From Trypanosoma brucei (lineage: Eukaryota), in assembly GCA_000002445.1 (NCBI GenBank), contig CP000068.1, positions 96,001 to 160,000 on the forward strand: a stretch of DNA of 64,000 nucleotides, written 5' to 3'. Below the pieces are notes generated by a model. It worked only from the letters and a program-made list of their open reading frames with translations, was not told the origin of the DNA and made no database searches. The first letter of the stretch is position 1, and every line of letters begins with the position of its first letter. Positions 1 through 64,000 of the stretch are shown here, piece after piece. The translations under genes were made by a program, and so were the position numbers.

Positions 1-1652
1 GAATGTATAATTCTCAGCTGCAGAGCAATGCCAACTCCGCGTAAATATTACCGTATTTTTTTTTCCACGCAATCGCGTGTCATGTTTTCAAATAACGACT
101 CTGCTGATCGCCGTACACTGTCGTGAATCGTAAAGTGTGGTGGGCCTCTTACTGGCATAGAAGGAGGGGGCATCTACTGAATACAATGTATAGCTTTCTG
201 TACTTCTACCCGTAAGGATTTTGCGGAATTTCGTCAGGTGGAAGGGCGCGCTCAGTTGGTGGGTTTGTGACTTCCAAGTGTTCTGTCGAGCAGCAAAGAA
301 AAAATGAACGGGCCGTGATGAGGTTGTCGAAGTAAACGAAGTTCATACTATGAATTGTTTCCTTTCCAAAAAGATAGAAAAGGACGAAAACATAGAAGAT
401 GAAGGAGGATGAGACCTCATTCATGATATGTGCAACCCTTCCGCTTCTTCAGTAATTGCATGCATAGTGTGGTTCGATTAATCAAGCCGATCTGACCGTA
501 AGATTCCATACTTAACTTGGACCGTGTAGCACGGGAAAAACACAACTGACGGAGCATTTGCCATCTCTGCAGATAGGAATAAGGTGAGTGTTTGATTAAC
601 CTTCATTTGTTGCAGGCATGAGGCACTTGAGTGTATGCACCGTCGTCAAATAATTGTTGTGTCGTATTTTTCGGAGCAGAGGCTGGTCTTTTTCTGGTGG
701 AAAAAGTCACGTCCGTTAGGCATGTTGGATACGGGAAAAGACTGCTAGCACAAGATTGTTCACGGGCGTTAGACTTCACTGACCGGTTTGCTTGCAAGCT
801 CCTGGAGTGGATCGAACCGAAGTGCGCAATAATAAAAGATACTGTTAAGATGCGTTTCACATATGAACTCATCGAGTCGGTACGTTATAATCATCTGACC
901 ACATAGGTCCTCTTAAATGATGCATCGATGAGGGGTGGTCCACTTGAAAAATCGTGTTGAAGTGAAAGTTTGTTCATCCACTTCAGCTAACTGGTGTTAC
1001 TGTCAGACAAAGTCTTGCCAGTGCAAAACCTGGACAGAAAAGGAAAACTCGATGAGTATAAGCTGGTCGTGTATATCAAAGTGCATTTGCGTTGCTTGTG
1101 ACGTGGTGATTTCGATCATTGCAACAACCATCCTAGTGGCGCCACCGTTGGCGTTGCTCGTTTGTTGTGGGTCAATCGTCAGCTTCAGTTGTTGAGAACC
1201 CTCCGAAGTCGATCCTCGATCTTCTTCCTCAGACTGTCACTGCCAAGTCGCAACGGATTGGTTAATTGCTTTATTTGCAAGGAGAGGAATTTGGCAGGAC
1301 CCGGTTGGCACCGCCCACACCACTCTGGAGCATATGCTGTCTGAGTTTCGGGAGACTGAGGCAATGGGGAAGTTAAAAGTGGTTGGGATCCCACATATAT
1401 ACGTGTATGTATATCAAGCTATTAGTCCGCTTTCCTTGTTCAGTTAACCTCTCCAATGGACTCTTCCATTGAAACTCTTTTTATCGACGTTTGTCGTTCT
1501 CTTGCTGGCAGTTGTTTTTGTGGTAGCCGCTTGTTGTCATCCCAAGTTGTTTGTTTTTGTTTTGAACCAGCTCAAAGTGCCGCACATTTTTCTCTTTCGA
1601 TAGCATTAGTTTGAAAACAGTACAGAAACGAGCACGACATCCTTTCTAGCAA

Positions 1653-3116
1653 ATGCCACGAAGATTTGCCTTTGCACGCTCAGCAACCCTGTGCGTTTTC
1701 ATACTGTTGTCTCTCCTCACGGAGGCATTCCCTGAGTATGTAGGTGGGAAGATTGGACAAACACCACCCAGTGATTTCCCTCCAGGAAACGTTAGGTTCG
1801 GCATAGACGATGCGGCAATCGCCCCGGTGGTGCCCCTAATCCTCAAAACACTGAAGAGCTTCATTGGAAGTGTCACAGTCCCTGAGCAAAGGTTACACGG
1901 AGTGAGTTTGGAAACGATGCAAGTGCAAGACATAAACATTGGAAATATGTCGCTACACATGAATAGTACGAACAGGGTTGATGTATCGGTATGGAACATG
2001 ACGGCTAATGTCCCAGAAACCAACTTCAGCTACAATCTGGTGTTTGTGTCGTGCAGTGGAACGGCGAAAACCGATGTTCGCAATGCCAACGTGTCGTTTG
2101 CAATGCGTTTGTCCATCGGAGTGGGTGGCATCCTCGATGTATCGGTGGAGGACATGGCAATCCAACTTTTAGACCTGGTCATTACACCTTCACTGAATGG
2201 TTGGTGCAAGTCTATGGATTTTGTTGTTGGGACCCTTATGAATATTTTTAAGCGAAGCATAGCGGATTATCTGCAGCAGTATGTGCCGGCTATGGTCCAG
2301 CCGATCGTAAGAGCAAAGACGGTGGACATACTTCAGAAACTTCCCATCTCATTTGTGAGCCCTCCAAACATCACGGACGGACGGATGGAACTTACGCTGG
2401 CCATTCACTCTGAAATACCAATAAACCGAACGACAAAGGCGGGGATGTTTACCGAAATTGGGGGCCCGCTCCCCGAGCGGGACATTTCCATGATCTGCTC
2501 CTTTGCAGCTGCAAATAATGTACTGCGCCTTCTTCATTTATTCGGTAACCAGAGTCTTCTGAATATGACAATTCCCATTCCAGGAATATACAATTCCTCT
2601 CTCGCGGAGTCGATATACCCCGATGTGGTCGAACTTTGTCCCAACTGTCCTTTAAAGTTTGTCACTGGATGGACAGCAGCGCCGTGGCTTGAGCCCGTAA
2701 GCGACAAAGCGTTTATCACAAATGCCCAAGGCCCTACCCTTTCCATGGATATGGTAATGGATGACAACACGTCGGTAACTGTGCTTGGTGCTCATCTAAA
2801 CGCGACCGCCAACGTGACTCATCTTTCCACCGACAACAGTGGCCGTATCACCATAAAGTTGGCCTCCGTGAATGCTGCGGTGGCACTATATGCTCCGTTG
2901 GGGCGAAAAATAAATTCAACATCACTCAATACAGATGTTCAGGTCTTATTGAATGAGATCGTGGTGCCGCTTGTTAATGCGCAAACGGGAGGATTCGCAC
3001 TTCCGTTCGATGTAACAGATCTTTTGCTGAAGGTGTCAAATGCCACCATCAGTGTGGGACTTAATGCGATGGAAGCATATCCGCTTATCGGCTCATGCAT
3101 TGATCGTATATGGTGA
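1653..3116 (+). CDS. hypothetical secretory protein of 487 aa. It has a cleavable-looking N-terminal signal peptide (MPRRFAFARSATLCVFILLSLLTEAFP) and at least 15 N-x-S/T sequons. No C-terminal TM or GPI-like hydrophobic tail.
   Basis: Uninterrupted 1464 nt ORF with no competing long ORF. Hydrophobic N-terminus. Dense sequons (NMSL, NSTN, NMTA, NFSY, NVSF, NITD, NRTT, NQSL, NMTI, NSSL, NTSV, NATA, NVTH, NSTS, NATI). Function not recognised; an amphipathic beta-rich lipid-binding (BPI/TULIP-like) fold is only a guess. Confidence 0.5.
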   Translation: MPRRFAFARSATLCVFILLSLLTEAFPEYVGGKIGQTPPSDFPPGNVRFGIDDAAIAPVVPLILKTLKSFIGSVTVPEQRLHGVSLETMQVQDINIGNMSLHMNSTNRVDVSVWNMTANVPETNFSYNLVFVSCSGTAKTDVRNANVSFAMRLSIGVGGILDVSVEDMAIQLLDLVITPSLNGWCKSMDFVVGTLMNIFKRSIADYLQQYVPAMVQPIVRAKTVDILQKLPISFVSPPNITDGRMELTLAIHSEIPINRTTKAGMFTEIGGPLPERDISMICSFAAANNVLRLLHLFGNQSLLNMTIPIPGIYNSSLAESIYPDVVELCPNCPLKFVTGWTAAPWLEPVSDKAFITNAQGPTLSMDMVMDDNTSVTVLGAHLNATANVTHLSTDNSGRITIKLASVNAAVALYAPLGRKINSTSLNTDVQVLLNEIVVPLVNAQTGGFALPFDVTDLLLKVSNATISVGLNAMEAYPLIGSCIDRIW

Positions 3117-6100
3117 ATGGTTCGTTTTGTGAAATCGCATCCTTTTGGGCGAAAGAATAGCCAAGGTTGTTTACTTACCAGTGAAGGGTTAGTTATACGT
3201 GGTGTATGTGCTCATTTACTTTTATCGATCGTTTTTTGTTGTTGTTCGTTCGTTTTAATTTGTTGATTTCATTTCTAAGGGAATGTTGTTTTGCGAGGTC
3301 CAACCACAATTATGGTTACTATGCTTTTTAAATAAAGTTATCGGGGTACGCATACATACATACATGTGCGTGCGTGTGCAAAAATGGTCCTTCCCTTGGG
3401 GAAAATATCACAGGGCGCATCAGCTTCCTACGAAGGGAGGGGCACCGTCCTCGCAGGCGCGTGATTTGGGTACTATGCTTGGTTTAAGGGGGAAGATATG
3501 TGAAAGCGCGCTTGTACATATGTCTGTATGTTTAACAGCTCAGCGGAGGTCAGGAGGGAGGTTGTTGGTTGCCTTTTAAACGTAACGATAGGAAATGAAA
3601 TGCAAGGCGCACCACCCATGGGCACGGAACTCACATTCAGCAGGTTTCTTCCGACCTCCGTGTTTGTTGTCTTGTGCGCGCATGATTCCTGCAATCATAT
3701 GCGCACGGTGCCCACATTTCTGTCAGAACTGTCTTGTGACTTTCTCACACCCTATACGTCGCAGGTGTGTCCCATTAAGTGAAGTTTCTTTTATATATTT
3801 TTTTTTTTTTAAAAAGCTAAAAGTACGTTGAGATGGCAGTTACCCTCATGTATCGGCAGCAAATGCCTCAGATGTCGACGGCCACCATCACCGCGGCCAC
3901 TGAGGGAGGCATTATCGGCTACGGCACCCATCAGAGCCAAGACGGAGATATGTGTGACCACCTCTGGGGTCCCTGAAGCTCTGAAAAGCGGGAAATAAAG
4001 GGCCTCCATGGGCTGAAGGGTGACAATCGCCTCAATTTTGAGTTGCAGCAACTGTACAGAAATATCACAGTGCCGCGGGCGTCTGTCGGAAGCCAAGCGA
4101 AGGACGGTGACAAGGGCCCACAAATGGGGAAACGGTGGCGCCCACTCCCGTGTTTATGCCAAAAACAGCGACAGCAGCAGCAGCAACTGTAGCGCTGTTA
4201 TCGCTGACGAGTGGCGGACGTAACGAAAGTTACCTTTCACTTTAACAAGGGTGAAGGCGATTCATTAGAGCTTAGCTGCCGGTTTTGAACACGAGGAAAA
4301 TGTGTAGTTGGACCGACTGAACGGGTAAAGGGGCGACTGCGCTGTGTTAAGCACCTGAGGACCATTGTCTGTTTAAGGGCGTGGAGCCGTGTTCGGGAGC
4401 GCCGGGTGTGGCTATCTTAGTGGGAGTTTTCAAAAAAAAAAAAAAGAGCGTTGGTCTTGTGAAGATAGCGGGCCATGTAGAGTGCGACTTGAACGGCGAG
4501 CGCGGTGGGGAAATAGGTAGCAACTGCAAACCACGCGCGGAGCCACGTTTTGCGCCCTGTGGACCCGCCTACAATTAAGGCAGTAGCGAACGGACACGCG
4601 GAGTTACGCCTGGCACGCAAATGAGTTGTGCGGCACAAGCCTCATGAGCTGAAGCGGCGCCCCACAGAAAGAAAATGGGAGCTGAAGGAACGAGAAGTGA
4701 CCGCACCGGCGCGCAACGGAACTGCTTGAGGCACCGGTGGAGAATTCCCTTTTCAGACATTACCCCCGCGGGTTTTGCTGTGGAGGTGGAAGCGAGACGC
4801 TATTCAAAGAGGGCCGCTGCCGCCATCGGCTGCAGCACCCCCTCGTCCGTATTGAAAATGGGAACGGTGGAATCGTTTCCCAAAATGGGGTGAGCAAACT
4901 CAAGTAATTTCTTTTGTGCACCACGGCTAAAAAAAAAATGTGGGAATAGCGCAGCTTGCGTTCTGCAGACGAAGCCTCGGTAGAATTCGCCTTTGCCGCT
5001 ACACTCGGAACACGCCCAACGTAGCGGCTAGAAAGGATAGGCCGGGGTGCAATTCACCTCTTGTCTCGTTGCAAACGCAAATTTTATGCATCCACCGAAC
5101 GATTTTGCCATCTGCCAGAGTTGAGAAGGCAGCAGGCCCCCGTCCCTTCCTCGACTAAGCAAACATAAGGGCAGTATGGAATGTTACCCCTCTTGTGACG
5201 CGTTGGGACTGGCAATTCCATAAATTCCTTTTTCCCTCACCACACGAAGTAGTTCGCAACTTTTGGACCAGTAGGGTGTAATGCATTTGGGCCGCTTCCG
5301 CACCATGGATATTCGGGAAGCGCAGCTATGAACAGTTTTGCTGCGGCGCAAGTGCGGATGTCCCTCTTTAACGACGCACGACCCCAACCCACCATAAATA
5401 TCAAAACCCCGTCGATCGACAACCCCAAAGTTCTCAACATTAGGTATGAGCAACTTCCCTCAATCACCGAACGCGACAGCATCACGAGATGGAAACGTTT
5501 CGTTGTGGCACGTCTCCTTCCTTTTTGACAATTACCAAGCAACCAAACGGCCAAATGCAAGGGATAAACCGGCGACGGTTGTTGAGTGTGTCTGCCGTTA
5601 TTGTTGTTATCTTTTTTGTTCCGACCTTGCACTGAATTGAGTTGTGTGGCAAAGCTCCCTCCGGCACTCTCCTGCACATTTGCGGCTCCTAAGACTTAGA
5701 AGCCCCATTAAGGGAAGGGGAAAACTCCAGAGACTGTTCAGTGGAAATGAAGGCGCTCCTCTTCCTTTCATCGAGGTGTGATTGAGGAAAATATTGGTTT
5801 CAGGAGTTATAACTTTCTGGTGGGTTTAAAAACTGCACCATTTTCCCAGTGATGTCAATGCTACACTTTCCAGAGAGTATCAACTCCCGCCCCATCTAAA
5901 GGAGAAAAGAAAAAAGAAGGGCACAAGCGCCTCCGTTGCGTTTGTGATGGTGTGTAAAATTCCAGGGGCCCATTTTATTAACTCATGTGGAGTCGATTCA
6001 AATTCAATAGTTCCCCATTTTCGCTAAGGCATCGGAGCCCTACCCGAATATTCTCAGGCAATTTCACTTGGGAGAGGAATGACTTTAGATCAAACAATTC

Positions 6101-8474
6101 CACCGACTGGTCATGGAGAGTATTTAAATACTGGGAAAAGTGACCCAATGGGAAATATGCCTCATAATCATCCCTGCTCTTTTTAGCCTTTGGTCATGCA
6201 ATAAACCAACGCCCTCTTACAATTCTATGTTTCCTCAATCACAAAGAGTGGCACACAACCCATCCTGTCATATGTCTCTTTGAAACTGTGCTAATGATAC
6301 GCGGCTGCTTCATTATTTGGGCATCCTTTTCTACAATGGGCAATTCAGATTTCCCTGTTTGATACTTTCTCTCTTTCCACATCATCTGTGCTATTCATAA
6401 TGCTCCAAACCTCATCAAATCGCTTACTCGCTGCTTGCATCATCCTCTGTCGTATCCACGAAAAGGAAATCATTCTCACATTCATTTCCTATTGGAGAGG
6501 TGAAGTCTTTTCCTCATCCCGTGAGGTCACCTTTGTTTTCCCTTGTGAGTGTCAAGGAATGCTGTGCCATCGATAATTTGGAAAGGTATTCCCTGTTATA
6601 AATCTCGTCTTCCCTCACACTGAGGCTGCACATTCCTCCCAATTGTATCTTACATCAAAGACAACAAAAAGAATCGACTTGCTTACGGAAGCTGTCACAC
6701 ATCTGAGATACCACACTGTGCTTCGTTGGAGTTCCATTGTGTAGATGTGCTTTCCCAATTGTATTAATAATATGTTGTCAATGTCGTGCTTCCATTGCAA
6801 CTACTGCCGCTGCGCGTGTCAGAAGTGATCTTCTCTTTATGGGATGTTCTATCATTACGTATGGTCTTTTCAGTATGGTGTCATTTTCCGCTTTGTGGTA
6901 ATGGCTATGAACTTCTTCCCCTTTCCTCCAGAGGTTCCTCCCTATGACTTTTCTCACACTGGTAATATCCTTTTCCCAGTTGATAATTATGCATCGTGCG
7001 ACTCTGTGGGTATCGCTTTTGAATTTCTTTGGAAGGTTCCCTCCAAAAAAATTCCACTATTGAGGCTTGCTTTTCGTATGAGTGTGGTATAACATTTTCC
7101 TTTTTTGGGAGCTGTATAATTTCTTTTCCTCCAATGCTGGCTAATTCAGTCCATTGATATTGCAACTGGATACCACTCTGGACGGAGCTTCCCGCAAGAT
7201 ATTATCGAATCCCCATTACAACATGTGTTGTGTTTGTTTGATGGGTTCATCTGTTACCGCATTGTAAAGACGGACCCAAAAACAACATCCGCGTCGGTGT
7301 GTCCAATAGAAATGATGGAAGAGCTCTCCTGTACTGAAATGGCAATGCTTTTTGCGAGTCGTAAACTTACAACAACAAATAAAAGTGCAGTTACATCCTA
7401 TGCTGGCATGCGGTAACGATTTTCCGCCAATGCATAAAAACTCCACATGACGAATTCCCTATTGCCCACATGTTTTAGTCCTCAGTCACACTCACTTTGC
7501 TATTCTATTGGCTCCTAAAACCAATGCCATGATGTACGGATGGCTTTGTGTGTGGTAACTGCAATAATGATAATAATAACTCCTTTCACCAATGAGTATA
7601 TTTTTTGGTTGTAAAAGTGCTCTTGGTGTCACTCCATTTTTCTTTTTTTTAATCCTCAGCTACTGAGGGGCTGTTGTATTTTTTATTAAAGAGTGATGCA
7701 CCGTTTTATTCCCCATCCCTTTTAGGTGACTTCCTCCTGCACAGTTTTTAATTTTTCATTGTAGAATGTTTCTCAAGGTGTTTCCTTTGTGAAGCTTTGG
7801 TCATGCTATTATTAAAGACCACTCAACTCCCTGCTTTCGGGACCTGCTGTTGCATTTATTCCCCTTTAGTTGCTGCAAATTTGTTTATTTGACAAATTGT
7901 ACTGCAATACTTCACTTGAACATATGTGTAACAACGTGTCTCGTTGCTTTGTAAAAATTCAAAAAGAACACATCAGGTGATATTCTTCTGTTCCTACTTC
8001 GTACATTCACATCTCTTCCCGTCAGTTCGGAAACTCCCACACAAACTCACCACTCTGTGAAGATTTGTAGTTTCCGTTAGTGATGGACGTACTCAAGTGG
8101 ACATGTTTGGCGCCTAAAAACTTACTTTCGAAGTTTACACTTTCTTGCAGACAGCTTCAGTCCGAGAGCAAAATGATAGTTAAACATCAACACAAAACGT
8201 AAATCCAAACTCCCATTGACGAGAGCCTTTAAAATAAATACAAAAATGTTCACCCTGCACGTTACGCCCGAAAGTACCTTATAAAAATAACATTAAGCAA
8301 GCATCAACAATTTGAATGGAGCCACAAGGACAATTAATGGCGTATAATATTTCCACTAAACCTTGCGTGGAAACCGTTAAATTGCATCAAGCACCTAATT
8401 TCAATTCCAGTTCCAAAATCATACACACATGTATCTATGTCTGTTCCTTCGTGTTCGGGCACCTGTGATAGTGT
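3117..8474. terminator. convergent strand-switch region between the + gene at 1653-3116 and the - ISG75 array. Putative Pol II termination zone.
   Basis: Gene orientation converges here. No credible ORFs. Contains the 390 bp dispersed element and GC-rich non-coding islands. Confidence 0.45.
5568..5960 (-). repeat. dispersed element of about 390 bp, copy 1, inside the left convergent strand-switch region
   Basis: Reverse complement of 31920-32310 at about 95% identity, read directly (for example …GGCGACGGTTGTTGAGTGTGTCTGCCGTTATTGTTGTTATC… and …GGGAAGGGGAAAACTCCAGAGACTGTTCAG…). Confidence 0.8.
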
Positions 8475-10043
8475 TTAAATATCACTGTCGAAACCTGCTG
8501 CGGTCTTCGTATTTTTGCTTTTAGCATTAGCCTCCTCTATGTTTATATCATCCTTCACCTCAGCCTTCCTACGGCCCCTAATAACAAAGAACACAAGCAA
8601 CCCAAGCAACAGCAAAAGCAAAGGAATTAAAAATATTAACACTTTCGTTGTCCCAATCCAGCCACTCTTGGCCTCGCTGCCCTCATCATCATGGTCAGCG
8701 TTTACGTCGTCCTCTTCACCACTTTCTTTCGACTCCTCTTTCAATTCCTCAGCCAATTTTTCTACATCCTTCTTCAGTTTCTCTTCAGATTCCTCGGCGC
8801 CCTCCTTGTCCCACCGCGCAACTTCTGCATCTTCGGTGGCTTTGACGCGCTCCTCCTCCGCTTCCTCAAATGCCTTTCTCGAATCTTTCACCTGCTTTTC
8901 TGCAGCCTTTTCAGTTGCCTCAGCTTCCTCAACAGCCTCCAGCAACATCTTTTTCTTTTCTTCACTCACCGGCTGACCCGCCTCCTTTGCCTTCTCAGCC
9001 TTCTCAGCTTCCAAGCGCCTGGCCTCCGCCTGTTCCTCAGCAGCCACTCGTCTCGCCTCAGCCTCCTCCAAAGCCTTTCTCGCTTCCTCAGCAGCCTTCT
9101 CAGCAGCCTGGCGTTTCGCCTCCTCCTCCGCCGCCCGCGCCTCTGCTGCTTTTTTCCATTCCAGATACTGTGCAAGAGACTCCCTTCCAATCTGTTGAAA
9201 TCTCTGAGCATAGTGAGTCACCCCCAAGGAATTGCGGACTAGAGTTTCAAGTTTGAGTATCGCATACCTTGCTGCATCGTAGTCCCACCGCCAACTTTCA
9301 AGCAGCGTGCATGGTTTATCGGAGGAGGACGCACTTCTTGACGAATGGCCGCTGCTGCACTCAACAGCATCCCTTGCATCAGCCTTGGGCTTTGCTCGAT
9401 TCCATGCCTCGACTGCCCCCTCCATGTTGGAGAAGGTCACATCAGTTTTTGCAGCCGGAATAGACTTGTACTCGCAATATATAACGTATGCGCGAGCGTC
9501 ATCATGTCCAAAATTTCGATGATAGTCATGTTTATACGCACTGGGATCGCAGTTTGCGTTAGCCATATGGTCAAACGAATCACGGATTGCTTCCTTGTTT
9601 ATACAGTGCCATTTTAGCAACTCCTTGAGAACTTTGCTCGAGTTCGCTGCAGCCCTCTTCGCCTTCTCCCATGCCTCCTCAACGCTCCTTTTCGTTCGGT
9701 TCGCTACACGTTGGACACCACGCATCTGATCCAACATCTTTTGTCCCAGCGCCGCCCTCATATCATCATGCTCTGACACTTTCTGAAAAATTTCTCTCGC
9801 GACCTTCAAATATTTCCAGGATTGCCTCTCTAGAAAGTCTGCTCTATCAGCAACACCGTCAAGCAACTTTTTCATGGTACACAGTGTCAACACAGCTTCA
9901 CCATCAAGTTTCCGCCCATTTATTGTTACATACTGCTTATATGCGACAGGTAAGTTGCTTGCCTTGGACACATCGAGCGCACATATGCCGCAGAGGAGAA
10001 ATACTGTTGCAGTAGTGCGTAATGTAACAGGCATCGTTGACAT
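8475..10043 (-). CDS. ISG75: invariant surface glycoprotein ISG75 family, copy A (subtype 1), 522 aa type-I membrane protein
   Basis: Signal peptide MSTMPVTLRTTATVFLLCGICALDV; ectodomain with conserved Cys and the motif FSNMEGAVEAWNRAKPK; EEA/KRQAAEKAAEEARK coiled coil; TM LIFLIPLLLLLLGLLVFFVI; short K-rich tail RGRRKAEVKDDINIEEANAKSKNTKTAAGFDSDI. Size matches the ISG75 of roughly 523 aa I recall. Near-identical over its C-terminal half to the five other copies in the window. Confidence 0.85.
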   Translation of the reverse strand: MSTMPVTLRTTATVFLLCGICALDVSKASNLPVAYKQYVTINGRKLDGEAVLTLCTMKKLLDGVADRADFLERQSWKYLKVAREIFQKVSEHDDMRAALGQKMLDQMRGVQRVANRTKRSVEEAWEKAKRAAANSSKVLKELLKWHCINKEAIRDSFDHMANANCDPSAYKHDYHRNFGHDDARAYVIYCEYKSIPAAKTDVTFSNMEGAVEAWNRAKPKADARDAVECSSGHSSRSASSSDKPCTLLESWRWDYDAARYAILKLETLVRNSLGVTHYAQRFQQIGRESLAQYLEWKKAAEARAAEEEAKRQAAEKAAEEARKALEEAEARRVAAEEQAEARRLEAEKAEKAKEAGQPVSEEKKKMLLEAVEEAEATEKAAEKQVKDSRKAFEEAEEERVKATEDAEVARWDKEGAEESEEKLKKDVEKLAEELKEESKESGEEDDVNADHDDEGSEAKSGWIGTTKVLIFLIPLLLLLLGLLVFFVIRGRRKAEVKDDINIEEANAKSKNTKTAAGFDSDI

Positions 10044-10633
10044 CCGTTAAAACTTATCTGTCACCCTCCTCTGATCACCACTTCCTCAGCTTGTCAGTCT
10101 CAACCTCACGTTACCTTGGCCGTAGAAATATGCAATCAACTACAGTCAAATATCCAAGAGAAAATAAGAAAGGGAAGGGAATCGATAGAAACGACCAAAG
10201 AGTAAAAATATGCGCGATTGAGCAAAGGAAATAATATGCGTATCCAATAGCGGATTTGTTGCAGTTCACCCGAACATGGACAACCTCCACGGCAGTCTTT
10301 CATTACACCCTTCATAGTAGCGCAAGGAATGTATGAATACCCTTAACACATGAAATAAGCAATACGTATGAAAAAAGGCATCAGCACTGGTATCCGCAGC
10401 TACCAATGCGGCCCTACCTCAAACCGGTAGTATGTGGGAAAAGGGTAATAACCTTGAGATGAGCTGCAAGGAACTGGTCAGACCGAAACATTACAAGCAA
10501 CGGTATAAAAAGCAAGAAACGAAAACATATAAAAAGCACCCTTATATCACTTATAGCAACCGATTTCAATTCCAAAATCATACACACAAATGCCTATACC
10601 TGTTCCTTCGTGTTCGGGCACCTGTGATAGTGT

Positions 10634-12205
10634 TTAAATATCACTGTCAAGACCTGCTGCGGTCTTCGTATTTTTGCTTTTAGCATTAGCTTCCCCTATG
10701 TTTATATCATCCTTCACCTCAGCCTTCCTACGGCCCCTAATAACAAAGAACACAAGCAACCCAAGCAACAGCAAAAGCAAAGGAATTAAAAATATTAACA
10801 CTTTCGTTGTCCCAATCCAGCCACTTTTGGCCTCGCTGCCCTCATCATCATGGTCAGCATTTACGTCGTCCCCTTCACCACTTTCTTTCGACTCCTCTTT
10901 CAATTCCTCAGCCAATTTTTCTACATCCTTCTTCAGTTTCTCTTCAGATTCCTCGGCGTCCTTCTTTTCCTCTTTTGCAGCCTCTGCATCTTCGGTGGCT
11001 TTGACGCGCTCCTCCTCCGCTTCCTCAAATGCCTTTCTCGAATCTTTTGCCTGCTTTTCTGCGGCCTTTTCAGTTGCCTCAGCTTCCTCAACAGCCTCCA
11101 GCAACATCTTTTTCTTTTCTTCACTCACCGGCTGACCCGCCTCCTTTGCCTTCTCAGCCTTCTCAGCTTCCAAGCGCCTGGCCTCCGCCTGTTCCTCAGC
11201 GGCCACTCGTCTCGCCTCAGCCTCCTCCAAAGCCTTTCTCGCTTCCTCAGCAGCCTTCTCAGCAGCCTGGCGTTTCGCCTCCTCCTCCGCCGCCCGCGCC
11301 TCTGCTGCTTTCCTTCTCTCCTCATGCTGTGCAAGAGACTCTTTGTAACCCTCTAGCACTTTCTTAGAGTAGTGAAAAACCCTTAAAGCTAGGGTCGCAT
11401 CCTTCTCGACCTTCGATATTAAATGTGCCGTTACTCTGTAGTTCCAAAGCCAGTTCTCCAGCACTGTGCATGGTCGTCCAGCGGGAGCTGCTTGGTGAGC
11501 GGGTGCGCCTGCTCCACATATCATAACACGAGCGGAGTACGGTTTGGGTTTTACCTGGTTCCATATTTCGAGTGCCCTCTCCATGTTGGAGAACGTCGTT
11601 TGTGTAATGACGCTGTCCACTACTTTGTAGTTGCATAAAATGCTGTATTTATGGGGATCAAGCCTCGAATGTTCATAGTAGTAGTCTCGCTTGTACGCGT
11701 TGGGTAAGCAGTTCTCATTTCGACCGTAGCCAGGAAGGACGTCATGACTCGCCGTCCTGTCAACACAATGCCACGTCAGCACTTGGTCGAGAGCTGCACT
11801 TGCATTTGCCGCCGCTGCCTTAGCCCGCTCTCCTGTGCCCCCCATGTACTTGATTATGCCATTGCCCAGCGATTTCATGTACTGTATTTCCCGAAGCTTA
11901 TTTGAAGGGAATGATAACTCCATTCCCTTGTCATCCGATATTTTACGAAAATTCGCATTCGCATTGTTGACATACATATACGCCTGCTGTTCAAACATGT
12001 CAACCCTGGAGTTCACGCCGTCAAGCATCTTCTTCATTTCGCACAGTGTCGTAGCCCCTTGTCCATCAAGTTGCCGAGCACCTGCTGTTACATATTGTTT
12101 TTGTGCAACAGAGAGCTCCTCCGCCCAAGTCACATCGAGCGCACATATGCCGCAGAGGAGAAATACTGTTGCAGTAGTGCGTAATGTAACAGGCATCGTT
12201 GACAT
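10634..12205 (-). CDS. ISG75: ISG75 family, copy B (subtype 2), 523 aa
   Basis: Same signal peptide, coiled coil, TM and tail as copy A. The ectodomain is of a second type (DVTWAEELSVAQKQYV..., ALEIWNQVKPKP, PCTVLENWLWNY). One tandem unit of about 2.16 kb. Confidence 0.85.
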   Translation of the reverse strand: MSTMPVTLRTTATVFLLCGICALDVTWAEELSVAQKQYVTAGARQLDGQGATTLCEMKKMLDGVNSRVDMFEQQAYMYVNNANANFRKISDDKGMELSFPSNKLREIQYMKSLGNGIIKYMGGTGERAKAAAANASAALDQVLTWHCVDRTASHDVLPGYGRNENCLPNAYKRDYYYEHSRLDPHKYSILCNYKVVDSVITQTTFSNMERALEIWNQVKPKPYSARVMICGAGAPAHQAAPAGRPCTVLENWLWNYRVTAHLISKVEKDATLALRVFHYSKKVLEGYKESLAQHEERRKAAEARAAEEEAKRQAAEKAAEEARKALEEAEARRVAAEEQAEARRLEAEKAEKAKEAGQPVSEEKKKMLLEAVEEAEATEKAAEKQAKDSRKAFEEAEEERVKATEDAEAAKEEKKDAEESEEKLKKDVEKLAEELKEESKESGEGDDVNADHDDEGSEAKSGWIGTTKVLIFLIPLLLLLLGLLVFFVIRGRRKAEVKDDINIGEANAKSKNTKTAAGLDSDI

Positions 12206-12801
12206 CCGTTAAAACTTATCTGTCACCCTCCTCTGATCACCACTTCCTCAGCTTGTCAGTCTCAACCTCACGTTACCTTGGCCGTAGAAATATGCAATCA
12301 ACTACAGTCAAATATCCAAGAGAAAATAAGAAAGGGAAGGGAATCGATAGAAACGACCAAAGAGTAAAAATATGCGCAATTGAGCAAAGGAAATAATATG
12401 CGTATCCAATAGCGGATTTGTTGCAGTTCACCCGAACATGGACAACCTCCACGGCAGTCTTTCATTACACCCTTCATAGTAGCGCAAGGAATGTATGAAT
12501 ACCCTTAACACATGAAATAAGCAATACGTATGAAAAAAGGCATCAGCACTGGTATCCGCAGCTACCAATGCGGCCCTACCTCAAACCGGTAGTATGTGGG
12601 AAAAGGGTAATAACCTTGAGATGAGCTGCAAGGAACTGGTCAGACCGAAACATTACAAGCAACGGTATAAAAAGCAAGAAACGAAAACATATAAAAAGCA
12701 CCCTTATATCACTTATAGCAACCGATTTCAATTCCAGTTCCAAAATCATACACACAAATGCCTATGTCTGTTCCTTCGTGTTCGGGCACAAGAGAAGGTG
12801 G

Positions 12802-14373
12802 TTAAATATCACTGTCAAGACCTGCTGCGGTCTTCGTATTTTTGCTTTTAGCACCGCCTTCCTCTATGTTTATATCATCCTTCACCTCAGCCTTCCTACG
12901 GCCCCTAATAACAAAGAACACAAGCAACCCAAGCAACAGCAAAAGCAAAGGAATTAAAAATACTAACACTTTCGTTGTCCCAATCCAGCCACTCTTGGCC
13001 TCGCTGCCCTCATCATCATGGTCAGCATTTACGTCGTCCTCTTCACCACTTTCTTTCGACTCCTCTTTCAATTCCTCCGCCAATTTTTCTACATCCTTCT
13101 TCAGTTCCTCTTCGGACCGTCCGATGGTATCCCTGTTCTGCTTTGCAGCCTCTGCATCTTCGGTGGCTTTGACGCGCTCCTCCTCCGCTTCCTCAAATGC
13201 CTTTCTCGAATCTTTTGCCTGCTTTTCTGCAGCCTTTTCAGTTGCCTCAGCTTTCTCAACAGCCTCCAGCAACATCTTTTTCTTTTCTTCACTCACCGGC
13301 TGACCCGCCTCCTTTGCCTTCTCAGCCTTCTCAGCTTCCAAGCGCCTGGCCTCCGCCTGTTCCTCAGCGGCCACTCGTCTCGCCTCAGCCTCCTCAAATG
13401 CCTTTCTCGCTTCCTCAGCAGCCTTCTCAGCAGCCTGGCGTTTCGCCTCCTCCTCCGCCGCCCGCGCCTCTGCTGCTTTCCTTCTCTCCTCATGCTGTGC
13501 AAGAGACTCCTTCGAACTTTCTAGGATTTTCTCAGAGTAGCGGTATACGAATAGAGCAACATCCAAATCCCTGTGGAGCCGCGCTATCAAGTGGGTTGCC
13601 ACTTCGTAGCTCCGCATCCAGTTCTCCAGCACTGTGCATGGTCGCCCTGGTGGAGCTGCTTGGTGAACGGGTGCGCCCGCTCCACATATCATAACACGCA
13701 TATGGTACGGCTTGGGCTTTACCTGGTTCCATATTTCGAGTGCCCTCTCCATGTTGGAGAACGTCGTTTGAGTAGTGGTGCTACTGACCACTTTGTAGTT
13801 GCATAAAATGCTGTATTTATGGGGATCAAGCCTCGAATGTTCATAGTAGTAGTCTCGCTTATACGCGTTAGGTTCACAATTTGCATTTGGAGTAGAACTG
13901 TATGAGGACTCGCGACTCTCCGTCCTGTCAACACAATGCCATTTTAGCACCTCATCGAGAGCTGCGCTTGCATTTGCCGCCGCCTTTTTAGCCCTTCCTT
14001 CGGTTGCATTCATGAGATATGCGATGTCGTCAAGCCTCGTCTTCATGTACTGCATTTGCTGATGTTGATCTCCAGATAGCGATGCTGCCATTACCTTGTC
14101 ATCCGATATTTTACGAAAATTCGCATTCGCATTGTTGACATACATATAGATTTGTTGTTCAAATGTGTCAACCCTGGAGTTCACACCGTCAAGCAACTTT
14201 TTCATGGTACACAGTGTCGCCGCAGCTTCACCATCAAGTTGCCGCCCATGTGCTGTCACATACTGTTTTTGCGCAACAGAGAGCTCCTCCGCCCAAGTCA
14301 CATCGAGCGCACATATGCCGCAGAGGAGAAATACTGTTGCAGTAGTGCATAATGTAACAGGCATCGTTGACAT
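12802..14373 (-). CDS. ISG75: ISG75 family, copy C (subtype 2), 523 aa
   Basis: As copy B but with patchwise differences in the ectodomain (for example ESSYSSTPNANCEPNAYKR versus HDVLPGYGRNENCLPNAYKR). C-terminal 230 aa almost identical to the other copies. Confidence 0.85.
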   Translation of the reverse strand: MSTMPVTLCTTATVFLLCGICALDVTWAEELSVAQKQYVTAHGRQLDGEAAATLCTMKKLLDGVNSRVDTFEQQIYMYVNNANANFRKISDDKVMAASLSGDQHQQMQYMKTRLDDIAYLMNATEGRAKKAAANASAALDEVLKWHCVDRTESRESSYSSTPNANCEPNAYKRDYYYEHSRLDPHKYSILCNYKVVSSTTTQTTFSNMERALEIWNQVKPKPYHMRVMICGAGAPVHQAAPPGRPCTVLENWMRSYEVATHLIARLHRDLDVALFVYRYSEKILESSKESLAQHEERRKAAEARAAEEEAKRQAAEKAAEEARKAFEEAEARRVAAEEQAEARRLEAEKAEKAKEAGQPVSEEKKKMLLEAVEKAEATEKAAEKQAKDSRKAFEEAEEERVKATEDAEAAKQNRDTIGRSEEELKKDVEKLAEELKEESKESGEEDDVNADHDDEGSEAKSGWIGTTKVLVFLIPLLLLLLGLLVFFVIRGRRKAEVKDDINIEEGGAKSKNTKTAAGLDSDI

Positions 14374-14902
14374 CCGTTAAAACTTATCTGTCACCCTCCT
14401 CTGATCACCACTTCCTCAGCTTGTCAGTCTCAACCTCACGTTACCTTGGCCGTAGAAATATGCAATCAACTACAGTCAAATATCCAAGAGAAAATAAGAA
14501 AGGGAAGGGAATCGATAGAAACGACCAAAGAGTAAAAATATGCGCGATTGAGCAAAGGAAATAATATGCGTATCCAATAGCGGATTTGTTGCAGTTCACC
14601 CGAACATGGACAACCTCCACGGCGGTCTTTCATTACACCCTTCATAGTAGCGCAAGGAATGTATGAATACCCTTAACACATGAAATAAGCAATACGTATG
14701 AAAAAAGGCATCAGCACTGGTATCCGCAGCTACCAATGCGGCCCTACCTCAAACCGGTAGTATGTGGGAAAAGGGTTGTAGTTGTAAAGTTTTCTGTAAA
14801 ATTCCTGAAATGTGACAAAAGATTGTGAAAAGACGAAACCGGCAGCAGATGGGGGAAGGGGGAAGGGAGCGGCGTTGTCAAGTGCGACGAAGATTTTTTA
14901 CG

Positions 14903-16561
14903 CTATATTGACTGCTCCTTTTCATGCTTCACGGTGGGAGTAATGCGAGGCAACTCCACAAAGGCGTCAATGGCCGGCGTATCCTTAACCGCTCTTTCCT
15001 CGCTAAAAAGGCCGTCGTTGTGGATGTTGTGATACAACTGCATTTCTCTCCGCCCACGGATGACAAAGAAGAGAAACGACCCGAGCAGCAAGAGTAAGAT
15101 AATGAAACGCACTAATAATCGCGTGATTCTATGGTTGTCACGTTGATGGGCATCAAACACTTCATCACCTTTGTCGTATTTGCTGACTCTCGCGAGGCTC
15201 TGGTACACCTCCTTTTTCAAGTCTGCACACGATCGCAAGGTGTCCTCTGCCTCCCACTGTGCAATAATCGCCGCATCATCAGCCTTCATCATCTCTGTTT
15301 CGGCTCCTTCCAGTGCCTTCTTTGATATTTCTGCCTCTTTCTCGACTTCCCTCAACCTAGACTTTGCATCCTTCTCTGCCTGTATTTTTTTCCTGCTCTC
15401 CCCAGCCATCAGAAGGGCGGCCGCCTCAAGCTTCTCCTTGTTAGCCTTCGCCTCCTCCAGTGCCTTGCTCAATTCTTCGATTTTCGTCGTCACTTCCCGC
15501 AGTTTGCTCTCAGCTTCCCTCACGGCATCGGCATCCCGGCTCCTGGCTTCCGCATCCCTTTTAAGTAATAGCCACCTCTTTTCAACATCTTCGAAGACAT
15601 TTCTCGCCTCATTGACAACTCTACCGGCTGCCTGATGTTTCGACCTTTCCTCTACGGCACGTTCGTTTGCGGCCTTATCCTCCTCATGGACGCCCTCGGC
15701 CGACGTCCCTTCGCCCAGCGAGAGCATTTCTGCATATTTTCGGATTCTGACAGCAACGTGGGTTAAATCGTAGAGCCTCCTCATAGAATACCTTGATGCG
15801 TTGTAATCCTCTAGCCAAGATTCACGCAGCATGCATGGCACCAGCGTTTCAGTGGCTTCGTCCCTCCACTGACCGTTCCAACATTCAGATAGACGCGTTA
15901 GGTTGGGTTTGGGCTTCACAAAATTCCACTTGTCAAGTGCCCTCCCCATCGTTTCAAACGATGCAACAGTATCTCCGCTGCGGATAACCTTGTAGTCACA
16001 CAGAATACTGTTGTTCCTGCGATCATTCACGTGATAATAGTGGAACCGCTCCCTTGAAAACGCGTCAGGATCACAGTTAGCGCCAGTGCTATAATTATAA
16101 GGAGACCCTCTCATCTTTTCAACATCGATGCAGTGCCATTTAAGTATATCCGAAAGAAGTCTGCTAGCATCCAAAGCTGCCTCTTTAGTTCGCTTATAAG
16201 CCGCCTCGATGTGCTTTCTAACGGCCTCAACAAGCTCTCTGGTCATAAGTATCTCCTCCTGTTTTTTCTTCGTGAGAGATGTTCTTATGTTATCGCTAAT
16301 TGTTACATTCGAGAGTACGGTCTTCGCTTTACTCAGCTGCGACAACGCCTCACTCTCAAGGAAAAACGCCCTTTCGGAAACGAGGTCAACAATTGCTTTG
16401 ATAACACATATCGACCGTGCACCCTCACCATCAACTTTTTTTCCTCCGCTGGTGACATACGATTTCCACCATACTAGCTCCTCCGCCCAAGTCACATCGA
16501 GCGCACATATGCCGCAGAGGAGAAATACTGTTGCAGTAATGCGTAATGTAACAGGCATCAT
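14903..16561 (-). CDS. divergent ISG75-related paralog of 552 aa. It has the ISG75 signal peptide and 5' flank but a different ectodomain, coiled coil and cytoplasmic tail.
   Basis: N-terminus MMPVTLRITATVFLLCGICALDVTWAEEL is identical in style to ISG75. It retains ISG-fold hallmarks (ANCDPDAFSRE, FETMGRALDKWNFVKPKP, PCMLRESWLEDY). It has its own charged coiled coil, the TM FIILLLLLGSFLFFVIRGRR, and a longer unrelated tail (EMQLYHNIHNDGLFSEERAVKDTPAIDAFVELPRITPTVKHEKEQSI). The upstream 200 bp is shared with the ISG75 repeat unit. Confidence 0.7.
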   Translation of the reverse strand: MMPVTLRITATVFLLCGICALDVTWAEELVWWKSYVTSGGKKVDGEGARSICVIKAIVDLVSERAFFLESEALSQLSKAKTVLSNVTISDNIRTSLTKKKQEEILMTRELVEAVRKHIEAAYKRTKEAALDASRLLSDILKWHCIDVEKMRGSPYNYSTGANCDPDAFSRERFHYYHVNDRRNNSILCDYKVIRSGDTVASFETMGRALDKWNFVKPKPNLTRLSECWNGQWRDEATETLVPCMLRESWLEDYNASRYSMRRLYDLTHVAVRIRKYAEMLSLGEGTSAEGVHEEDKAANERAVEERSKHQAAGRVVNEARNVFEDVEKRWLLLKRDAEARSRDADAVREAESKLREVTTKIEELSKALEEAKANKEKLEAAALLMAGESRKKIQAEKDAKSRLREVEKEAEISKKALEGAETEMMKADDAAIIAQWEAEDTLRSCADLKKEVYQSLARVSKYDKGDEVFDAHQRDNHRITRLLVRFIILLLLLGSFLFFVIRGRREMQLYHNIHNDGLFSEERAVKDTPAIDAFVELPRITPTVKHEKEQSI

Positions 16562-17215
16562 TGGAAACCATCAAAACTTATCTGTCACCCTCCTCTGATC
16601 ACCACTTCCTCAGCTTGTCAGTCTCAACCCCACGTTACCTTGGCCGTAGAAATATGCAATCAACTACAGTCAAATATCCAAGAGAAAATAAGAAAGGGAA
16701 GGGAATCGATAGAAACGACCAAAGAGTAAAAATATGCGCGATTGAGCAAAGGAAATAATATGCGTATCCAATAGCGGATTTGTTGCAGTTCACCCGAACA
16801 TGGACAACCTCCACGGCAGTCTTTCATTACACCCCTCGTAGTAGCTGCAAACCTCGGCATGCTATGAGCCATCCGGCCACCGCAGCTCCCCTTGGTGATG
16901 GTGTTGAGTGCGTTGAGCTAAAGTGCCTTTACAAATAAAGGCCAAAGTGACCATTTCAGAAGATAGCACAAGGCCTGTCAAATCATAAAAAAGAGCAGGA
17001 GCACGGGAAATGGCTGCTGAGAAAAAAGACAAAGAGGTGTATAGATAAAAGGGGGAAGCAGCTAGATGGTGGAACGCTTTACGACTGTGGCAGCCGCAAG
17101 GGTGCAGCAAAGTCTATGATGTTTGAAAAACGGTTGCGGCACATACCACGAAGCATCAACAACAGTGCTGGGTGGCGAAACACAAAGTGACAGAGTCGCT
17201 CGCGGTTTACTGTAT

Positions 17216-17238
17216 CACACACACACACACACACACAC
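17216..17238. repeat. (CA)11 microsatellite
   Basis: Read directly from the sequence. Confidence 0.95.
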
Positions 17239-20200
17239 TGACAATGCGCGGTAGGCACGGAAGTACGTGAGTCTTGTACAACCGGTCACTCGGCCAAAAA
17301 TGCTTCCACCTCAGTGAGACACTTTGCTGTTTCCGTGTACCGATCACGGAAACGAGTTTTGCCTAGCGGACGGGGCCGCGGCAATTTTACGTTACCCACC
17401 TCTGTGACCTAACTAGTTTTGCATAACCACCACACTGAGCGGTTGAATTTTTTTTCGAAAAGGTTTCTTGATTTCTCAGTACAGCTTGCTATGGCATACC
17501 CTCCCCACAAGATAATTTTTTTTCTTCGAATTATATTCTCTGAAAATTATGGCAAACGTCGTGCTACGAAAACATACGTGCATATATGGCAAAATAAGGA
17601 TGAAAGCGAATCAATGGTAATCGACGTGGTCGCCATTTACGCACCTAAACGAAAAACAGTAGGAATATCTTTGCGCAACCTTTTTTAGAAGGTAAATAAT
17701 GGGAAACAAAAACAAAACAGCGGTGACTCAACGCCACAATCATAAAAGCTAATGATAATAATATATCGGGGTCAACAGCCCGAAGCTGCAGGCCGCAGTG
17801 AATCCCCCAATGCGGAAGGCATCCAAACATAAGCAGTAAAGTGTTGTTTACCTCCCAGTAATTTTAATCAAACCGAGCCGTCGACTAAGTATCTTACCAC
17901 GCCAAAGGCAAGACGTTTGCTGTACGGAATTCAACGAAAATAATGGGCTCCTTCACTGCTGTCTCACAACCTCCCGTATACCTCAACTTCAGGAACGTTG
18001 AAGTGCAAAACGAATGTTTAGCAAATAACCGAGGAACTAGTAAGTATCGCGTCTCTGTTTGAATCAGCTAAAAGTTTTTTTATGTGCTGCTGACGGGGAA
18101 AAAGGGAAGGAAATCAAAATCGATCCATTGCTTCATGCGCACTTGAATGTGTATAAAGATTCAGACAGGTTTACAACAATGTGTCAACGATATGCTGAAC
18201 AAGCTATTCCCTTTTTACTAACGTATATTGCTGCTGGGGGATGTTCGCTATCCAACAAGGAAGCATCCAAATTCACCGCCAGAAAGTAGTGTCTATGCTT
18301 TTGAGCGAGCAAAAACATTCAACAGTAGTGAACAAATACATGCGACCCTGCGGAACACATCACATGTCCCGCCTCCCGACGCACGAAACTAAAGGCAAAA
18401 CCATCACATGATGGTTCTTATGACCGTCTGCTACGCAACCACTCTGTATAGCAAAAGCCATGTGGGAGAAACAACCGCACATCACCGAACGTCATCGCCG
18501 AAACCGCACCCCATGCCCACGTGTCGATACATGAATTTGTGTTCTCTTCGTTAGTTTGTGGTAAGAAATCAAATGGTAATTTTTTTTCCTCCAACAAGTA
18601 GAAATTTATGGGACCTGCATAGGATTCGCAGCGCACGCTTCCTTAGCATTGTGTCTTCCCTTCCTCCTATAAGCGCTTAGAGACCCGCTAAACCAACTCG
18701 CTGAGCGACATATACAAATGCTTTGATGTGTATAGTCCAGACTAGGAAGATACGGGCCTTATGCAAACCTGCTACGGGTCAAGAAATACCGAGCAGTCAA
18801 GACGATTATGCCCCCTGGTGATGAAAGGCGGCTAGCACTAACATGTGGATCGACAGCCCAGGAGGGGGAAAGGTGTTTAACATACAGAACTCACCCCCTT
18901 TTAGGTCAGAAACGCAAAGGTCAATTGATTCAATTAGTTCCTTCCCGTAGGAAGAAACTATGTAAAGTCATTGTAATGCTGTGACGGTCCAGGGGAAAAA
19001 ATAATCTTACGAGAAAGGAGGAGGATCTACTCCTTCCGCAGTGCCTTGTGTACGTTACTTTATTGTTTCCTTTACTTCATATTAGCTTCTCTAGTGAATA
19101 CGTTGCGGTGACCATGCCAAATAAATAGTCACGCAGCTGTAAACCCACTACCTCAATCAAAAATTGGGCAAGTTAAAACGGAAACAGAAGGAAAGCAAAT
19201 AAAGCAGAGAGTAATGCAAAATTCACGACTACCCACCTTTAAAATGTTAGCAACCTAATCTGGGCTTCATCACAGCACCAACCAGCGCCGGACACAGCCT
19301 CGTTGCCATTTTGCATAAACCTCTGCAGCCAAAAAAAAAAAATCTACCGCAAATAAAACATGGAGCAGGCAACAGTGCACGACCAATGCAGCCGCACAGA
19401 AGGTCAATCTCTCTCGAAAGATAATTAGTAAAAATACTTTTTCCCACAACAATTTCACGTAGCACAAACACACGTGCGTGCGTGCGTCCAAAGAGCAAAG
19501 GAGAAATAGAAACGAACAGGTATACTTGCCGGAATCCCAAAGTAACATGGGTCCATCAATCACCCTGACGGTGCGACCGCGGCCAGACCGTTCAACGTAC
19601 CAATAGAAAGCTCCATCCAGCTTTAGGGTAACGTACAAGTTCCACTCACACTAACAAAAGGATTGCCAACCACAACAATCGCACGGTACCATAAACTCTC
19701 CCACTATTATTGTTTGTTTTTGGCTTCTTTTTTTTTTTTTACGAAGCTCACAGAGCTCACCGTGCCGACAGGAGAACAAGAGGGAACGTCTGCCTCCCAT
19801 TCCGTGCACACAACAGATAGACACGTCCCTGTTAAGGTTACCACCAGAGCTAATCCTTCACATACGTAAACCCTCCACGCCACGAAGTTAGAGTCTGCCG
19901 TATGCTCTGAGTGAGATCCCCGGATGAGTTAACCTCCATGGTAAATGGTCCCTCCCCAAGTCCCTCGAGAGACCTCACCGCGGTGTCGAGAGCCAGTATC
20001 TCTGGGAAAAGGAAGAAAATACCTACCACTCGTGCCGAATGGTTAGATGCAAACTCCTTTGGACGGGGGGGAAGAAAGAAAAAACTTACCGGCGGTCATC
20101 AACGAAAGTTTTAAAAAAAAAAAATGAAATCGTGTCCCAAGCAACGGCCATCGTCGCGGCTTCCTTAGGCGGCAGAAGCTCAGAGATTTGGAGGGAACCC

Positions 20201-20391
20201 CGTCGTCCCCACCGCCCTTCACGCACGATAAGCAATGTTACGTCCCGCACCATCCTGTAAGAAAATTACGGAAGAAGAATCCAACTCCCTTTTAAGGCGT
20301 AGAACTCCGAAACGATCAGCCTTCAATGAGAGTAGAAGCCTCCACCACGCACGCCTGCACTGAAGTCGACATCTCGGCAGCGAAGAGCCGC

Positions 20392-20392
<1 letters not shown>

Positions 20393-20447
<55 letters not shown>
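20393..20447. repeat. compound microsatellite (CA)14(TA)13 in the divergent strand-switch region
   Basis: Read directly from the sequence. Confidence 0.95.
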
Positions 20448-23400
20448 CTACTTATTCATACCGCTGCCCCCCCTGTAGTCAGGCAGGCCACGCAGTGAAT
20501 CCCGCCGCGTGATAATAAATTTTTAAGAAGTGGAAACGGGAATGTGCCAGCACCGCCTTTTTAAGGGCCACATGGTCGGGGCCGCGACTCTGTTAGCTCA
20601 TACGCTCCGACAAGCGGATTTACGCCGTCGTGCTAATACCGTTCCGGGAAGGATTGCAGTGTGACTGCGGGCTGGGGGAGGTCATGCTGGGTTGAGCGGT
20701 GGGCTACGTGTCTAGACTGTCCGTTAAAGCTGAGGAAGCTGGGGGTCGTTTGCTTCCTACCGATAAGAATGTACTGTGGCGGAACGGAGTGGCTTGGGGG
20801 AAAGTGAGGGAAGGGGGAGGTTGCCCTTTTTTTTTTTTCTTGATTTGTCAGTACGCCAGGGGGGAGGGGTGATAAAACTCTACCGGCTTCGGTTGAACTC
20901 TACAGGAGAGGGAAGTCTGAAACAAATTCTGCCCCAAGGAGCCCGCGGCACCGACGCGCACGCGCTTGTTAATTTGTAAAAAGCCAAAAGAAGAATGAAG
21001 CCACGGGGGGGGAGGGACGCCGGTGACGCAGGTAGCGACATGCGCACCTCTATGAGTAGGTGTGCAAATGCGCGAATGCGTTACCTATCTGCTCCTCTCA
21101 TCGAAACACTTGTGTCATGACTCGGGCATTTGCTTACCTTGGGGTCTTTTTGGAAGTGTTTGAAAGTACACCTTTTCTCCGCTCCTAAGTTAAGCCCCTT
21201 CCCTCCTTCAACGGGATCCACTCCAAGTTTCAACGACGGCCCGGCATGCAGGTCTGCAGGTGATAGACAGGTAAGGGGAATTAGCCCTCACAACTGTGGC
21301 AATCTGGGCGGGGTTTAACGTCCACGAAGAGAGCTGAACTAATACATCTGCGGATATATGTATCAGGGGGCGCTTTCTCCTCCTTTACTGGTGCCACGAC
21401 TCCTCTAACCATGAAAAAAAAAGGAGAAAGGATGCCAGATTTCTGCCTTGCTTGTTGAACTAGTTGACCCTCCATTTGGCTGGATTCGGGAACTGGTGGT
21501 TGAAAATATATGCGTATCTGGATATCGAAAGAGCACAGTGGAGGATGAAAAGGGGGGCTTACCCAATGTTATTTTTTTAAACTTTAACACTATTCGGATC
21601 GAAAGGCCCTTGGGGGGAGAGGGGAAATGAAATGTAGGGGAACATGGAGGGAAAGTACATGCCTGTGGGAGTTGTTTCCCCTCTGCCTGATTCTTCTCGT
21701 TGAGTGAAAAAAGATGTAGTGGTGGTCGCTCCCACTAACAGCGGGAGAGCAGCGAAGAAAAAACTTATTTTGCTCCATTTCAATACTGCGGATTAGTTGT
21801 GAGAAATATATATATTTATATATGCATTACCTATTGACAGTGCGCTGGTGAGGTGCAGGGGTGACGACATGCTCGCTGAGAGTTGAAAGTAGCGCTCCTA
21901 CAGAGAACTTCTTTCCGTAAAAGTTAAAGTGTGGGGTGGGAAAAGGGACACAAGGAAATCAGCAGCAGTACTGGGGATAAACTTGCGGGTTTAAACCTTG
22001 GCGCTGTTTCAAGCGTCTAGAGACGCTGAACGATTTGCTCGTAGTTATGCGTATTATTTTTCTCTCATATGTGAAGGGTGTATGTTGTATGCAGTTCATT
22101 CCTCAGCTACACATGATGTTGGTTTGTGGCCGCGCCTGGACACCCCCACGCTCGTATACAAGGAAAGGGAAAGGAACCAATATGCCAGCACTTAGTTTGC
22201 TGCCAATATGTTTGAGTATTTCTGCCTCTGTATCGACACGAATAAAGGGCAGTGAAATGAACGCCATACACCACTTTCAGTAACGAAATTCCTCTAAATA
22301 GGGGGAAATACGTTGGGAGAGGTAGTTGTGAGGCTATAAATTAAATATTTCTGTGTCCTCTAGTTTTTATGCATCCCTCATATACAAAGCTACGTATTGT
22401 CACCAGCCTCCATGTAGCCCATGGTATTTGCCCCCGTTTCACGTTTTTTAAAGCGTTTCTCAATGCTTCTTCTAATTTTACAAATGTGTGTCTTTGCGTG
22501 TGAGCTGTTTCGGTGAGTGGTGCATACATGGGAAGGAAAATATATTAACGTCGGGGAAATGCAATGGGTTTTTTTTTTCTTGCTATACTGTTTGCTCATT
22601 TCTCCCTCCACATAATTTGTAAATGGGCACAGTCAGCTGGAAGCTGACTCTGACTTTTTTTTGCCATTGATTCCTCGAATTACGTATGGAGGTGACACCC
22701 CATTTTGTCAAAGTATTGTACCCAGAGGCTTTTTTTGTAAACATGCACATTGCCGTGAGCCTCATATCCCGCATCACAAAGGAACAAGGGGTGGACTGTT
22801 CACTTTGCCCTCACCGTGTTCTGTGTAGTTGAACGGACACACGATACTGAAACATTGGGGATAATTATAATGATAGTGATAATAACAACGAAACGTGCTC
22901 AGAAGCCTTTTTGTATGGGAGGGCTTCTGGAATTCTGTCAAGCGCATTGACTCATATCCTCTTGGTTGGATTGCTGCCTATTCTTGTACGTTAATTTCGT
23001 GTAATGCTAACCATTCTACTGGCTGCTGTCTTGATGTTGTTGGAGCTCCAAACCTCTGCAACATCATGACCTCCTCACGTCACCTGTCTGGATCGTGGGG
23101 CAGGCTGTTACTTGCAAAAAGAATATCAACAATTCGTCACGCAACTAACGGCTGGACAAAATAAGCCAAGAAAAAACGGTAAGGGAAGGTGCGAGTTCGG
23201 GAGTGACGTATGCTGATTGTCGTGAGACAATAACGTTTCTCAGCAATTCCGGAAAGTATGAATGTTGAGGGAATTCCTTAACACACAGATGGGGATGGAA
23301 GTTGGTTTTTATTATTATTATTATCATTACTATTTTGAAGGGGGAGAAAGACGTCCACAGTGATTTTGAATACAGTGGGATACATCTCCCATGCCTACTA

Positions 23401-25423
23401 AGTTGCAGTGGGGATGGGGAAATTGAGAGAGAGTACAGAAGACGCTGACGCTGGCGATGTTAAGTGTGGTGTCACCAACTGGAAAAGATTGGGGGGTTAG
23501 AAAAACTTTCAAAATGAAACGCAGTTACACAACCGAAAAGGGTGGGAGTGAGATGAAGAGGACGTGTGGAGGCGTGCCTTTAGTTGTCGCGGATGTAGGA
23601 GCCACCGTGACTCGTAAAAAGAGATGGTACAGTTACCTGTTCACGGCATTCTTACACTTGTAAGCAGTGGTGGAGGACGCAATAGAAGTGAGGATGAATA
23701 CGCCTCAAACTGCGTTAGTTAGCTCGTACAGATCATGTATTACGGGCATATCTGACTCCCAACCCCAGCATACAAGAGAGTTTTTCTTTTTGCTGACTTC
23801 ACATATCTGTTACTGTCTGAAGTTCCAAACTGTGTTTAATAACAGATAATCTGTTGTATTGACGCTAATATTGTTGCGCTAATTTTTTTTTTTTAAATCA
23901 TGTATCCGCGAGGGAATTTGACGTGGTTTTTTTGGTGTGAAGTGAAAAGAGCACCCGCAAAGCAGGTATCGTGCACATATCATTTATCTACCTTTTGTCT
24001 TTTCAACAAAAAATTACAGGGGTCGTCTTCGTCATGATGGGCTCCCTCATCCACGCCACGTGCCCATATGGAGTTTTATTGGCTGGTTGCGCCACGTTTC
24101 ACCCAGACGAATTCGCAAAACTAAAGGCACATGGTCAGAATTTAAAAAAAAAAAGGAAGCCGTATAAAGCAACGAAAAGGGGGAAAATGTGACAGACATC
24201 GCGCATTTGTCCACTGGAATCGAGGTAAATACATATAAAGGCAGGTAACCTTCTCACGCGTCTGTTTCCCTGCACACAAGTATTTGATGTATTGGTTGGC
24301 GTTACAGTTGCTTTCGCTGCTCGCTATCTCAACCTGAGGAGTTCTTAGAAGTATATAAAGTGAGGAATATAGGGCAGGTGCGGGCTAGATGTTCTTTCCG
24401 TGCGTTCAGCCAATAATGCAGTTGTGATTATTCGTCACGCATGTTCTTTTTTATATTTTACCCTCCCCACTGCTGAGATCAGTCCCCTTCTCGTGGGCTA
24501 CCGACTTATATTCTCCTGCTGCGTATCTGTGGTCGTGCAATTCGTTGTGGCAGTGACTGTTGCGATGTCAAAGGAACGATTTCATAACCGACGCGTGAGC
24601 ACAAATCGCTTGATCTCTAATAGCTCGTGGTCTACTAGCGCAAAAAATCAAGGTATTTCGTCTCCTAAACGCGAAACTGATTTTTTTTTTCAGTGATTTG
24701 CCTGTTGTCATGAGGAACTGCGCAGCCATCTGCCCACGATGGTGGCTCCAACAGCGGGGCTCCACCAGTAAGTGATGTAGCAACCAAAGCGCCAACAGTA
24801 CGCACCGTTATCGTCCACAGGCCACTGAACGCAAGCACCACCAACAATCCATAAGAGCATCGCCCTGACGGTCGCACACCGCGCGGTAATCCTGCACTAA
24901 CAAACAATAAGGACTCCATGAAACATTTACCGGAAACAACCATTGTGACCAGAAATTACAACTGCGGATATACAACAAGAAGTTAGTGTGAAGCATATGC
25001 ACTTCTACCTCAGTCATCTCAACTTCAAAATAACCAACATATATCCGTAACTAAACAACGTATGTCTTGACACACCCAAATTTTTTTTTTTTACTATCAC
25101 CCACACGATAAATATTTCCTCGACAAACCAAGGGTTACCTTTCTTACCTTGCGCAAAATAACACTGTTACTCGGAAATTTCACATCGTCAGTCCAACCCA
25201 CCTTTTGTATTATTACAAAACATTTACAAATACTATTTCCTTTGCTCAATTGCGCATATTTTTACTCTTTGGTCGTTTCTATCGATTCCCTTCCCTTTCT
25301 TATTTTCTCTTGGATATTTGACTGTAGTTGATTGCATATTTCTACGGCCAAGGTAACGTGGGGTTGAGACTGACAAGCTGAGGAAGTGGTGATCAGAGGA
25401 GGGTGACAGATAAGTTTTAACGG

Positions 25424-26992
25424 ATGTCAACGATGCCTGTTACATTACGCACTACTGCAACAGTATTTCTCCTCTGCGGCATATGTGCGCTCGATGTGAC
25501 TCTGGCCGCAGACCTTCCACTTACAAGTAGGCAGTTCGTAACAAACGGACGTATGCTTGACGGGCGGGGTGCTTTGACACTGTGCGAAATGAAGAAGACG
25601 CTTGACGGTGTGAACTCCAGGGTTGACACATTTGAACAACAAATCCTTACGTTCGTCAACAATGCGAATGCGAATTTTCGTAAAATATCGGATGACAAGG
25701 TAATGGCAGCATCGCTCTCCGCGAGCAGGCTACAGGAAATGCAGTACATGAAATCGCTGGGCAATAGCATAATCAAGTACATGGGGGGCACAGGAGAGCG
25801 GGCTAAGGCAGCGGCGGCAAATGCAAGCGCAGCTCTCGACCAAGTGCTGACGTGGCATTGTGTTGACAGGACGGCGAGTCACGAGTCCTCATACAGTTCT
25901 ACTCCAAATGCAAATTGTGAACCTAACGCGTATAAGCGAGACTACTACTATGAACATTCGAGGCTTGATCCCCATAAATACAGCATTTTATGCAACTACA
26001 AAGTGGTCAGTAGTACCACTACTCAAACGACGTTCTCCAACATGGAGAGGGCACTCGAAATATGGAACCAGGTAAAACCCAAACCGTACTCCGCTCGTGT
26101 TATGATATGTGGAGCAGGCGCACCCGCTCACCAAGCAGCTCCCGCTGGACGACCATGCACAGTGCTGGAGAACTGGGTGCGAGACTACAGAGTAACGGCA
26201 CATTTGATAGCAAAGCTCGAGAAGGATGCGACCCTAGCTCTAAGGGTTATGCGCTACTCTGAGAAAGTGCTAGAGGGTGACAAAGAGTCTCTTGCACAGC
26301 ATGAGGAGAGAAGGAAAGCAGCAGAGGCGCGGGCGGCGGAGGAGGAGGCGAAACGCCAGGCTGCTGAGAAGGCTGCTGAGGAAGCGAGAAAGGCTTTGGA
26401 GGAGGCTGAGGCGAGACGAGTGGCCGCTGAGGAACAGGCGGAGGCCAGGCGCTTGGAAGCTGAGAAGGCTGAGAAGGCAAAGGAGGCGGGTCAGCCGGTG
26501 AGTGAAGAAAAGAAAAAGATGTTGCTGGAGGCTGTTGAGGAAGCTGAGGCAACTGAAAAGGCTGCAGAAAAGCAGGCAAAAGATTCGAGAAAGGCATTTG
26601 AGGAAGCGGAGGAGGAGCGCGTCAAAGCCACCGAAGATGCAGAGGCTGCAAAAGAGGAAAAGGAGGACGCCGGACGGTCCGAAGAGGAACTGAAGAAGAG
26701 TCTCGAAAAATTGGCGGAGGAATTGAAAGAGGAGTCGAAAGAAAGTGGTGAAGAGGACGACGTAAATGCTGACCATGATGATGAGGGCAGCGAGGCCAAA
26801 AGTGGCTGGATTGGGACAACGAAAGTGTTAATATTTTTAATTCCTTTGCTTTTGCTGTTGCTTGGGTTGCTTGTGTTCTTTGTTATTAGGGGCCGTAGGA
26901 AGGCTGAGGTGAAGGATGATATAAACATAGAGGAAGGCGGTGCTAAAAGCAAAAATACGAAGACAGCAGCAGGTCTTGACAGTGATATTTAA
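25424..26992 (+). CDS. ISG75: ISG75 family, copy E (subtype 2, mosaic of the B-type and C-type ectodomains), 522 aa
   Basis: Same domain organisation. The ectodomain mixes B-like segments (SLGNSIIKYMGGTGERAKAAAANASAALDQVLTWHCVDRTASH) and C-like segments (ESSYSSTPNANCEPNAYKR, KVMAASLS). Lies on the opposite strand from copies A-D. Confidence 0.85.
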   Translation: MSTMPVTLRTTATVFLLCGICALDVTLAADLPLTSRQFVTNGRMLDGRGALTLCEMKKTLDGVNSRVDTFEQQILTFVNNANANFRKISDDKVMAASLSASRLQEMQYMKSLGNSIIKYMGGTGERAKAAAANASAALDQVLTWHCVDRTASHESSYSSTPNANCEPNAYKRDYYYEHSRLDPHKYSILCNYKVVSSTTTQTTFSNMERALEIWNQVKPKPYSARVMICGAGAPAHQAAPAGRPCTVLENWVRDYRVTAHLIAKLEKDATLALRVMRYSEKVLEGDKESLAQHEERRKAAEARAAEEEAKRQAAEKAAEEARKALEEAEARRVAAEEQAEARRLEAEKAEKAKEAGQPVSEEKKKMLLEAVEEAEATEKAAEKQAKDSRKAFEEAEEERVKATEDAEAAKEEKEDAGRSEEELKKSLEKLAEELKEESKESGEEDDVNADHDDEGSEAKSGWIGTTKVLIFLIPLLLLLLGLLVFFVIRGRRKAEVKDDINIEEGGAKSKNTKTAAGLDSDI

Positions 26993-27444
26993 CCACCTTC
27001 TCTTGTGCCCGAACACGAAGGTACAGATATAGGCATTTGTGTGTATGATTTTGGAATTGAAATCGGTTGCTATAAGTGATATAAGGGTGCTTTTTATATG
27101 TTTTCGTTTCTTGCTTTTTATACCGTTGCTTGTAATGTTTCGGTCTGACCAGTTCCTTGCAGCTCATCTCAAGGTTATTACCCTTTTCCCACATACTACC
27201 GGTTTGAGGTAGGGCCGCATTGGTAGCTGCGGATACCAGTGCTGATGCCTTTTTTCATACGTATTGCTTATTTCATGTGTTAAGGGTATTCATACATTCC
27301 TTGCGCTACTATGAAGGGTGTAATGAAAGACTGCCGTGGAGGTTGTCCATGTTCGGGTGAACTGCAACAAATCCGCTATTGGATACGCATATTATTTCCT
27401 TTGCTCAATCGCGCATATTTTTACTCTTTGGTCGTTTCTATCGA

Positions 27445-27486
27445 TTCCCTTCCCTTTCTTATTTTCTCTTGGATATTTGACTGTAG
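27445..27486 (+). promoter_or_regulatory. polypyrimidine tract plus first downstream AG: predicted spliced-leader trans-splice acceptor for ISG75 copy F. The same motif lies upstream of every ISG75 unit, for example 25286-25327 (+) and 10156-10182 (- strand).
   Basis: TTCCCTTCCCTTTCTTATTTTCTCTT followed by ...GACTGTAG about 100 nt upstream of the ATG. This matches the kinetoplastid poly-Y/AG processing signal. Confidence 0.55.
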
Positions 27487-27582
27487 TTGATTGCATATTT
27501 CTACGGCCAAGGTAACGTGAGGTTGAGACTGACAAGCTGAGGAAGTGGTGATCAGAGGAGGGTGACAGATAAGTTTTAACGG

Positions 27583-29151
27583 ATGTCAACGATGCCTGTT
27601 ACATTACGCACTACTGCAACAGTATTTCTCCTCTGCGGCATATGTGCGCTCGATGTGTCCAAGGCAAGCAACTTACCTGTCGCATATAAGCAGTATGTAA
27701 CAATAAATGGGCGGAAACTTGACGGGCGGGGTGCTTTGACACTGTGTACCATGAAAAAGTTGCTTGACGGTGTTGCTGATAGAGCAGACTTTCTAGAGAG
27801 GCAATCCTGGAAATATTTGAAGACAGTGCAGGAAATTTTTCAGAAAGTGTCAGAGCATGATGATATGAAGGCGGCCCTTGGCGAAAAGAAGCTGCAGGAA
27901 ATGCATAATGTAATGGCCATATCAGCAACCACTGGAACGTACGTTGGTGAAGCGTGGGGAAAGGCGAAGAGGGCTGCAGCGAACTCGAGCAAAGTTCTCA
28001 AGGAGTTGCTAAAATGGCACTGTATAAACAAGGAAGCAATCCGTGATTCGTTTGACCATATGGCTAACGCAAACTGCGATCCCAGTGCGTATAAACATGA
28101 CTATCATCGAAATTTTGGACATGATGACGCTCGCGCATACGTTATATATTGCGAGTACAAGTCTATTCCGGCTGCAAAAACTGATGTGACCTTCTCCAAC
28201 ATGGAGGGGGCAGTCGAGGCATGGAATCGAGCAAAGCCCAAGGCTGATGCAAGGGATGCTGTTGAGTGCAGCAGCGGCCATTCGTCAAGAAGTGCGTCCT
28301 CCTCCGATAAACCATGCACGCTGCTTGAAAGTTGGCGGTGGGACTACGACTTGGCAGCACATTGCATTGAAAAACTTGAAAGATACACCAGAAATGCATT
28401 ACAAACAGTTCATTACGCTCAAAAATTCCTACATAAAGGAAAGGAGTCTCTTGCACAGTATCTGGAATGGAAAAAAGCAGCAGAGGCGCGGGCGGCGGAG
28501 GAGGAGGCGAAACGCCAGGCTGCTGAGAAGGCTGCTGAGGAAGCGAGAAAGGCTTTGGAGGAGGCTGAGGCGAGACGAGTGGCTGCTGAGGAACAGGCGG
28601 AGGCCAGGCGCTTGGAAGCTGAGAAGGCTGAGAAGGCAAAGGAGGCGGGTCAGCCGGTGAGTGAAGAAAAGAAAAAGATGTTGCTGGAGGCTGTTGAGGA
28701 AGCTGAGGCAACTGAAAAGGCTGCAGAAAAGCAGGTGAAAGATTCGAGAAAGGCATTTGAGGAAGCGGAGGAGGAGCGCGTCAAAGCCACCGAAGATGCA
28801 GAAGTTGCGCGGTGGGACAAGGAGGGCGCCGAGGAATCTGAAGAGGAACTGAAGAAGGATGTAGAAAAATTGGCTGAGGAATTGAAAGAGGAGTCGAAAG
28901 AAAGTGGTGAAGAGGACGACGTAAACGCTGACCATGATGATGAGGGCAGCGAGGCCAAGAGTGGCTGGATTGGGACAACGAAAGTGTTAATATTTTTAAT
29001 TCCTTTGCTTTTGCTGTTGCTTGGGTTGCTTGTGTTCTTTGTTATTAGGGGCCGTAGGAAGGCTGAGGTGAAGGATGATATAAACATAGAGGAGGCTAAT
29101 GCTAAAAGCAAAAATACGAAGACCGCAGCAGGTTTCGACAGTGATATTTAA
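27583..29151 (+). CDS. ISG75: ISG75 family, copy F (subtype 1, closest to copy A), 522 aa
   Basis: N-terminus DVSKASNLPVAYKQYVTINGRKLDG and tail ...EEANAKSKNTKTAAGFDSDI as in copy A. Patchwise differences in the mid-ectodomain. Its 3' flank (29152-29379) is the reverse complement of copy A's 3' flank (8248-8474). Confidence 0.85.
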   Translation: MSTMPVTLRTTATVFLLCGICALDVSKASNLPVAYKQYVTINGRKLDGRGALTLCTMKKLLDGVADRADFLERQSWKYLKTVQEIFQKVSEHDDMKAALGEKKLQEMHNVMAISATTGTYVGEAWGKAKRAAANSSKVLKELLKWHCINKEAIRDSFDHMANANCDPSAYKHDYHRNFGHDDARAYVIYCEYKSIPAAKTDVTFSNMEGAVEAWNRAKPKADARDAVECSSGHSSRSASSSDKPCTLLESWRWDYDLAAHCIEKLERYTRNALQTVHYAQKFLHKGKESLAQYLEWKKAAEARAAEEEAKRQAAEKAAEEARKALEEAEARRVAAEEQAEARRLEAEKAEKAKEAGQPVSEEKKKMLLEAVEEAEATEKAAEKQVKDSRKAFEEAEEERVKATEDAEVARWDKEGAEESEEELKKDVEKLAEELKEESKESGEEDDVNADHDDEGSEAKSGWIGTTKVLIFLIPLLLLLLGLLVFFVIRGRRKAEVKDDINIEEANAKSKNTKTAAGFDSDI

Positions 29152-29379
29152 ACACTATCACAGGTGCCCGAACACGAAGGAACAGACATAGGCATTTGTG
29201 TGTATGATTTTGGAACTGGAATTGAAATTAGGTGCTTGATGCAATTTAACGGTTTCCACGCAAGGTTTAGTGGAAATATTATACGCCATTAATTGTCCTT
29301 GTGGCTCCATTCAAATTGTTGATGCTTGCTTAATGTTATTTTTATAAGGTACTTTCGGGTGTAACGGTGCAGGGTGAAC

Positions 29380-32300
29380 GTTCCTTTTGGCGTTAGTTAA
29401 CTGTTCCGCCCATCCCCTCTTTTTGCTCTTCACCCTTTTTCTGTTGCTTGTGTGAATTGTTTGTGGTTACCGCAGGGAATTATTACCTTCTTTTATTGAG
29501 AGTGGTGGTTCAATGTTTGGAAAGGGACGGTTACTACTGTACGCACTTGCAATGCTGTTGTTGTTTGCTTCCTGACGTGTACGAAGGAAGGGAAGTTAGA
29601 GTTTTATGGGTAGCTTAGCTTGAGGGCGCGTGCATGCGTAAAGCTGCTTAATTTTATTCGTGTACTTTTATAAAGATGTGTATTGGTGAGGTACGTGCAA
29701 ACACGCAGTTGGCTGACTGAGTTGAATCAACTGCAATTGCATGTGTTTGGCCGGTGAGGCGCAGCACGTAAAGGGCAATAGGGACGATTAAAATGACTTG
29801 AGTACATTTGTTGGGGGTCGGTTAACAAGATGGTAACTACAGGAAAGAGCGTTTGGACGGAGTTGAATGTTCGCTTTGATGGTTCGTTATTGCTGATATT
29901 CTCCTTCAGTCCCCCGTAAGAACATTAATGGGCTAGACATATAGGGAGACAAGTATAATTGCGGATCCATGCGAATACGTAAGTACTTGCTGAATTGAGA
30001 GGGTATTGGTAAACGAATAAGTTGTGCGGCATCGTACCACCTTCATGGTTACCGCTGGTGCAGGCCGTTTCGACACTCTTTAAGGAATCAGCAACGATAT
30101 GCATTGGAGGAACGGGGTAACATGTGAATGTGAATGTGAATGAAGGAAATTGTGAGGAGCAGTTGGGTCAAACGCACGCAAATGAGGCGCCTTGAAGCGC
30201 CAAAATAAACGTTCCGCGGGGCGGATGGCCCTTTTGATGACGGTCGGAAAAGGAAAGGGATGCCCCTGGGCCCATTCCATACCCCACAAGTGCACAAGTG
30301 AGTTTGCGCTGACCGACGCCGGTGGGTTCAGTGCCTGCCGAAACCCCTGCAGCCAACCACGGCACTGAGGAAGATATTGGCAAATCGCATTTGTTGGCGT
30401 AGCCGCTGAACTCCGTGTGGTGTGGAAACCCCGATGCTTTTGCTATTGTAATTACCGCGCGGTCTCAACAGCTGGCGCATAATTGTGGGAGGGCAGGTGG
30501 CATCAGTACTGTCGCCCGCCTAAGGGCGTAGCTTGCCAACACTTAATGTGTGACGGGGGGAAATGGTGTGCATTTGGATCCCCGTAAACGAGGAAGATAA
30601 CCAAAGGCTGGGAATATGTTTCAAATGCCATTGTTAAGGCGACTTCACTCGAATGGAAGCGAGGCGACATGTGTGGGTTTAGGCGCATGAAAGGAACAAA
30701 AGAGGCGCCACCATCCGGGCGCTTGAGAGACGTAGAGAAGACGCGGGTGTTATTTGCCTCTCGAACTGTTTGGATGCCCAACGGAGTGGACGGGACGTCA
30801 TCGGTGAGACTTGATTATTTCAACGAAACCCTCCTTTACCATTGCTTGGAATTTAGTGCGAAGGCGTATGTTTTGTTCCCCGCGAATGCCGTCAAATAAA
30901 TGGGCGTATCTATTTATTTTTTTGGAGACCCCCGGGCAGCTGTTGGGGCTCAGATATCTGTGACAAAGCACACCACTAGCTGAGGAAGCAAAGAGCCCTT
31001 TGTATTACACCGTGCGAATGCGACAGAAACTGGGGGAATGTAACAATGCACTTTCGGTAGATGTACGACATTAATAGCGCCATTGGCGCGTCGCAGTTAG
31101 GAGGGGCACTGGGCAGGCAATGGAAGCGATAATTACAAACACGCGACACCATCGCATCTCAATTAAACGGCGAAATAAATGGATCAACTGATCGAATTTT
31201 GGGAAACCCACACAACGATAGCGCCATCACCACCGCACATCTATCGGGTTTGCATGTGGTTTGCAGTTCCCTCTTGTAGTGAACACACTGCATTTTCATT
31301 CGTATCGCATGCGCGAAGGAAGTTCACACACAACTCGGTGACGATTTTAAAATTGGGTTGCCTCGCCCCCTCCCTCTTCCCTCACCATCGCGACCCTTCG
31401 TCTTCCTTTTTATGCTCTTCAGAGGTTGCAATTGATGATGACAGTAAAGACACGCCTTGTCCCTTACCGAATCTCTCGTTCTCCACCTCCTGAGTTATTT
31501 TCGAAGGAACCATTCCCTGACGTGATTCTCTTCTGTTCCTAATTGGTGCTACTGAAGAAGGGTCGTTTGGTTTAGCCTTTCTATTATTCTTTTACGCAAG
31601 CTATTCCCCGCCTTGAAATTGAGTAAGGTTGCGTTTCGTTTCAGAGAGGGGAAGTAACCGCTGGCGCTGCGATGCGAGCTAACACACGTGGTACTCACAA
31701 GCTCCACTCTAAATTTAATGCATTCCATATTTTCTCCTGTAATGGTTCCTATACTCACCACCAGGGGATATCATACAAACTGAGCATAAACTTAATTGTT
31801 CCAGAACAAAACTACGAGCAACATTCGGGGATGTTAAATGTCCACTTCTCCGATACAAATGAGCGCTAGTCGTCATCAACGCCCCAACCCCATTAATGTT
31901 TGCCATTTTGTTCCACTTCACACACACACAAACGCAACGAAGGCGCTTGTGCCCTTCTTTTTTCTTTTCTCCTTTAGATGGGGCGGGAGTTGATACTCTC
32001 TGGAAAGTGTAGCATTGACATCACTGGGAAAATGGTGCAGTTTTTAAACCCACCAGAAAGTTATAACTCCTGAAACCAATATTTTCCTCAATCACACCTC
32101 GATGAAAGGAAGAGGAGCGCCTTCATTTCCGCTGAACAGTCTCTGGAGTTTTCCCCTTCCCTTAATGGGGCTTCTAAGTCTTAGGAGTCGCAAATGTGCA
32201 GGAGAGTGCCGGAGGGAGCTTTGCCACACAACTCAATTCAGTGCAAGGTCGGAACAAAAAAGATAACAACAATAACGGCAGACACACTCAACAACCGTCG

Positions 32301-33278
32301 CCGATTCGCCTGTGATAACGCACCACTTCACTGTTTCAACGAAAAGGCAGCAATCAATCACACAGCTGAGTATCCATCCATCCGCCGAAAAACACGCCGG
32401 CGTATATCTGCGTTTTTTTTTAAATGTACGTGCGGGATTCCCACCTACAAATGTATTGTGATGTGACGTGGTGGTGACTCTTGCACTACTAACCGATGAC
32501 AAACGCACAAAGCAGGTTGTTGAAAAGGCAGTGAAAAAACACATTTAACCCGCAACCATAATCCCGGTCTATGGATCAACAGCAAGTTATGTGACGGGGA
32601 ACAGTACAAGGCGTCAAATAAACATATATATATTAATGCAAGAACGAGTTAAGCAACGCAGCGAAAGTATGAGACAACCCCACACGTACACAAACACACA
32701 CACACACACACACAACTCGTGGCGGGGAAACCGTAATATTAGCGTTATTATTGCCGTTGGTGTCGATACACTCGCACGCATCCGAAGGCAAGACCGACTC
32801 GGACCTCCCTCTGTTGTGTGTTTGTCTTTTTCGTTTGTTTTCCGTTTTTTGTTGTAGCTTTTTACTTTGTACCAATCGGCTTCTTAGAAAGTCCACAAAT
32901 CAAGCATTCCCAATATTCCCCCTTCCCTTACACTCACCCATTAATAGCACACGGCTTACATACTGGGAAAGGAAAAGGAAGAAAAGTGCAAAACAAAAAA
33001 AAAGATTAAAAAATAATAGCAACTGTATTCCGATTGACGGAAGGGAGACGGAAGGGGGGGAGAAAAAAGCAACAAAGAGAGTGAAAAAAGTTAATCATGT
33101 CAGGTCCGTCTACCGGTTTGAAGCGGCTGGCGACCCCGACGCGGATACGAATATAGTTGATGTCGGAATATCGGTTTCATTGGCGGTGCAACATGCTTTC
33201 ACCTTTTTCTTGCATGGAGGGGGGGGAGGGATTATTTTCCTTTCCACATGTTGTGTTGTGTTGTGTTGTTGTTGTTTT
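29380..33278. terminator. convergent strand-switch region between the + ISG75 arm and the long - gene cluster. Putative Pol II termination zone.
   Basis: Gene orientation converges here. No credible ORFs; the 324 aa + ORF at 32751-33725 is antisense to a real gene and low-complexity. Contains the second copy of the 390 bp element. Confidence 0.45.
31920..32310 (+). repeat. dispersed element of about 390 bp, copy 2, inside the right convergent strand-switch region (inverted relative to copy 1)
   Basis: See 5568-5960. Its orientation matches that of the adjacent ISG75 arm on each side. Confidence 0.8.
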
Positions 33279-34460
33279 TCACTCCCTCAGGTAACTTGGT
33301 GCCTGTTTCCCATTGGTCTCCCCTGCGGCCACATCTTCTTTTGTTCCCGGCCGCCGCTTCCGCAAGAAAAAAATTGTGACAGCGACAATAATGAGGAAAA
33401 GGGGAACGACGGCGCACACCACGTAAATGGCAATACGTGTGCCGCTGGACAACTCGGAGGTTCCTCCTTCGGAAAGTTTATCATCATCCTCAATAACTCC
33501 GTCCTCTTTTTCCGCATCATAATCCTCACCCACTTGTTCCACTTTAAAGTCCTTACCGGGACCAGCGACGGGTTTCAGCGCGGCATCCACATGTTGCACC
33601 TGATCCTTCACTCGGTCAACGGCATTCTGCACCGCCTGACAGGCATCCACGACAGGTTTCATTGCATCAATCGCTTTTTTGTAATGCTCAATCCATCCGC
33701 TCTCATCAACGGTGCATGCAGTTGATGTGAAGTATCCGTCCATTCGACACGCGGTCTCGGCGTATTCATTACGGTGGGTGGGACTCGAAGGCTTTGGTTT
33801 AACATCATTCCACTTTTCCATGGCAGCTCCCATTCCGAGATGATCCAAACCTTTCGGTTGGCCTCTGCACTCGATTTCATAAATGCCTTCACCCACAGAT
33901 TTTGTAGACACACCCCGGCAGTTGTTGTTTTCGTTGTCACTATGCGCGTTACTGGGTTTTTTGGATATGGTCTGGCAATAACTCCTCAACACTTTTCTAA
34001 TGCCGGTGTCTTCCGATTCTCCCACTGCCTTCCTGGCGGGCTCCTTGACTTTTGATATGCCACTTTGAATAACCCCAAGTTGCTTCTCAACTTCCGTCTT
34101 GGCGCTGCCGACAACCGCTAGCGCCTCGTCAAGTTCTTTCTTTGCTTTTTCTACCGCCGCCAGGTCTTTTGATCCCTTCCCGTCTGACAGTTTCTCAAGT
34201 CCCTCGCGCTCCTTCTTTATTAAATCAGTTGCGTTATCGATGTACGTAATCTTGTGTTTCGTATGATTTACGATATTTTTTTCACCCTCCCCCACTGTAT
34301 TCGCAAGAGTGTACAAACTGCATAATATTTTCGCACTATTCGCATCGAAGTGTCCGTCTGCTGGTTGCTGGTTCTCGGCAGAGGCAAATGATACCAAAGT
34401 GAACCAAAACGGCACCAGGAGTTGAAGCGACATCTTCACACGCATGAAATACATATGCAT
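33279..34460 (-). CDS. ISG-fold (ISG65/ISG64/ISG75-superfamily-like) type-I membrane glycoprotein, 393 aa by the longest ORF. The likely true start is the M of MSLQLLVPFWFTLVSFASA at 34433.
   Basis: Signal peptide; N-glycosylation sequons; motifs AMEKWNDVKPKP and ACTVDESGWIEHY are recognisably homologous to ISG75 ALEIWNQVKPKP and PCTVLENWLWNY; C-terminal TM IAIYVVCAVVPLFLIIVAVTIFFL followed by the basic tail RKRRPGTKEDVAAGETNGKQAPSYLRE. Confidence 0.65.
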   Translation of the reverse strand: MHMYFMRVKMSLQLLVPFWFTLVSFASAENQQPADGHFDANSAKILCSLYTLANTVGEGEKNIVNHTKHKITYIDNATDLIKKEREGLEKLSDGKGSKDLAAVEKAKKELDEALAVVGSAKTEVEKQLGVIQSGISKVKEPARKAVGESEDTGIRKVLRSYCQTISKKPSNAHSDNENNNCRGVSTKSVGEGIYEIECRGQPKGLDHLGMGAAMEKWNDVKPKPSSPTHRNEYAETACRMDGYFTSTACTVDESGWIEHYKKAIDAMKPVVDACQAVQNAVDRVKDQVQHVDAALKPVAGPGKDFKVEQVGEDYDAEKEDGVIEDDDKLSEGGTSELSSGTRIAIYVVCAVVPLFLIIVAVTIFFLRKRRPGTKEDVAAGETNGKQAPSYLRE

Positions 34461-35025
34461 ATATGAATATATGAAAATATGAACTGATATACGAATATAT
34501 TACAAACGAGGAGTGTAAAATCACTTCACTCTTGCCGAATTTTTTTCTTTAAAAAAAAAAAAAAAAAAGAGTGCTCCCCACTGCAGACGCAAGAAGACAA
34601 TATCCGATACTGTAGCTATTGTGTCTATTTTGATTCCTGTGTGTATGCAAAGAAAACAAAAATGGACAGTGGGACAAAATAATTTTCAATCCCAGCAAGT
34701 TGCCTACAGAGAAGTTACGGAGCTAAAGCAAACAGCAGTGCCAATAATGACGATAACAACAATAAATGAATTCAAATAACCGCTGGATAAAAGCGTCGTA
34801 TTCGCTCAATAACACTCTTTACATTACTTCAACATGTTGCTGCGTTTGGACTGGAAGTGCACTGAGGAGGGGGAAAAAAAAAAAGAAAGTAACGCATGCA
34901 ACGACTGCATCTTTTCCTTTTCAGTATTGATAAAGGCGAGGAAACGGGAAGGAGGAAGAGGCGGTGTTCGTGAATCAGCGAAACCGAATTGAATATCAAA
35001 AACAAGAAAAAAAAATGGAGAAACG

Positions 35026-36147
35026 CTAACAATCCTCTTCTTCCTCAGCGACTGCGGAAACGGGAGCGTAAGCACTCTGCACCTTCAAGCTGTTCTTTAT
35101 GCAGCGAAATAGCAAGAAACCGAGAACCAAAAAGAGTAACGAAGCAGTCACCACAATTATGCACGTGACAATGTCCTTCGATATTATTCCGTCTATAGAC
35201 GATTTCAATGACTTCTTCTCATGGTGCTTTCCAGTCGGGGTAGAGGATCGCACCAATTCCTTCAACGCATTCTTGTGCTTTTTCAACTCCTCAGCAGCGT
35301 TATGAACACTTTTTGTTGCCTCCTCCAACTTCTTAAGTTCATGTAGGGAAGAATTATAATCTCCCGTCCATTCCTCCTCAGGCACCGTACACGGACCCTC
35401 TGAAGCATATCCGTGACTTATGCAACTCGCATTCCATTGCTTGCTCGTATGTTTAACAGCTGCAAGCCCCGGTTTTGCACCATCCCAAGCGTTTATTGCA
35501 TTCGACATGGCCTCATATGTGACGTTAGCAGCAGTCACATTATCAGAACCTCCAATACTCTTACAATCAATTTTGAAGGCACCGGCTCCAGCAGCCGCAG
35601 CAATGCCATCGTCGCAGTTATTATTCACATTATGACTCTTCTTACCTTCCTTTGCACCAGTAATTGTTGTATTGCAGTATATCGTCAGTACCTTATTCAT
35701 TCCTTTGCTCTCAGAATCCCCCACTGCCTTTTTTGCGTGTTCCACGGCTTTGCTGGAGGCGTTTGTAATAATTTCATGTTGCTTCTTCACTTCTTCATCA
35801 GCTTTTGCGCTGGCGTTCAACACCGCATCGAGATGCCTCTTTATCGCATCCCCCACCGTTGCGTTCTTTGCTTTTATGGAGTCAACTAACTTACCAACCT
35901 TCTGCCGTGTCCTGTTCAAAGCAGAGGATGTGTTCTGAATAAACTTAATCTTCTGTGCTGTGGTATTTAAAATACCATCCGCAACACTTTGCATGGATCC
36001 CGCAAGGCCATACATGATGCATAATGCCCTAGCTCCTTCTTTATTAAATCTCTTGAGAGCAGGGCGCTGGCCTTTCTCAGCCGCAGCAAATGCAACGGCA
36101 GTAATTACTGATGCCAAAATGTAGGAGTGACGCAATCTTGCGCCCAT
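35026..36147 (-). CDS. ISG-fold type-I membrane glycoprotein, 373 aa. It is a mosaic paralog of 37164-38297.
   Basis: Signal peptide MGARLRHSYILASVITAVAFAAAE; motifs AMSNAINAWDGAKPG and GPCTVPEEEWTGDYNSSLHELKKLEE resemble the ISG family; TM IVTCIIVVTASLLFLVLGFLLF with the acidic tail ...AVAEEEEDC. Many sequons in residues 61-125. Confidence 0.65.
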   Translation of the reverse strand: MGARLRHSYILASVITAVAFAAAEKGQRPALKRFNKEGARALCIMYGLAGSMQSVADGILNTTAQKIKFIQNTSSALNRTRQKVGKLVDSIKAKNATVGDAIKRHLDAVLNASAKADEEVKKQHEIITNASSKAVEHAKKAVGDSESKGMNKVLTIYCNTTITGAKEGKKSHNVNNNCDDGIAAAAGAGAFKIDCKSIGGSDNVTAANVTYEAMSNAINAWDGAKPGLAAVKHTSKQWNASCISHGYASEGPCTVPEEEWTGDYNSSLHELKKLEEATKSVHNAAEELKKHKNALKELVRSSTPTGKHHEKKSLKSSIDGIISKDIVTCIIVVTASLLFLVLGFLLFRCIKNSLKVQSAYAPVSAVAEEEEDC

Positions 36148-37163
36148 ACCTTTACTACTAGTTTCAACGACACACTAAGCCTGAAATGCAATAACCACAA
36201 CACATCCACATTCATTTTTTTTATACGTACAAATACGTACAAATATATAAACAAGGGGAAAACATTGTATAAAACAGTAATTAGGAGTAACAAAGATGCA
36301 ACCTAATGAAAGCAATGCACGAAATCAAACGATGCACCAAATGGCACTGTTGAAACACCGCTTTAATCATAAAGTCACGAACCGTATGTTTTCAGTGCAT
36401 GGTGACATGGTGAGTAGACAGGGGAACACTAAGCCAAATGAAAATTTTATGGATTACCACGACACCAACACTGGTCGCAACGGCCACGAAATGAGGAGAG
36501 GGATGCGGGGGGGAGGGGAAAAAAAAAAAAGAAAAAAGAAAAATTAGCAAAACAAAAGATAAAGGGAAGCAACGAAATGATCGAAGCTGGTTATAAGAAG
36601 GAATCCAAAAGAAATCCAACGAAAGAAAGAAATGAAACAAACCAAAACATCTGGCGTGAGTAACATGTTGTGTGAGCATGTCTGTCAGTTTACCCACTAA
36701 TATACAGTAATAAGAAAGATAACCCTCCAAATCCGCCTCAAGAACAAAATCCCTAAAGAAAGGAACGCCTCAATTCAAGTTGCGAAGACACAAAATTGTG
36801 TGAGTGTATTCACCGCACTGTAAACCCACTCCAACAAAAACAACGTAATTCTAACGAAATGACAACGAGTGGACAAAGCGTATAAAATAGGTATGAAAAT
36901 AACAGCAACTATAATCGTAAAGCATAGCAAGACCAACGCATTACGCATTACGAACCCAAGCACACTAACGACAACCTCGTCAAAACATACACATCCAACC
37001 GCTCCACCGCATCGGAAAGGAGAAAGGAGAAAGTCGGCAGACTCATGCACAGGTGACGGAAAATCTTCCGTTGCAAAGAAAAAAAATGAGAGAGAGCGAA
37101 GTCGAGCAAACGAAACACAAAAATAAACAAAAAAAGAACACAAACATTGTAACGGCACGACGA

Positions 37164-38297
37164 CTATATCATGAGTCGAGACCCTGACCTCTTGGTCCCA
37201 AAAGCGCTACCTCTGTTAAACCCGCGACGATTCATTAGCAAAAGTAATACACTAGTTGCGGGCACTATAGCCACAAAGCAAATGGCAACGGCAACAAGAT
37301 AACCAACAATGTCCGTGCCGCGATCCGAACTGTCGGGTGCCGGGACCAATGGTTCCGTAAGAGAATCATTACGATTTAAGTTGGAGGATCGCATCAGCCG
37401 CTGCACCACATCACCCGTCTGCGTTTTCATACCCTCAGCAGCGTTATGAACACTTTTTGTTGCCTCCTCCAACTTCTTAAGTTCATGTAGGGAAGAATTA
37501 TAATCTCCCGTCCATTCCTCCTCAGGCACCGTACACGGACCCTCTGAAGCATATCCGTGACTTATGCAACTCGCATTCCATTGCTTGCTCGTATGTTTAA
37601 CAGCTGCAAGCCCCGGTTTTGCACCATCCCAAGCGTTTATTGCATTCGACATGGCCTCATATGTGACGTTAGCAGCAGTCACATTATCAGAACCTCCAAT
37701 ACTCTTACAATCAATTCTGAAGGCACCGGCTCCAGCAGCCGCAGCAATGCCATCGTCGCAGTTATTATTCACATTATGACTCTTCTTACCTTCCTTTGCA
37801 CCAGTAATTGTTGTATTGCAGTATATCGTCAGTACCTTATTCATTCCTTTGCTCTCAGAATCCCCCACTGCCTTTTTTGCGTGTTCCACGGCTTTGCGGG
37901 AAGCGCCAGCAATAATTTCATGTTGCTCCTTTAGCTTTCTTTGGCCCCAGTCGAGAACTTCAAGTGCATCCTCTAGCTCCTTCTTTGCCCTGCTAAACTT
38001 TGCCGCATCTTCTATTGTCTCACCTTCCTCACGCTCCATCTGAACAACCTCCTCATGCCTAGCTTTAATCAGAACGAATGCTTCTTCAATATAAGCGATT
38101 TTATCGTGCATACTCTTTAAAATACCATCCGCAACACTTTGCATGGATCCCGCAAGGCCATACATGATGCATAATGCCCTAGCTCCTTCTTTATTAAATC
38201 TCTTGAGAGCAGGGCGCTGGCCTTTCTCAGCCGCAGCAAATGCAACGGCAGTAATTACTGATGCCAAAATGTAGGAGTGACGCAATCTTGCGCCCAT
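37164..38297 (-). CDS. ISG-fold type-I membrane protein, 377 aa. It is a mosaic paralog of 35026-36147.
   Basis: Identical to the 373 aa paralog over residues 1-60 and about 126-290, and in 150 bp of 5' flank. It has a different charged, sequon-free module at residues 61-125 and an unrelated TM (IVGYLVAVAICFVAIVPATSVLLLL) plus basic tail (MNRRGFNRGSAFGTKRSGSRLMI). Confidence 0.65.
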   Translation of the reverse strand: MGARLRHSYILASVITAVAFAAAEKGQRPALKRFNKEGARALCIMYGLAGSMQSVADGILKSMHDKIAYIEEAFVLIKARHEEVVQMEREEGETIEDAAKFSRAKKELEDALEVLDWGQRKLKEQHEIIAGASRKAVEHAKKAVGDSESKGMNKVLTIYCNTTITGAKEGKKSHNVNNNCDDGIAAAAGAGAFRIDCKSIGGSDNVTAANVTYEAMSNAINAWDGAKPGLAAVKHTSKQWNASCISHGYASEGPCTVPEEEWTGDYNSSLHELKKLEEATKSVHNAAEGMKTQTGDVVQRLMRSSNLNRNDSLTEPLVPAPDSSDRGTDIVGYLVAVAICFVAIVPATSVLLLLMNRRGFNRGSAFGTKRSGSRLMI

Positions 38298-38432
38298 ACC
38301 TTTACTACTAGTTTCAACGACACACTAAGCCTGAAATGCAATAACCACAACACATCCACATTCATTTTTTTTATACGTACAAATACGTACAAATATATAA
38401 ACAAGGGGAAAACATTGTATAAAACAGTAATT

Positions 38433-38650
38433 AGGAGTAACAAAGATGCAACAGGTCACAAGTTGAACAAAACAACACGAGCACTAACATAGACTATGCA
38501 TAAATATATATAGATAAATAAAGATAAATATATTTATGCCGAGTGTATGATGTCACGGTAAATAGAGCATGGCATGAAATAAAACTATTACACCATAATG
38601 CTACTGACCTCATACCACTCACGTAACGCTCAGGAACAAAAAAAAGGGGT
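38433..38650 (-). repeat. direct repeat of about 218 bp, copy L (3' of the trans-sialidase-like gene and 5' of the 377 aa ISG-like gene)
   Basis: Identical or nearly identical to 41491-41708 (AGGAGTAACAAAGATGCAACAGGTCACAAGTTGAACAAAACAACACGAGCACTAACATAGACTATGCATAAATATATATAGATAAATAAAG...CGCTCAGGAACAAAAAAAAGG). Confidence 0.85.
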
Positions 38651-38962
38651 TGGAACAAAAAAAGAAAATTATATGTATCGTGTCTCACATACAACAGAAC
38701 CACCTTAGATCATGTGATAAAGAGAAAAAAAAAATATAACCGTGCTCTCAGAGTGCCGGAAGCAGTCTACTGATGTCATTAACATCAGAAGAAAACCGGT
38801 AGCACCTGATATGTTATAGTTGACATCCTATTTGTAAAAATAAAATCGTTGAAACATACTCGCTTAAATTTACCGTCTTGAGTCTACCATTAAAGTTATT
38901 AAATGAAATTCATGTCTGCTCGTATTATCCTCCTCACGCTGAAATAACATGGATTATAGACC

Positions 38963-41317
38963 TCATTTCCTTACATCCAGTGTGTCATCAGTGATATCCA
39001 CAGTGTATGGGTTATATCCCGCCGGCATCTGTGGTAATCCCGCACCCGGTCGCATGGCAGCGTTTTGGGCTGCCCTCCGCTGCCGCAATACGAAGAACCC
39101 AACCAAACCAAGCACGATAAGTAACGCTGGGACCACTACAGCCGCAATCCATGCCAGGTTGCGACCACCCGATTTACCGCCTTGACCATCCCCATGATCT
39201 CCATTATCCTCATCCTCGTCTTCCAAGACAGCATCAAATGTACTTCTGTGCTTTACTGCAAGTAGCGCCTTCACATCAGCTACGCTTAGCTCATGGCTGT
39301 ACAAAAGCATGTTGAATACGGTAACACTCAGGTCGCCAGTTGCCTCACCCTTTCCGATCACTCGCTCGTTGGCTCCAACATATATCTCGTGTATCTCTGC
39401 CGACTGCGACAACGGCACAATACTGCCCTGACCATCCCCTACACGATTCCCGTCAATGTACGTATGGGCAACGCCGCCTCGCACGGTCAAGACAACCTGG
39501 TAGGTTTTCCCCTCTTCCAGAGCGAGTGTTTTGGCGCCAGCTGTCGTACCACTCAATTGGGTCCACGCCTTTTCGTCGTACCAGATACCCACGTCTGCAA
39601 TTAAGCCGGATTTGTTCCTCACGCCCACTCCAAGAAGTGGAGTGGGGTTCTTTGGTGCCTTATGGACGGCCACGCTCATCACGACTGTCAGCCCGTTGTC
39701 AATCAAATGGTACACTTTATTCTCATTTTTGCCAGATACGGGAAATACAACATGTGCGGCGCGTGTGCCCAAAGTGAAACCGGTGGTGACCCTCTTTACA
39801 GGGCCTTGTAGCGCACCATCCATGCCAAGGTATCCGTCACGCCAATGCGTGCGGTTGGCCACTTCAGACCAAAACCCAACGAGGCCCACCGTTGGGTCAA
39901 ACTTTGGCGCTGACGTGCTCTCCTCGCCCGTAGTGCCATAAAGCGCCATCACACTCCCGTCCACCTTCCTCCACAAACCCACCACTGCCTTCAGTTCATG
40001 CACACGGTCGGTGAGGTCGGTAAAGAAAATGCTTTTCAACTGGCTGAAACCCTCCTCATGCAGGGAGTACAGCCCACTCTCAGTGTGCAGGAGGGCGCTA
40101 AAAGATAACATGGATAAATGACCAGAGGAAATCGCCCCGAGGCAATGCGTCCGCTTGCTATCCGTCACCCAAAGGAGGAGCGGCCTCAATCCCGCATTCC
40201 CTGAATTGAAGAAGGCGCGGTAAGCAAATAGGATCACATCCGACCCATCCACCTTCATGTTCACGAAGTCACCTCGGTCGTCGTCATCGGAGTGATACTG
40301 GAAATTGGACAGTGCGTGCCTTTCACCCTCCGTAGCGTCAGTCCACGTCATCCCCACGTCTACGGATCGATACATCTTGTTTTTCGTCTGGTGTGCAACT
40401 ACAAGCAGCAATTCCTTCTTCCACACAAGCAGGCTGGGCTCCGTGCAATCGTCGATGTCCAGTTTAGCCGGGGTGAAGCTCCATGACTCACTCTCGTGCT
40501 TATAACGCGCAATAACGCATGTCTTAGCCCCACTCTCAGCGGACGCGACGAGAGGGAAAAGTATGGTGTCGCCCACAACAGCACCCTTTCCACCACTCTC
40601 GAAGAATTCCTTCCATGAGTGCTCCAATAGCGGCCTCTTGAACGTATCAGTCAGCGATGAAGGCTTATTCCACTTCACAACCTTGCCATCTTCCGCACCG
40701 CGGCCGCCGATAGTGCCCACGAAAAGCTTCACCTCCAAGTCGAACGCACCCTCTTGAGGTTCTACATCCTTCGCCTTGTTGCTGCTGAGTGAAAGAAGGA
40801 AAATCTTATCCTTCAGTACTATTGCCCTGGGGCCGTATTGAGCGTAGCGATGATCGGCCACCGGCTCATTCACGAAAACATTCTCAGTCTTCCATTTTTT
40901 CTCTGACATCCAACCCGCCGCCTGTGCGCTCTGGTGAGTCTCGCCAAGTGCAATAGTCTTTAGCCACACTCCGGCGTATCCGGCAGTCCACGCGTTATAT
41001 CGTGCTTCAGCGAGGGCAACAACACTCCCACCCACCGCCACGAGTGAATTACCTTCGAATAAACCGTGTTTCACATCATGACTCGAGTCACTGTGCGACA
41101 ACAAACTTTCTCTATTCCACGGTTTGAATAATTCCACCCTCCGCTTCTCAACTCCTGCAGGTTGGGAAGATGAGCCATTACTGCACACGGGGAGCAAAAG
41201 GACTGAAGCAACCAATAGTAGTAATGGTGTGTGCATCCTTTTGTAACTTTTCTCCCGTGTAGGGAAGTCATCTTTCATCCATACTCTCATGCTGGTACCT
41301 GGCTCCTGCAAATGCAC
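38963..41317 (-). CDS. trans-sialidase/sialidase-like protein (784 aa by the longest ORF). The probable start is at 41236, the M of the signal peptide MHTPLLLLVASVLLLPVCS.
   Basis: Asp-box SVDVGMTW (S-x-D-x-G-x-T-W); a beta-propeller-like N-terminal half and a C-terminal lectin-like region (LLYSHELSVADVKALLAVKH) typical of trypanosome trans-sialidases. The C-terminus has a TM helix (IAAVVVPALLIVLGLVGFFVL) followed by a 45 aa cytoplasmic tail, not a short GPI signal. Confidence 0.7.
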   Translation of the reverse strand: MHLQEPGTSMRVWMKDDFPTREKSYKRMHTPLLLLVASVLLLPVCSNGSSSQPAGVEKRRVELFKPWNRESLLSHSDSSHDVKHGLFEGNSLVAVGGSVVALAEARYNAWTAGYAGVWLKTIALGETHQSAQAAGWMSEKKWKTENVFVNEPVADHRYAQYGPRAIVLKDKIFLLSLSSNKAKDVEPQEGAFDLEVKLFVGTIGGRGAEDGKVVKWNKPSSLTDTFKRPLLEHSWKEFFESGGKGAVVGDTILFPLVASAESGAKTCVIARYKHESESWSFTPAKLDIDDCTEPSLLVWKKELLLVVAHQTKNKMYRSVDVGMTWTDATEGERHALSNFQYHSDDDDRGDFVNMKVDGSDVILFAYRAFFNSGNAGLRPLLLWVTDSKRTHCLGAISSGHLSMLSFSALLHTESGLYSLHEEGFSQLKSIFFTDLTDRVHELKAVVGLWRKVDGSVMALYGTTGEESTSAPKFDPTVGLVGFWSEVANRTHWRDGYLGMDGALQGPVKRVTTGFTLGTRAAHVVFPVSGKNENKVYHLIDNGLTVVMSVAVHKAPKNPTPLLGVGVRNKSGLIADVGIWYDEKAWTQLSGTTAGAKTLALEEGKTYQVVLTVRGGVAHTYIDGNRVGDGQGSIVPLSQSAEIHEIYVGANERVIGKGEATGDLSVTVFNMLLYSHELSVADVKALLAVKHRSTFDAVLEDEDEDNGDHGDGQGGKSGGRNLAWIAAVVVPALLIVLGLVGFFVLRQRRAAQNAAMRPGAGLPQMPAGYNPYTVDITDDTLDVRK

Positions 41318-41490
41318 GGGTTATATTCCGATAAAATTCCCCACGTTATCTTTTCACAATAATCGTCACTTGAGTCAGGCCTTCCGTCTATGAGGCGCGT
41401 TAGGCTCTGTATTATTTCACTGTAGGCGATCACTTGCTTTTCTTGTGTGAATGTCTGAATAAAAGTTAATTAAAAGCAAATGAAAATTAT

Positions 41491-41708
41491 AGGAGTAACA
41501 AAGATGCAACAGGTCACAAGTTGAACAAAACAACACGAGCACTAACATAGACTATGCATAAATATATATAGATAAATAAAGATAAATATATTTATGCCGA
41601 GTGTATGATGTCACGGTAAATAGAGCATGGCATGAAATAAAACTATTACACCATAATGCTACTGACCTCATACCACTCACGTAACGCTCAGGAACAAAAA
41701 AAAGGGAG
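41491..41708 (-). repeat. direct repeat of about 218 bp, copy R (5' flank of the trans-sialidase-like gene)
   Basis: See 38433-38650. Its first 25-40 nt also occur upstream of the 373 aa ISG-like gene (36270-36300). Confidence 0.85.
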
Positions 41709-42372
41709 CTGGAATAGAAGAGGTTAAGAAACACGCGTTGCAGTGCTCATCCCAATTCGTGTTAAAGCTACATGGGGGGAAAAAATGATATAATAAATGC
41801 AAACATGAAGAATGTCACTAACACTATTCTTGAGAGCGCTGTTGATTTTACTACTGGAAATCTTCTTCAAGAGTGGCAAGTTGATTTGCATTGATGTTTT
41901 TATACCTCCAATAACAACACCTTAAAGGTAGAACCCCTATTGTTTCCCTCCTTCGCGTCGCAGCAGAGTAACAAAAATGGTTTTGTCCATCAGACATATT
42001 ACGGAAAAAAGTGAAAGCAAATACATTCCATTTTGTTTCTTTTCAAACACAAAAAAAAAACAGATGGAAAAAAAAATACCAATACCAATATGATTCCGGA
42101 CACTTTTGCAAGTTATTGAGGTTGTCAATATCCTCATCTCGCAAAAAATTCAGGCATTCCCAAGTGTTAACCTTATGAGCCGAAATCTTCACATTATTTT
42201 TAAATAAAAAAAAATAAAAATAAAAAAAACAGCACGGACAGGGGCCCCCAACACATGTGTCCCCCACCCCCGGGCCCTCCCAGCCCTCTTTCCTTCAAAT
42301 AGAAACGACAACAAACCTCTTCACACATTCGCCTCCTTCGCAATGCTATGGAACACGAGGGGAAAAAAACAG

Positions 42373-42444
42373 CATCCGTGACAGGATTCGAACCTGCAAC
42401 CCTCTGATCCGTAGTCAGATGCTCTTCCATTGAGCCACACGGAC
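42373..42444 (-). tRNA. tRNA-Arg(ACG): tRNA-Arg, anticodon ACG, 72 nt
   Basis: Manual cloverleaf on the reverse complement: acceptor GTCCGTG/CACGGAT (G1-U72 wobble), D-arm GCTC-AATGGAA-GAGC, anticodon arm TCTGA-CTACGGA-TCAGA (U33, anticodon ACG), 5 nt variable loop, T-arm GCAGG-TTCGAAT-CCTGT, discriminator G. Confidence 0.8.
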
Positions 42445-43450
42445 GTGGCGGCGGGGCGGAAAGCACAATGAGTTGTGAGCGGAAAAAAATTCAAACCCAA
42501 AAAAATTCAAACCCAACAAAAACGGCAGCGAGCTGACAACCGATATGTTCCACACCGCGCCGCAATTCGTGCGAGCCAACCCGGATCCAAGATGATATGC
42601 GATGCTCCTTTTTTACAACGTGTCACACGCAAGTGGAGTAATATGAACAATAATATAAAAAAAGGGAGAGAGGAATGGCAAACACTCAACAGACATGATC
42701 CCACCCCACGTAAATGTGTAAACTTTTTCATTCGCCCCTATTGAAAGGGTCTATTTTGCTAATGGCAATGTTTTTTTTTTTTGCCCTTTCATTTTTAAAG
42801 GGCAGCAAAAGCACATAACCGCCAGCGATGATAGTGCCGGTGCGGAAGTCAGCGTTAAGTTACCGCCGCGCATTTCAAGTCGTATATCTGATCATTGGGC
42901 CCCCTTTGGCCAAAAGGCTACACACACACACACACGCACACCTCCGCGGCGCACCGTGACTGAGAAGGAAACGCCGTCAACTTGATGTGACTATTGCTGA
43001 GTGTTTTTCATGCGCCAAGGTGCGACTCAGTTAAACAAATAAAACTGGGCATGCATGTGTAGCATGATAACCCTACATCACACTTTTACCCCTTTTTTTT
43101 CCAATCCCCAGAAGAGCAACGAAAAGAAATGGTGGAGGGTGCATTCAGGATTTTTTTTTTAGAAAAGCGATGAATCAGTACATAGTCATATCCAACAGAA
43201 AAAGAAAAAGCAAAGAAAGAAAGAAAGAAAGAAAAAGAAAAACACTGTCACAGCATCTGTCATAACGATAGCACCAGCAGAATACTGGTGAAAATATGGA
43301 GAACTTGTGGCGCCCATACGATATTTTCGTCGCTACCCAACGCGGGCATGCACGCACTCTTTCCACATTCCTTTCTGCATTCCCTCTTCCACACCCCCGC
43401 ACCTCACACAGTTTTCAATACTACACCACCACCCACTCCTCACAACTGCC

Positions 43451-44941
43451 TTAGTTCCAATTCCGCACGATCTTTCCGTCCCAGTTCAACTTCTCCCCCT
43501 TCTGCATGGCGTAGTAGCGATGCGTCTTCCAGCGACGCCAAGGTGAACCCGACTTACCCCAATGCGGGTTTGCTTCCCAGTATTTCTCAATACGCTCCTG
43601 CAACAGCGGCGTGAAGTGGCGGGCCAAACCCTGCACGGGCCATGCCGCTGCGGTTGCCAACGCACAGATGGTTCGCCCCTCCAGTTGTTTAGACACATCG
43701 AGCATGGTTCCAACCTCTTCCATACGTGCGTTACCGTGGACGAAGCGTTGCATCATCTTTTCGAGCCATGGGCTTCCTTCACGGCATGGCGTACACTGGC
43801 CACATGACTCATGGGCATAAAACATAGATAAGCGATGGATAGCCGCGATAAGGTCGGTAGATTTATCCATCACTATCACCGCTGCGGTGCCGAGGCCTGT
43901 TTGCGCCTCCTTCAGCGCATCGAAATCCATGAGGACGTTATCACAAATGCTCTTTGGAATAAGAGGACAAGAAGAGCCACCAGGAATGACAGCGAGGAGA
44001 TTGTCCCATCCACCCCGCACGCCACCAGCATGACGCTCAATGAGGTCCCGCAAAGGAATACTCATCTCCTCCTCTACTGTACAGGGCCGGTTGACGTGAC
44101 CGCAAATGCAGAACAGTTTTACCCCAGCATTGTTGCGTCGACCAAATGAATTAAACCACGACGGGCCGCGCCGGAGGATTGTTGGTGACACGGACACGGT
44201 CTCCACATTTGTCACAGTGGTGGGACACCCATAAAGACCGACATTGGCCGGAAAAGGGGGTTTAAGACGTGGCTTTCCTGGTCCACCTTCAATGCTTGAA
44301 ATCATCGCAGTTTCCTCCCCACAGATGTACGCTCCCGCACCGCAGTAAGTGTATAAATCAAAATCGTAACCGCTTCCGCATGCATTGCGGCCCAAGTAAC
44401 CCCGCGCATACGCCTCTTTAATTGCCTGATCCACAGCCCTCCACTCATTGTAAAACTCGCCTCGTATGTAAATGTAACCGTAACGCGCCCGCATGGCAAA
44501 ACCTGCAATGAGAGCCCCCTCTACCAATTTGTGTGGTTCATGCCGCATAATCTCTCGATCCTTACACGTCCCTGGTTCCGATTCATCTCCATTAACGACG
44601 ATGTAACTTGGGCGGCCGTCAGGTTTGGATTTTGGCATGAAGGACCATTTGAGTCCCGATGGGAAACCGGCTCCGCCGCGGCCACGGAGTCCACTGGCCT
44701 TAATTTCATTTATAACCCAGTCGTGTCCCTTCAACAGCAAATCGCGGGTACGATACCAATCCCCTCGTCGCTCAGCACTATCAATATCTGTGCCAAAATC
44801 CTGATAAAGATTAACAAAAATGCGGTCCTGATCCTTCAATCCACCGTGTACCCGCTGCTCCTGCTGAGTTGGTGGTGGTTGAGAAGCTGCTGCCTGAAGC
44901 AAAGACCCCGTAGCGGAAAGAAAACCCACACGCCGGAGCAT
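43451..44941 (-). CDS. NADH dehydrogenase (ubiquinone) flavoprotein 1, the 51 kDa NuoF/NDUFV1 subunit of complex I, with a mitochondrial presequence
   Basis: Signature blocks [15 protein letters not shown] (NADH/FMN site) and [12 protein letters not shown] (4Fe-4S ligands). Overall co-linearity with NuoF. N-terminus [14 protein letters not shown] resembles a matrix-targeting peptide. Confidence 0.9.
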
Positions 44942-46106
44942 TAATAACTACACACAAGGTTCAATTTGATTACACAAACGCACACAACCACAAATGGTAA
45001 AGGATGTGAATGCCAAAGCGCCTGTTAAGTGAGGAACCTTTTAAAAAAAAAAAAACACACACAAAGAAAGAAAAACAATCCGCGGGCTACGAGCAATAAA
45101 AATTCTGAACGATTTAGTCGCTGCTATTGTTGTTCTTGTTGCTCCCTTGATGATTATAATGATGATGATAATGATGTATATACACACGCGCCCACCTAAC
45201 AGGCACACTACAACTAATTACTACGACTATTAGAAATGATATCTTCCACTACCGCTGCGACTACTGACTGTACACGAAAAAATAAAAATAAAAATAAAAA
45301 AAGAAAATCCGCTACAACCACCACCGTCTTTCCCACACTTTATTTTTTTTTCTCCTTCTCCTTTCTCGCCCTTCGCTTCCTTCTAATAAACTCGGACAAA
45401 ATGTGGAGTCGTGACTGTCTCTTCGTTCTCTTGTGTGTTTTCCTCTATTATTGTTATTATTCTTTTTTTTTTTCTCTCTTCCTTTACTTTTCTTTACTGC
45501 CCTTTGGCGTGGTTGAATCCGCTATTTCCCTAAATGTTGGTTGGGAAGACTTAAGGGCAGGCGGGAAAGAAGGAAGGAAATAGCAGAAAAAAAAAAAAAA
45601 CTCTGCTTCGTCCCGCACAACAAAACACGCGCACGCACCTAATGTAAACCTTCCACTAGTGGACGGATGTTTTTTTTTTACAAAAAAGAAAAAAAAAGTC
45701 ACATGAATAAATGAAAGAGAAAAAGTAAAAGTAAAAAAAAAAAGAGAGAGAAATAGAAACACAGAGATATGAAGCGAGAAAGTAGAGAAAACGAAAAAAA
45801 TTCATACACCATGCAGGCAAACAGCAAACAAGAAATTACCGCAGTAACATAACGGTTGGACGCAAAATACCAATCGTACACCATTATTATTATTTGGCAC
45901 TCTCTCACCCCAAAAAAAAAAAAAACAAAGGTGCCATAAACAACTCATCAAAAATAACAGGAAAAGTAGAAAATAAATAAATAAACATGGAGTGCAATGT
46001 GAAGCCACACCGCAAAGCGCCGTACAGCACGGTTTGTAGTGGGAGCAAATGTAATCATTTGGCAACAATGCAAAATGGTGAAGGGTTGATGTTTGGCAGT
46101 GGTATT

Positions 46107-46142
<36 letters not shown>

Positions 46143-46421
46143 TCAAATATGCATTTACGTACAAGAAAAATGCACACATGTCCGTGTGTGATGCTTTCCA
46201 GTGGGTGAACAATCATCAAATATGTCTACTCAAATTTTACAAGAAAAAAAATCCTGCAGATGGGCACAAATCAGGCAGCCGTGCACCTTTCCAGTAGAAT
46301 ATCATAAGGCAGCAGCAACACATGCGGTAATTAAAGATGTATTCGAAAAATAAAATAAAAATAAAATAAGCTTTATTCCCTCGCCAAACATCATCTCGCA
46401 CCATATCAAGTTGCATTTCCC

Positions 46422-46754
46422 TCATCCTCCTTCATTACCATCACTGCTATTGTTGTTGTTGTTATTATTATTATTATTAATATTATTATTGTTGTGATGA
46501 GTCCAGTTGGGGAGACACCCCGCGAGATGTTGCGCCTGGCAGCTGTGAAATTGTTCCGTAGCTTCCACACAATTTGGAGCCCAAAAACCCTCCACTTCAA
46601 TGCAACGCTGCGCAATGGCCCTCAACTCAACACATGGCGTAATTTCCTCCTGTTCTGCAAGCCGACGCTTAAAACCCTCCGGAACTTCCTCCCAAGGCAT
46701 TTGCCGGCCATTACCCACCGCATAAGTCGTACCGCCACCCTTCAATACAACCAT
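46422..46754 (-). CDS. small twin-Cx9C (CHCH-domain) protein, candidate mitochondrial intermembrane-space protein, 110 aa, with an Asn-repeat C-terminus
   Basis: Two exact C-x9-C pairs, CVELRAIAQRC and CVEATEQFHSC, embedded in helical-looking sequence (PWEEVPEGFKRRLAEQEE...). Same strand as the flanking genes. The C-terminal poly-N tail is encoded by an (ATT/GTT)n microsatellite on the + strand (46440-46492). The ORF sits in an otherwise empty 4.5 kb gap. Confidence 0.45.
   Translation of the reverse strand: MVVLKGGGTTYAVGNGRQMPWEEVPEGFKRRLAEQEEITPCVELRAIAQRCIEVEGFWAPNCVEATEQFHSCQAQHLAGCLPNWTHHNNNNINNNNNNNNNNSSDGNEGG
46440..46492. repeat. (ATT/GTT)n trinucleotide microsatellite that encodes the poly-Asn tail of the CHCH ORF on the - strand
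   Basis: TATTGTTGTTGTTGTTATTATTATTATTATTAATATTATTATTGTTGTG. Confidence 0.9.
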
Positions 46755-49421
46755 AATAACTTCTTTTATTTTTATTTTTATTTTTATTTTATTTTGCCGT
46801 TCTTCTTCTTCCTCTTCCTCCTCACAAGCACTGCCGATATGAAATTAAAAGTATCTAATTGATCAACTAATTAATTAAAATAACTAATGAACTAATGAAC
46901 TAATACGTTGGGGTTAATTGTGGTGAAATGGCCAGAATGAAACAGAGTGATGAGGGTTTAATTAATAAATAAACAAACCCAAACACCCGTACACTTCAGT
47001 TAATGAAGTTATTTCTTCCCTTCAGTCCTTTATTGGACTGAAGCCGTGTGTAACTTAATAACTTGCATATATGACACAACACACAGCAAAAAGAAAAAAA
47101 AGGAAGGAGAAAAAAAGTAAAGAAAAGTAAAGACTTGCGTTACAACACACAACAGCGCAATCATGAAGCACTCCAGCGTCAAAAAAATAAGGTGGAGTTA
47201 CAAATCTTATTTTGTAACCGTCTTTTTTTCTTTAAATAATAACAATAATAATAATTTGTTTATGTATTATTGTTGTTGTTGTTGTTTCTTTATTATTATT
47301 ATTATTTTCCTTTCCTTCATTTGACAGACCTGATACGGCCGAATTGGCTGGCCGCCGGGTGTAGAAAGTAAACCATTTTGGGACATAAACATAAAATTAA
47401 TTAATTAATTAGAAGAAGAGGAGGAGGAAAAAAAAAAAGAGGCATAACGAAAGTGACATTTACTCACTTTGCTGCTCACTCAAAATAAAACAAAACAAAA
47501 AAGAAAAGAAAAGAAAAGAGTTGGGGCACACCGCATTTCCTCATTAATAAAATATTCCTTTGGATTTGTTTTTTTTCTTTTTCTTTTCTTCTCTTCTTTT
47601 GTGTGCGCTGGCGAAGTTCCGCTGATGGGGGAGAAAAGAGAGGAAAAAAAAAAAGAGAAAAAGAAAAACAGGGATTTGTTCCCAAAGAAAAATAAATTAA
47701 ATAAACATGTGAATGGAAGGAGGGAGAAACAAAAAAAACAAATAAATAAATAATAATAATAAAAAGAAAGAAAGAGGGGCCACTGAGACAATTTGCTGCC
47801 ACAAAGAGGAATCCCTCATATCCACTCCCTTTTATTTCCTTCCATTACTAAATCTTTTTTTTTTCGCTTCGTTTCGTTTTTGTTTTTGTTTCGTTTCGTT
47901 TTTGTTGTTAAAAAAAAAAAAAAAGAGGAACGTGTCAGAAATGAGTAAATGATTTAAGGGAATCTTAAATAAATAAATGCATGGGAAATGTTGAGGATGA
48001 TTTGATACCGACGACATATCGCCCATTTATTTTTTGTTGTCGTTTGCTTTTCTTTTTCTTTTTCTTTTTTTCTTTTTTTTTTCAAGAAAAAAAAACTGCG
48101 CGCGATATTCCCTTTATTTATTCATTCATTCATTCTCACTTTAATTCGTACCTATCCGTATGATGATAATAATAATAATAATAACAACATTAATTATTAT
48201 ATTGAAATGCTATACCTTGAAATAGTAGTAGGTAATGATAATAAAATAGATTTTTTTTAAAAAATAAAAACACAACACACAACACACAACACGCCACCAA
48301 ATCATATGAAACGTAATAAAATATCAACAGCAGAAATAATAATAATGTTTGTTGCCGTTTCATATCGCATAATATATTTTACGCATGGACCTGCAGCAGG
48401 AGGTTTAAATGAGGCATTTTGGGAGATAATTCGGGCTGAAAGTCTCGAAAAAATGAAGAATAAAAAAATAGAATAAAAAAAACCGTCAAAAGGTGAGTTG
48501 TGAAGCATTGCAATGCAGCGAAGACGCAGCGATATAAATAAATATAAATATATGATAAATAAAATGATAATGATATAAACAAATCATTTTATTTTACCTT
48601 ATTTTAATATCTTCCTCTTTCCCCTCCAGTGTGCAGTTACGCATGTCCATTTTCTACCATAAACACAATAAACAACACATCTTTTATTTATTTATTTTTT
48701 TCTTTTCTTTTCTTTTCCTTTAAAATTTTTTTAAAAAAAAAAAATTATGTTTAGGCTGCAGGTCATCCCACCCACCCATTTCAAACACTAATTCGTTTTT
48801 GGTTTTGTTTTTTTTTTTAATTTTCCCTCCTCTTTATTTCCTCTGCTTGCGTTGTTAAAATCATACAACCTCTTAATTATTTTCAGCACTCTGACAAAAA
48901 CCAACAGAGGTGCGAAATAAATATTTTTCTCCCTCACGCGTCTCCTCTATTTTTTTTTTCACAAATAAAATAAAAGAAATTCATCAGGTCACTTCACCAT
49001 CTACAAATTATTAATTATTTTTCCTTTGATTTGCTTCGTTATTGACGTTACTATCACACTTTTTTTTTCTTTTTCCTTTTTGAACTACAGCCAACTGGGT
49101 TGTTCATTCTCCGAAACAAAAAAAAACAATAAAAATAAATAAAAATAAAGTGGCTAAATTATAAACAAACACTTTCACCACAATGTCACCCACTTGCAAA
49201 CTTATACTCACACACTCACAATCTCACATACACAGAAACATATAAATATATAAATATATATAATATTTCTTTTTAAAATTTCTCAGCTTCCCATTCCAGA
49301 AATGCCGGTAAACATCTCCTCCTCCTCCTCTACTTTATTCTCTTTTTTTTTCTTCTTTTTTTCTTCTTTTTTTCTTCCTTCACCACATGCACTTCTTTTT
49401 ATTATACTTTCCCCTCATCTC

Positions 49422-51164
49422 TCACATAATCTCAACAAGTTTTGTCTTCCGTGCCGCCAAAACAATACCGGACCGCTTGGAACGCCATAATGTTGCGTAA
49501 CACACAAGCGCTGATAATGTCATGGAAACACTCATCACAACACACACAAACGCATAACTCCCATTATTACGAAGTTGAATAGTTGCTTGCATGGGAGGTG
49601 CCACAAAACCACCCACCACACCTGCGAGAAATACAGCACCAAAATAAAAACCCAAATTAGGTCCATACAAATGCGTAGCGATAAGAGTTGGCATCACGGC
49701 AAACATACCCGCCATGCAGAAACCAATGATGCAAAGCAACAACGCAAAGGCAACGTAACTGCGGCCAAGGGCGAGAAGGCCACAACCGATACCACCAACA
49801 GTAGCACAGAAAACATATGCAAATTCAGCAGTAACTAATGAGGCGAGCCAACCAACAAGTACGGAACCAACAACTTGAAAGACACCATAAAAAGTGAAGA
49901 GGGTGGCGGCAACATCAGTTGGAATGGGCGGTACACCTGCATAAACAGTGCCTGGTTTACCCATAGACGAAATGTAAGGCACGGCTGCGTAAATGAGCGA
50001 GTAAAAAGCCCAACTGTATATGAACCAGCAAAGAAAGTTACCCATGAAAGGGAGAGTAAACATAGAGAGGAATAGTTCCCATGGTGTGAGCTTGTGGGTG
50101 TGGAGACTGCGTATTACCTGTGGTTCGTCTGCATCCATACTTGTATCCATATCAACATCAATAGCAGATGCAAAGGTGTTGTTCCTTTGACTTTGTTCAG
50201 TAACGTCCAAACCCTCACCATCATTCCCATTTTGCTGATTCGTGCCCACACCCCTCCCGTTAGGTGGAACCTTTGAGGTGTTGGTATGGCTGCCATTTTT
50301 CCTGCCCATTTCCCTCACGTCTTCTTTACCTTCATTGTGTCCATTATTCGCTGCTCCTTCTCCCCCCACAGTTGCCGGTTCATTACTTCTTCTGACCAAA
50401 CTTCCATTACCGGATTTATTTCCTTCCCGGGTTTCATCATCAGCGCTGCTGTCGTCTCTTTTGGGTTCACGGCGGCGAGCGGAAAGGGCGGTTGCGAGCA
50501 CTCCAATCGCACAAAATATCGACATAAGTTGAAAAGCCTTACGCCAGCCATATGCAACAACCCATTTCCCTGCTAATGGTGGAATAATGGCACTTCCAAT
50601 ACCTCCACCAGCAAAGTTAATTCCCATAGCCAGTCCCTGATAACGATTGAACCAAGAACTAGTTGCAGCAGCCCCAGGTGATAACATACATGCCGTACCA
50701 ATAGATGCAAAAAGGCAGTAAGTAAAAGTTACAACATAAATGTTCGCGGCGAGGGTTGAACTGATCCACAAACCAGTGAAGAGCAAAATGGTGGAAAGCG
50801 CCATCATGAACCGCGGCGGGAGCCGATCGACACAAAATCCTGCGAGAACACCAAAGGCAGGTGAAAGCCCCAACGAAACGGAATTTCCAAGACTAATTGC
50901 CGTTATGGAGGGAAACCCAAGTGACGGATCATTGTGCATATCCTCTGAGAAAATGGAATAACTGTTGTCAATACCATATGACATCAGTTGCATCAACAAC
51001 CCCGAAAGGGCCACGAGGTAACCGATTGGGTGGTCGGCGGGTTTACGGGTGAAACTTGGAAGCATAACTTTTTGCTTTTCTTCTTCTTTTCCGTATATAT
51101 TTAATATATATATATATATATACTTTCTGCTTATGCTCGTATTGGTATTCCGTTTCTCACCCAC
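49422..51164 (-). CDS. major facilitator superfamily-type transporter, roughly 12 TM, with a hydrophilic central loop of about 130 aa. The longest ORF is 580 aa; the likely real start is at 51065 (MLPSFTRKPADHP...).
   Basis: Alternating hydrophobic helices with Gly-rich MFS-like motifs (GINFAGGGIGSAIIPPLAG, FYFGAVFLAGVVGGFVAPP). A charged, N/G/S-rich central loop between two 6-helix halves. The first 33 codons of the longest ORF read through a (TA)n tract and are probably not coding. Confidence 0.7.
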   Translation of the reverse strand: MGEKRNTNTSISRKYIYIYILNIYGKEEEKQKVMLPSFTRKPADHPIGYLVALSGLLMQLMSYGIDNSYSIFSEDMHNDPSLGFPSITAISLGNSVSLGLSPAFGVLAGFCVDRLPPRFMMALSTILLFTGLWISSTLAANIYVVTFTYCLFASIGTACMLSPGAAATSSWFNRYQGLAMGINFAGGGIGSAIIPPLAGKWVVAYGWRKAFQLMSIFCAIGVLATALSARRREPKRDDSSADDETREGNKSGNGSLVRRSNEPATVGGEGAANNGHNEGKEDVREMGRKNGSHTNTSKVPPNGRGVGTNQQNGNDGEGLDVTEQSQRNNTFASAIDVDMDTSMDADEPQVIRSLHTHKLTPWELFLSMFTLPFMGNFLCWFIYSWAFYSLIYAAVPYISSMGKPGTVYAGVPPIPTDVAATLFTFYGVFQVVGSVLVGWLASLVTAEFAYVFCATVGGIGCGLLALGRSYVAFALLLCIIGFCMAGMFAVMPTLIATHLYGPNLGFYFGAVFLAGVVGGFVAPPMQATIQLRNNGSYAFVCVVMSVSMTLSALVCYATLWRSKRSGIVLAARKTKLVEIM

Positions 51165-53699
51165 ACTGCTTTTTTTTGTTTTATTTTGTTTTGTTTGTTC
51201 TGCTTGACTTTATTTTATTTTTTTTTATTATTATTATTTTTTTTTTTCCTTCACCCCCTTCAACTTACACTCCGCGCCTCTCTCCCTTAATTCAATGTGT
51301 AATGTTGTATCCCCGGGTTCCTTCTCGTCTTAATGTAAATTTGATGGGCACTTCGGTGTGATTTACAGATTTCAACTGAATATATAAGTGAACACGCCAC
51401 CACTTATTGAATAATACGAAACGGAAACGGCAGCGACTCCACAACAAATATGTTGCTGTCAGTAACACTTCAAGTTCTTTACTTCACTGTTTTACTAATA
51501 CGCTTGATTGATTTGTTTGTTTGTTTGTTTCGTTATTGTTATTGTTATTGCTATTCTTCACTTTGGTATGATTATCACTTGTGTAGCTCCCCTAATATTG
51601 TCCAGTTGTTTGCTTTAAAATAATATCTTACTATTCATTTTGTATTTATATTTGTGTGCATGTGTGTGTGTGTGTGTGTGTTTTTTAATTTTGAATTTGT
51701 GTAACCCACGTAATGTCAACGACAGTAGTGGAAATAAAGTTAATTTGTTTTGTTCAAAGAAAGTTAAGAAAAAAAAAATCCGAGAGGAGAGGAGAGGAGA
51801 GGAGAGGAAATTGCATGACATGAATTACAGAACACCTACTTTTGGTTTATGTTTCTCCAAGAAAGAAAGAAAAAGAAAAAAAAAGAAAATCAATCACTTT
51901 TCCCAATGAGAAAAATATTTACAATCTCTAATTTTCTCCATACGTGTCTCTTCTCTCATAATCTTCCCAATATTTATATTTATATATGCTTTCAGACAGA
52001 AAAACGGGCATTAAAATAAATACAAAATGATAAGGTGTAATAAGGAAAGATAATGAAAACGACGAGAAAGCAAAAAAAAAAAAACTTCAAAGAAAAAAAC
52101 TTAAAGAGGATAGACAAAGATAAAGATATATGCTTCCATGCCCACGCAAAAGGAAGTTTATGTGTATGAAAGGGAGAGAGAGACAAGACAAGACAAGACA
52201 AGACAAAGGAAAGAAAAGAGAAGATAAAAAGAAGATAAAAAGAAAAAAAGGAATGAAAGAAAACACTGAGACTGAGGCTTCAGAGCCTAACGGTCGGAGG
52301 AGAAGTAAATATTTTTTTTTTAAAACAAAAAAAAGGTAAAGAAGGAACGCATGACGAGATGTGCAATCACTTGCATATAAATGTTGATCATAATTATTAT
52401 CGCACATGCATGCATAAATGCATATAAATATAAATATATATATATATTTATATTTATATTATTTGTGTGACCACTACACATGACGTGGGGAGGCAAAAAA
52501 AAAAAAAAGTAGCTGTTTAAAATACAACATATGACGCGAAGAGCAAAAAGAACCATCACCAAAAACTCAAGGTTCTCACAAGAACAAATTAAAAAAAGAA
52601 AAAAGAAAAAAAGAGAAACCAACAACTATCCCTAATAGGAATATAATACTTTAGAGATGAGACGTCTCTCCCTTCTGTTTCTTCTCACTTGAACCCACAT
52701 GTGGTGCGCTTCATTTCTGATGTTAAATCACGTCATTATAAATTTTTAAAACATGTACCGCCACCATCACCAGCGCGTTTCCCTCCTCCCCCCTCCTCCT
52801 CCGTTATTTTCTTTTTTTTTTAAAAATAAATACACGCGTATCCCTTAATTATTTCCCTTAACCAAATGCATTCCCCTCATTCAAAAATCACTTATCATTT
52901 CCCCATTTTTTTCATCGGCACTTTTGGCGCTTTTGGCGTTGTTTTATTCTCTGCTTTTTTTTTTCTCTTTTCAACATTGCGGTCAGTTGATTGGTTCCGT
53001 TATTTCTTCAATGAGTCACATTCATATATATATTTTTTTTATTTTATTTTATTTTTTCTCACGCCCTCACACAACCAGACACACATCCAAGTGCGTTTAT
53101 ATATATATATATATACATGTATTTATGTATTTATATGAGCGTCTTCTTTTCTTTTCTTTTTCTTTCCTCCTTTCCGAAACATTTAATCAAATATTCGCTA
53201 CACGTTTTATCATCTCTCTTTCTCTCGTTTTCTTTCCTCTTTTTTTTTCTTTTATTTTTCCATCCTCCTCGCTTCATATTGTGCCGTACACCTCTCTAAG
53301 CAGCGTTTAAAAAAAAAAAAAAAGACGAAAAACAAAACAAAACAATCACACACATTTTTTTTTTAAAAATCATTTTTTGCGCTCGCGCTGTTTTGGCGTT
53401 TCCAAACAAACGCATGGGGTTAAATGCGCACATACGCACATACGCACGTATGTAGTCATAAGAAAAAAAAAAACACACAGAACAGCAAATTATAAATAAT
53501 AAATAACGGTAAGAAGCAACAAAAACTATTATAATAATTTTGAAAAAGAAAAATAAAAAAAAGAAAAAAAAACAATCACCTGCAAATCGAAATCTCGAAG
53601 GAAAGGGGGAAAAGGAAAGAAAGAGAGAAAGAAAACAATGCGAACACAGACACATACACGCGTGCATATGCAAATACGCAACCATGTAAGTAAATATAT

Positions 53700-53820
53700 A
53701 TAAATAAATAAATATTTATATTTATATATTTATATATATTTATATATATTTATATATTTATATATTTATATTTATATATTTATATATTTATATATATTTA
53801 TATTTATATATATATATACA
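53700..53820. repeat. AT-only minisatellite (TATATATT / TATATTTA units)
   Basis: Repeated TTTATATATATTTATATAT... periodicity over about 120 bp inside a 2.7 kb low-complexity intergenic region. Confidence 0.85.
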
Positions 53821-53850
53821 TACCATTACACCTTTGTAGGAAATACTAAC

Positions 53851-54804
53851 TCACCTCGTAATACTCCACATGAGTGGCCCGCGCCTGCAGAAGGGACAAT
53901 TGCCCAAAAGTTGTGCATCTCCAACGCATAAAATGTTTCCACAACACAAAAGCTCCACAAAACAACCTTCAGGTGGAGCCTCTAAACATACACCGCACAC
54001 ATCCTCCGATTCTCCAAAAGGTGCTGATGACTGCAGAAAAGCTGGTGGGACAAGTTGAACAGCGGGGGGCACCGATATAACCTTTTCTTTTCCGCCTCCT
54101 TGCGAAACTGTGGATGAAGCCAAAGTAGACAAGGAAGCATTTGCCGCATCTCTTTGCTCACCATCACCATCACCATCATCACTAGAATATCCTCGCCTAA
54201 GTTGGTTCCCTCCACCACCATAAACATTATTGTTATTATTATTATTATTATTGTCATTGTTGTTATTATGACTACTATTACCATTACTATTTCCCTCCCT
54301 CTGTAAGTTGGCAGCACCGACACGGTTAAGGCTTAGGCATCCGCTACCACTATGGCGCCCAGCCAAAAGAATATTTGCATTTGCCTCTGCAACACTACTG
54401 CTGAAGGGTTCAGATGAGGTGGCACTACGCTCTGCCATTTCTATTCCCCTCCGTGTGGGTGCCATTACATTTGATTCTGCTGCATATGTCACCGCTATGG
54501 TGCTTGCCGCTGGAGAATTCATTCCCGTTCCCGTTCCCGTTAATCTTCTTCTTTCTTCTGTTGTTGTTGATGGGGGTGTTGGGGATTGCAGTAGCCGGCG
54601 TTGTCCAGCAGCATGCATTACCTTAAGGAGTGTTGGTTGCGAGAGTTTTATTGCCCGCCTCCGCTTGTTGCTGTCGTTGATGTCCGTCACGTCCACGTGT
54701 TTGCTCTCTGTTAGCGTTGATTTCGAAGGCAAAAGGGAAAGCAAAAGAAGAAAAATAAAATAAAATACTGGAAATACAGAAAATACTAACAGCGAATACG
54801 TCAA
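53851..54804 (-). CDS. C-terminal RING-like (C4C4-type) zinc finger protein. The longest ORF is 317 aa; the probable start is at 54618 (MHAAGQRRLL...).
   Basis: C-terminal CGVCLEAPPEGCFVELLCCGNILCVGDAQLLGNCPFCRRGP: eight Cys in RING spacing, no His. The N-terminal 62 codons of the longest ORF (MTYSLLVFSVFPVFYFIFLLLL...) translate the polypyrimidine tract that precedes the probable splice acceptor, so they are likely spurious. Long poly-N and Gly-rich low-complexity middle. Confidence 0.55.
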   Translation of the reverse strand: MTYSLLVFSVFPVFYFIFLLLLSLLPSKSTLTESKHVDVTDINDSNKRRRAIKLSQPTLLKVMHAAGQRRLLQSPTPPSTTTEERRRLTGTGTGMNSPAASTIAVTYAAESNVMAPTRRGIEMAERSATSSEPFSSSVAEANANILLAGRHSGSGCLSLNRVGAANLQREGNSNGNSSHNNNNDNNNNNNNNNVYGGGGNQLRRGYSSDDGDGDGEQRDAANASLSTLASSTVSQGGGKEKVISVPPAVQLVPPAFLQSSAPFGESEDVCGVCLEAPPEGCFVELLCCGNILCVGDAQLLGNCPFCRRGPLMWSITR

Positions 54805-55642
54805 GTTTGTACTAGAGGCATGAAAACGGCAGAAACCGCGACTACCTTCTCCTCGGACACCTTTACACGTTTCTCATTAAGCACTGCAATTCCCTTTCCA
54901 CCACTCAACAAATAACATACAAATAACGTGACTGTTTCAATCTCACCGGATGACCTGGAAAGAAGCGCCCGCAATGGAAGTGTCTTCATGACGCCCATCA
55001 CACAACACAATCGAACTGTAAAAAAAAAAAAAGAAAAATGCGACCTAACTTTGTGTCCCTCATTTGTTCCTTTCAATATTTAATTGCATGGGGAATGTAA
55101 TTATGGGAAAGCGCGTTGCGACTGCACAAATATATATATAACAGGTTGCCGTAGCGTACCCCATTATGTAGATGTCAACGTGTCCCAATGAGCAACGCCT
55201 TAGTATTTATGTCTCCGCTACTGGCCGTCACCACCGTTGCATTTCCTCCACAACTCACCGACCGAAAGGGAAAAAAAAAAAACTGAGAACGGAAAAGACG
55301 CTTTCCGGTGCGAATAACGAAGAAAACTGTTAGGAAGGGAGCACCCACTTGGATAAAGCCAAAAAAACGATATTTGCTCTTCCCTTTCGTGCGTAACCCC
55401 TCTCCTTGAGCTATGGAACAACAATTGTGCCATGTGCCAAACGATGCTCGAAGTCACAAGTAACCGGCCATAAGTAACTGCGACGCACGGCAGCGAAAGC
55501 AATCTCCATGTGTAACTAGTAACCACAGCGCACATATATACGCATATGTGCATATATATGTTTATAAACATGTGGGCGGGTGGGTGAACCCCGTTCAAAC
55601 CATTTCACTCCCCTCCCATCAGCCTCCACTTCAGTGTAATCC

Positions 55643-58420
55643 TTATTCCTTTTCATTTTGCGGTGCTGGCTGATGTCGATTATGTTGCTGTTGTTTCTCC
55701 AAATGTTGTTTCAGCAACTTTCGTTCCCTGTTTAACACGATAAGCTCCCGCCGCTCTCGCTTCGTCATGCGATTCCGCCGTGTCTCACTCGTGCAAACCG
55801 CTGCTGAGGTTTCAGGAAAATAAAGCGAGGGTGATGACTGCACCAATGATGGAGATGCTAACGCACCTCCCGCAACCTCCAATACCCCGGGCACCGATGA
55901 GCATATTTCACCACCACCATCCTCCTTATTTTCATCCTTCCGCACATCGCACTTATTTCCTCCAGTTATTCCCCTATCCAACTGTGCTGAGTGAAACCGC
56001 TGCGACGCCACACGTTTTCGCATAAGCTTCTCTCGGTAATGCATGTACGCTTCATTATCCGGAAGTTCCGTCTGGTCCATCAACTCTCTCAAGTCAGGGA
56101 CTCCACTTGAGCCCATGCACATTTCCCGAACCGGCCTGACAGCAGGTGGGGGATGCGTCTTCACAAAGACAAGCAAACGGCGTACAATTTTTAAGGAAAC
56201 GCGCTGCGGGATATTGTATAACAACTGAAGCGAAGGGTGAGATGGAAGCTCCTCGCTGCAGTAATGTACACTACTACTTGGATACCATAACACGAGACGG
56301 CCTCCCATTACCAGAGCCTCCGCAGCAAATAACATGAGATCCAGCACAATGTCACTGACGGCGTAGGAGGTTGATGGCGTCTCAACTGCTGTGGTTTTGG
56401 CTGACCTTGCATCATCATTCATTTGATTCTCACATCCTTCATCATCGCGTCGCTCGCCACAGGTGTCTCTAGCGTTAGAAGTATTTTTCATGGAGAGTTC
56501 AGTATTCAAGTAGATTGGCGTTTCGTTCAACACCTTCCCCGTCGATTGCTGCCCACTACCATCCTCACTAATTTCACGCAGCCTGTGAGCATTTCCTCCG
56601 CTGCCTTTATTTCCCTCATCATTATGTGATGTCACCGCCACACGCCCTCGTCCCTCGTTATCACCCGTACTCATCGCCACAGTATTCGTTTGCTTCGGTG
56701 CTGCACTTTTACGTGGCTCACGTATACCGTACGGAGGATCCGTTACGATGGCGTCAAGAAACCCCTCGCACAAGCGCGCTTCACTCACGGCTGCCATGCC
56801 CAACCCGTCACTGACGTTGTTGCTTGCGTCATTGCTGCCATCACGGCTAACATCATTCGTAACATTACTGATGCATGGACCGTTGGCAGTGCTCCCAAAA
56901 CCCTCGAAATTCGCGGCAACATTTTTAAGAGAGCCGCCACGTCCCCAACCCCTCAGGCGTAGAGTCTTTTCCCATAGTGCAAAATTCATCCGCACCCGTT
57001 CTGGTGGATTCAAACCGTAAATCTTAAAATTCGTCCTAACGGTGGGACCCTCAAGTGCCTCCTCCAGTGGAACACCGGCACGTTGAAGAGCCTCCTCCCC
57101 TAAAGCTCGCACTGCTGCAGCCCGCTGTTGTCGCTGTTGTGCACTCCGCAACCCCCGTTGGGTTCCCCGCTGCATTGCCCGACCGTCAACATCACCAGCG
57201 AATGTTACGGCACCGTAGTGGGCCGCCGCCACCAAAACACCGCATGTCCCGGCGAAGGGGTCGAATACAAAACTACCACGGCGAACGCACGCAAGATGAG
57301 CCATTACAAAAGCAGGCTCAGGTGGCATAGAAGTGGTCCCAATATAAGGCCGGCACTGAAGGCTGTAGCGGGTGAGAAGACCCTGACGGGAAGATCCAAC
57401 AACAAAAGTGCCACAGAGAACCCGCTGGACGGGACCCGACGGACTCCACCCGGCCTTAGCTCCCGGTGGTGCGTTTTCCACCGCATGCTCCAAAATCAAA
57501 AAAATGTCTTCACAAGGAAGCCCGCTTTCTCTGACCTCCTCGTCCTTCTCACTTTTCTGTTTCTTACAGCCACAAGTGGCGCTAAGTGATATTCCAATAG
57601 CATCAGCCAAACGAATAGCGAGGGCGTCCTTCTCCTCAGCAGAGTAGTGGCGTCCCACCGTTTCCACACGCACAGAAACGGCATCTCTTTTGTCGGCACC
57701 ATGACCTTTGGTGTCAGCAGCGTTGATGTTGGTATCGGAGCCTCTCCTTCCCATTTCCTCCCCCTCTTTTACCTTATGCGGTATCGATACCTGACTAACT
57801 TGATACAACTGCTTCAGTAACGGGGGCCCTACCAACGAGTCGCGATTATACACACAGCGGCTACATTCCCCTACACCGTTGCACCCAGCACGTGTAGAAT
57901 AACAACTCAAAACAGTCTTATCGGTGAAGGCAATGGCGCTATCACTACCATCGTTGCCGCTCATATTGGAAGCAGGGTTGTTATCGCATTTGGCTCCACC
58001 CGAACCATGTGCAACTTTGCTGCCACCAGCACGACCATCGGCAGCGTCAGCGGCACCGCATACCCCATGAACACAGTTCTTGTGAATGTTCAACTGATCA
58101 GAAGTGTGCTCGAAAGCAGTGATGGAAACATTACGGCAGTGACTCTCACAGACGAGTAACAACCCTTCCATTGTGGCAGCCGCCGCGATGAGTTGATAAA
58201 TTGCTCTCACCAGCATGCAGCGAGCGGCTACGCCACGGACAACATCCACCGATGCGGCCTCAAAAACACAAAATAGTGAAAGTGTTGAATCTGCGTGGAG
58301 CCATGGAGGACGGTGGAGAAGTTCAATGGTCTCCCCAAGCGCTGAAGCCGCGGACTGAAGTTCAGCTACACAAAACGGTGTAAGAGTTGGGGAACAAGCA
58401 AACCAACAAAAAAATAACAT
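55643..58420 (-). CDS. TRM11: Trm11-like tRNA (guanine-N2)-methyltransferase with a Rossmann-fold SAM-MTase domain and long low-complexity insertions, 925 aa
   Basis: Motif I FVFDPFAGTCGVLVAAAHYGAVTFAGD and motif IV IVTDPPYGIREPRK (D-P-P-Y, the amino-methyltransferase signature as in Trm11/TRMT11). Distal GGRLVLWYPSS block. The N-terminal region could hold a THUMP-like domain. Confidence 0.65.
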   Translation of the reverse strand: MLFFCWFACSPTLTPFCVAELQSAASALGETIELLHRPPWLHADSTLSLFCVFEAASVDVVRGVAARCMLVRAIYQLIAAAATMEGLLLVCESHCRNVSITAFEHTSDQLNIHKNCVHGVCGAADAADGRAGGSKVAHGSGGAKCDNNPASNMSGNDGSDSAIAFTDKTVLSCYSTRAGCNGVGECSRCVYNRDSLVGPPLLKQLYQVSQVSIPHKVKEGEEMGRRGSDTNINAADTKGHGADKRDAVSVRVETVGRHYSAEEKDALAIRLADAIGISLSATCGCKKQKSEKDEEVRESGLPCEDIFLILEHAVENAPPGAKAGWSPSGPVQRVLCGTFVVGSSRQGLLTRYSLQCRPYIGTTSMPPEPAFVMAHLACVRRGSFVFDPFAGTCGVLVAAAHYGAVTFAGDVDGRAMQRGTQRGLRSAQQRQQRAAAVRALGEEALQRAGVPLEEALEGPTVRTNFKIYGLNPPERVRMNFALWEKTLRLRGWGRGGSLKNVAANFEGFGSTANGPCISNVTNDVSRDGSNDASNNVSDGLGMAAVSEARLCEGFLDAIVTDPPYGIREPRKSAAPKQTNTVAMSTGDNEGRGRVAVTSHNDEGNKGSGGNAHRLREISEDGSGQQSTGKVLNETPIYLNTELSMKNTSNARDTCGERRDDEGCENQMNDDARSAKTTAVETPSTSYAVSDIVLDLMLFAAEALVMGGRLVLWYPSSSVHYCSEELPSHPSLQLLYNIPQRVSLKIVRRLLVFVKTHPPPAVRPVREMCMGSSGVPDLRELMDQTELPDNEAYMHYREKLMRKRVASQRFHSAQLDRGITGGNKCDVRKDENKEDGGGEICSSVPGVLEVAGGALASPSLVQSSPSLYFPETSAAVCTSETRRNRMTKRERRELIVLNRERKLLKQHLEKQQQHNRHQPAPQNEKE

Positions 58421-59823
58421 TGTATGTCACCGTCATGTGATGAGCGATTGCGTATCCGCGGCTTTCCTGGTGAACACACGCTCGAGAGTTAGCGCGCGCC
58501 TCCAACTCGCTGTAGGTCGTCGGTGCCTCAGCACAGTGCAGCTCGTCTTTCTTTTTTTTTTATGAAATCCACGATACCTCCCCACAGTTCGTTTGTAAAC
58601 GATAACTTTTCTCTTTTATGTGGTTTCGCTTCACTTCCTGCTATTTCTCCTCCGCTTACACGTTTCTGCTAAGTATCACAACACTGAAACATAGAAGCAC
58701 AGTATTACAGGCAGTGTGGAAAAAAATAAGAAGCAAAGGGCTCTGTCTGAAACGACAAGTAACGCGGGGTTGGGAAGGGAATATTAAAGGGTAAACGTAT
58801 ACACCGGTATGAGTGTGTTTTGGTGTTGTGTGTTTGGACGCGGAGACAATAGCAGTGGCGAGAAGAGAAAAAAAAAAGCGATGGAAGGGGGTTTTGATAA
58901 AGTATACGCCATTCCAACACACATGCACAAAAAAGAAAAAAAATGGCGGCGCCACAGGGAAGGATGCCTGTGTGAATCTGCCTGTCTATTTGTTGCTAGT
59001 GTTTTAAGAGGATAAATAAAGGCGTCACCACTCCACGGATGGGCGTAGAAAACACGAAATAGTTTCTCCCCTCATCATTTACATGAACTTGTACATATAT
59101 CACACCAGATGCACAACAACGCAGACAAATATCTTCCCCTTTCATCCCGCACATGCTTCACACTCCCAACTCCAAAAGACTACCAATACAAGTTTTTAAC
59201 CATATCTTTCCTCTTATGCAGCTTCCCCAACACAGGCGGCAACGTACATACGTGTGCAAAATGAAGATTTAATAAAACTATCACCCTTGACTTTATTGTA
59301 CATTTGATTTTCGGACTTTCTGTCCTCTTTCGGTCTCTCCATCTTTACATTTGCCATCCCCATTGTGTTACGGACGCGCTTACCCAGCTTAGCACATCCG
59401 AGGTGTTCGGTTGATCCATGTGTAGCCATGGCCATACATCCCCTTCTGATATACCCTCAAATTTGAAAAAAAAAAAAAACCTGCTCTCCCTCTCTCCTTC
59501 TTCTCCCTATCATCAACATTTATCTTAAACAAATCATTGCCTCTAATGAATCTCTACTACTCACCACGGGTGCGTGCAGGAGGAAAATAAAAAATGGAGG
59601 TCATGATTGTTACTAGCATATCATGGAACTGCAGTTCAGCACCTTTGAAGGGATTTTCGTAGCTGCCCTTCTCACCGCGCACCGTCCAGCAGCGCAGTTA
59701 ATCTTACGGAAGCAAAGCGCAAAAAGGCCCGTCACCCAGACGCCCGCTCCAGTTGCCTCTAATCCCTTTTGTTCCTTTTCTCCATCTTTGGATGCTGCAT
59801 TGTTCTCTCTCTTCATAATTCTT

Positions 59824-62800
59824 CTATAGCTGAACTGAATACTTGTCGGTCTGCGGAGTTGGGTTGTTCTTGTACAACGCCGAAAGCCTTGGATCGTCCG
59901 CGAGCTTCTGCGCTAACTTGGCGTACCTCTCGCTTGCACGATCAATATGCTTCACGAGTAGCTCGTCTAGTGTTTTCATGCGCCATGTGGCCTCCTTGCA
60001 GTATTGGGCAAACTCCTTCGCATCCCGTGCAACTTCACCACTGGTGGTTACAGCAACTGCAGCACTTGTGCTTGCAAGGGCATTCGCAGTGATTGTGCAG
60101 GATGCACCCATGACGCTTGGTATCCCTGTAACTGCCTCCCCTAATGCACCGCCACCTGTAGCAGCAAGGGCCACAGAATCTGACATGTCCTTCTGCTCTG
60201 CAGCTCCAAGTACTCCCTGGATGCTGCACGTCTCCACCCCTGAAGCCTTCACGGTGGACTCCACACCCGCCACAGCCGCATCAACGTTGCTCTGATAGTT
60301 GGCCTGACGACGAGTGAGCTCCTCCCTTTCCTCATCCATCTGTTTTTGTATAATACGACCGCGATGGATAAGGCGCTCCTTCAACTCACGTAGGGCCTCA
60401 TCTCGTACTCGGCGGGCTTGGTCCATGGTGAGGGCAACATTCATGTAGTCACCACTGAATGTGGTGGGGAGGTCAAGCTTCGCGATGTATGGCGCAAGGT
60501 AATCGCAGCGTGCCTCCTCACGCAGAGCCTCTTCAGCAAGTCGGCGTCTACGCTCCGCTTCAGTCTCACGAGGACGGTTGCGAAGCGTGTCAAAGACGGA
60601 CACAACAGCGGGAACGCGGCGCTGTTTTTCGTTTGCCAGAGCGACACGCTTTGAGGGACAAAGTCCGGGCAGCAAATACTCTTGATTCTGCGCCTGCGAT
60701 TTCTGCTCGGCGACGGGTGTCAGTTGAGCACCAGCGAGGCCTCCCAGTTCGACCGATGACCGCTTAGCAGCTTCCGCTTCGTCAGGACCTGCAACCGGAC
60801 CCGATGGCTCACGTGTGGACTCCACAATGGCATTGCATTCCGCCAACGAGGCCCGTACACGCCCTTGACACATCGTGACCCACCACCGCAGTCGGTTGCG
60901 CTCATTACACTGTTCCATATCCGATGGGGGTGTCGCGTTTGGCATCATAACGATGATAGATGGCAACGTACCTGAAATGCTCCCTTTCGGCCCCGCCACG
61001 GCGCTGAGAAGGCATTCCTCACCAGGGTCAGTTTTGGGGTACATGCGATAGGGACGGATGATACTCCCCGGCCGGTAATGGAAATAAACCCACATTTCAC
61101 CACCCTCAGACAGCGACCCCACACTGCCAGTAGACGGACCTGCGCACACCGGTGACAATGCAGCCGACGCGACAAGCTGTGGATGCATTGTGCCTGTAGC
61201 GGCACGTGCAGCGGCTACCGCAGCAGGGCGCACAAAGACGTATTTGGCCACATCGTCGTCAGGGGGGATGGTCTCATTGCGATGATACTTCTCACTCATT
61301 CGGATGGGTTCCGCACGTTGCGTGTCATCCGCACCCCGCACGCTCCCCTTAGTAGAGGGGGAACTTCCAACTTGTTGCGAATTGGTGTGGGACAAGTTGT
61401 ATCCCATGTTGAGTGCAGCCACATTATCGAAGGTGGCACTTCGGTACCATAACCGGTCATCGCGCCCTCTGTAAAACTCCTTCACCTTGCGAAGGGCGCG
61501 ACTCTCGTAGAAAAACTCCTGTCTCCGCCACAAGCCATCGTTACGGGCATCCCAGTAAAAGGTCATAGTTCGCTGCACACCTGGCTCGTACGTAAGTAAC
61601 CGCAGCCCCCCTACTGAAGTCTGCAACATTCTGCCACGTTCGAACCACTCTTGCATCAGGCGGAAGTTACCACTTTGTACCACAACATCAACCAACGGGA
61701 TGAGCTGGCTATTGGAATTCGACACGGTCCGTTCCCTCATAAAGGCACCACTGCTAAAGCTCCGGTGCCGCACAAAACTCCGACGCTTACCCACATTCGT
61801 CTCCCGAAATTCGTCGTCTAATGCGCTCGTCACTATATTTCTCCTCAAACCCGCCCTTTGCTGAGCCCCGCTCGAGTAATCGTAATCCGTGTCGTACGGT
61901 TCTTTTCCCTCTCCCTCCGCTGCCGGAAGTGCAACTAAACCTTCACCTCCAGACGCAGCGGCAGCACCACTCCTAAAGTCACTCACACTGTTCGTCCGCC
62001 TCATGAATGCGGATGCCGTGGGGTACACCGACCGGCGGCGCAGTTTATCCGCACGATGCTCAAAAAGCAGATGTATTTGTGCCTGACTGGGATATTGCGT
62101 ATCCGGCAAATAGACCTCAAGCACACGATGGTCAGGCATTAGATACGCGGCGTAGCGAAACACATCTGCATTGACATAGCGAGTGAATTTCATACCACCT
62201 GGATAACGACTTTCATACTGGGCCCGGTTCAATGTTAATTCTTCCACCCACGAAGCACAACAAAAGTGGACCGCACGGTCTCGCGTAGTTTGCATGAGAT
62301 GCGTCAGTCCTCCTGCCAAAGTGGAAAATCCCCCGCTAAATGTGCTACCGGGATGCTGTGCTGGAGATCCCTCATCATTGTAGCGCCGCCTCATGCCTGC
62401 CGAGTTACCCAACCCTCGGCTTCCATATACTGCTGATGGGCTAGCGCTTAAAACGCCGCCTCCGCTTCCAGGAGTGGCCCCCAAGTGCACTTGGCCCCCA
62501 AGTGTACTGAGGGGAGTGCCAACGAAATTATGCGAAATGTTGCGCTCGTCCTCAACGTCCAGTTCAAAGAGAACCGCTTCCCATTGAGATGCATCCTGAA
62601 GATCAGGCACCAGTGAACTGACAGCGGCGTCGGGGGTGAGGTTGACGAAATAGTTGTCACCATTGAAAACACCCTCAACACCCGTGTAAAAGCTATCGGC
62701 GTCACCCGGCGCGATGAGGTCGCCCCGGGAAGGTTCGACGAATACGGGCTCACGTACGCTCTTGCGCCCACCAGGGAGAACAAGTACCCAACTGTGAAGC

Positions 62801-63936
62801 CGTCGAACAGGTGGGAAGTTGACTGACTCGCCTTTTGCAGGTCCCTTAACGGCGTCATCCCCCCCTATTACAGATGCGGCATCAGCATTTCCACACCTTG
62901 CCGGGTTGTTGAAAGCATTGAAGCTGGTGTTAGGACCACAAAGGGGGCTCGTAGCACCCACCACATTATTAGCCAAGGGGCTACAGAGGCTAACGCTGTT
63001 CGCGTAGCTCTCGCTGGCCCCCTGAACCCTTGATCCCGCAAAGGATGTGTTACTTCTCGTGTCTTTGTCGTCGTCCTGCTGATGGTGGTACTGGGAGTAC
63101 ATATCAATCTCATCAGCAGGGCGGAGCACCAGGCGGTCCTTTACAAGTGCTGCATACTCCGCATCAACCATGTCGCTGCCATCATCATCGGCATCAGAGT
63201 CCACATAACAGCAGTAGTCATCCGTCACGGGAGCCTTTGTATTGGCATTTTCCTCCCTTCCACCGGTGGTGCCAACCACGTTGCTGCAATACGTACTGTC
63301 TTTGTTGCTGGTCCTGCGCTTGCTTTTGCTCTTTCCGCTAGTCGAAAGCTCCCCATATTCATCTGTCCATTCCCGTTGTGAACTGTCATTCTCGCACACG
63401 GCGCGTTCAGCGTAGCCCACCACCACGTAGGCGTTGTACCCCACTCCCACAAGCAACGAAGTGAGAAGTATGCTCAACTCGAAGCAATTGCCAATCTGCC
63501 ACTGTAGCGTCGTGGCTGGGGAAACCACCACTTCAGGAAGCCTTTCCGTGTCTTCAAGTATCTCATACCGCATATACCCCGCAAGGAACCTCGCACACGA
63601 ACCCACATCAAACAATTCATCAAAGGGAAAAATGGTGGGCCGAATGAAGGTGCATATCATCTTTCGGGTGCGACACTCATTCAACGGGGCAAGAAGCTGC
63701 GGCGCACGCTTAGGAAAATACTCATGAAAGTGAGATTGGAACCTCCTAGTAGCTTTGAAGATGCTCTCCTCTGCCGGACTAATCTCCGTGTAGGAGGGGG
63801 GAAAACCCTCCTTGCGAAGCCAGTGGGTGAGACGCTCCGCTCTCGTGGCCTCATAAGGAGCTGGTGACAAGGTTGCGGGCCCGGGTACCTTCTCTTCTCC
63901 TCCTTCTTCAGCATCAGTGGGAGTCGCAGTTCCCAA
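59824..63936 (-). CDS. large conserved hypothetical protein of 1370 aa with an N-terminal transglutaminase-like (papain-fold) motif and a C-terminal coiled coil. Possibly an axonemal DRC7/CCDC135-like protein.
   Basis: WQIGNCFELSILLTSLLVGVGYNAYVVVGYA matches the transglutaminase-like core around the catalytic Cys (G-x-C-x-x-[FY]-[AS]...G-[IVY]-x-A-R-x-V-x-G). C-terminal charged heptad region (ETEAERRRRLAEEALREEA...ERLIHRGRIIQKQMDEEREELTRRQANYQ). The DRC7 assignment is only a recollection that DRC7 proteins carry such a domain. Confidence 0.5.
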   Translation of the reverse strand: MGTATPTDAEEGGEEKVPGPATLSPAPYEATRAERLTHWLRKEGFPPSYTEISPAEESIFKATRRFQSHFHEYFPKRAPQLLAPLNECRTRKMICTFIRPTIFPFDELFDVGSCARFLAGYMRYEILEDTERLPEVVVSPATTLQWQIGNCFELSILLTSLLVGVGYNAYVVVGYAERAVCENDSSQREWTDEYGELSTSGKSKSKRRTSNKDSTYCSNVVGTTGGREENANTKAPVTDDYCCYVDSDADDDGSDMVDAEYAALVKDRLVLRPADEIDMYSQYHHQQDDDKDTRSNTSFAGSRVQGASESYANSVSLCSPLANNVVGATSPLCGPNTSFNAFNNPARCGNADAASVIGGDDAVKGPAKGESVNFPPVRRLHSWVLVLPGGRKSVREPVFVEPSRGDLIAPGDADSFYTGVEGVFNGDNYFVNLTPDAAVSSLVPDLQDASQWEAVLFELDVEDERNISHNFVGTPLSTLGGQVHLGATPGSGGGVLSASPSAVYGSRGLGNSAGMRRRYNDEGSPAQHPGSTFSGGFSTLAGGLTHLMQTTRDRAVHFCCASWVEELTLNRAQYESRYPGGMKFTRYVNADVFRYAAYLMPDHRVLEVYLPDTQYPSQAQIHLLFEHRADKLRRRSVYPTASAFMRRTNSVSDFRSGAAAASGGEGLVALPAAEGEGKEPYDTDYDYSSGAQQRAGLRRNIVTSALDDEFRETNVGKRRSFVRHRSFSSGAFMRERTVSNSNSQLIPLVDVVVQSGNFRLMQEWFERGRMLQTSVGGLRLLTYEPGVQRTMTFYWDARNDGLWRRQEFFYESRALRKVKEFYRGRDDRLWYRSATFDNVAALNMGYNLSHTNSQQVGSSPSTKGSVRGADDTQRAEPIRMSEKYHRNETIPPDDDVAKYVFVRPAAVAAARAATGTMHPQLVASAALSPVCAGPSTGSVGSLSEGGEMWVYFHYRPGSIIRPYRMYPKTDPGEECLLSAVAGPKGSISGTLPSIIVMMPNATPPSDMEQCNERNRLRWWVTMCQGRVRASLAECNAIVESTREPSGPVAGPDEAEAAKRSSVELGGLAGAQLTPVAEQKSQAQNQEYLLPGLCPSKRVALANEKQRRVPAVVSVFDTLRNRPRETEAERRRRLAEEALREEARCDYLAPYIAKLDLPTTFSGDYMNVALTMDQARRVRDEALRELKERLIHRGRIIQKQMDEEREELTRRQANYQSNVDAAVAGVESTVKASGVETCSIQGVLGAAEQKDMSDSVALAATGGGALGEAVTGIPSVMGASCTITANALASTSAAVAVTTSGEVARDAKEFAQYCKEATWRMKTLDELLVKHIDRASERYAKLAQKLADDPRLSALYKNNPTPQTDKYSVQL

Positions 63937-64000
63937 ACCAACCTTTGCTGTGTTGGCGACGGCGCCGCCTCTTCCTGGTGAAGTCCCGGGGACGCTTGCG

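What the first reader, a model, noticed from the sequence alone, without database searches (positions are those of the whole stretch)
5568..32310. The same 390 bp element sits in both convergent strand-switch regions that bound the ISG75 palindrome, in mirror orientation
5568-5960 and 31920-32310 are reverse complements of each other at about 95% identity. Each lies 2.3-2.5 kb beyond the outer ISG75 copy, oriented like its neighbouring ISG75 arm, while the intervening flanks are not homologous. A conserved non-coding element at both termination zones could be one of three things: a remnant of a larger ancestral palindrome; a dispersed boundary element or mobile-element fragment; or a functional site (terminator, nucleosome or base-J positioning, small RNA source). 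The only ORF over it (65 aa, MCRRVPEGALPHNSIQ…) is unconvincing.
Basis: seen in the sequence. Interest (0 to 1): 0.55.

Follow-up and report, generated by a model that had tools for sequence, protein, structure and literature searches.

The report
Outer homology block of ISG75 palindrome
A 388-bp non-coding sequence really does sit in mirror image at both ends of the Trypanosoma brucei ISG75 gene palindrome, and it is most likely the outermost surviving piece of that old inverted duplication, kept alike by gene conversion, not a new kind of boundary signal.

Summary
Window 5567-5954 and 31919-32306 are reverse complements: 388 nt, 7 mismatches, no gaps (98.2%), with no third copy in the 64 kb.

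The window is T. brucei TREU927 chromosome 5 (window p = v4 p+96000 = v5.1 p+153095). Both copies sit at the same places, with the same edges, in T. b. gambiense. The right copy is also present in T. b. equiperdum IVM-t1, and both are represented in T. equiperdum OVI contigs.

The terminal ISG75 genes of both arms also share a private ~160-nt 3' flank. The arms therefore read: ISG75, private flank, 2.3/2.5 kb of unrelated DNA, element. Sites where left and right agree within a subspecies but differ between subspecies show inter-arm gene conversion.

I found no coding, Rfam or RNA-fold signal, no retroposon hallmarks, and no extra conservation between subspecies.

Published maps add context. 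The left copy lies inside the trans-spliced, polyadenylated transcript Tb5.NT.9. The right copy lies inside CTU11, the most siRNA-rich convergent region reported.

Best reading: a gene-conversion island left over from a larger palindrome, transcribed passively. Genome-wide copy number could not be tested.

Unexplained extra: the left spacer is 8.3% diverged between subspecies, against about 1% around it.

The parts
5567..5954 (-). Left copy of the 388-nt element. It is oriented like the left ISG75 arm. Chromosome coordinates: v4 101567-101954, v5.1 158662-159049.
   Evidence: 98.2% reverse-complement match to 31919-32306. Coordinates, checked against splice AGs.
31919..32306 (+). Right copy of the element. 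It is oriented like the right ISG75 arm. Chromosome coordinates: v4 127919-128306. It lies 683 nt beyond the Tb927.5.410 poly(A) site (window 32989).
   Evidence: Poly(A) site from Kolev Table S13.
8245..8474 (-). 3' flank of the terminal left ISG75 copy (Tb927.5.350). Its distal ~160 nt are shared only with the other terminal copy, not with internal copies.
29152..29382 (+). Matching 3' flank of the terminal right ISG75 copy (Tb927.5.400).
5955..8244 (.). Left spacer X_L (2290 nt). It is unrelated to the right spacer and has no Pfam relic. It is 8.3% diverged between TREU927 and T. b. gambiense.
29383..31918 (.). Right spacer X_R (2536 nt). It is unique and has no Pfam relic. It is about 1.2% diverged between subspecies.
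4560..8143 (-). Published transcript Tb5.NT.9 (3583 nt, trans-spliced and polyadenylated, procyclic forms). It contains X_L and the whole left element.
   Evidence: Kolev 2010 Tables S7 and S12. The AG at 8145-8144 immediately before position 8143 was confirmed in the sequence.
8475..16561 (-). Left ISG75 array, Tb927.5.350 to .380.
25424..29151 (+). Right ISG75 array, Tb927.5.390 to .400.
27700..35000 (.). Published siRNA locus CTU11 (v4 123700-131000). It is the right convergent region and includes the right element.
   Evidence: Tschudi 2012 Additional file 3, with the coordinate mapping.

Best explanation
The element is the distal homology block of an old inverted duplication. Each arm ran from the ISG75 array, through the terminal copy's private 3' flank, out to and including this 388-bp stretch.

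The 2.3-2.5 kb between the flank and the element has since been replaced or has diverged beyond recognition. The flank and the element have stayed 97-98% alike because the two arms still exchange sequence by gene conversion.

The element does not code for protein, is not a structured RNA and is not a mobile element. It is transcribed passively at the tail of each ISG75 transcription unit. On the left it is part of the stable non-coding transcript Tb5.NT.9. On the right it lies in a zone of converging transcription that yields abundant DCL2-dependent siRNAs.

Shown here: the repeat itself, its shared edges across subspecies, the collinear arm architecture, the conversion signature, and the absence of coding or structural signals.

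Inferred: that the element belonged to the original duplication, and that it has no function of its own.
For: 1. Repeat and edges. The repeat is 388 nt at 98.2% with sharp edges. The same edges occur in T. b. gambiense (left and right), T. b. equiperdum IVM-t1 (right) and T. equiperdum OVI.

2. Shared array end. Terminal copies .350 and .400 share about 160 nt of 3' flank that internal copies lack, so the duplication included unique DNA beyond the array.

3. Mirror collinearity. The order is flank, then 2290 or 2536 nt, then the element.

4. Concerted evolution. In the flank, 3 sites have 927-left = 927-right but differ from gambiense-left = gambiense-right. Fixed left/right differences occur only in the last ~25 nt. 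In the element, one site shows the same pattern (window 5732), and there is no internal fixed left/right difference. By my rough estimate, parallel mutation would give such a site with probability below 0.01.

5. No extra constraint. Divergence between subspecies is 1.29% in the element and 1.0-1.2% in the unique flanks.

6. No function-specific signals. There is no protein match in six frames and no Rfam hit. Fold z-scores are -1.2 and +0.9.

7. Transcription. Tb5.NT.9 spans the left copy. CTU11 spans the right copy.
Against: The spacers X_L and X_R show no detectable homology. A simple large palindrome therefore needs a second event (replacement) or extreme divergence of exactly that part.

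The evidence for conversion within the element itself rests on a single site.

Genome-wide copy number was not measurable with the collections available, so a dispersed family is not excluded.

The coincidence with the strongest siRNA-producing convergent region could mean that the element matters at the RNA level.
Confidence: 0.6

Rival explanations
1. RNA-level function. Because the copies are inverted and each lies between converging transcription units, every locus can give both strands of the same 388-nt sequence. The element would then act as a shared double-stranded-RNA or siRNA module. For example, siRNAs from the right convergent region could target the Tb5.NT.9 transcript made on the left, coupling the two ends of the ISG75 locus.
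For: The right copy lies within CTU11, which has the highest read count of the 49 convergent units listed (33,373 reads, falling to 0.15% of wild type in dcl2-/-). The left copy is inside a stable transcript on the ISG75 strand. Strand logic follows directly from the inverted arrangement. General read-through and antisense transcription at convergent regions is documented (Tschudi discussion).
Against: It is not known whether any CTU11 reads map to the element rather than elsewhere in the 7.3-kb interval, which also includes the ISG75 .400 coding sequence and Tb927.5.410. In bloodstream Lister 427, both convergent regions appear with low small-RNA counts in Reynolds' S2 table (its columns are only partly labelled). 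There is no extra sequence conservation. Tschudi et al. found no mRNA effect of convergent-region siRNAs at the two loci they tested.
Confidence: 0.15
2. The element is a member of a dispersed repeat or a fragment of a mobile element (ingi, RIME, SIDER-like or another family), and it happens to have two copies here.
For: Its size (388 bp) and sharp edges are compatible with this. Short-read assemblies break at it (OVI contigs end inside the element), as happens for any repeat.
Against: There is no target-site duplication, no terminal A-run and no terminal inverted repeat (sequence). Six-frame translation matches nothing among 5.8 billion proteins, a set that includes trypanosome retroposon, RHS, VSG and ESAG products. 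There is no third copy in the 64-kb window. The fetched gambiense, IVM-t1 and OVI loci hold only the syntenic copies. Mirror-collinear placement beside the shared ISG75 flank is not expected for independent insertions.
Confidence: 0.1
3. The second copy is a later, independent event. It arose as a templated insertion (template switching during replication or repair, which often copies nearby sequence in inverted orientation) or as an ectopic conversion patch. It is not part of the original duplication.
For: The spacers are entirely unrelated. The inner edge falls in a TG-rich microsatellite-like tract in both copies, which is a plausible switching or breakage site.
Against: This requires a coincidence of orientation and of distance (2.29 versus 2.54 kb) from the terminal ISG75 flank. 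No clear junction microhomology is visible. Both copies were already present, with identical edges, before the brucei/gambiense split.
Confidence: 0.1
4. The element is a cis-acting DNA element of the termination zone, for example a site for base J or H3.V deposition, nucleosome positioning or replication.
For: It is located in two convergent regions. Both regions appear in Reynolds' table of convergent strand-switch regions. That paper reports H3.V and base J enrichment at RNAP II termination sites in general (abstract), but no locus-specific J or H3.V data were retrieved for these two regions.
Against: No such sequence-specific termination element is known in T. brucei. There is no excess conservation. 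The left copy is transcribed through by Tb5.NT.9, which ends about 1 kb further on, so at least in procyclic forms it does not stop polymerase.
Confidence: 0.05

Closest known systems
Long inverted repeats of T. brucei (IR1-IR7 of Tschudi et al. 2012, PMC3447711)
   Same: These are low-copy inverted repeats on megabase chromosomes with near-identical arms. The smallest is 422 bp. They are transcribed and associated with siRNAs. Those authors also suggested that their high identity is actively maintained.
   Different: This pair is 388 bp, 98.2% identical (theirs are 99-100%), and 26 kb apart with a whole gene palindrome between the arms (theirs lie within 3.6-12 kb). It is not in their list. 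siRNA production from the element itself is unproven.
Convergent transcription units as siRNA sources (CTU11 of Tschudi 2012; cSSR table of Reynolds 2016, PMC4721609)
   Same: Both copies lie between converging transcription units. The right region is the published CTU11.
   Different: Convergent-region siRNAs are explained by overlapping read-through and need no shared sequence element. No other pair of convergent regions is known to share a repeat.
Gene-conversion-maintained palindrome arms (e.g. primate Y-chromosome palindromes; concerted evolution of tandem or inverted gene families)
   Same: Arm-to-arm identity is higher than or equal to the identity between orthologues. Variants are shared within a genome but differ between lineages. 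Edges are sharp.
   Different: Here homology is broken into islands (ISG75 with its flank, and the element) separated by unrelated spacers. The comparison rests on general knowledge, not on a test made here.
End-of-unit non-coding transcripts of T. brucei (Kolev 2010 'NT' transcripts; later lncRNA catalogues)
   Same: The left copy is part of Tb5.NT.9, a trans-spliced, polyadenylated RNA with no convincing ORF that follows the last gene of a transcription unit.
   Different: The element makes up only about 11% of that transcript. No matching transcript is listed on the right.

Membership tests
ingi/RIME/SIDER-type retroposon fragment | Target-site duplication flanking the insert | tested here: not met
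   The flanks of both copies were read directly. There are no direct repeats at the edges.
ingi/RIME/SIDER-type retroposon fragment | 3'-terminal A-rich tail or 5' conserved retroposon signature | tested here: inconclusive
   There is an A-rich run about 45 nt inside one end but none at the terminus. No reference retroposon sequences were available for alignment. Six-frame translation gave no hit to any retroposon protein.
ingi/RIME/SIDER-type retroposon fragment | Many dispersed copies in the genome | not testable with these tools
   No T. brucei whole-genome DNA search was available. There are only 2 copies in the 64-kb window and only syntenic copies in the fetched loci. The metagenome scan was empty, which is uninformative.
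T. brucei long inverted repeat (Tschudi IR class) | Two inverted arms of at least ~400 bp at about 99-100% identity | tested here: inconclusive
   The arms are 388 nt at 98.2%, just under the published range of 422 bp to 10 kb at 99-100%.
T. brucei long inverted repeat (Tschudi IR class) | siRNAs mapping to the arms | not testable with these tools
   Only region totals are published. CTU11, which contains the right copy, has 33,373 reads. Per-base mapping is unavailable.
Convergent strand-switch region / CTU | Lies between two converging Pol II transcription units | tested here: met
   Gene orientations, Kolev Table S14 units, and poly(A) sites at window 3715 and 32989.
Structured non-coding RNA (snoRNA, miRNA-like and others) | Match to a covariance model, or a fold more stable than shuffles | tested here: not met
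   Rfam gave no hit in either region at gathering threshold or up to E = 5. Fold z-scores were -1.23 and +0.88.
Protein-coding gene | Conserved ORF with homologues | tested here: not met
   There were no homologues in any of six frames. The 65-aa and 90-aa ORFs differ beyond the element. A 1-nt deletion in the gambiense right copy shifts the frames, and site 5732 is a first-codon-position change in the 54-aa ORF.
Palindrome arm / segmental duplication under gene conversion | Collinear, mirror-oriented placement with other arm blocks | tested here: met
   The order is terminal ISG75, private flank, spacer, element in both arms.
Palindrome arm / segmental duplication under gene conversion | Paralogues share lineage-specific variants (concerted evolution) | tested here: met
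   Three such sites occur in the terminal flank and one in the element. Within-genome left/right difference is 3-4 core sites, against 5 between orthologues.
Palindrome arm / segmental duplication under gene conversion | Continuous homology along the arm | tested here: not met
   The 2.3/2.5-kb spacers are unrelated.

The most novel reading that the evidence does not exclude
The two mirror copies may form a trans-complementary RNA module that links the two termination zones of the ISG75 locus. Read-through from the ISG75 units and from the opposing units would yield both strands of the same 388 nt. These would feed the nuclear DCL2 pathway, explaining why this convergent region tops the siRNA list. 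The resulting siRNAs would act on the Tb5.NT.9 transcript or on local chromatin and termination.

A second unconventional possibility is that the element and the ISG75 flank serve as homology anchors for cassette-like exchange of the hypervariable spacer between them.
Probability: 0.12. Interest if true: 0.55.

Novelty: new member of a known kind. Interest (0 to 1): 0.33.

Why it matters
The ISG75 locus encodes the suramin-uptake receptor, so its stability and expression are of practical interest.

A gene-conversion island 26 kb from its partner shows that the ISG75 palindrome is larger and older than its coding arms suggest. It also shows that inter-arm recombination reaches into both termination zones. 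This adds a further substrate for inversion of the whole locus.

If the element also feeds the siRNA pathway, it would be the first case of two convergent regions sharing a sequence. That would offer a handle on why siRNA output differs so much among such regions.

As it stands, this is a tidy structural annotation rather than a new mechanism.

Tried and rejected
**Protein coding.** A six-frame composite of the element searched against 5.8 billion proteins gave nothing. The ORFs are short and differ between copies.

**Structured RNA.** Rfam was run at gathering threshold and up to E = 5, and both strands were folded. Nothing was found.

**Pseudogene or retroelement relics in the spacers.** Six-frame Pfam scans of X_L and X_R gave only a chance hit (SICA_beta, E = 0.099).

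**Hidden homology between spacers or with the rest of the window.** BLASTN at word sizes 7 and 9, and Smith-Waterman against shuffles, found none.

**More left-side samples.** A search with the ESAG5-related protein returned only the gambiense orthologue and a 40% paralogue. TREU927 itself is not in the position index.

**Splice-site use inside the element.** The strong polypyrimidine tract plus AG predicts a splice site at window 5895 or 31978. No entry was found in the stored parts of Kolev's tables. This is uninformative because the full site tables are not held.

**lncRNA catalogue.** The supplement of Guegan 2022 is not held.

**Metagenome scan.** A scan for a 39-mer of the element was empty, as expected.

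**OVI scaffold as evidence of inversion.** The T. equiperdum OVI scaffold joins the left copy to the right spacer. I rejected this as evidence of an inversion because the join crosses an N10 gap at a collapsed repeat.

**CTU11 as the left region.** I considered this and rejected it once the offset of 96000 was fixed by four independent splice or poly(A) sites.
Full report
**Identity of the window.** Exact protein look-ups place the window on chromosome 5 of T. brucei brucei TREU927 (Pfam; tRNA). The genes are:

| Gene | Window position | Strand |
|---|---|---|
| ESAG5-related Tb927.5.340 | 1653-3116 | + |
| ISG75 Tb927.5.350-.380 | 8475-16561 | - |
| ISG75 Tb927.5.390-.400 | 25424-29151 | + |
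| ISG-like Tb927.5.410-.430 | begins at 33279 | - |
| trans-sialidase Tb927.5.440 | 38963-41317 | - |
| tRNA-Arg | 42372-42444 | - |

Gene coordinates in the supplement of PMC9241505 give window p = Tb927_05_v5.1 p+153095. Splice and poly(A) sites in the supplements of Kolev 2010 (PMC2936537) give window p = Tb927_05_v4 p+96000. I checked the v4 offset against the sequence. An AG sits immediately before the mapped splice site of Tb927.5.340 (window 1571) and of Tb5.NT.9 (window 8143). The offset also reproduces the listed UTR lengths of .340.390.400 and .410.

**The observation.** Window 5567-5954 and 31919-32306 are reverse complements over 388 nt, with 7 mismatches and no gaps (98.2%). There is no third copy in the window. 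Neither the outer nor the inner flanks are related. Both sites lie between converging transcription units. Kolev's Table S14 lists .340 as a one-gene plus-strand unit.380-.350 as a minus-strand unit.390-.400 as a plus-strand unit and .600-.410 as a minus-strand unit.

**What the element is not.**
- A composite of all six reading frames found no protein among 5.8 billion.
- The ORFs over it are short and run into different sequence in the two copies.
- The 54-aa ORF that is identical in both copies owes this to two third-position differences, a roughly 1-in-9 chance event. In gambiense it carries a first-position change, and a terminal frameshift in one copy.
- Rfam finds nothing in either strand-switch region, even at E = 5.
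- Neither strand folds better than shuffles.
- There are no target-site duplications, terminal A-runs or terminal inverted repeats.
- On the ISG75 strand the element carries a strong polypyrimidine tract followed by AG (window about 5914-5896 and its mirror). I found no record that this site is used (uninformative).

**Arm architecture.** I aligned the 3' flanks of all six ISG75 genes. All share about 100 nt after the stop codon. Beyond that, the two terminal copies (.350 and .400) continue together for about 160 nt of sequence that the internal copies lack, up to 8245 and 29382. The inverted duplication therefore included the array end and unique DNA beyond it.

Homology then stops. It resumes 2290 nt (left) or 2536 nt (right) further out as the 388-nt element, in mirror orientation. 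The spacers X_L and X_R show no similarity by BLASTN or by Smith-Waterman against shuffles. They contain no Pfam-detectable relic.

**Comparative data.** I fetched four related regions:
- T. b. gambiense DAL972, left (L004) and right (L003) regions
- T. b. equiperdum IVM-t1, right region (L002)
- T. equiperdum OVI contigs (L001, L005)

Both copies are present in gambiense at the same positions and with the same edges. The right copy is present in IVM-t1.

Among the four high-quality sequences (927 left and right, gambiense left and right), no internal site separates left from right copies. The only fixed positional differences are at the inner edge. One site (window 5732) has G in both 927 copies and C in both gambiense copies. 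The terminal ISG75 flank shows the same picture more strongly. Three sites follow lineage (927 left = 927 right, differing from gambiense left = gambiense right). Positional differences are confined to the last ~25 nt before the homology ends.

Left/right differences within a genome (3-4 core sites) are no larger than differences between orthologues (5). This is the signature of inter-arm gene conversion after the subspecies split. High identity is therefore not evidence of recent origin or of selection. In line with this, divergence between 927 and gambiense is 1.29% in the element, compared with 1.0-1.2% in the adjacent unique sequence and in the Tb927.5.340 coding sequence. On the right, the whole region runs at about 1%.

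**Published functional maps.** Kolev et al. list a novel trans-spliced, polyadenylated transcript, Tb5.NT.9 (v4 104143 to 100560, minus strand, 3583 nt). In window coordinates this is 8143 to 4560. It begins about 100 nt beyond the shared ISG75 flank, covers X_L and the whole left element, and ends about 1 kb further on. Tb927.5.340 mRNA ends at window 3715, so the two stable RNAs do not overlap.

No counterpart transcript is listed on the right. There, Tb927.5.410 mRNA ends at 32989, which is 683 nt from the element.

Tschudi et al. (PMC3447711) list CTU11 at v4 123700-131000, which is window 27700-35000. This is the right convergent region. It has 33,373 AGO1-bound small RNAs, the highest count of their 49 convergent units, and these are almost abolished without DCL2. 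The left region is absent from their list, where number CTU10 is missing. Both regions appear in Reynolds' table of convergent strand-switch regions for bloodstream Lister 427, with low and nearly equal counts. None of these sources gives per-base data, so I cannot say whether siRNAs come from the element.

**Interpretation.** The most economical reading is that the element is the outermost surviving block of a larger, older inverted duplication. It has been kept near-identical by the same inter-arm gene conversion that homogenises the ISG75 arms, and it is transcribed passively at the tail of each ISG75 unit. The weak point of this reading is the unrelated spacer, which requires replacement or unusually fast divergence.

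The left spacer is in fact anomalous. It is 8.3% diverged between TREU927 and gambiense (190 substitutions in 2290 nt), starting within 6 nt of the element's inner edge and fading at the ISG75 flank, against about 1.1% everywhere else. The right spacer is ordinary. I have no tested explanation for this. Possibilities are deep allelic haplotypes bounded by the two recombining blocks, exchange with an unsampled paralogue, or local hypermutation.

**Rivals.** Four alternatives remain: an RNA-level role as a shared dsRNA or siRNA module, a dispersed repeat, an independent templated insertion, and a cis-acting termination or chromatin element. The available data disfavour them but do not eliminate them. 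The decisive whole-genome BLAST and read-level small-RNA mapping could not be run here.

**Verdict.** This is a real, well-defined feature that extends the known ISG75 palindrome and documents gene conversion across 26 kb. It belongs to known kinds (low-copy inverted repeats and conversion islands in T. brucei) rather than to a new class.

Noticed in passing
window 5955-8244: The left spacer between the element and the terminal ISG75 flank is 8.3% diverged between TREU927 and T. b. gambiense DAL972. Every neighbouring segment is 1.0-1.3% diverged. The change starts within 6 nt of the element's edge. The right spacer shows only about 1.2%. The transition/transversion count is 113/77, against 58/21 in the background.
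   Followed up: partly
window 8245-8368 and 29258-29382: The two terminal ISG75 copies share a private ~160-nt 3' flank that the internal copies lack. The terminal genes must therefore have 3' UTRs different from those of the other ISG75 genes.
   Followed up: partly
L001 12934-13031 (T. equiperdum OVI scaffold CZPT02000221.1): The scaffold joins the left element plus 66 nt of left spacer, across an N10 gap, to the last 22 nt of the right element and the right spacer in inverted orientation. This is most likely a mis-scaffold through the collapsed repeat, but a real inversion cannot be excluded. Contig L005 also ends 35 nt into the right element.
   Followed up: partly
window 16850-25225: The 8.4-kb centre of the palindrome has no repeat and no ORF over 122 aa. 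Published transcripts Tb5.NT.10 and NT.11 (minus strand, 16780-19151) and NT.12 (plus strand, 24014-25109) bracket the divergent start region. A Bdf3 peak maps to window 18881-19281.
   Followed up: partly
window 38432-38648 and 41490-41706: A perfect 217-nt direct repeat flanks the trans-sialidase gene Tb927.5.440.
   Followed up: no
window 42372-42444: tRNA-Arg(ACG) lies on the minus strand inside a Pol II transcription unit and within the published transcript Tb5.NT.13 (window 41554-43091).
   Followed up: no
window 46000-54000: An AT-rich stretch (GC 0.32-0.40, against about 0.46 elsewhere) surrounds the 580-aa ORF at 49422-51164.
   Followed up: no
L005 7934-7945 versus window 36529-38649: The OVI contig that carries a product identical to Tb927.5.410b lacks one of the two tandem ISG-like copies (.420/.430). 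This is a copy-number difference, not a deep divergence (98.5-99.4% identity otherwise).
   Followed up: no
Tschudi 2012 Additional file 3 (chromosome 5): The CTU numbering skips CTU10, and the left ISG75 convergent region (v4 about 99100-104500) is not listed. A chromosome-5 'TUD2' locus with 14,905 reads appears among the miscellaneous loci without coordinates. It might be this region.
   Followed up: no

What the first reader, a model, noticed from the sequence alone, without database searches (positions are those of the whole stretch)
8248..29379. The ISG75 locus is a 21 kb palindrome: two short opposing gene arrays made only of ISG75 genes, emanating from one gene-free divergent strand-switch region
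Copies A-D run on the - strand and copies E-F on the + strand. The outermost copy on each side (A and F) is subtype 1 and the inner copies (B, C, E) are subtype 2. The 3' flank of A is the exact reverse complement of the 3' flank of F. The locus therefore arose by inverted duplication around the 16.8-25.2 kb centre. The result is a tiny bidirectional Pol II unit whose only cargo is the six ISG75-family genes, closed off on both sides by convergent strand-switch regions. Such an arrangement would give this surface-protein family its own start region and make it prone to palindrome-mediated rearrangement and copy-number change (4 copies versus 2).
Basis: seen in the sequence. Interest (0 to 1): 0.6.

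Follow-up and report, generated by a model that had tools for sequence, protein, structure and literature searches.

The report
ISG75 genes in two mirrored arrays
The six ISG75 surface-protein genes on Trypanosoma brucei chromosome 5 do sit in two opposing, partly mirror-image arrays around a gene-free transcription start region, but the locus and its two small transcription units are already annotated and published, so the finding is real and mostly ordinary.

Summary
The window is T. brucei TREU927 chromosome 5 (window position + 153,095). The six genes are Tb927.5.350 to Tb927.5.400.

**Observation: largely confirmed.**
- Four ISG75 genes lie on the minus strand and two on the plus strand.
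- A and F are one subtype; B, C and E are another; D is a 37%-identical outlier.
- 8245-12399 is the inverted repeat of 25230-29382 (94.3% over 4.2 kb).

**Two overstatements.**
- The 3' flanks are about 97% identical, not exact.
- Only 2 x 4.15 kb of the 21 kb is mirrored. C, D and an 8.4 kb unique spacer have no mirror partner.

**Interpretation: essentially right, but not new.**
- Kolev et al. 2010 already list Tb927.5.380->350 and Tb927.5.390->400 as two divergent Pol II units.
- Bdf3 sites map to the spacer and to both arms.
- A 2023 paper maps the two-strand locus in Lister 427.

**What I add.**
- The arms are a mosaic of 100%-identical blocks and short hypervariable patches.
- 38 sites against 1 show sequence exchange between the arms after the strains split.
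- Arm copy number differs between assemblies: 4+2, 3+5, 5+4 and 5+1.
- D is absent from two other assemblies, between direct repeats.
- The spacer block is inverted in the DAL972 assembly, which could be real or a misjoin.
- A 388-bp outer inverted pair is conserved in all three genomes.

Interest is low to moderate.

The parts
8245..12399 (-). Left inverted-repeat arm: the two-gene module A (subtype 1) + B (subtype 2), with the 3' flank, the intergenic region and B's upstream region
   Evidence: Self-BLAST against 29382-25230: 94.3% over 4181 columns. Mosaic identity profile.
25230..29382 (+). Right inverted-repeat arm: E (subtype 2) + F (subtype 1)
8475..10043 (-). A = Tb927.5.350, ISG75 subtype 1, 522 aa
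10634..12205 (-). B = Tb927.5.360, ISG75 subtype 2 (2a), 523 aa
12802..14373 (-). C = Tb927.5.370, ISG75 subtype 2, 523 aa. It has no mirror partner; its N-terminal domain branches alone among the copies of the three genomes compared.
14903..16561 (-). D = Tb927.5.380, divergent ISG75-like gene, 552 aa, about 37% identical to the others. Absent from the DAL972 and IVM-t1 loci.
25424..26992 (+). E = Tb927.5.390, ISG75 subtype 2 (2b), 522 aa
27583..29151 (+). F = Tb927.5.400, ISG75 subtype 1 variant, 522 aa
16851..25229 (.). Unique 8379-bp spacer, the divergent strand-switch / Pol II start region. The GT/AC polarity switches at about 20519. No long ORF, no RNA-family hit.
   Evidence: Kolev 2010 Table S14. 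Bdf3 site at 18881-19281.
20392..20419 (.). (CA)14 microsatellite about 100 bp from the strand-composition switch
16476..16850 (-). D's upstream region plus signal-peptide start. It is the innermost left repeat: inverted against 25230-25511 and direct against 14282-14655.
25230..25511 (+). E's upstream region plus signal-peptide start, the innermost right repeat
14282..14655 (-). Direct repeat (96.5%) of 16476-16850. The pair brackets the D segment that is missing in DAL972 and IVM-t1.
5567..5955 (.). Left copy of the outer 388-bp inverted pair, inside the left convergent strand-switch region
   Evidence: 98.2% to 32306-31919. Conserved in DAL972 and IVM-t1.
31919..32306 (.). Right copy of the outer 388-bp inverted pair, inside the right convergent strand-switch region
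3117..8474 (.). Left convergent strand-switch region, between the ESAG5-related Tb927.5.340 (+) and A (-)
29152..33278 (.). Right convergent strand-switch region, between F (+) and the ISG65-like Tb927.5.410 (-)

Best explanation
This is the annotated ISG75 locus of T. brucei TREU927 chromosome 5 (Tb927.5.350 to Tb927.5.400).

**Structure.** Two short polycistronic Pol II units run outwards from one 8.4-kb gene-free divergent strand-switch region. Each ends at a convergent strand-switch region. The distal two-gene module (subtype 2 followed by subtype 1, plus about 230 nt of 3' flank) is present on both sides in mirror orientation. The locus is therefore an inverted repeat with 4.15-kb arms, plus two unpaired genes (C and D) on the left.

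**How it works (inferred).** Pol II starts in both directions across the GT-rich halves of the spacer. Trans-splicing and polyadenylation cut out the individual ISG75 mRNAs. The family's bloodstream-stage expression is set after transcription.

**How it evolves.** The 2.16-kb units recombine freely.
- Gene conversion, including conversion between the opposed arms, keeps the 5' UTR/signal peptide, the C-terminal half and the intergenic DNA at about 98-100% identity in the five canonical copies (A, B, C, E, F).
- The N-terminal ectodomain keeps its subtype-specific and hypervariable patches.
- Unequal exchange between direct repeats changes the copy number of each arm and removes or adds D.

**Origin.** An inverted duplication of a [subtype 2 - subtype 1] module (or an equivalent long-tract conversion between arms) in the Trypanozoon lineage is the likely origin.

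**Shown and inferred.** Shown here: the structure, gene identity, mosaic pattern, inter-arm exchange signal and differences between assemblies. Taken from the literature: the start-region status. Inferred: the origin event and the recombination mechanisms.
For: - **Identity of the locus.** Exact protein matches to TREU927. Coordinates match Tb927_05_v5.1.
- **Inverted arms.**
- **Mosaic.** 100%-identical blocks with divergent patches. All five canonical copies are 97-100% identical in the 5' region and the C-terminal half.
- **Inter-arm exchange.** Outside the patches, the distal subtype-1 unit differs by 14 substitutions between the 927 arms and by 13 between the IVM-t1 arms. The same arm differs by 48-55 between 927 and IVM-t1. 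At 38 sites both arms of one genome share a state; only 1 site groups the arms by side.
- **The two-arm layout is reproduced elsewhere.** It is seen in DAL972 and IVM-t1 and is described for Lister 427.
- **Copy numbers.** 4+2 (927), 3+5 (DAL972), 5+4 (IVM-t1), 5+1 (Lister 427).
- **D.** The missing segment is exactly the one between the direct repeats 14282-14655 and 16476-16850.
- **Start region.** Kolev Table S14, Bdf3 sites, GT-rich sense strands with a switch at 20519 (compared).
- **Both arms give mRNA.** .350.360.370.390 and .400 are all raised 2.4- to 6.2-fold in bloodstream forms.
Against: - No chromatin or nascent-RNA track was examined directly. Start-region status rests on a published table and on peak coordinates. 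Reads in near-identical gene copies map ambiguously, so the two Bdf3 sites inside genes B and E are weak evidence.
- DAL972 (Sanger, one 100-N gap in the right arm) and IVM-t1 (long-read, many frameshifts) may misrepresent copy number in 2.16-kb repeats.
- Conversion among tandem copies and conversion between arms cannot be fully separated.
- The mirror order (subtype 1 outermost on both sides) does not hold in Lister 427 and is imperfect in DAL972.
Confidence: 0.85

Rival explanations
1. Assembly artefact. The opposite-strand genes or the mirrored arms result from a misassembled tandem array.
For: The units are 2.16-kb near-identical repeats, which are hard to assemble. DAL972 has an N gap inside the right arm.
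Against: - The same two-arm layout around the same unique spacer is seen in TREU927, DAL972 and the long-read IVM-t1 assembly. It is also described for the Lister 427 2018 assembly.
- Each arm is joined to different unique flanking DNA with no gap in the window (0 N).
- Published transcription-unit calls treat the arms as separate divergent units.
Confidence: 0.03
2. There was no single inverted duplication. An ancestral head-to-head pair of ISG75 genes flanking a start region expanded independently by tandem duplication on each side. Later gene conversion between arms then copied the subtype-2/subtype-1 order and the 3' flank from one arm to the other.
For: - Inter-arm conversion is clearly active.
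- Arm composition differs a lot between strains.
- The mirror order is imperfect in DAL972 and absent in Lister 427.
- No homology exists between the arm ends and the outer 388-bp pair.
Against: - The inverted homology is one continuous 4.15-kb block with sharp ends at equivalent points (8245 and 29382). This is what a module duplication gives.
- A further inverted pair lies 2.3-2.5 kb outside both arms in all three genomes, which suggests a once larger mirrored segment.
- In a T. congolense contig, the ESAG5-related neighbour is followed by a single co-directional ISG75-like gene with no inverted copy.
Confidence: 0.25
3. Active flip-flop palindrome. Recombination between the inverted arms inverts the arm-spacer-arm block, so the orientation of the start region relative to the chromosome varies between strains, as the DAL972 assembly shows.
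For: - Window 16476-25135 aligns to DAL972 in reverse orientation, while both unique flanks are collinear. IVM-t1 is collinear throughout.
- Arm composition travels with spacer polarity. In DAL972 and IVM-t1 the arm on the '16476 side' begins 2a,2b,2a; in 927 it runs D, C, 2a, 1. The arm on the '25135 side' begins 2b in all three.
- A flip keeps GT-rich sense strands facing both arms, so it should be neutral.
Against: - One end of the flipped block lies at the 100-N gap of DAL972.
- The unit next to that gap is 99.5% identical to the left-arm unit (13 mismatches in 2830 bp). One wrong join inside a repeat would give the same picture.
- No paper found reports this inversion.
Confidence: 0.35

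Closest known systems
Divergent strand-switch regions / Pol II transcription start regions of T. brucei (Siegel 2009, from my own knowledge; Kolev 2010, PMC2936537; Wedel 2017, PMC5579346)
   Same: - Head-to-head gene clusters around a gene-free region.
- Listed as 'Divergent' units in Kolev Table S14.
- A Bdf3 site lies in the spacer.
- The sense strand is GT-rich on both sides.
   Different: - The units are short (4 and 2 genes) and carry one gene family only.
- The first genes on the two sides are inverted copies of each other.
- H2A.Z domains of about 10 kb (Wedel 2017 text) would cover most or all of each unit.
Large palindromes with arm-to-arm gene conversion, such as the human Y-chromosome ampliconic palindromes (Rozen et al. 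2003, from my own knowledge)
   Same: - Inverted arms carry a multi-copy gene family.
- The arms are more alike within a genome than the same arm is between lineages.
- There is potential for spacer inversion.
   Different: - The arms are only 4.15 kb and the spacer is larger than the arms.
- Arm identity is a mosaic (100% blocks plus divergent patches), not uniformly above 99.9%.
- Extra unpaired tandem copies are present.
Other tandem surface-protein gene arrays of T. brucei, such as ISG65 on chromosome 2 and the ISG65-like genes at 33-38 kb of this window
   Same: - Near-identical tandem units homogenised by concerted evolution.
- Expressed in the bloodstream stage.
- Copy number varies.
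   Different: The ISG65-like genes in this window (33-38 kb) all lie on one strand inside a longer unit, Tb927.5.600->410 in Kolev Table S14; the one-strand layout of the chromosome 2 ISG65 array is from my own knowledge. The ISG75 arrays are split across a start region in opposite orientation.
Published ISG75 locus descriptions (Makarov et al. 2023, PMC9896412; the two ISG75 groups of Tran et al. 2006, from my own knowledge)
   Same: - Six genes on chromosome 5.
- Genes lie on both strands (their Fig. 2A, for Lister 427).
- A variant copy sits at one end.
- Two sequence groups are recognised.
   Different: The papers I could read do not describe the mirror-image module, the inter-arm conversion, the D deletion or the DAL972 orientation difference.

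Membership tests
ISG75 / ISG65-75 invariant surface glycoprotein family | Match to Pfam PF11727 above the curated cut-off | tested here: met
   All six genes score 52.9-60.4 bits against a cut-off of 25.1.
ISG75 / ISG65-75 invariant surface glycoprotein family | Identity with the annotated ISG75 proteins of T. brucei | tested here: met
   Exact matches to XP_844709 to XP_844714, named '75 kDa invariant surface glycoprotein'. D is a 37%-identical outlier.
ISG75 / ISG65-75 invariant surface glycoprotein family | Type I membrane protein layout: signal peptide, ectodomain, one transmembrane helix, short cytoplasmic tail | tested here: inconclusive
   The alignment shows a hydrophobic N-terminus and a hydrophobic stretch near the C-terminus (LIFLIPLLLLLLGLLVFFVI), followed by the basic run RGRR, in the five canonical copies; D keeps a related stretch. 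No topology predictor was run.
T. brucei divergent strand-switch / Pol II start region | Head-to-head gene clusters around a region with no gene | tested here: met
   D (-) and E (+) flank an 8.4-kb spacer with no stop-free stretch above 126 codons, no tRNA and no Rfam hit.
T. brucei divergent strand-switch / Pol II start region | GT-rich coding strand on each side | tested here: met
   Counts of 10-mers with at least 9 G/T: left half 50 on the plus strand and 170 on the minus strand; right half 174 on the plus strand and 91 on the minus strand. The switch is at 20519. The criterion is from Wedel 2017.
T. brucei divergent strand-switch / Pol II start region | Enrichment of H2A.Z, H2B.V, H4K10ac or Bdf3 | not testable with these tools
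   Literature only. 'High-confidence' Bdf3 CUT&RUN sites lie at chr5 171976-172376 (window 18881-19281), 164452-164852 and 178710-179110. No histone tracks were available.
T. brucei divergent strand-switch / Pol II start region | 5'-triphosphate (primary) transcripts in both directions | not testable with these tools
   Literature only. Kolev 2010 lists both ISG75 units as 'Divergent' and states that enrichment was seen at every divergent unit. Per-site read data were not seen.
Convergent strand-switch / Pol II termination region | Tail-to-tail gene orientation | tested here: met
   Tb927.5.340 (+) faces A (-), and F (+) faces Tb927.5.410 (-).
Convergent strand-switch / Pol II termination region | Base J, H3.V and H4.V enrichment | not testable with these tools
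   No data were found for these two regions. The Tb927.5.400 text hits turned out to be Tb927.5.4000.
DNA palindrome / large inverted repeat with arm-to-arm conversion | Two arms in inverted orientation with high identity | tested here: met
   4181 columns, 94.3% overall, and 100% in most 100-bp windows.
DNA palindrome / large inverted repeat with arm-to-arm conversion | Spacer short relative to the arms, and symmetry across the whole structure | tested here: not met
   The mirrored arms are 12.8 kb apart (8.4 kb unique spacer plus the unpaired C and D). Only about 8.3 of 21 kb is mirrored.
DNA palindrome / large inverted repeat with arm-to-arm conversion | Arms more alike within a genome than the same arm is between lineages | tested here: met
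   13-14 differences between arms within a genome against 48-55 for the same arm between 927 and IVM-t1. 38 sites group by genome and 1 groups by side.
DNA palindrome / large inverted repeat with arm-to-arm conversion | Spacer inversion polymorphism | tested here: inconclusive
   The spacer is inverted in the DAL972 assembly and collinear in IVM-t1. A misjoin next to the N gap cannot be excluded.

The most novel reading that the evidence does not exclude
The ISG75 locus is a recombinationally active inverted-repeat module. Exchange between the opposed arrays flips the whole arm-spacer-arm block between strains, as in the DAL972 assembly. The flip does not disturb transcription, because the bidirectional start region is symmetric. 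The same exchange shuffles short hypervariable ectodomain patches and changes arm copy number. This would give a supposedly 'invariant' surface receptor (the suramin receptor) a built-in way to vary its sequence and dosage.
Probability: 0.3. Interest if true: 0.45.

Novelty: already known. Interest (0 to 1): 0.3.

Why it matters
ISG75 is an abundant bloodstream-stage surface protein and mediates suramin uptake. Its copy number and sequence variation could therefore affect drug sensitivity and serodiagnosis.

It is useful to know three things about the locus:
- The genes sit in two opposed arrays.
- The arrays exchange sequence.
- The arrays differ in copy number between strains: 4+2, 3+5, 5+4 and 5+1.

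This helps when designing knock-outs (multi-cut CRISPR editing of this locus gave a ~100-kb deletion of adjacent chromosome 5 DNA; PMC9896412), when mapping short reads, and when interpreting chromatin peaks inside the repeats.

It does not change the current picture of trypanosome transcription. The two divergent ISG75 units were already catalogued in 2010, and short single-family units are common in this part of the genome.

Tried and rejected
- **RNA genes.** Rfam at gathering threshold and a tRNA scan over the whole window found only tRNA-Arg at 42372-42444 and nothing in the spacer.
- **Spacer ORFs.** Six-frame ORF lists of the spacer and both convergent regions found nothing longer than 152 codons outside the genes. 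I did not run family searches on these short ORFs.
- **Centromere satellite.** Tandem Repeats Finder found no 147-bp satellite, so the AT-rich 45-54 kb stretch is not a centromere array.
- **Outer 388-bp pair.** RNA folding of both strands gave z = -1.1 and +1.6, so there is no sign of a structured RNA.
- **Sensitive alignment of the outer flanks.** Apart from the ~230-nt 3'-flank repeat and the 388-bp pair, there is no inverted or direct homology between the two flanks.
- **Homologues of D.** Only Trypanozoon ISG75 proteins were found.
- **Exhaustive search with A.** This added four T. congolense clusters, but their contigs are 3-16 kb fragments. They show only a single co-directional ISG75-like gene next to the ESAG5-related orthologue, so the age of the inverted layout stays unresolved.
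- **Literature.**
  - No paper was found that describes the mirror structure or a DAL972 inversion.
  - One search was badly designed and wasted.
  - Hits for 'Tb927.5.400' in base-J termination papers were really Tb927.5.4000.
  - Siegel 2009 is not held in the library.
- **T. equiperdum OVI.** The contig carrying D is only 2.1 kb and has no context.

Full report
**Where the window comes from.** All six ORFs in the finding are exact matches to proteins of Trypanosoma brucei brucei TREU927 carried on a 1,608,198-bp record. Gene coordinates printed in a paper's supplement (Tb927.5.350 at Tb927_05_v5.1:161570-163138, and so on) equal window coordinates plus 153,095. The genes are:
- A = Tb927.5.350 (8475-10043, -)
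- B = Tb927.5.360 (10634-12205, -)
- C = Tb927.5.370 (12802-14373, -)
- D = Tb927.5.380 (14903-16561, -)
- E = Tb927.5.390 (25424-26992, +)
- F = Tb927.5.400 (27583-29151, +)

The neighbours are the ESAG5-related gene Tb927.5.340 (1653-3116, +; gene number assigned from its position in Kolev Table S14) and the ISG65-like gene Tb927.5.410 (33279-34460, -).

**Checking the observation.**
- Strand layout and family membership are confirmed. All six genes exceed the Pfam PF11727 cut-off.
- Subtypes are confirmed. A/F are 92% identical in protein, B/C/E are 82-88%, the two subtypes are 65-68% to each other, and D is about 37% to all the others.
- A self-comparison of the window finds 8245-12399 inverted against 29382-25230 at 94.3% over 4181 columns with E = 0.
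- The claim that the two 3' flanks are exact reverse complements is wrong in detail. They are 227 and 228 nt long and differ by one indel and about five substitutions, about 97% identity.
- The label '21 kb palindrome' also overstates the symmetry. Only the distal two-gene module is mirrored. C and D have no partner. The centre is 8379 bp of unique sequence (16851-25229) with no internal symmetry.

**Anatomy of the repeats.** In 100-bp windows the arms are mostly 100% identical, with a few strongly divergent windows:
- 9181-9280: 55%
- 9681-9780: 64%
- 11681-12180: about 76%

Aligning the five canonical units shows three zones:
- The roughly 180 bp upstream of the ATG and the signal-peptide region are 97-100% identical in every copy on both strands.
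- Most of the C-terminal half of the coding sequence is likewise 97-100% identical in every copy, with a few windows at 80-93%.
- The N-terminal ectodomain carries the subtype differences and the hypervariable patches.

Homology stops sharply at 8245 and 29382 on the outside. On the inside it stops at 16850 and 25230.

**An extra outer pair.** A further 388-bp inverted pair (5567-5955 and 31919-32306, 98.2%) lies 2.3-2.5 kb outside each arm, with no detectable homology in between. Both copies are present at the same places in two other genomes. They show no RNA-structure signal. Each copy has the same orientation relative to its adjacent subtype-1 gene. This fits a once larger mirrored segment, but the pair remains unexplained.

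**The centre as a start region.**
- The spacer has no stop-free stretch above 126 codons, no tRNA and no Rfam match.
- Its base composition switches polarity at about 20519, about 100 bp from a (CA)14 microsatellite. In the left half, 10-mers with at least 9 G/T number 50 on the plus strand and 170 on the minus strand. In the right half they number 174 on the plus strand and 91 on the minus strand. Each half is therefore GT-rich on the strand that is sense for the genes it faces. Wedel et al. 2017 report this property for T. brucei start regions.
- Kolev et al. 2010, Table S14, lists 'Tb927.5.380 -> Tb927.5.350, -, Divergent' and 'Tb927.5.390 -> Tb927.5.400, +, Divergent' among the putative Pol II units. 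Their text states that 5'-triphosphate reads were enriched at every divergent unit.
- The same table gives Tb927.5.340 as a one-gene unit and Tb927.5.600 -> 410 as the next minus-strand unit.
- A Bdf3 CUT&RUN study lists sites at chr5 171976-172376 (window 18881-19281, in the spacer). It also lists sites inside B and E, and names all six ISG75 genes as lying within 5 kb of high-confidence sites.
- Microarray data show that .350.360.370.390 and .400 are all expressed and are raised in bloodstream forms.

The 'bidirectional unit with only ISG75 cargo' is therefore correct, and it is already in the literature. Table S14 contains many one- to few-gene units, so the small size is not unusual.

**Other genomes.** I rebuilt the orthologous region of T. 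b. gambiense DAL972 (FN554968.1, 64312-121766) and of T. b. equiperdum IVM-t1 (CM010676.1, 107048-157176) from overlapping fetched loci, with no conflicts in the overlaps. Both have two opposed ISG75 arrays around the same spacer (98.1-98.3% identical to the window). This rules out an assembly artefact in TREU927. Copy numbers differ:

| Assembly | Minus-strand arm | Plus-strand arm | Source |
|---|---|---|---|
| TREU927 | 4 | 2 | |
| DAL972 | 3 | 5 (one cut by a 100-N gap, one frameshifted) | |
| IVM-t1 | 5 | about 4 | |
| Lister 427 (2018) | 5 contiguous on one strand | 1 on the opposite strand | paper text and supplement, |

A tree of the N-terminal domains separates subtype 1, two subtype-2 lineages (2a, B-like; 2b, E-like) and the lone copy C. 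Subtype 1 is outermost on both sides in TREU927 and IVM-t1. It is next to outermost on the right in DAL972.

**Loss of D.** D is absent from the DAL972 and IVM-t1 loci. The missing segment (window 14675-16475) is exactly the one bracketed by the direct repeats 14282-14655 and 16476-16850, which are 96.5% identical. This fits loss or gain by unequal exchange.

**Sequence exchange between the arms.** I compared the distal subtype-1 unit (2.4 kb) outside the hypervariable patches.
- The two arms differ by 14 substitutions in TREU927 and by 13 in IVM-t1.
- The same arm differs by 48 (left) and 55 (right) between those two genomes.
- At 38 variable sites both arms of one genome share one state and both arms of the other genome share the alternative. 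Only one site groups the arms by side.

All three genomes share the two-arm layout. This pattern therefore requires transfer of sequence between the opposed arms after the lineages separated. In other words, the arms evolve in concert across the strand switch.

**Inverted spacer in DAL972.** Window 16476-25135 aligns to DAL972 in reverse orientation, although both unique flanks are collinear. IVM-t1 is collinear throughout. Arm composition follows spacer polarity: in DAL972 and IVM-t1 the arm attached to the '16476 end' begins 2a,2b,2a, while in TREU927 it runs D, C, 2a, 1. The arm attached to the '25135 end' begins 2b in all three. In DAL972 the whole arm-spacer-arm block therefore appears flipped, as recombination between the outermost inverted copies would produce. 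Such a flip keeps the GT-rich sense strands facing outward, so it should be neutral.

There is a serious caveat. One end of the flipped block coincides with the 100-N gap. The unit next to the gap is 99.5% identical to the corresponding left-arm unit, with 13 mismatches in 2830 bp. A single wrong join in the Sanger assembly would give the same result. I put about 35% on a real inversion.

**How old is the layout?** An exhaustive profile-free search with A found only six clusters at 50% identity: ISG75 itself, D, and four from T. congolense IL3000. On one 13-kb T. congolense contig, an orthologue of the ESAG5-related neighbour (44% identity) is followed on the same strand by a single ISG75-like gene, with no inverted copy. 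This hints that the inverted layout arose within Trypanozoon. The contigs are too short to decide.

**Comparison with what is known.**
- As a transcription feature, this is an ordinary, already catalogued divergent strand-switch region.
- As a genome structure, it behaves like a small large-spacer inverted repeat with arm-to-arm conversion. That is comparable in kind to sex-chromosome palindromes, but the spacer is longer than the arms and the arms are a mosaic.
- As a gene family, it is the known ISG75 family with its two known sequence groups.
- Makarov et al. 2023 already draw a locus map with genes on both strands.
- In the papers I could search, I found no description of the mirror module, the inter-arm conversion signal, the repeat-bounded absence of D, the conserved outer 388-bp pair, or the DAL972 orientation difference. 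These are incremental additions.

**Verdict.** The remaining open point is whether the block truly flips between strains, and this can be tested with long reads. Interest is 0.3.

Noticed in passing
window 5567-5955 and 31919-32306: A 388-bp inverted pair (98.2%) lies in the two convergent strand-switch regions, 2.3-2.5 kb outside each ISG75 arm, with no homology in between. Both copies are conserved at the same places in DAL972 and IVM-t1. There is no RNA-structure signal, and the function is unknown.
   Followed up: partly
window 14675-16475 (gene D, Tb927.5.380): The divergent 552-aa ISG75-like gene is absent from the DAL972 and IVM-t1 loci. The missing segment is bounded by the 375-bp direct repeats 14282-14655 and 16476-16850. 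An identical protein occurs only in TREU927 and on a 2.1-kb T. equiperdum OVI contig. It is not among the ISG75 genes listed as raised in bloodstream forms in Jensen 2009.
   Followed up: partly
window 9181-9280, 9681-9780 and 11681-12180 (with their partners on the right arm): Short hypervariable patches (55-78% identity) sit inside otherwise 100%-identical arm sequence, all within the N-terminal ectodomain. In DAL972 and IVM-t1 the distal subtype-1 copies on both arms are A-like, so TREU927 F is the outlier.
   Followed up: partly
DAL972 FN554968.1, about 87346-96071 (composite positions 23035-31760): The central spacer, together with the arm order, is inverted relative to TREU927 and IVM-t1. 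One end of the flipped block abuts a 100-N gap at record 102541-102640.
   Followed up: partly
L009 (T. congolense IL3000, CAEQ01000452.1) 3925-6854: An orthologue of the ESAG5-related gene (44% identity) is followed on the same strand by a single ISG75-like gene of 262 aa. In T. brucei the adjacent ISG75 array is on the opposite strand.
   Followed up: partly
window 33279-38297 and 38432-41714: Three ISG65-like genes lie on the minus strand (33279-34460, 35026-36147, 37164-38297; the first two were checked against Pfam). Near-identical repeats lie among and beyond them: 35276-35787/37420-37931 at 97.9%, 35966-36302/38116-38452 at 100%, and 38432-38655/41490-41714 at 99.1%. The last pair flanks a trans-sialidase gene (38963-41317).
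   Followed up: no
window 42372-42444 (-) and 45000-54000: A single tRNA-Arg(ACG) gene sits inside the long minus-strand unit. It is followed by an AT-rich stretch (GC 0.30-0.38) that has only short AT microsatellites and no 147-bp centromere-type satellite.
   Followed up: no
window 20392-20419 and 17216-17237: CA microsatellites occur in the spacer. The longer one, (CA)14, lies about 100 bp from where the GT/AC strand bias switches, and its length differs in DAL972.
   Followed up: no

What the first reader, a model, noticed from the sequence alone, without database searches (positions are those of the whole stretch)
8475..29151. Patchwork (segmental gene-conversion) variation confined to the ISG75 ectodomain, with an invariant C-terminal half
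Across copies A, B, C, E and F the C-terminal roughly 230 aa (coiled coil, TM, tail) and the 3'/5' flanks are almost identical at nucleotide level. The N-terminal roughly 290 aa falls into two subtypes. Within a subtype, blocks are shuffled. Copy E carries B-type blocks (SLGNSIIKYMGGTGERAKAAAANASAALDQVLTWHCVDRTASH) next to C-type blocks (KVMAASLS…, ESSYSSTPNANCEPNAYKR). A and F differ in discrete patches (VAREIFQ…RGVQRVANRTKRSVEEAWEKAK versus TVQEIFQ…HNVMAISATTGTYVGEAWGKAK). This is the signature of short-tract gene conversion between paralogs. It suggests that exposed parts of this supposedly 'invariant' antigen diversify while the membrane-proximal stalk is held constant.
Basis: seen in the sequence. 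Interest (0 to 1): 0.5.

Follow-up and report, generated by a model that had tools for sequence, protein, structure and literature searches.

The report
ISG75 gene array: known mosaic paralogs
The six ISG75 surface-protein genes of Trypanosoma brucei TREU927 chromosome 5 do swap short ectodomain blocks while the rest of each repeat is kept near-identical, but gene conversion at this exact locus was published in 2007, so the finding is real and ordinary.

Summary
The window is T. b. brucei TREU927 chromosome 5. It holds five ISG75 genes (A, B, C, E, F) and one divergent paralog (D).

- **Identity by region.** The signal peptide is 99-100% identical and the C-terminal half 93.5-99.9%. The ectodomain falls into two groups, 52-56% identical between groups and 78-87% within.
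- **Blockiness.** Variation is strongly clustered: 72 informative-site runs against 161±7 expected, and PHI p=0.002.
- **Copy E.** It has a canonical group-2 backbone, three short B-type tracts (roughly 13-90 nt) and a unique N-terminal patch.
- **A/F and C patches.** These have no donor in the window or in the proteins I sampled. Their synonymous divergence is saturated (dS>2) next to dS=0, and dN/dS is 0.15-0.23. The A and F haplotypes recur in T. equiperdum clones, and A also in T. evansi, T. b. rhodesiense and T. b. gambiense. They are old alleles in a homogenised background, not fresh diversification.
- **C-terminal constancy.** It comes largely from concerted evolution, because synonymous sites and 606 nt of spacer are also identical.
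- **Location of variation.** Within a subtype it sits in bundle helices H2 and H3. The predicted membrane-distal head shows 0/103 changes between A and F.

Jackson 2007 (PMC1855330) already reported gene conversion at this locus, including the E tract at 408-603 bp and the E/F event at 136-164 bp. Tran 2006 reported the two groups. Emes & Yang 2008 reported ectodomain-only selected sites. Verdict: already known, low interest.

The parts
8475..10043 (-). ISG75 copy A. Group 1, 'A-type' ectodomain. Terminal gene of the minus-strand array (Jackson's Tb32.4).
   Evidence: ORF; PF11727; exact match to TREU927 protein P0026; the A-type haplotype is seen in many independent Trypanozoon sequences.
10634..12205 (-). 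ISG75 copy B. Group 2, 'B-type'. Donor type for the tracts found in E.
   Evidence: 98-100% nt identity across the whole ectodomain to T. b. gambiense Tbg1/Tbg3 and to a T. equiperdum copy.
12802..14373 (-). ISG75 copy C. Group 2, canonical backbone with two private hypervariable patches: 13985-14103 (nt ~271-389) and 13514-13655 (nt ~719-860).
   Evidence: Painting; no donor in the window; a second TREU927 record, P0005, differs at one residue.
14903..16561 (-). Divergent ISG75 paralog D (552 aa, about 35% aa identity to E). Only its 5' flank and signal-peptide codons are homogenised with the other copies.
   Evidence: P0010; repeat I11.
25424..26992 (+). ISG75 copy E, the mosaic copy. Unique N-terminal patch at 25502-25558. 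B-type tracts at 25560-25598, 25788-25875 and 26083-26095. Canonical (G/C-type) segments at 25629-25766, 25882-26023 and 26206-26279.
   Evidence: Matches Jackson 2007's conversion region at 408-603 bp.
27583..29151 (+). ISG75 copy F. Group 1, 'F-type'. Identical to A except for patches at 27723-27735, 27823-27831, 27869-27960 and 28353-28445.
   Evidence: the F-type haplotype also occurs in T. equiperdum clones P0007 and P0035.
9666..9757 (-). A-allele of HVR2 (aa 96-126, helix H2). The counterpart in F is 27869-27960.
   Evidence: 54% nt identity between A and F, dS 2.2, dN/dS 0.23.
9181..9273 (-). A-allele of HVR3 (aa 257-288, helix H3). The counterpart in F is 28353-28445.
   Evidence: 52% nt identity between A and F, dS 3.6, dN/dS 0.15.
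12131..12736 (.). C-B spacer plus the first 75 nt of B. 100% identical over 606 nt, as an inverted repeat, to the E-F spacer plus the first 75 nt of F (27052-27657).
   Evidence: repeat I6.
16562..25423 (.). 8.8-kb region with no ORF over 130 aa, lying between the two divergently oriented ISG75 arms. Its edges (16573-16850 and 25230-25423) carry the shared ISG75 5' module.
   Evidence: 98% identical to the equivalent region of T. equiperdum locus L001.
8247..8474 (-). 3' flank shared only by the two array-terminal copies A and F. The F counterpart is 29152-29379. This is the outer limit of the quasi-palindrome.
   Evidence: 97% identity over 228 nt, then no further similarity.

Best explanation
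The ISG75 locus is a quasi-palindromic multigene array: A-B-C-D on one strand and E-F on the other. It evolves by mixed concerted evolution.

Homologous recombination between copies (gene conversion, probably with unequal crossing-over) keeps the high-identity parts of the ~2.16-kb repeat unit near-identical. Those parts are the spacer and UTRs, the signal peptide, and the C-terminal helical stalk, transmembrane segment and tail.

The mature N-terminal domain (nt 76 to ~895) keeps a small set of old, deeply diverged haplotypes. There are two groups and at least five types: A and F in group 1, and B, canonical 'G' and C in group 2. Conversion tracts that enter this domain are short, from 13 to about 90 nt and at most about 180 nt by their bounds. 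They produce mosaics such as E, or the T. equiperdum copy whose first ~80 ectodomain nt are A-type on a G-type body.

I infer that tracts stay short because recombination is limited by sequence divergence, and probably also because selection keeps several ectodomain types.

Shown here: the block structure, donors and non-reciprocity for E, synonymous and non-coding homogenisation, and the age and cross-taxon persistence of the haplotypes. Inferred: the mismatch-limited tract mechanism, and selection for keeping several types.
For: - **Incongruence.** Block-wise incongruence is far beyond chance.
- **E mosaic.** E is 100% identical to G-type copies in three segments and to B-type copies in three others. 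The B-type donor is intact in three genomes.
- **Edge conversion.** A T. equiperdum genome copy is A-type over nt 76-155 (31 sites) and G-type over the next 327 informative sites.
- **Depth contrast.** dS is 0 outside the A/F patches and 2.2-3.6 inside them. Between groups, dS is 0.07-0.15 in the C-terminal half and above 2 in the ectodomain.
- **Non-coding identity.** 606 nt and 478 nt of spacer plus signal-peptide sequence are 100% identical between arms. The 5' module is ≥98% identical even upstream of the divergent copy D.
- **Spread of variants.** A TREU927-specific variant at nt 1002 is shared by B, C and E. Variants at nt 1356/1361 are shared by all four T. equiperdum copies regardless of ectodomain type.
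- **Literature.** Jackson 2007 reported gene-conversion events at this same locus with GENECONV-type tests: 408-603 bp, p = 1.2e-11, and 136-164 bp, p = 9.6e-4.
Against: - No donor was found for the A, F or C alleles of HVR2 and HVR3, or for E's N-terminal patch. For these, 'conversion' is inferred only from the depth contrast. An unsampled or extinct donor, or retention of ancient segments, cannot be told apart.
- The E and C haplotypes were seen only in TREU927 records.
- Many comparison sequences are PCR-derived cDNA clones, which may include in-vitro chimeras.
- The role of mismatch repair and of selection was not tested here.
Confidence: 0.85

Rival explanations
1. Point-mutation-driven diversifying (positive) selection on exposed epitopes produces the ectodomain variation, without recombination. 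This is the reading of Emes & Yang 2008.
For: PAML site models on the three group-2 copies gave 16 codons with ω of about 4, all extracellular. All variation is confined to the extracellular N-terminal domain.
Against: - Pairwise dN/dS is 0.33-0.43 over the ectodomain and 0.15-0.45 in nearly all of the variable patches. The highest ectodomain value is 0.60 (B/E aa 202-293), in a near-identical block.
- Synonymous sites in the patches are saturated while neighbouring ones are identical.
- Blocks are shared between different paralogs in a mosaic pattern.
- By established knowledge, site-model tests run on a single tree give false positives when the alignment is recombinant. That paper does not mention gene conversion.
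Confidence: 0.1
2. The patchwork is an assembly artefact: collapsed or chimeric repeats, or merged haplotypes, in the TREU927 reference.
For: The locus consists of ~2.2-kb near-identical repeats in a diploid genome. The exact E and C proteins were not found in any other assembly on record.
Against: - A-, F- and B-type ectodomains recur, identical or nearly so, in independent cDNA clones and in the T. b. gambiense DAL972 and T. equiperdum genome assemblies.
- E contains a unique patch (best match 68-75%) that no other copy could have supplied.
- E switches type at least six times within ~700 nt, which is shorter than one Sanger read.
- A second TREU927 record of C differs at one residue only.
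- An analogous mosaic exists in the T. equiperdum genome.
- The window contains no N runs.
Confidence: 0.04
3. A simple inverted segmental duplication of B-A gave E-F, followed by ordinary divergence. Purifying selection alone keeps the C-terminal half constant.
For: A and F share a private 228-nt 3' flank and are both array-terminal. Jackson 2007 proposed a segmental duplication origin for the pair.
Against: - Post-duplication divergence cannot give dS > 2 in 92-nt patches beside 390 nt with zero differences.
- Purifying selection on the protein does not explain identical synonymous sites or 606 nt of 100% identical spacer.
- Most of E's backbone matches the canonical type, not B.
Confidence: 0.05

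Closest known systems
Array 'Tb32' (75 kDa ISG) in Jackson 2007, BMC Evol Biol 7:54 (PMC1855330)
   Same: It is the same locus in the same genome. It describes a divergent 5' copy (D), a tandem pair on the opposite strand (E, F) related to Tb32.3/.4 (B, A), a conversion of one pair member from Tb32.2 (C) at 408-603 bp, and an N-terminal event at 136-164 bp. Both events were re-found here.
   Different: Using other strains, I read E as a canonical-type backbone that received B-type tracts, rather than a B duplicate that received a C tract. I also add the saturated-dS evidence that the A/F and C patches are old, and the placement of the variation on the predicted fold.
ISG65 array mosaics on chromosome 2 (Jackson et al. 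2010, PMC2854126)
   Same: A sister ISG family in a tandem array. GARD breakpoints, a significant PHI test and subspecies-specific recombinant copies were reported. Mosaics were found in 31 of 35 variable arrays.
   Different: It is a different locus. ISG75 was not in that paper's table.
Two main ISG75 groups in Trypanozoon (Tran et al. 2006, Parasitology 133:613)
   Same: The A/F versus B/C/E split corresponds to the two clusters of deposited ISG75 cDNAs.
   Different: I could not read the paper. Only its title and its deposited sequences were used.
Segmental gene conversion forming mosaic VSGs
   Same: Short homologous tracts are copied between diverged paralogs of three-helix-bundle surface proteins in the same organism.
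   Different: ISG75 copies are intact genes in a core polycistronic array. Five of six paralogs were detected together by proteomics (Makarov 2023). There is no silent archive, no expression site and no evidence of switching.

Membership tests
ISG75 (Pfam ISG65-75, PF11727) | Profile match above the gathering score, and identity to known ISG75 | tested here: met
   All six ORFs score 52.9-60.4 bits against a cutoff of 25.1. A matches PDB 8rd2 'ISG75' at E = 8.7e-151. There are exact matches to TREU927 75 kDa ISG entries.
ISG75 (Pfam ISG65-75, PF11727) | Type I architecture: signal peptide, helical-bundle ectodomain, stalk, one transmembrane segment, short tail | tested here: met
   AF2 helices at 49-91, 93-146 and 250-287, stalk helices, and a helix at 465-498. 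Foldseek TM-score 0.69-0.72 to 8rd2.
Non-allelic (interlocus) gene conversion | Spatially clustered phylogenetic incongruence beyond chance | tested here: met
   72 runs against 160.6 ± 7.2; PHI p = 0.002.
Non-allelic (interlocus) gene conversion | An identifiable donor carrying the identical tract | tested here: inconclusive
   Met for E's B-type tracts and for the E/F tract at nt 141-153. Not met for the A, F and C alleles of HVR2 and HVR3, or for E's N-terminal patch.
Non-allelic (interlocus) gene conversion | Non-reciprocal transfer, with the donor unchanged | tested here: met
   B is 98-100% identical to B-type copies of two other genomes over its whole ectodomain.
Concerted evolution of a tandem array | Paralogs are identical at synonymous and non-coding sites | tested here: met
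   C-terminal dS 0-0.15. Spacers are 100% identical over 478-606 nt.
Concerted evolution of a tandem array | Strain-specific variants are shared across paralogs | tested here: met
   nt 1002 is C only in TREU927 B, C and E. nt 1356/1361 are shared by all four T. equiperdum copies. Few sites are involved.
VSG-style antigenic variation | Silent donor archive, a single expressed copy, and switching | tested here: not met
   All copies are intact ORFs in one chromosome-internal array. The literature reports co-detection of five of six paralogs. Switching cannot be tested with these tools.
Diversifying selection on epitopes | dN/dS > 1 in the variable segments | tested here: not met
   Pairwise dN/dS is 0.15-0.60 in all ectodomain segments. 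Site-level tests that allow for recombination were not run.

The most novel reading that the evidence does not exclude
The two hypervariable helix segments fall at the same positions in both ISG75 groups: HVR2 at aa ~96-126 on H2 and HVR3 at aa ~250-288 on H3. Each has several alleles with saturated synonymous divergence, and several of these alleles persist across Trypanozoon taxa. On this reading they are balanced 'cassettes' that give the co-expressed paralogs different ligand specificities, for example for IgG Fc of different hosts or subclasses. Selection would then actively protect them from the conversion that sweeps the rest of the repeat.
Probability: 0.15. Interest if true: 0.55.

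Novelty: already known. Interest (0 to 1): 0.15.

Why it matters
ISG75 is a diagnostic and vaccine antigen, the route of suramin uptake and, by recent literature, an IgG Fc receptor. It therefore matters that 'invariant' covers at least five ectodomain isoforms per species. The phenomenon (two groups, ectodomain-only variation, gene conversion at this very locus) is already published.

The modest additions here are:
- The large patches are ancient alleles in a homogenised background, not recent diversification.
- The earlier positive-selection call was probably confounded by recombination.
- Within a subtype the predicted head is the least variable part of the ectodomain.

Tried and rejected
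- **Independent copies of E and C.** Exact-protein look-ups in public assemblies found nothing, so their independent confirmation rests on indirect arguments.
- **Unreadable papers.** Tran et al. 2006 is not held. The Mikkelsen 2024 structure and Fc-receptor paper was not found in the library. Its Fc-binding surface could not be compared with the patches.
- **3D mapping.** Structure prediction returns no coordinates. Mapping is limited to secondary-structure topology, and the head region has low confidence (pLDDT 29-48).
- **Donor search.** blastn-short and tblastn across the whole 64-kb window, including D and the three neighbouring ISG-family genes, found only positional homologs at ≤67% aa identity.
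- **D as donor or outgroup.** Rejected: it is too divergent (35% aa identity).
- **Other scans.** Rfam and tRNA scans found nothing relevant to the locus.
- **DAL972 locus.** It contains a 100-N gap and partial genes, so it was used only for copy-level comparison, not for array structure.
Full report
**What is there**

The window is Trypanosoma brucei brucei TREU927 chromosome 5. Copies A, C, D, E and F are exact matches to annotated '75 kDa invariant surface glycoprotein' entries on a 1,608,198-bp contig.

There are six ORFs:
- A 8475-10043, minus strand
- B 10634-12205, minus strand
- C 12802-14373, minus strand
- D 14903-16561, minus strand
- E 25424-26992, plus strand
- F 27583-29151, plus strand

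All six hit Pfam PF11727. Copy A matches PDB 8rd2, named ISG75, at E = 8.7e-151. D is a divergent 552-aa paralog, about 35% identical to E. The two arms are divergently oriented around an 8.8-kb stretch with no ORF over 130 aa.

**Checking the observation**

I built a codon alignment of A, B, C, E and F. Pairwise identity falls into three zones:
- Signal peptide, nt 1-75: 98.7-100% in every pair.
- Ectodomain, nt 76-879: A/F 87%, B/E 85%, E/C 80%, B/C 78%. Between (A,F) and (B,C,E) it is only 52-56%.
- C-terminal half, nt 880-1569: 93.5-99.9%.

The variation is strongly blocky. In 90-nt windows a given pair can have 0-2 differences in one window and 20-37 in the next. For the B/E/C triplet, 254 informative sites form 72 runs, against 160.6 ± 7.2 under permutation (minimum 135 of 10,000). 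The longest run is 30 consecutive E=C sites at nt 462-591, against a permutation maximum of 10. PHI gives p = 0.002.

A and F differ at 103 nt. Of these, 102 lie in four patches: nt 141-153, 241-249, 287-378 and 771-863. Everything between the patches is identical.

Two refinements are needed. First, the 'invariant' half has a small variable block at aa ~406-430. Second, the 3' flanks of the terminal copies A and F match each other for only 228 nt and match the internal spacers only briefly.

**Is it recombination?**

I added DNA from T. b. gambiense DAL972 (L002) and a T. equiperdum genome (L001), and 'painted' each window gene by its nearest neighbour.

Copy B is 98-100% identical along its whole ectodomain to B-type copies in both other genomes.

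Copy E has this structure:
- 100% identical to the canonical group-2 type (Tbg2, Tbg5, Teq_p1) over E nt 206-343, 459-600 and 783-856.
- B-type at nt 137-175, 365-452 and 660-672.
- A private patch at nt 79-135, whose best match anywhere is 68-75%.

The B-type donor is unchanged, so these are non-reciprocal, short-tract conversions.

At nt 141-153, F equals E at 8 of 8 differing sites and A equals C at 7 of 8. This is a 13-nt exchange between subtypes, and E and F share a 29-nt exact match there.

The T. equiperdum gene in E's position is A-type for nt 76-155 (31 sites) and canonical for the next 327 informative sites. That is an inter-group conversion entering from the conserved 5' edge, seen in a genome assembly rather than a PCR clone.

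**The large patches are old, not newly diversified**

The A/F patches, and C's private patches (nt ~271-389 and ~719-860), fall at the same two positions in both groups. I call them HVR2 (aa ~96-126) and HVR3 (aa ~250-288).

No donor for any of these alleles exists in the window or among the ISG75 proteins I sampled.

Nei-Gojobori estimates show a sharp contrast in depth:

| Segment (A vs F) | Synonymous differences | dS | dN/dS |
|---|---|---|---|
| HVR2 patch | 14.8 of 21 sites | 2.2 | 0.23 |
| HVR3 patch | 15.8 of 21 sites | 3.6 | 0.15 |
| aa 127-256, between patches | 0 of 80 sites | 0 | n/a |
| C-terminal half | 0 of 144 sites | 0 | n/a |

Group-2 patches behave the same way (dS 0.5-1.6, dN/dS 0.21-0.44).

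The full A-type and F-type haplotypes, with all patches linked, recur in independent sequences. F-type occurs in two T. equiperdum clones. A-type occurs in T. evansi, T. equiperdum, T. b. rhodesiense and T. b. gambiense.

The patches are therefore ancient alleles sitting in a recently homogenised background. No ectodomain segment has pairwise dN/dS above 0.60.

Emes & Yang (2008) called 16 positively selected codons in exactly the B/C/E trio, using one tree and not considering conversion. By established knowledge, that design is prone to false positives on recombinant alignments.

**Why the C-terminal half is constant**

Between groups, dS is 0.07-0.15 in the C-terminal half and above 2 in the ectodomain.

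Non-coding sequence is homogenised too:
- 606 nt (C-B spacer plus 75 nt of CDS) is 100% identical to the E-F spacer on the other arm.
- 478 nt upstream of C is also 100% identical to it.
- About 190-290 nt upstream of every copy, including D, is ≥98% identical.

C-terminal variants assort independently of ectodomain type, and some are strain-specific across paralogs. nt 1002 is C only in TREU927 B, C and E. nt 1356/1361 are shared by all four T. equiperdum copies.

This is concerted evolution, not only purifying selection.

**Placement on the fold**

AlphaFold2 on copy A (mean pLDDT 62.5; TM-score 0.69-0.72 to 8rd2) gives these elements:

| Element | Residues |
|---|---|
| H1 | 49-91 |
| H2 | 93-146 |
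| Cys-rich head (low confidence) | 147-249 |
| H3 | 250-287 |
| Stalk helices | 290-354, 361-417, 420-441 |
| Transmembrane helix | from 465 |

H3 leads on to the stalk. The head is therefore membrane-distal and the H1-H2 turn membrane-proximal. This is an inference from topology. It agrees with the 'loop-rich head domain' description in PMC11065263.

Variable positions within a subtype, by element:

| Element | A vs F | B/C/E |
|---|---|---|
| H2 | 18/54 | 27/54 |
| H3 | 17/38 | 21/38 |
| Head | 0/103 | 18/103 |

The head is where the two groups differ most, with 60 of 103 positions fixed for different residues. Within a subtype, the patchwork lies on the body of the bundle rather than its most exposed tip. 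I had no coordinates, so this needs checking on 8RD2.

**Mechanism**

The shown and inferred steps are set out under the best explanation. In short, frequent homologous recombination homogenises the high-identity parts of the repeat. Tracts that run into the diverged N-terminal domain stop early, at 13 to about 90 nt here. The result is edge erosion and occasional internal patches, while whole ectodomain types persist.

The dependence of trypanosome recombination on sequence identity and mismatch repair comes from general knowledge and was not tested here. Selection to keep several isoforms is plausible but unproven.

**Comparison with the literature**

- **Jackson 2007** (PMC1855330) analysed this very array as 'Tb32'. 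It describes the divergent 5' copy, the opposite-strand pair as a duplicate of Tb32.3/.4, a significant conversion of one pair member from Tb32.2 at 408-603 bp (p = 1.2e-11), and an event at 136-164 bp. Both events were re-found here.
- **Jackson et al. 2010** (PMC2854126) showed mosaics in 31 of 35 variable arrays, with ISG65 as the example.
- **Tran et al. 2006** described the two ISG75 groups (citation seen; paper not readable).
- **Makarov 2023** detected five of six paralogs together by proteomics. This argues against VSG-like switching.

A full-text search for ISG75 together with 'gene conversion' returned only unrelated VSG contexts.

**Verdict**

The gene-conversion reading is supported, but it is already published for this locus. 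The 'exposed parts diversify' reading is only partly supported. Novelty: already known. Interest: low.

Noticed in passing
window 16493-16850 (D start and upstream), compared with 27305-27657: The divergent paralog D is only ~35% identical in protein to E. Yet its first ~69 coding nt and ~284 nt upstream are 97-99% identical to the other copies. The 5' module is homogenised independently of the gene body.
   Followed up: partly
window 8754-8828 in A (aa ~406-430); equivalent positions in B, C, E and F: A small variable block sits inside the 'invariant' stalk. It has three alleles that assort independently of ectodomain type across strains. For example, an A-type T. equiperdum copy carries the B-type allele.
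   Followed up: partly
window 16562-25423: An 8.8-kb stretch with no ORF over 130 aa lies between the two divergently oriented ISG75 arms. GC skew changes sign near 20 kb. The stretch is 98% identical over 8.6 kb to the equivalent region of T. equiperdum. It is presumably a divergent strand-switch region.
   Followed up: partly
window 33279-34460, 35026-36147, 37164-38297 (all minus strand): Three further ISG-family genes (PF11727, E about 1e-88 to 1e-93; 373-393 aa) form a second small array just downstream. They correspond in position to three 393-, 373- and 377-aa PF11727 genes in the T. b. gambiense locus L002. Their variation was not analysed.
   Followed up: no
window 9699-9707 (A N115 sequon), 14002-14010 (C N122 sequon), 28363-28365 (F Cys261): HVR alleles differ in potential modifications. 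A has an extra NRT sequon and C an extra NAT sequon in HVR2. F has a seventh ectodomain cysteine in HVR3.
   Followed up: no
L001 (T. equiperdum CM010676.1) 1-17960: Array composition differs between strains. The plus arm has four ISG75 copies, three of them with frameshifts in this assembly. The gene next to the strand-switch region on the minus arm is B-type rather than D-type.
   Followed up: partly
window 8515-9242, 10674-11356, 12842-13694, 26270-26952, 28163-29111: Long antisense ORFs (153-197 aa) overlap the C-terminal half of every ISG75 copy. They are most likely a by-product of the Glu/Ala/Lys-rich codon composition.
   Followed up: no
window 38963-41317, 42372-42444, 43451-44941, 46000-54000: Other features in the window: a trans-sialidase-like gene, tRNA-Arg(ACG), and an Nuo51-type NADH dehydrogenase subunit. 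There is also an AT-rich zone (GC 32-35%) with an MFS transporter and an (AT)n microsatellite at 53687-53822.
   Followed up: no

What the first reader, a model, noticed from the sequence alone, without database searches (positions are those of the whole stretch)
14903..16561. Divergent seventh-type ISG75 relative: ISG75 signal peptide and 5' flank grafted onto a different ectodomain and a different cytoplasmic tail
The innermost gene of the - strand array keeps the exact ISG75 signal peptide (…TATVFLLCGICALDVTWAEEL) and the conserved 200 bp 5' flank. The rest of the protein is only distantly related (ISG-fold motifs retained: FETMGRALDKWNFVKPKP, PCMLRESWLEDY). Its tail (EMQLYHNIHNDGLFSEERAVKDTPAIDAFVELPRITPTVKHEKEQSI) replaces the lysine-rich ISG75 tail. 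From established work on ISG65/ISG75, tail lysines are ubiquitinated to drive endocytosis and turnover, so this paralog should traffic differently. Homogenisation of the 5' end and divergence elsewhere points to boundary-limited gene conversion. Being closest to the putative start region, it may be expressed differently. ISG75 is also implicated in suramin uptake, so a paralog with another ectodomain is of functional interest.
Basis: partly seen in the sequence, partly recalled or inferred. Interest (0 to 1): 0.6.

Follow-up and report, generated by a model that had tools for sequence, protein, structure and literature searches.

The report
Divergent ISG75 paralogue, gene Tb927.5.380
This is an already annotated but unstudied Trypanosoma brucei surface-glycoprotein gene: an old, divergent ISG75-family copy whose start and flanks have been copied from its neighbours, so it is real and intact but is a family member, not a new kind of gene.

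Summary
The ORF at 14903-16561 (-) is real. [quoted passage not shown] By accession order it is Tb927.5.380. T. equiperdum OVI carries an identical copy, so it is not an assembly error.

A 375-nt block (289 nt upstream plus the first 86 nt of CDS) is about 97% identical to the five canonical ISG75 genes. Similarity then falls to 31-38% protein identity with saturated third codon positions. About 95% DNA identity returns 126 nt after the stop.

The "graft" reading is only partly right. The body is ISG75-like throughout: Pfam PF11727, six invariant cysteines, a model matching ISG75 structure 8RD2, and an alignable stalk and TM. It is as far from canonical ISG75 as T. congolense homologues are, so it is probably an old lineage with flanks homogenised by gene conversion.

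The tail is diverged and 17 aa longer, not swapped, and keeps 3 lysines against 5. A g380-specific out-of-frame upstream ATG, together with the gene's absence from two published bloodstream-form ISG75 lists, suggests low expression. Ligand, localisation and stage are untested.

Interest is modest.

The parts
14903..16561 (-). Complete CDS of the divergent ISG75 paralogue. 552 aa, 63.2 kDa. Protein XP_844712.1/AAZ11153.1, inferred locus tag Tb927.5.380.
   Evidence: The accession is exact. The flanking genes run XP_844709-844715, and 844715 is named Tb927.5.410. Pfam PF11727 match.
16562..16850 (-). 289 nt of shared 5' flank. It holds the polypyrimidine tract, candidate AG splice acceptors and the roughly 105-nt 5'UTR common to all ISG75 copies.
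   Evidence: blastn gives 96.5-97% identity to the five other copies. Alignment A2. The splice-acceptor assignment is inferred from the sequence only.
16476..16561 (-). First 86 nt of CDS, encoding the signal peptide (MMPVTLRITATVFLLCGICALDVTWAEEL). This is the homogenised part of the coding region; the 5' homology break falls at 16475/16476.
   Evidence: third-position identity is 1.00 in the first 30 codons; last mismatch-free column.
16431..16571 (-). g380-specific upstream ATG at 16571-16569, 10 nt before the main ATG and out of frame. It opens a 46-codon uORF that overlaps the main start.
   Evidence: None of the other five copies has an ATG in the last 107 nt before the start. The uATG is also present in T. 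equiperdum.
16560..16572 (-). Cluster of 6 substitutions in 13 nt inside the otherwise about 99% identical block. It destroys the canonical start (MSTMP...), creates the new in-frame ATG and creates the uATG.
   Evidence: 11 differences in 371 columns, 6 of them here.
15692..16474 (-). N-terminal ectodomain (residues 30-290). Helical-bundle head with six conserved Cys (C52, C144, C163, C188, C227, C243), the motifs LKWHC, ANCDP, KWNFVKPKP and PCMLRESWLEDY, and 5 N-glycosylation sequons.
15119..15691 (-). Predicted long helical (coiled-coil-like) stalk, residues 291-481. It carries a 24-aa insertion relative to canonical ISG75 and an extra Cys445.
   Evidence: Not homogenised: third-position identity is 0.32.
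15059..15118 (-). Transmembrane segment (LLVRFIILLLLLGSFLFFVI, residues 482-501), followed by the conserved RGRR.
   Evidence: The amino acids are conserved but third positions are not (0.41), so this reflects selection rather than conversion.
14906..15058 (-). Cytoplasmic tail, 51 aa with 3 Lys. It is a diverged homologue of the canonical 34-aa tail plus a 17-aa C-terminal extension.
   Evidence: The T. congolense P0051 tail is canonical-like, so the g380 tail is the derived state. No canonical tail is hidden in the other frames.
14777..14902 (-). 126 nt of gene-specific 3' flank (proximal 3'UTR) with no similarity to any other copy. It is pyrimidine-rich.
14374..14776 (-). Distal intergenic spacer, about 95% identical to the canonical ISG75 spacer. 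It is also the 5' flank of the next gene at 12802-14373.

Best explanation
The locus is Tb927.5.380, an intact but highly divergent member of the ISG75 family of type I transmembrane surface glycoproteins of Trypanosoma brucei.

Its 1.7-kb core (about 14777-16475) covers the mature ectodomain, stalk, TM, tail and proximal 3'UTR. This core belongs to an old lineage that separated from the canonical ISG75 genes about as long ago as the T. congolense homologues did.

The gene sits in the tandem array, so gene conversion with its neighbours has overwritten its 5' flank, 5'UTR and signal-peptide codons, and the distal part of its downstream spacer. The neighbours involved were most recently the adjacent group I copies. 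Conversion tracts stop where homology stops.

The gene therefore shares RNA-processing signals and ER-targeting sequence with canonical ISG75. It encodes a third ectodomain type, a non-homogenised stalk, and a derived, longer tail with fewer lysines.

Inferred, not shown:
- It is made at low level in cultured bloodstream forms, because of its own 3'UTR and an out-of-frame upstream AUG.
- If made, it is a surface or endosomal receptor-like protein whose ligand specificity differs from canonical ISG75.
For: Identity:
- Neighbours match XP_844709-844715 in order.

Family membership:
- PF11727 above cutoff.
- PDB 8RD2 (ISG75) at E=1e-53.
- Six Cys invariant across T. brucei and T. congolense relatives.
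- AF2 model's best PDB match is 8RD2, TM-score 0.77, followed by ISG65 structures.

Mosaic structure:
- 375-nt 5' block at about 97% identity and a distal spacer at about 95% identity flank a core with no detectable DNA similarity.
- Third-position identity is 1.0, then 0.2-0.45.
- Codon-position identities are ordered 2>1>3 (0.6/0.5/0.35). This shows protein-level constraint over saturated synonymous sites.

Age:
- The best non-self hit in an exhaustive search is T. congolense CCD16619, at 37% and 176.7 bits. Canonical T. brucei ISG75 scores 32% and 148.8 bits.
- NJ trees put canonical groups I+II in a clade without g380 (97% unrooted, 75% rooted).
- g380 falls with T. congolense lineages (54-55%). 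An all-T. brucei clade has <11% support.

Not an artefact:
- A T. equiperdum OVI contig has an identical CDS, both CDS-proximal junctions and the uATG.

Low expression (indirect):
- The uATG is unique to this copy.
- A bloodstream-upregulated microarray list names .350.360.370.390 and .400 but not .380 (PMC2771046).
- A SILAC proteomics table names the same five (PMC4619645).
- There is no g380-type row in the Lister 427 whole-cell proteomics (PMC9896412 Table S1).
Against: - The deep-lineage inference rests on distance trees of 257-263 saturated columns. Support for placing g380 with T. congolense sequences is only about 55%. Accelerated evolution of a T. brucei-specific duplicate cannot be fully excluded by these data.
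- No orthologue appears among the annotated proteins of T. b. gambiense DAL972 or T. b. equiperdum IVM-t1 returned. The gene may be dispensable or strain-variable. Alternatively, those collapsed arrays may simply miss it.
- The expression evidence is absence from lists, not a measurement.
- The uATG effect and the splice-site position are inferred from sequence.
- Function, localisation and ligand are untested.
Confidence: 0.75

Rival explanations
1. Expressionally dead relic. The ORF is still open, but the gene is no longer used in any life-cycle stage: it is translationally blocked by the uAUG, poorly processed, and being lost in some strains.
For: - An out-of-frame uATG lies 10 nt upstream of the start, and the canonical start codon is destroyed.
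- The gene is absent from two published lists of bloodstream-form ISG75 paralogues and from the 427 proteomics sheet.
- No orthologue appears among annotated DAL972 proteins.
- The TM hydrophobic run is interrupted by Arg485.
Against: - The 552-codon ORF is intact despite saturation-level divergence.
- All six structural Cys and the core motifs are kept.
- The codon-position pattern shows long-term purifying selection.
- A replacement in-frame ATG was created next to the destroyed one.
- The sequence is identical in T. equiperdum.
- The expression data consulted cover only cultured bloodstream and procyclic forms.
Confidence: 0.2
2. Recent T. brucei-specific duplicate of canonical ISG75. Its ectodomain, stalk and tail diverged rapidly under diversifying selection, and the 5' end simply has not diverged.
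For: - ISG75 ectodomain codons are reported to be under positive selection (PMC2386149).
- Support for g380 grouping with T. congolense lineages is only about 55%.
Against: - Third codon positions are at random-level identity across the whole core, including the TM. Positive selection on amino acids does not produce this.
- The non-coding 126-nt 3' flank is also unrelated.
- The transition from 97% identity to no similarity is abrupt at both ends.
Confidence: 0.07
3. One reading: a chimera in which the ISG75 promoter-proximal region and signal peptide were grafted onto a different (non-ISG75) ectodomain and a foreign cytoplasmic tail.
For: - There are sharp homology boundaries at 16475/16476 and 14776/14777.
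- The tail has no detectable relative in a database search. That search did not even recover the protein itself, so it is uninformative.
Against: - The core is homologous to ISG75 from residue 30 to the RGRR after the TM.
- The tail aligns with the canonical tail for about 32 residues.
- The same 5' boundary, within 18 nt, separates the canonical groups from each other.
Confidence: 0.03
4. Assembly error or frameshift that hides a canonical ISG75 C-terminus.
For: The locus is a tandem array of near-identical repeats, which is prone to mis-assembly.
Against: - An independent T. equiperdum OVI contig is nucleotide-identical over the CDS, the 5' junction and the 3' junction.
- The other two reading frames of the 3' end hold no canonical tail.
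- The DNA of the 3' half has no similarity to canonical copies.
Confidence: 0.01

Closest known systems
Canonical T. brucei ISG75 (Tb927.5.350/.360/.370/.390/.400; crystal structure PDB 8RD2). Reported as the suramin-uptake receptor and an IgG Fc receptor.
   Same: - Same tandem array.
- Same 5'UTR and signal peptide.
- Same Pfam family (PF11727).
- Same six-Cys framework.
- Same predicted head, long helical stalk, single TM, RGRR and short-tail architecture.
   Different: - 31-33% ectodomain identity.
- The stalk is not homogenised and has a 24-aa insertion.
- The conserved N134 sequon is lost and five others are gained.
- The tail is 17 aa longer, has 3 rather than 5 Lys, and lacks the conserved ...LDS(D/E)I end.
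- It has its own proximal 3'UTR and an upstream out-of-frame ATG.
- Ligand binding is untested.
ISG75 groups I and II of Trypanozoon. The two-group description is recalled from Tran et al. 2006 and was not checked here. Its sequences (Q1WK.., ABB22...) appear.
   Same: Groups I and II also differ by an old ectodomain cassette (38-43% identity, third positions 0.42). That cassette lies between the same homogenised 5' block and a homogenised 3' part. g380 follows the same mosaic logic.
   Different: - In groups I/II the whole C-terminal half and tail are 91-100% identical. In g380 they are 37-38% identical.
- g380 falls outside the I+II clade.
T. congolense IL3000 ISG75-like proteins (CCD16619, CCD13861, CCD12694, CCD11780)
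   Same: - Same family and Cys framework.
- CCD16619 is the best non-self match to the g380 ectodomain, at 37% and 176.7 bits.
   Different: - Different species and a different signal peptide.
- CCD13861 has a canonical-type tail, unlike g380.
- CCD16619 is truncated at 304 aa, so its C-terminus cannot be compared.
ISG65 / ISG64-like genes (Tb927.5.410-.430 in this window; PDB 7PI6, 8OVB)
   Same: Same Pfam clan-level family (PF11727) and a helical-bundle head. These are weaker structural matches.
   Different: Only about 23% identity. They are much shorter (373-393 aa) and have no long stalk.

Membership tests
ISG65-75 superfamily (Pfam PF11727) | Significant match to the family HMM above the curated gathering score | tested here: met
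   52.9 bits against a cutoff of 25.1, E=4.2e-14, residues 97-268. The score is similar to canonical ISG75 copies (57-60 bits).
ISG75 family | Sequence homology to an experimentally solved ISG75 over the ectodomain and stalk | tested here: met
   phmmer against PDB 8RD2_A gives E=1e-53, query residues 30-429.
ISG75 family | Conserved ectodomain cysteine framework and core motifs (WHC, NC(D/E)P, WN..KP, PC..E.W..Y) | tested here: met
   C52, C144, C163, C188, C227, C243, H143, N162, W212, K216, P217, E247, W249 and Y253 are invariant in 12 T. brucei and T. congolense sequences.
ISG75 family | Three-dimensional fold: helical-bundle head plus long helical stalk | tested here: met
   AF2 model (pLDDT 68, helices 80-95) has 8RD2 as its best PDB match, E=2.4e-16, TM-score 0.77 normalised to the target. 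Caveats: the MSA was shallow and the head loops at 143-243 have low confidence.
ISG75 family | Type I topology: N-terminal signal peptide, single TM, short cytoplasmic tail after RGRR | tested here: met
   Read from the sequence and alignments. The signal peptide is identical to group I copies. The TM has an internal Arg485.
ISG75 family | Conserved lysine-rich cytoplasmic tail ending ...LDS(D/E)I. It is shared by T. brucei and T. congolense members and is the substrate of ubiquitylation-dependent turnover. | tested here: not met
   The g380 tail has 3 Lys rather than 5, is 51 aa rather than 34 aa, and ends ...KEQSI. T. congolense P0051 keeps the canonical form. Ubiquitylation itself cannot be tested with these tools.
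ISG75 family | Membership of the canonical T. brucei clade (groups I and II) in a phylogeny | tested here: not met
   Canonical I+II form a clade that excludes g380 (97% unrooted, 75% rooted). g380 groups weakly with T. congolense lineages.
ISG75 family | Abundant bloodstream-stage expression and surface or endosomal localisation | not testable with these tools
   Only indirect evidence is available. The gene is not among the ISG75 paralogues listed in PMC2771046, PMC4619645 or PMC9896412 Table S1.
ISG75 family | Ligand binding (IgG Fc; suramin) | not testable with these tools
   No binding data exist for this paralogue. The paper describing Fc binding (cited in PMC13186567) is not held.
Tandem-array gene undergoing concerted evolution (segmental gene conversion) | Abrupt switch between near-identity and saturation-level divergence within one gene, at boundaries shared with other array members | tested here: met
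   The 5' boundaries of the three ectodomain types lie within 18 nt of one another.

The most novel reading that the evidence does not exclude
Tb927.5.380 is a functional third class of ISG75 receptor that predates the T. brucei/T. congolense split. Conversion of its flanks keeps it in the array. It would have a ligand specificity different from the IgG Fc/suramin-binding canonical copies. Its regulation would also differ: uAUG-throttled translation, its own 3'UTR, and a longer tail with fewer lysines that changes ubiquitin-dependent turnover. It might be used in a stage or niche not sampled by culture-form datasets.
Probability: 0.2. Interest if true: 0.55.

Novelty: already known. Interest (0 to 1): 0.3.

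Why it matters
ISG75 is a major invariant surface protein of bloodstream trypanosomes. It is the main route of suramin uptake and is reported to be an IgG Fc receptor.

The papers consulted treat the six genes of this locus as near-identical copies. One of them maps Lister 427 gene IDs onto Tb927.5.350-.400 by order alone. One of the six is in fact only about 35% identical, with a different tail and 3'UTR.

This has practical consequences:
- RNAi fragments, antibodies and peptide-based quantification designed on canonical ISG75 will miss it.
- The published pan-ISG75 CRISPR guide will cut it.

If the protein is made, it is a natural experiment on how ectodomain and tail variation change ligand binding and ubiquitin-dependent sorting. 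If it is not made, it is a clean example of how conversion boundaries preserve old cassettes within a homogenising array.

Either way, this is incremental knowledge about a known family.

Tried and rejected
1. Equating the gene with the 'more variant copy' Tb427_050007700 of Makarov et al. 2023. Rejected: that protein is 515 aa and 58.5 kDa, with 29.5% coverage mostly from peptides shared with canonical ISG75. g380 is 552 aa and 63.2 kDa and shares essentially no mature tryptic peptides. The paper's Tb927 equivalents are assigned by order only.

2. Database search with the C-terminal 110 aa to find a donor for the tail. It returned nothing, not even the protein itself, so it is uninformative.

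3. Hidden canonical tail in another frame, or a frameshift. None found.

4. A seventh ISG75 copy or fragment in the window. tblastn finds only six, plus weak hits to the ISG65-like genes at 35-38 kb.

5. Weak PDB hits to complement factor H domains (E about 0.2, residues 226-271). Treated as chance.

6. Tsetse-stage expression in the supplements of Savage et al. 2016. There is no entry for Tb927.5.380. One file was cut when stored, so this is not evidence of absence.

7. The paper reporting ISG75 as an Fc receptor could not be read. Conservation of the binding site could therefore not be assessed.

8. The first bootstrap script timed out. It was replaced by a custom NJ script.

9. The genome, metagenome, phage, plasmid and E. 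coli collections were not used, because they hold no trypanosome sequence.
Full report
**What the window is.** All long ORFs around the finding match annotated proteins of Trypanosoma brucei brucei TREU927 chromosome 5 exactly (1.608 Mb contig).
- 1653-3116 (+) is an ESAG5-related protein (XP_844708).
- 8475-10043, 10634-12205 and 12802-14373 (-) are XP_844709, XP_844710 and XP_844711.
- 14903-16561 (-) is XP_844712.
- 25424-26992 and 27583-29151 (+) are XP_844713 and XP_844714.
- 33279-34460 (-) is XP_844715, named Tb927.5.410.

[quoted passage not shown] The locus tag is inferred from accession order. The protein accession is an exact match. The gene is therefore already in the public annotation and carries the Pfam ISG65-75 domain.

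**Checking the observation.** The ORF is 552 codons and intact.

At the DNA level there are three zones.
- A 375-nt block (16476-16850: 289 nt upstream plus the first 86 nt of CDS) is 96.5-97% identical to the other five copies.
- From 16475 down to 14777 there is no detectable nucleotide similarity.
- From 14776 downward, 126 nt after the stop, the sequence is about 95% identical to the canonical intergenic spacer.

In a codon alignment, third-position identity is 1.00 in the first 30 codons. It is then 0.2-0.45 everywhere else, including the TM segment, where amino acids are conserved.

- The shared flank is 289 nt, not 200.
- The window holds six ISG75-family genes, not seven.
- The tail has three lysines, not none.

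**Not an artefact.** A 2.1-kb contig of T. equiperdum OVI (CZPT02001921) carries the same gene. Its CDS is nucleotide-identical, and so are the 5' junction, the unique 3' flank and the 3' junction. There is a single difference in the 5'UTR. The other reading frames of the 3' end contain no canonical tail.

**What the protein is.** It belongs to the ISG75 family along its whole length.
- PF11727 scores 52.9 bits against a cutoff of 25.1, comparable to canonical copies.
- It matches the solved ISG75 structure 8RD2 at E=1e-53 over residues 30-429.
- Six ectodomain cysteines and the WHC, NCDP, WN..KP and PC..E.W..Y motifs are invariant across twelve T. brucei and T. congolense sequences.
- An AlphaFold2 model has mean pLDDT 68. 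The helices are confident and the head loops at 143-243 are not. It finds 8RD2 as best PDB match (E=2.4e-16, TM-score 0.77 relative to the target), followed by ISG65 structures.

So 'a different ectodomain' is wrong in the sense of a foreign domain. It is a third ISG75 ectodomain type.

**Context within the family.** The five canonical genes fall into two groups.
- Group I-like: 10634-12205, 12802-14373 and 25424-26992.
- Group II-like: 8475-10043 and 27583-29151.

Their ectodomains are only 38-43% identical to each other, with third positions at 0.42. Their C-terminal halves are 91-100% identical. The family as a whole therefore consists of old ectodomain cassettes inside a homogenised framework.

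The 5' boundaries of the three types lie within 18 nt of each other, at the end of the signal peptide. g380 is special because homogenisation stopped at the signal peptide. Its stalk, TM, tail and proximal 3'UTR were never overwritten (C-terminal half 37-38% identity, third positions 0.32).

The codon-position identities (position 2 about 0.6, position 1 about 0.5, position 3 about 0.35) and the open 552-codon frame show long-term purifying selection on the protein.

**Age of the lineage.** An exhaustive phmmer search of 1.84 billion representatives with the mature ectodomain found only six proteins.
- The best non-self hit is T. congolense IL3000 CCD16619, at 37% identity and 176.7 bits.
- This is ahead of canonical T. 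brucei ISG75, at 32% and 148.8 bits.
- The rest are also T. congolense proteins.

The neighbour-joining trees with 500 bootstraps gave the following.
- Canonical groups I+II form a clade excluding g380 (97% unrooted; 75% when rooted with the ISG65-like genes of the window).
- g380 groups with T. congolense lineages at 54-55%.
- A clade of all six T. brucei genes has under 11% support.

I read this as moderate evidence that the g380 core predates, or is about as old as, the T. brucei/T. congolense split. The alignment is short and saturated, so this step is inferred, not proven.

**The tail.** The T. congolense protein CCD13861 ends RGRRAAENKDDIDIG...KNIETLDSEI, which is clearly the canonical ISG75 form. 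The canonical tail is therefore ancestral and the g380 tail is derived.

The g380 tail aligns with the canonical tail for about 32 residues (RGRR..NI....VKD....IDAF against LDSDI). It then continues for 17 more residues. It keeps three lysines against five.

Table 1 of PMC4619645 lists 3-4 cytoplasmic lysines for ISG65 and 4-5 for ISG75. ISG abundance is reported to be controlled by ubiquitylation (PMC9896412 introduction). Three lysines therefore do not by themselves predict escape from that pathway. The claim that the paralogue 'should traffic differently' is possible but unsupported.

**Expression clues, all indirect.**
- Within the shared 5' block, g380 differs from the consensus at 11 of 371 positions. 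Six of these fall in 13 nt around the start codon (16560-16572).
- These changes destroy the canonical ATG (MSTMP...). They create a new in-frame ATG three codons downstream (MMP...).
- They also create an out-of-frame ATG 10 nt upstream, which opens a 46-codon overlapping uORF.
- No other copy has an ATG in its last 107 nt before the start. The uATG is conserved in T. equiperdum.
- Every AG that could serve as splice acceptor after the polypyrimidine tract lies upstream of this uATG, so it should be in the mRNA. From general knowledge of scanning-dependent initiation, this should lower translation of the main ORF.
- A microarray list of bloodstream-upregulated genes names Tb927.5.350.360.370.390 and .400 but not .380 (PMC2771046).
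- A SILAC table lists the same five (PMC4619645).
- The ISG sheet of a Lister 427 whole-cell proteome has no g380-type entry (PMC9896412 Table S1).

The 'more variant, barely detected' copy in that last paper (Tb427_050007700) is 515 aa and 58.5 kDa, with 29.5% coverage mostly from shared peptides. It is not the g380 type.

**Position in the transcription unit.** The four minus-strand and two plus-strand genes diverge from an 8.8-kb region without ORFs of 150 aa or more. A ChIP study lists all six genes as lying within 5 kb of Bdf3 sites (PMC9241505). Together these fit a divergent strand-switch region with transcription start sites. g380 is the first gene on its side, and 25424-26992 is the first on the other. 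Whether position affects its expression could not be tested.

**Mechanism proposed.**
- Shown: mosaic structure, family membership, conservation of structural residues, presence in two isolates.
- Inferred: repeated gene conversion with adjacent copies homogenises flanks and signal peptide. The latest tract shared with the two adjacent group I copies extends 18 nt further than the block shared with group II. Tracts terminate where homology is lost, which preserves the old core.
- Inferred: low translation from the uAUG and a distinct mRNA fate from the unique 126-nt proximal 3'UTR.
- Speculative: a ligand specificity and turnover different from canonical ISG75.

**Novelty and verdict.** The gene is annotated and belongs to a well-known family, and the mosaic pattern is what concerted evolution in trypanosome tandem arrays produces. 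What the held literature does not discuss is that this sixth 'ISG75' is about 35% identical, has a derived tail and an upstream AUG, and is probably an old lineage.

That is useful for anyone doing RNAi, antibody, proteomic or CRISPR work on the locus. The published pan-ISG75 guide plus PAM matches all six genes. It is not a surprise to a specialist.

I score interest at 0.3 and novelty as already known. There is a 0.2 chance that it turns out to be a functionally distinct third receptor class.

Noticed in passing
window 8475-10043 (-) and 27583-29151 (+), plus their 3' flanks (about 8245-8474 and 29152-29380): The two group II-type ISG75 copies sit at the outer ends of the two divergent arms. 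They are 92% identical overall and 100% identical in the C-terminal half. They share a distinct 3' flank for about 230 nt that differs from the internal spacer. The locus therefore looks like an inverted duplication around the strand-switch region.
   Followed up: partly
window 16560-16572 (-): Six substitutions are packed into 13 nt around the g380 start codon, inside an otherwise about 99% identical block. Together they remove the canonical ATG, create a new in-frame ATG and create an out-of-frame upstream ATG. This looks like one multi-nucleotide event or a micro-conversion patch rather than independent point mutations.
   Followed up: partly
window 14903-16561 (-), protein residues 85, 156, 183, 220, 254, 445 and 485: g380 has five N-glycosylation sequons against one or two in canonical copies, and it lacks the one sequon conserved in all five (N133/134). 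It also has an extra Cys445 in the stalk and an Arg (R485) inside the TM hydrophobic run, which leaves only 16 uninterrupted hydrophobic residues.
   Followed up: no
window 14777-14902 (-): The gene-specific 3' flank starts with a strong polypyrimidine run (CTCCCTTCCCCCTTCCCCCATCTGCTGCCGGTTTCGTCTTTTCAC...) followed by AG dinucleotides. This could act as an extra trans-splice or polyadenylation-guiding element immediately after the stop codon.
   Followed up: no
window 9988-10010, 12150-12172, 14318-14340, 16512-16534 (-); 25457-25479, 27616-27638 (+): The pan-ISG75 CRISPR guide plus PAM published in PMC9896412 (GCAACAGTATTTCTCCTCTG+CGG) matches all six genes, including the divergent one, because it lies in the homogenised signal-peptide block.
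   Followed up: yes
PMC9896412 main text and Table S1, against window genes: That paper equates Lister 427 genes Tb427_050007700-8200 with Tb927.5.350-.400 by order. The arrangement differs, though: 5+1 genes per strand in 427 against 4+2 here. No 427 entry has the length or mass of the divergent gene. The 427 array may lack it, or it may be annotated elsewhere.
   Followed up: partly
window 33279-34460, 35026-36147, 37164-38297 (-): Three shorter ISG65-like genes (Tb927.5.410 and two neighbours, 373-393 aa) give very strong PF11727 matches (E 1e-88 to 1e-93). They lie downstream of a convergent strand switch and are only about 23% identical to the ISG75 genes.
   Followed up: partly
window 20392-20447: An adjacent (CA)14 and (AT)14 dinucleotide microsatellite lies in the middle of the ORF-poor strand-switch region.
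   Followed up: no
window 42372-42444 (-) and 46000-54000: There is a tRNA-Arg(ACG) gene. There is also an AT-rich stretch (GC 0.32-0.40 against about 0.46 elsewhere) further along the minus-strand unit.
   Followed up: no
T. b. gambiense DAL972 and T. b. equiperdum IVM-t1 proteomes (listings): No orthologue of the divergent protein was returned from these annotated proteomes, although many canonical ISG75 copies from them were. T. equiperdum OVI has an identical copy. This may reflect strain-variable presence or collapsed arrays in the assemblies.
   Followed up: partly

What the first reader, a model, noticed from the sequence alone, without database searches (positions are those of the whole stretch)
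35026..38297. Two adjacent ISG-fold genes are modular mosaics with swapped N-terminal modules and unrelated TM/cytoplasmic tails
The 373 aa and 377 aa proteins share identical signal peptide and first 60 residues, an identical core of about 165 aa, and an identical 150 bp 5' flank. Residues 61-125 are completely different: a sequon-rich module (NTT, NTS, NRT, NAT, NAS) versus a charged sequon-free coiled-coil module. They also end in different TM helices and tails (acidic …AVAEEEEDC versus basic …NRRGFNRGSAFGTKRSGSRLMI). That is domain shuffling between tandem paralogs. It creates two receptors with the same fold but a different glycan shield and different cytoplasmic sorting signals. Together with 33279-34460 they form an ISG-superfamily trio whose ALEIWNQVKPKP / PCTV…W…Y-type motifs tie them to ISG75.
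Basis: seen in the sequence. Interest (0 to 1): 0.6.

Follow-up and report, generated by a model that had tools for sequence, protein, structure and literature searches.

The report
Patchy gene conversion between two ISG65-like genes

Summary
The window is T. brucei TREU927 chromosome 5, and the two genes are Tb927.5.420 (35026-36147, -) and Tb927.5.430 (37164-38297, -). They share a 337-bp block at 100% identity (155 bp of 5' flank plus codons 1-60) and a 523-bp core at 97%. Between and after these blocks there is no detectable DNA similarity.

The divergent parts are not foreign modules. They occupy the same alignment columns and are predicted to form the same helical hairpin. Their synonymous sites are saturated, as in comparisons with the third paralogue Tb927.5.410, and no donor exists among the family representatives.

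Across three independent genomes, the shared blocks carry 6 sites where both paralogues changed together within a genome and no paralogue-fixed sites in their interior. The variable parts carry 421 paralogue-fixed sites and no concerted ones. That pattern means recurrent, tract-limited gene conversion between old tandem paralogues.

The conserved part is the membrane-distal head. The unconverted part is the membrane-proximal bundle (the ligand-binding side in ISG65), the linker, the TM helix, the tail and the 3' UTR.

The trio is ISG65-like, not ISG75-like. Mosaic ISG arrays are already published, so this is a new example of a known kind.

The parts
35026..36147 (-). Tb927.5.420 CDS, 373 aa, ISG65-like type I membrane glycoprotein
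   Evidence: ORF. Exact match to XP_844716. Pfam PF11727 at 311 bits. AF2 model: three-helix bundle, head and TM helix. Best fold match is ISG65 8ovb_C.
37164..38297 (-). Tb927.5.430 CDS, 377 aa, ISG65-like paralogue
   Evidence: ORF. Exact match to XP_844717. Pfam PF11727 at 311 bits. AF2 model has the same architecture.
33279..34460 (-). Tb927.5.410 CDS, 393 aa, third ISG65-like paralogue; about 30% identical to the other two in every segment and not involved in the conversion
35966..36302 (-). Shared block 1, copy in 420: 155 bp of 5' flank plus codons 1-60 (signal peptide and start of helix 1)
   Evidence: 100% identical over 337 bp to 38116-38452. Carries 2 concerted sites across genomes and no paralogue-fixed sites.
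38116..38452 (-). Shared block 1, copy in 430
35276..35795 (-). Shared block 2, copy in 420: codons about 118-291 (end of helix 2, disulfide-rich head, first two thirds of helix 3). The interior, +395 to +859, is fully homogenised; the edges are graded.
   Evidence: 97.3% over 523 bp to 37420-37941. The interior has 4 concerted sites and no paralogue-fixed sites. Edges shown.
37420..37941 (-). Shared block 2, copy in 430
35796..35965 (-). Variable segment 1 of 420 (about aa 61-118): basic (net +7 over aa 61-122), 5 sequons; membrane-proximal part of helix 1, the turn, and helix 2
37942..38115 (-). Variable segment 1 of 430 (about aa 61-119): acidic (net -5 over aa 61-124), no sequons; same predicted hairpin
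35026..35275 (-). Variable C-terminal part of 420: end of helix 3, 12-aa linker, atypical TM helix, acidic tail with 2 Lys (RCIKNSLKVQSAYAPVSAVAEEEEDC)
   Evidence: Only 9-18% identical to any family member.
37164..37419 (-). Variable C-terminal part of 430: end of helix 3, 17-aa linker, family-typical TM helix (GT.I..Y...), basic tail with 1 Lys
   Evidence: 31% identical to T. congolense P0028.
38432..38655 (-). 225-bp patch upstream of 430 that is 99% identical to 41490-41714 upstream of the trans-sialidase. It overlaps the 5' edge of block 1 within a 19-21-bp motif present in all three upstream regions.
41490..41714 (-). Second copy of the 225-bp patch, upstream of the trans-sialidase gene

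Best explanation
Tb927.5.420 and Tb927.5.430 are two old tandem paralogues of the ISG65-like branch of the trypanosome invariant-surface-glycoprotein family. Recurrent, tract-limited gene conversion between them keeps two stretches identical or nearly so. The first is the 5' flank (probably the splice-acceptor region and 5' UTR) plus the signal peptide and the first 60 residues. The second is the core that encodes the membrane-distal, disulfide-bonded head.

The stretches in between and downstream have never been overwritten. They are the membrane-proximal part of helices 1, 2 and 3, the linker, the TM helix, the cytoplasmic tail, the 3' UTR and the intergenic DNA. These remain diverged to saturation, and that divergence now blocks homologous exchange there.

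The result is two proteins with the same head and different lower halves. Tb927.5.420 is basic and densely sequon-marked, with an atypical TM helix and an acidic tail. Tb927.5.430 is acidic and sequon-free, with the family-typical TM helix and a basic tail.

Shown here: the mosaic, its conservation in three genomes, the concerted sites, the saturation, the shared predicted fold, and the non-random sequon density.

Inferred: that the boundaries are kept by lack of homology and/or by selection; that the sequons are glycosylated; that the lower halves confer different ligand binding, turnover or expression.
For: Mosaic and breakpoints; chi-square 660.

The same mosaic occurs in DAL972, colinear at 98.9%, and in T. 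b. equiperdum IVM-t1.

Six-way site patterns:
- Block 1 plus the block 2 interior (802 columns) hold 6 sites where both paralogues share one state within a genome and differ between genomes (-134, -110, +411, +646, +689, +807), and no paralogue-fixed sites.
- Variable segment 1 plus the C-terminal and 3' part hold 421 paralogue-fixed sites and no concerted sites.
- At protein level, both DAL972 paralogues carry I->V, A->V and H->Q relative to both TREU927 paralogues. The second TREU927 haplotype copy, 420b, carries the R192 of 430.

Age of the variable parts: third-codon identity is 0.31 and 0.29, the same as for any segment against Tb927.5.410 (0.31-0.40).

Homology of the variable parts: same alignment columns with conserved K66, I67, I70, D100, K103, L106 and L110. 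Both models give H1-turn-H2 at pLDDT about 90.

No donor: only 11 family representatives among 1.84 billion proteins, and none is more than 31% identical to either variable part.

The T. congolense homologue P0028 has a 430-type TM helix and tail, which makes that form the ancestral one.

Precedent: chimaeric copies read as partial gene conversion in 21 of 47 T. brucei tandem arrays (PMC1855330), and mosaics in 31 of 35 arrays with the ISG65 array as the example (PMC2854126).
Against: Only three genomes could be compared, and the number of informative concerted sites is small (6).

Sites +6 and +90 can be read in two ways: as re-homogenisation in TREU927, or as new mutations in the DAL972/equiperdum lineage that have not yet been homogenised.

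The C-terminal part of 420 resembles no family member (9-18% identity). An origin of that piece by replacement or de novo drift cannot be excluded, and the one search aimed at this failed technically.

The 225-bp patch shared with the trans-sialidase upstream region shows that unrelated DNA has also been pasted into this locus.

Nothing here tests function.
Confidence: 0.8

Rival explanations
1. Domain shuffling. A recent tandem duplication gave two identical genes, and then one or both received heterologous modules (the residue 61-122 segment, the TM helix and tail, the flanks) from other genes.
For: The breakpoints are sharp. The C-terminal part of 420 is unlike any family member. The 225-bp patch shared with the trans-sialidase upstream region shows that ectopic patches do occur at this locus.
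Against: No donor is found for any variable piece. The variable segments are positionally homologous and are predicted to form the same hairpin. It would need at least three independent replacements (upstream flank, segment 1, C-terminus plus 3' flank) against two conversion tracts whose donors are the genes themselves. The concerted sites show that the identity is being renewed and is not a relic.
Confidence: 0.12
2. A recent duplication followed by very fast positive selection, for example immune or ligand driven, that drove the two variable segments apart while the rest stayed identical.
For: The variable parts map to the ligand-binding side of ISG65. The sequon density in 420 is non-random, so selection has acted on that segment.
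Against: Synonymous (third-codon) positions are at the random level in the variable parts and 100% or 99% identical in the shared parts. The adjacent non-coding flanks are also unalignable. Selection on protein sequence cannot produce that.
Confidence: 0.05
3. Assembly artefact: a chimeric or mis-joined assembly of repeated ISG genes.
For: Short-read assemblies do fail here. In T. equiperdum OVI, a 10-N gap joins window position 38649 to 36529 and removes 430.
Against: There are no Ns in the window. The same structure occurs in three independently assembled genomes: TREU927, DAL972 and IVM-t1.
Confidence: 0.01

Closest known systems
ISG65 (Tb927.2.3270-3320), complement C3/C3b receptor; structures 7PI6, 7ZGJ, 8OVB
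   Same: Same Pfam family. It aligns over the whole ectodomain at 28% identity, E=2e-17. It is the best fold match at TM 0.75. It has the same six head cysteines and the W..KP..PCT..EEW..Y motif. It is a type I membrane protein, and the trio is reported as up-regulated in bloodstream forms.
   Different: The trio is about 60 residues shorter, with a 12-17-aa linker in place of about 47 aa (PMC10140031). The named C3 contact residues Arg77, Lys97, Tyr293 and Glu302 are not conserved and fall in the parts that differ between 420 and 430. There are 1-2 cytoplasmic lysines against 3-4 in ISG65 (PMC4619645). The ligand is unknown.
ISG75 (Tb927.5.350-400, in this same window at 8475-16561 and 25424-29151); structure 8RD2
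   Same: Same superfamily and the same W..KP..PCTV..W..Y motif; ALEIWNQVKPKP is present in the ISG75 copies. It is encoded in the same window.
   Different: Only a 93-aa local alignment, E=2e-4. The fold match is weaker, TM about 0.4. ISG75 has a long extra C-terminal region (523 aa).
Partial gene conversion and sequence mosaics in T. brucei tandem arrays (Jackson 2007, PMC1855330; Jackson et al. 2010, PMC2854126)
   Same: Same process: chimaeric copies within tandem arrays, subspecies-specific homogenisation and recombination breakpoints. The ISG65 array is the published example.
   Different: Those arrays consist of similar copies with many small patches. Here there are only two genes, and the contrast is extreme (100% against saturation). 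The two tracts have the same boundaries in three genomes, and those boundaries separate the head from the membrane-proximal half, TM helix and tail. This pair is not mentioned in either paper's searchable text.
T. congolense ISG65-like proteins CCC90319 (P0028) and CCC90321 (P0029)
   Same: They are the closest relatives outside T. brucei. P0029 pairs with Tb927.5.410. P0028 pairs with 420/430 and has a 430-type TM helix and tail.
   Different: Only 25-40% identical. Whether T. congolense has a 420/430-like pair could not be seen, because the only contig held is 4.7 kb.

Membership tests
ISG65-75 superfamily (Pfam PF11727) | Match to the family HMM above the gathering score | tested here: met
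   311.5, 311.0 and 296.6 bits against a cut-off of 25.1, covering positions 2-281 of the 281-position profile.
ISG65-75 superfamily (Pfam PF11727) | Three-helix bundle with a membrane-distal, disulfide-bonded loop-rich head | tested here: met
   AF2 models of 420 and 430: H1, H2, head, H3, with pLDDT above 90 in the bundle. Foldseek top hits are ISG65 and ISG75. The cysteines align with ISG65 Cys43, 168, 181, 200 and 251. This rests on predicted structures only.
ISG65-75 superfamily (Pfam PF11727) | Type I topology: N-terminal signal peptide, one C-terminal TM helix, short cytoplasmic tail containing lysine | tested here: met
   Hydrophobic N-terminus and one strong 19-mer at residues 329-347 (420) and 335-353 (430). 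Tails of 26 and 23 residues with 2 and 1 Lys. No dedicated signal-peptide predictor was available.
ISG65-75 superfamily (Pfam PF11727) | Bloodstream-form expression and surface or endosomal location | not testable with these tools
   From the literature only: 420 and 430 mRNAs are up 2-5 fold in bloodstream forms (PMC2443814), and 430 is listed in ribosome profiling (PMC4210626). No localisation data were found.
ISG65 proper (C3/C3b receptor) | Conservation of the C3 TED contact residues (Arg77, Tyr293, and others) and the long disordered linker | tested here: not met
   The contact residues align to non-identical residues or to gaps, and they lie in the segments that differ between 420 and 430. 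The linker is 12-17 aa. These genes are ISG65-like, not ISG65.
ISG75 | Full-length similarity, including the long C-terminal region (about 523 aa) | tested here: not met
   Only 93 aa align, E=2e-4. No ISG75 chain is found by sequence in the PDB search.
Concerted evolution by gene conversion | Paralogues within a genome share states that differ between genomes, inside the tract only | tested here: met
   6 concerted and 0 paralogue-fixed sites in the block interiors, against 0 concerted and 421 paralogue-fixed sites in the variable parts, across three genomes.
Concerted evolution by gene conversion | Abrupt change of identity at the tract edges, with flanks diverged to the level of old paralogues | tested here: met
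   Identity goes from 100% to about 40% within a few bases at -155 and +182. Third-codon identity is 0.29-0.31 outside the tracts.
Domain shuffling / module exchange | The exchanged segment is non-homologous to what it replaces, or has a closer relative in another gene | tested here: not met
   The segments are positionally homologous and predicted to form the same hairpin. No family representative exceeds 31% identity to either. For the 420 C-terminus the test is inconclusive.

The most novel reading that the evidence does not exclude
The conversion boundaries are not just mechanical accidents. They are kept by selection because they separate two functional units. On this reading the pair is a natural 'constant head, variable ligand face and tail' system. 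The exposed membrane-distal head is held identical. The membrane-proximal bundle surface, which is the ligand-binding side in ISG65, has diverged into a glycan-coated basic version and an acidic bare version. These are coupled to different TM helices, tails and 3' UTRs, so the parasite gets two receptors with different ligands, turnover and regulation from one locus.
Probability: 0.2. Interest if true: 0.55.

Novelty: new member of a known kind. Interest (0 to 1): 0.3.

Why it matters
ISG-family proteins are among the few invariant, host-facing proteins of bloodstream trypanosomes. ISG65 binds complement C3 and ISG75 is a suramin-sensitivity determinant (PMC10140031, PMC4619645). The short ISG65-like genes on chromosome 5 have no known ligand or location.

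This pair offers a ready-made contrast: an identical head with different membrane-proximal surfaces, glycan loads, TM helices, tails and 3' UTRs. That makes it a convenient natural experiment for asking which part of an ISG controls ligand binding, glycosylation, sorting and turnover.

There is also a practical point. The identical blocks make short-read assembly unreliable (430 is lost in the T. equiperdum OVI assembly). They probably also affect read mapping, array probes and peptide assignment for these two genes.

As an evolutionary observation it is one more, unusually clean, example of a process already described for T. brucei tandem arrays.

Tried and rejected
1. The search for homologous proteins with full-length 420 returned only 420 and 430 because of the word-index limit. 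It was replaced by the exhaustive profile search.

2. The search for homologous proteins with the 87-aa C-terminus of 420 returned nothing, not even the parent protein. This negative result is uninformative and was not used.

3. I tried to identify 'TbgISG43' (Tbg972.5.200, PMC11065263) as one of the trio. Its residue landmarks (Val25, Glu39, Val328, Arg348; construct aa 22-349) fit none of 410, 420 or 430. It is probably a different ISG-related gene, and this is left unresolved.

4. The T. congolense locus was fetched to date the duplication, but the contig is only 4.7 kb and holds one gene.

5. T. equiperdum OVI was fetched to check 430, but the gene falls in a scaffold gap, so that assembly says nothing about gene loss.

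6. The 'extra' gambiense gene CBH10903 between 420 and 430 is only a 121-aa intergenic ORF call.

7. The antisense ORFs at 35413-35889 and 37557-37934 are by-products of the shared block and were ignored.

The height of each breakpoint along the bundle was therefore judged from secondary-structure boundaries only.
Full report
**Identity of the locus.** The window is Trypanosoma brucei brucei TREU927 chromosome 5. The ORFs at 35026-36147 (-), 37164-38297 (-) and 33279-34460 (-) are exact matches to Tb927.5.420 (XP_844716), Tb927.5.430 (XP_844717) and Tb927.5.410 (XP_844715). They lie between the ISG75 arrays (522-552-aa ORFs at 8475-16561 on the minus strand and 25424-29151 on the plus strand) and a trans-sialidase gene (38963-41317). 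All three are strong full-length matches to Pfam PF11727 ISG65-75, at 297-311 bits against a cut-off of 25. In the literature they are already called 'ISG65-like' or 'ISG65/75 domain protein'. The 420 and 430 mRNAs are reported as 2-5 fold higher in bloodstream forms (PMC2443814; PMC4210626).

**Check of the observation.** The description is accurate.
- The proteins are identical over residues 1-60 and 98% identical over residues 123-286, with four differences: T128A, N129G, S132R and K192R.
- They are 20% identical over residues 61-122 and 18% identical over the C-terminal part.
- At DNA level there are just two matching blocks. One is 337 bp at 100%: 36302..35966 = 38452..38116, made up of 155 bp of 5' flank plus 182 bp of coding sequence. 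The other is 523 bp at 97.3%: 35795..35276 = 37941..37420.
- The edges of block 1 are abrupt. The edges of block 2 are graded over about 10-40 bp.
- Identity is 801/802 inside the blocks against 413/964 outside, chi-square 660.
- Tb927.5.420 has sequons at N61, N72, N78, N95 and N111, and 430 has none in that segment. All five Asn of the segment lie in sequons where shuffling gives 0.72, P about 1e-5.
- The segments have opposite net charge, +7 and -5. The cytoplasmic tails differ as described: acidic with 2 Lys, and basic with 1 Lys.

**Not an artefact and not a pseudogene in this strain.** The window has no Ns. The T. b. gambiense DAL972 locus is colinear at 98.9% over 8.4 kb, with both genes intact. 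T. b. equiperdum IVM-t1 has the same layout, although its 430 copy carries a 1-bp deletion at +407 that could be real or a long-read error. In the short-read T. equiperdum OVI assembly a 10-N gap removes 430. This shows that the repeat collapses in poor assemblies, not that the gene is missing.

**What made the mosaic.** I aligned the two genes, with flanks, from three genomes.
- Inside block 1 and the interior of block 2 (802 columns) there are six sites where both paralogues of one genome share a state that differs from other genomes (-134, -110, +411, +646, +689, +807). There are a few singletons and no site fixed between the paralogues.
- In variable segment 1 and in the C-terminal and 3' part there are 421 paralogue-fixed sites and no concerted site.
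- At protein level, both DAL972 copies carry I->V, A->V and H->Q relative to both TREU927 copies. The second TREU927 haplotype copy, 420b, carries the R192 otherwise seen in 430.

This is the signature of gene conversion between the paralogues that has continued since these T. brucei lineages separated, with the same tract limits each time.

Third-codon-position identity between 420 and 430 is 1.00 and 0.99 in the shared parts. It is 0.31 and 0.29 in the variable parts, which is the random level and the same as any segment compared with Tb927.5.410. So the variable parts are old. They are not recent products of positive selection.

**The variable parts are not foreign modules.**
- They occupy the same alignment columns with only small length differences and keep family-conserved positions.
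- AlphaFold models of both proteins (mean pLDDT 79 and 77, about 90 in this region) give the same architecture: H1 at 36-94 or 36-91, a turn, H2 to 142 or 144, a loop-rich head, H3 from 260, a short disordered linker, and a TM helix.
- An exhaustive profile search of 1.84 billion representatives found only 11 family representatives, all trypanosomal. None is more than 31% identical to either variable part.
- The nearest outside relatives are two T. congolense proteins. P0029 pairs with 410. P0028 pairs with 420/430 and has a 430-type TM helix and tail (31% against 18% for 420).
- The 430 architecture therefore looks ancestral. The C-terminal part of 420 is the outlier in the family, at 9-18% identity to everything. 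That one piece is where a replacement origin cannot be excluded. The search aimed at it failed technically.

**A further patch.** The 225 bp upstream of 430 (38432-38655) are 99% identical to 41490-41714 upstream of the trans-sialidase. The switch from 'trans-sialidase-like' to '420-like' lies inside a 19-21-bp motif (GTTGCATCTTTGTTACTCC...) that is present in all three upstream regions. The locus is thus a patchwork made by homology-guided exchange. This fits the general explanation, and it also shows that ectopic patches occur.

**Where the boundary falls in the protein.** In ISG65 the H1-H2 loop and the end of the last bundle helix are membrane-proximal, and the disordered, disulfide-bonded head is membrane-distal. 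The C3 TED binding site is on the membrane-proximal side. The named contacts are Arg77, Lys97, Tyr293 and Glu302, plus Trp211 near the head (PMC10140031).

By alignment, Arg77 and Lys97 fall in variable segment 1 of 420/430, and Tyr293 and Glu302 fall in the variable C-terminal part. The head cysteines fall in the homogenised blocks.

So the pair shares the head. It differs in the membrane-proximal bundle, linker, TM helix, tail and 3' UTR. The functional meaning is inference. In ISG75 the cytoplasmic domain is sufficient for deubiquitinase-dependent stabilisation, and ISG65 and ISG75 have 3-5 cytoplasmic lysines (PMC4619645). A difference in turnover between tails with 2 and 1 lysines and opposite charge is therefore plausible, but it is untested.

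**Relation to ISG65 and ISG75.**
- Tb927.5.420 aligns to ISG65 over 296 residues (E=2e-17) and to ISG75 over only 93 residues (E=2e-4).
- The PDB sequence search finds only ISG65 chains.
- Foldseek gives ISG65 8ovb_C at TM 0.75 and ISG75 8rd2 at about 0.4.

The trio is ISG65-like but is not ISG65. The proteins are about 60 residues shorter, the linker is short, and the C3 contact residues are not conserved.

**Novelty.** Partial gene conversion and chimaeric copies were reported in 21 of 47 T. brucei tandem arrays (PMC1855330). Sequence mosaics were reported in 31 of 35 arrays compared between T. b. brucei and T. b. gambiense, with the ISG65 array as the example (PMC2854126). The mechanism is therefore established, and the genes are annotated and recognised as ISG-like. 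This particular pair, and the way the tract limits separate the head from the membrane-proximal half and tail, does not appear in the searchable literature.

I rate it a new member of a known kind. It has modest interest as a clean natural chimera for functional work.

Noticed in passing
window 38432-38655 and 41490-41714: A 225-bp stretch upstream of Tb927.5.430 is 99% identical to a stretch upstream of the trans-sialidase gene. It joins the 420/430 shared block inside a 19-21-bp motif common to all three upstream regions. The cross-match is also present in T. b. gambiense.
   Followed up: partly
L002 3849-4981 (T. b. equiperdum IVM-t1): The 430 orthologue is split into two ORFs by a 1-bp deletion at +407 (GTGGAACAC -> GTGG-ACAT), inside the homogenised core. 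It may be a real pseudogene in this non-tsetse-transmitted lineage, or a long-read indel error.
   Followed up: partly
L003 9609-9618 (T. equiperdum OVI): A 10-N scaffold gap joins sequence matching window 38649 directly to sequence matching window 36529, so Tb927.5.430 is missing from that assembly. The identical blocks make short-read assembly of this pair unreliable, and probably read mapping too.
   Followed up: yes
window 8475-16561 (-) and 25424-29151 (+): The ISG75 genes form two arrays on opposite strands. One is four copies including a divergent 552-aa copy at 14903-16561, and the other is a pair. About 9 kb between them has no long ORF. This matches the 'Tb32' array and its ectopic gene conversion described in PMC1855330.
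   Followed up: no
window 42372-42444 (-): A single tRNA-Arg (ACG) gene lies between the trans-sialidase and the NADH dehydrogenase 51-kDa subunit gene (43451-44941). It is the only Rfam or ARAGORN hit in the window.
   Followed up: no
window 46000-54000: A markedly AT-rich stretch (GC 0.32-0.40, against about 0.46 elsewhere) surrounds an MFS transporter gene (49422-51164).
   Followed up: no
P0028 / P0029 (T. congolense IL3000, CCC90319 and CCC90321): The closest relatives of the trio are two T. congolense proteins with near-adjacent accession numbers. One is 410-like and the other is 420/430-like with a 430-type tail. This suggests that the split between 410 and 420/430 predates the split of the two species.
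   Followed up: partly
PMC11065263 (TbgISG43 = Tbg972.5.200): A short 'ISG43' has been studied by SAXS and HDX-MS. Its residue landmarks fit none of 410, 420 or 430, so it is probably another chromosome-5 ISG-related gene. Its identity was not resolved.
   Followed up: partly
A word-index protein search with the exact 87-aa C-terminus of Tb927.5.420 did not return Tb927.5.420 itself, although that protein is in the collection. Negative results of that tool for short, hydrophobic or low-complexity queries should not be trusted.
   Followed up: no
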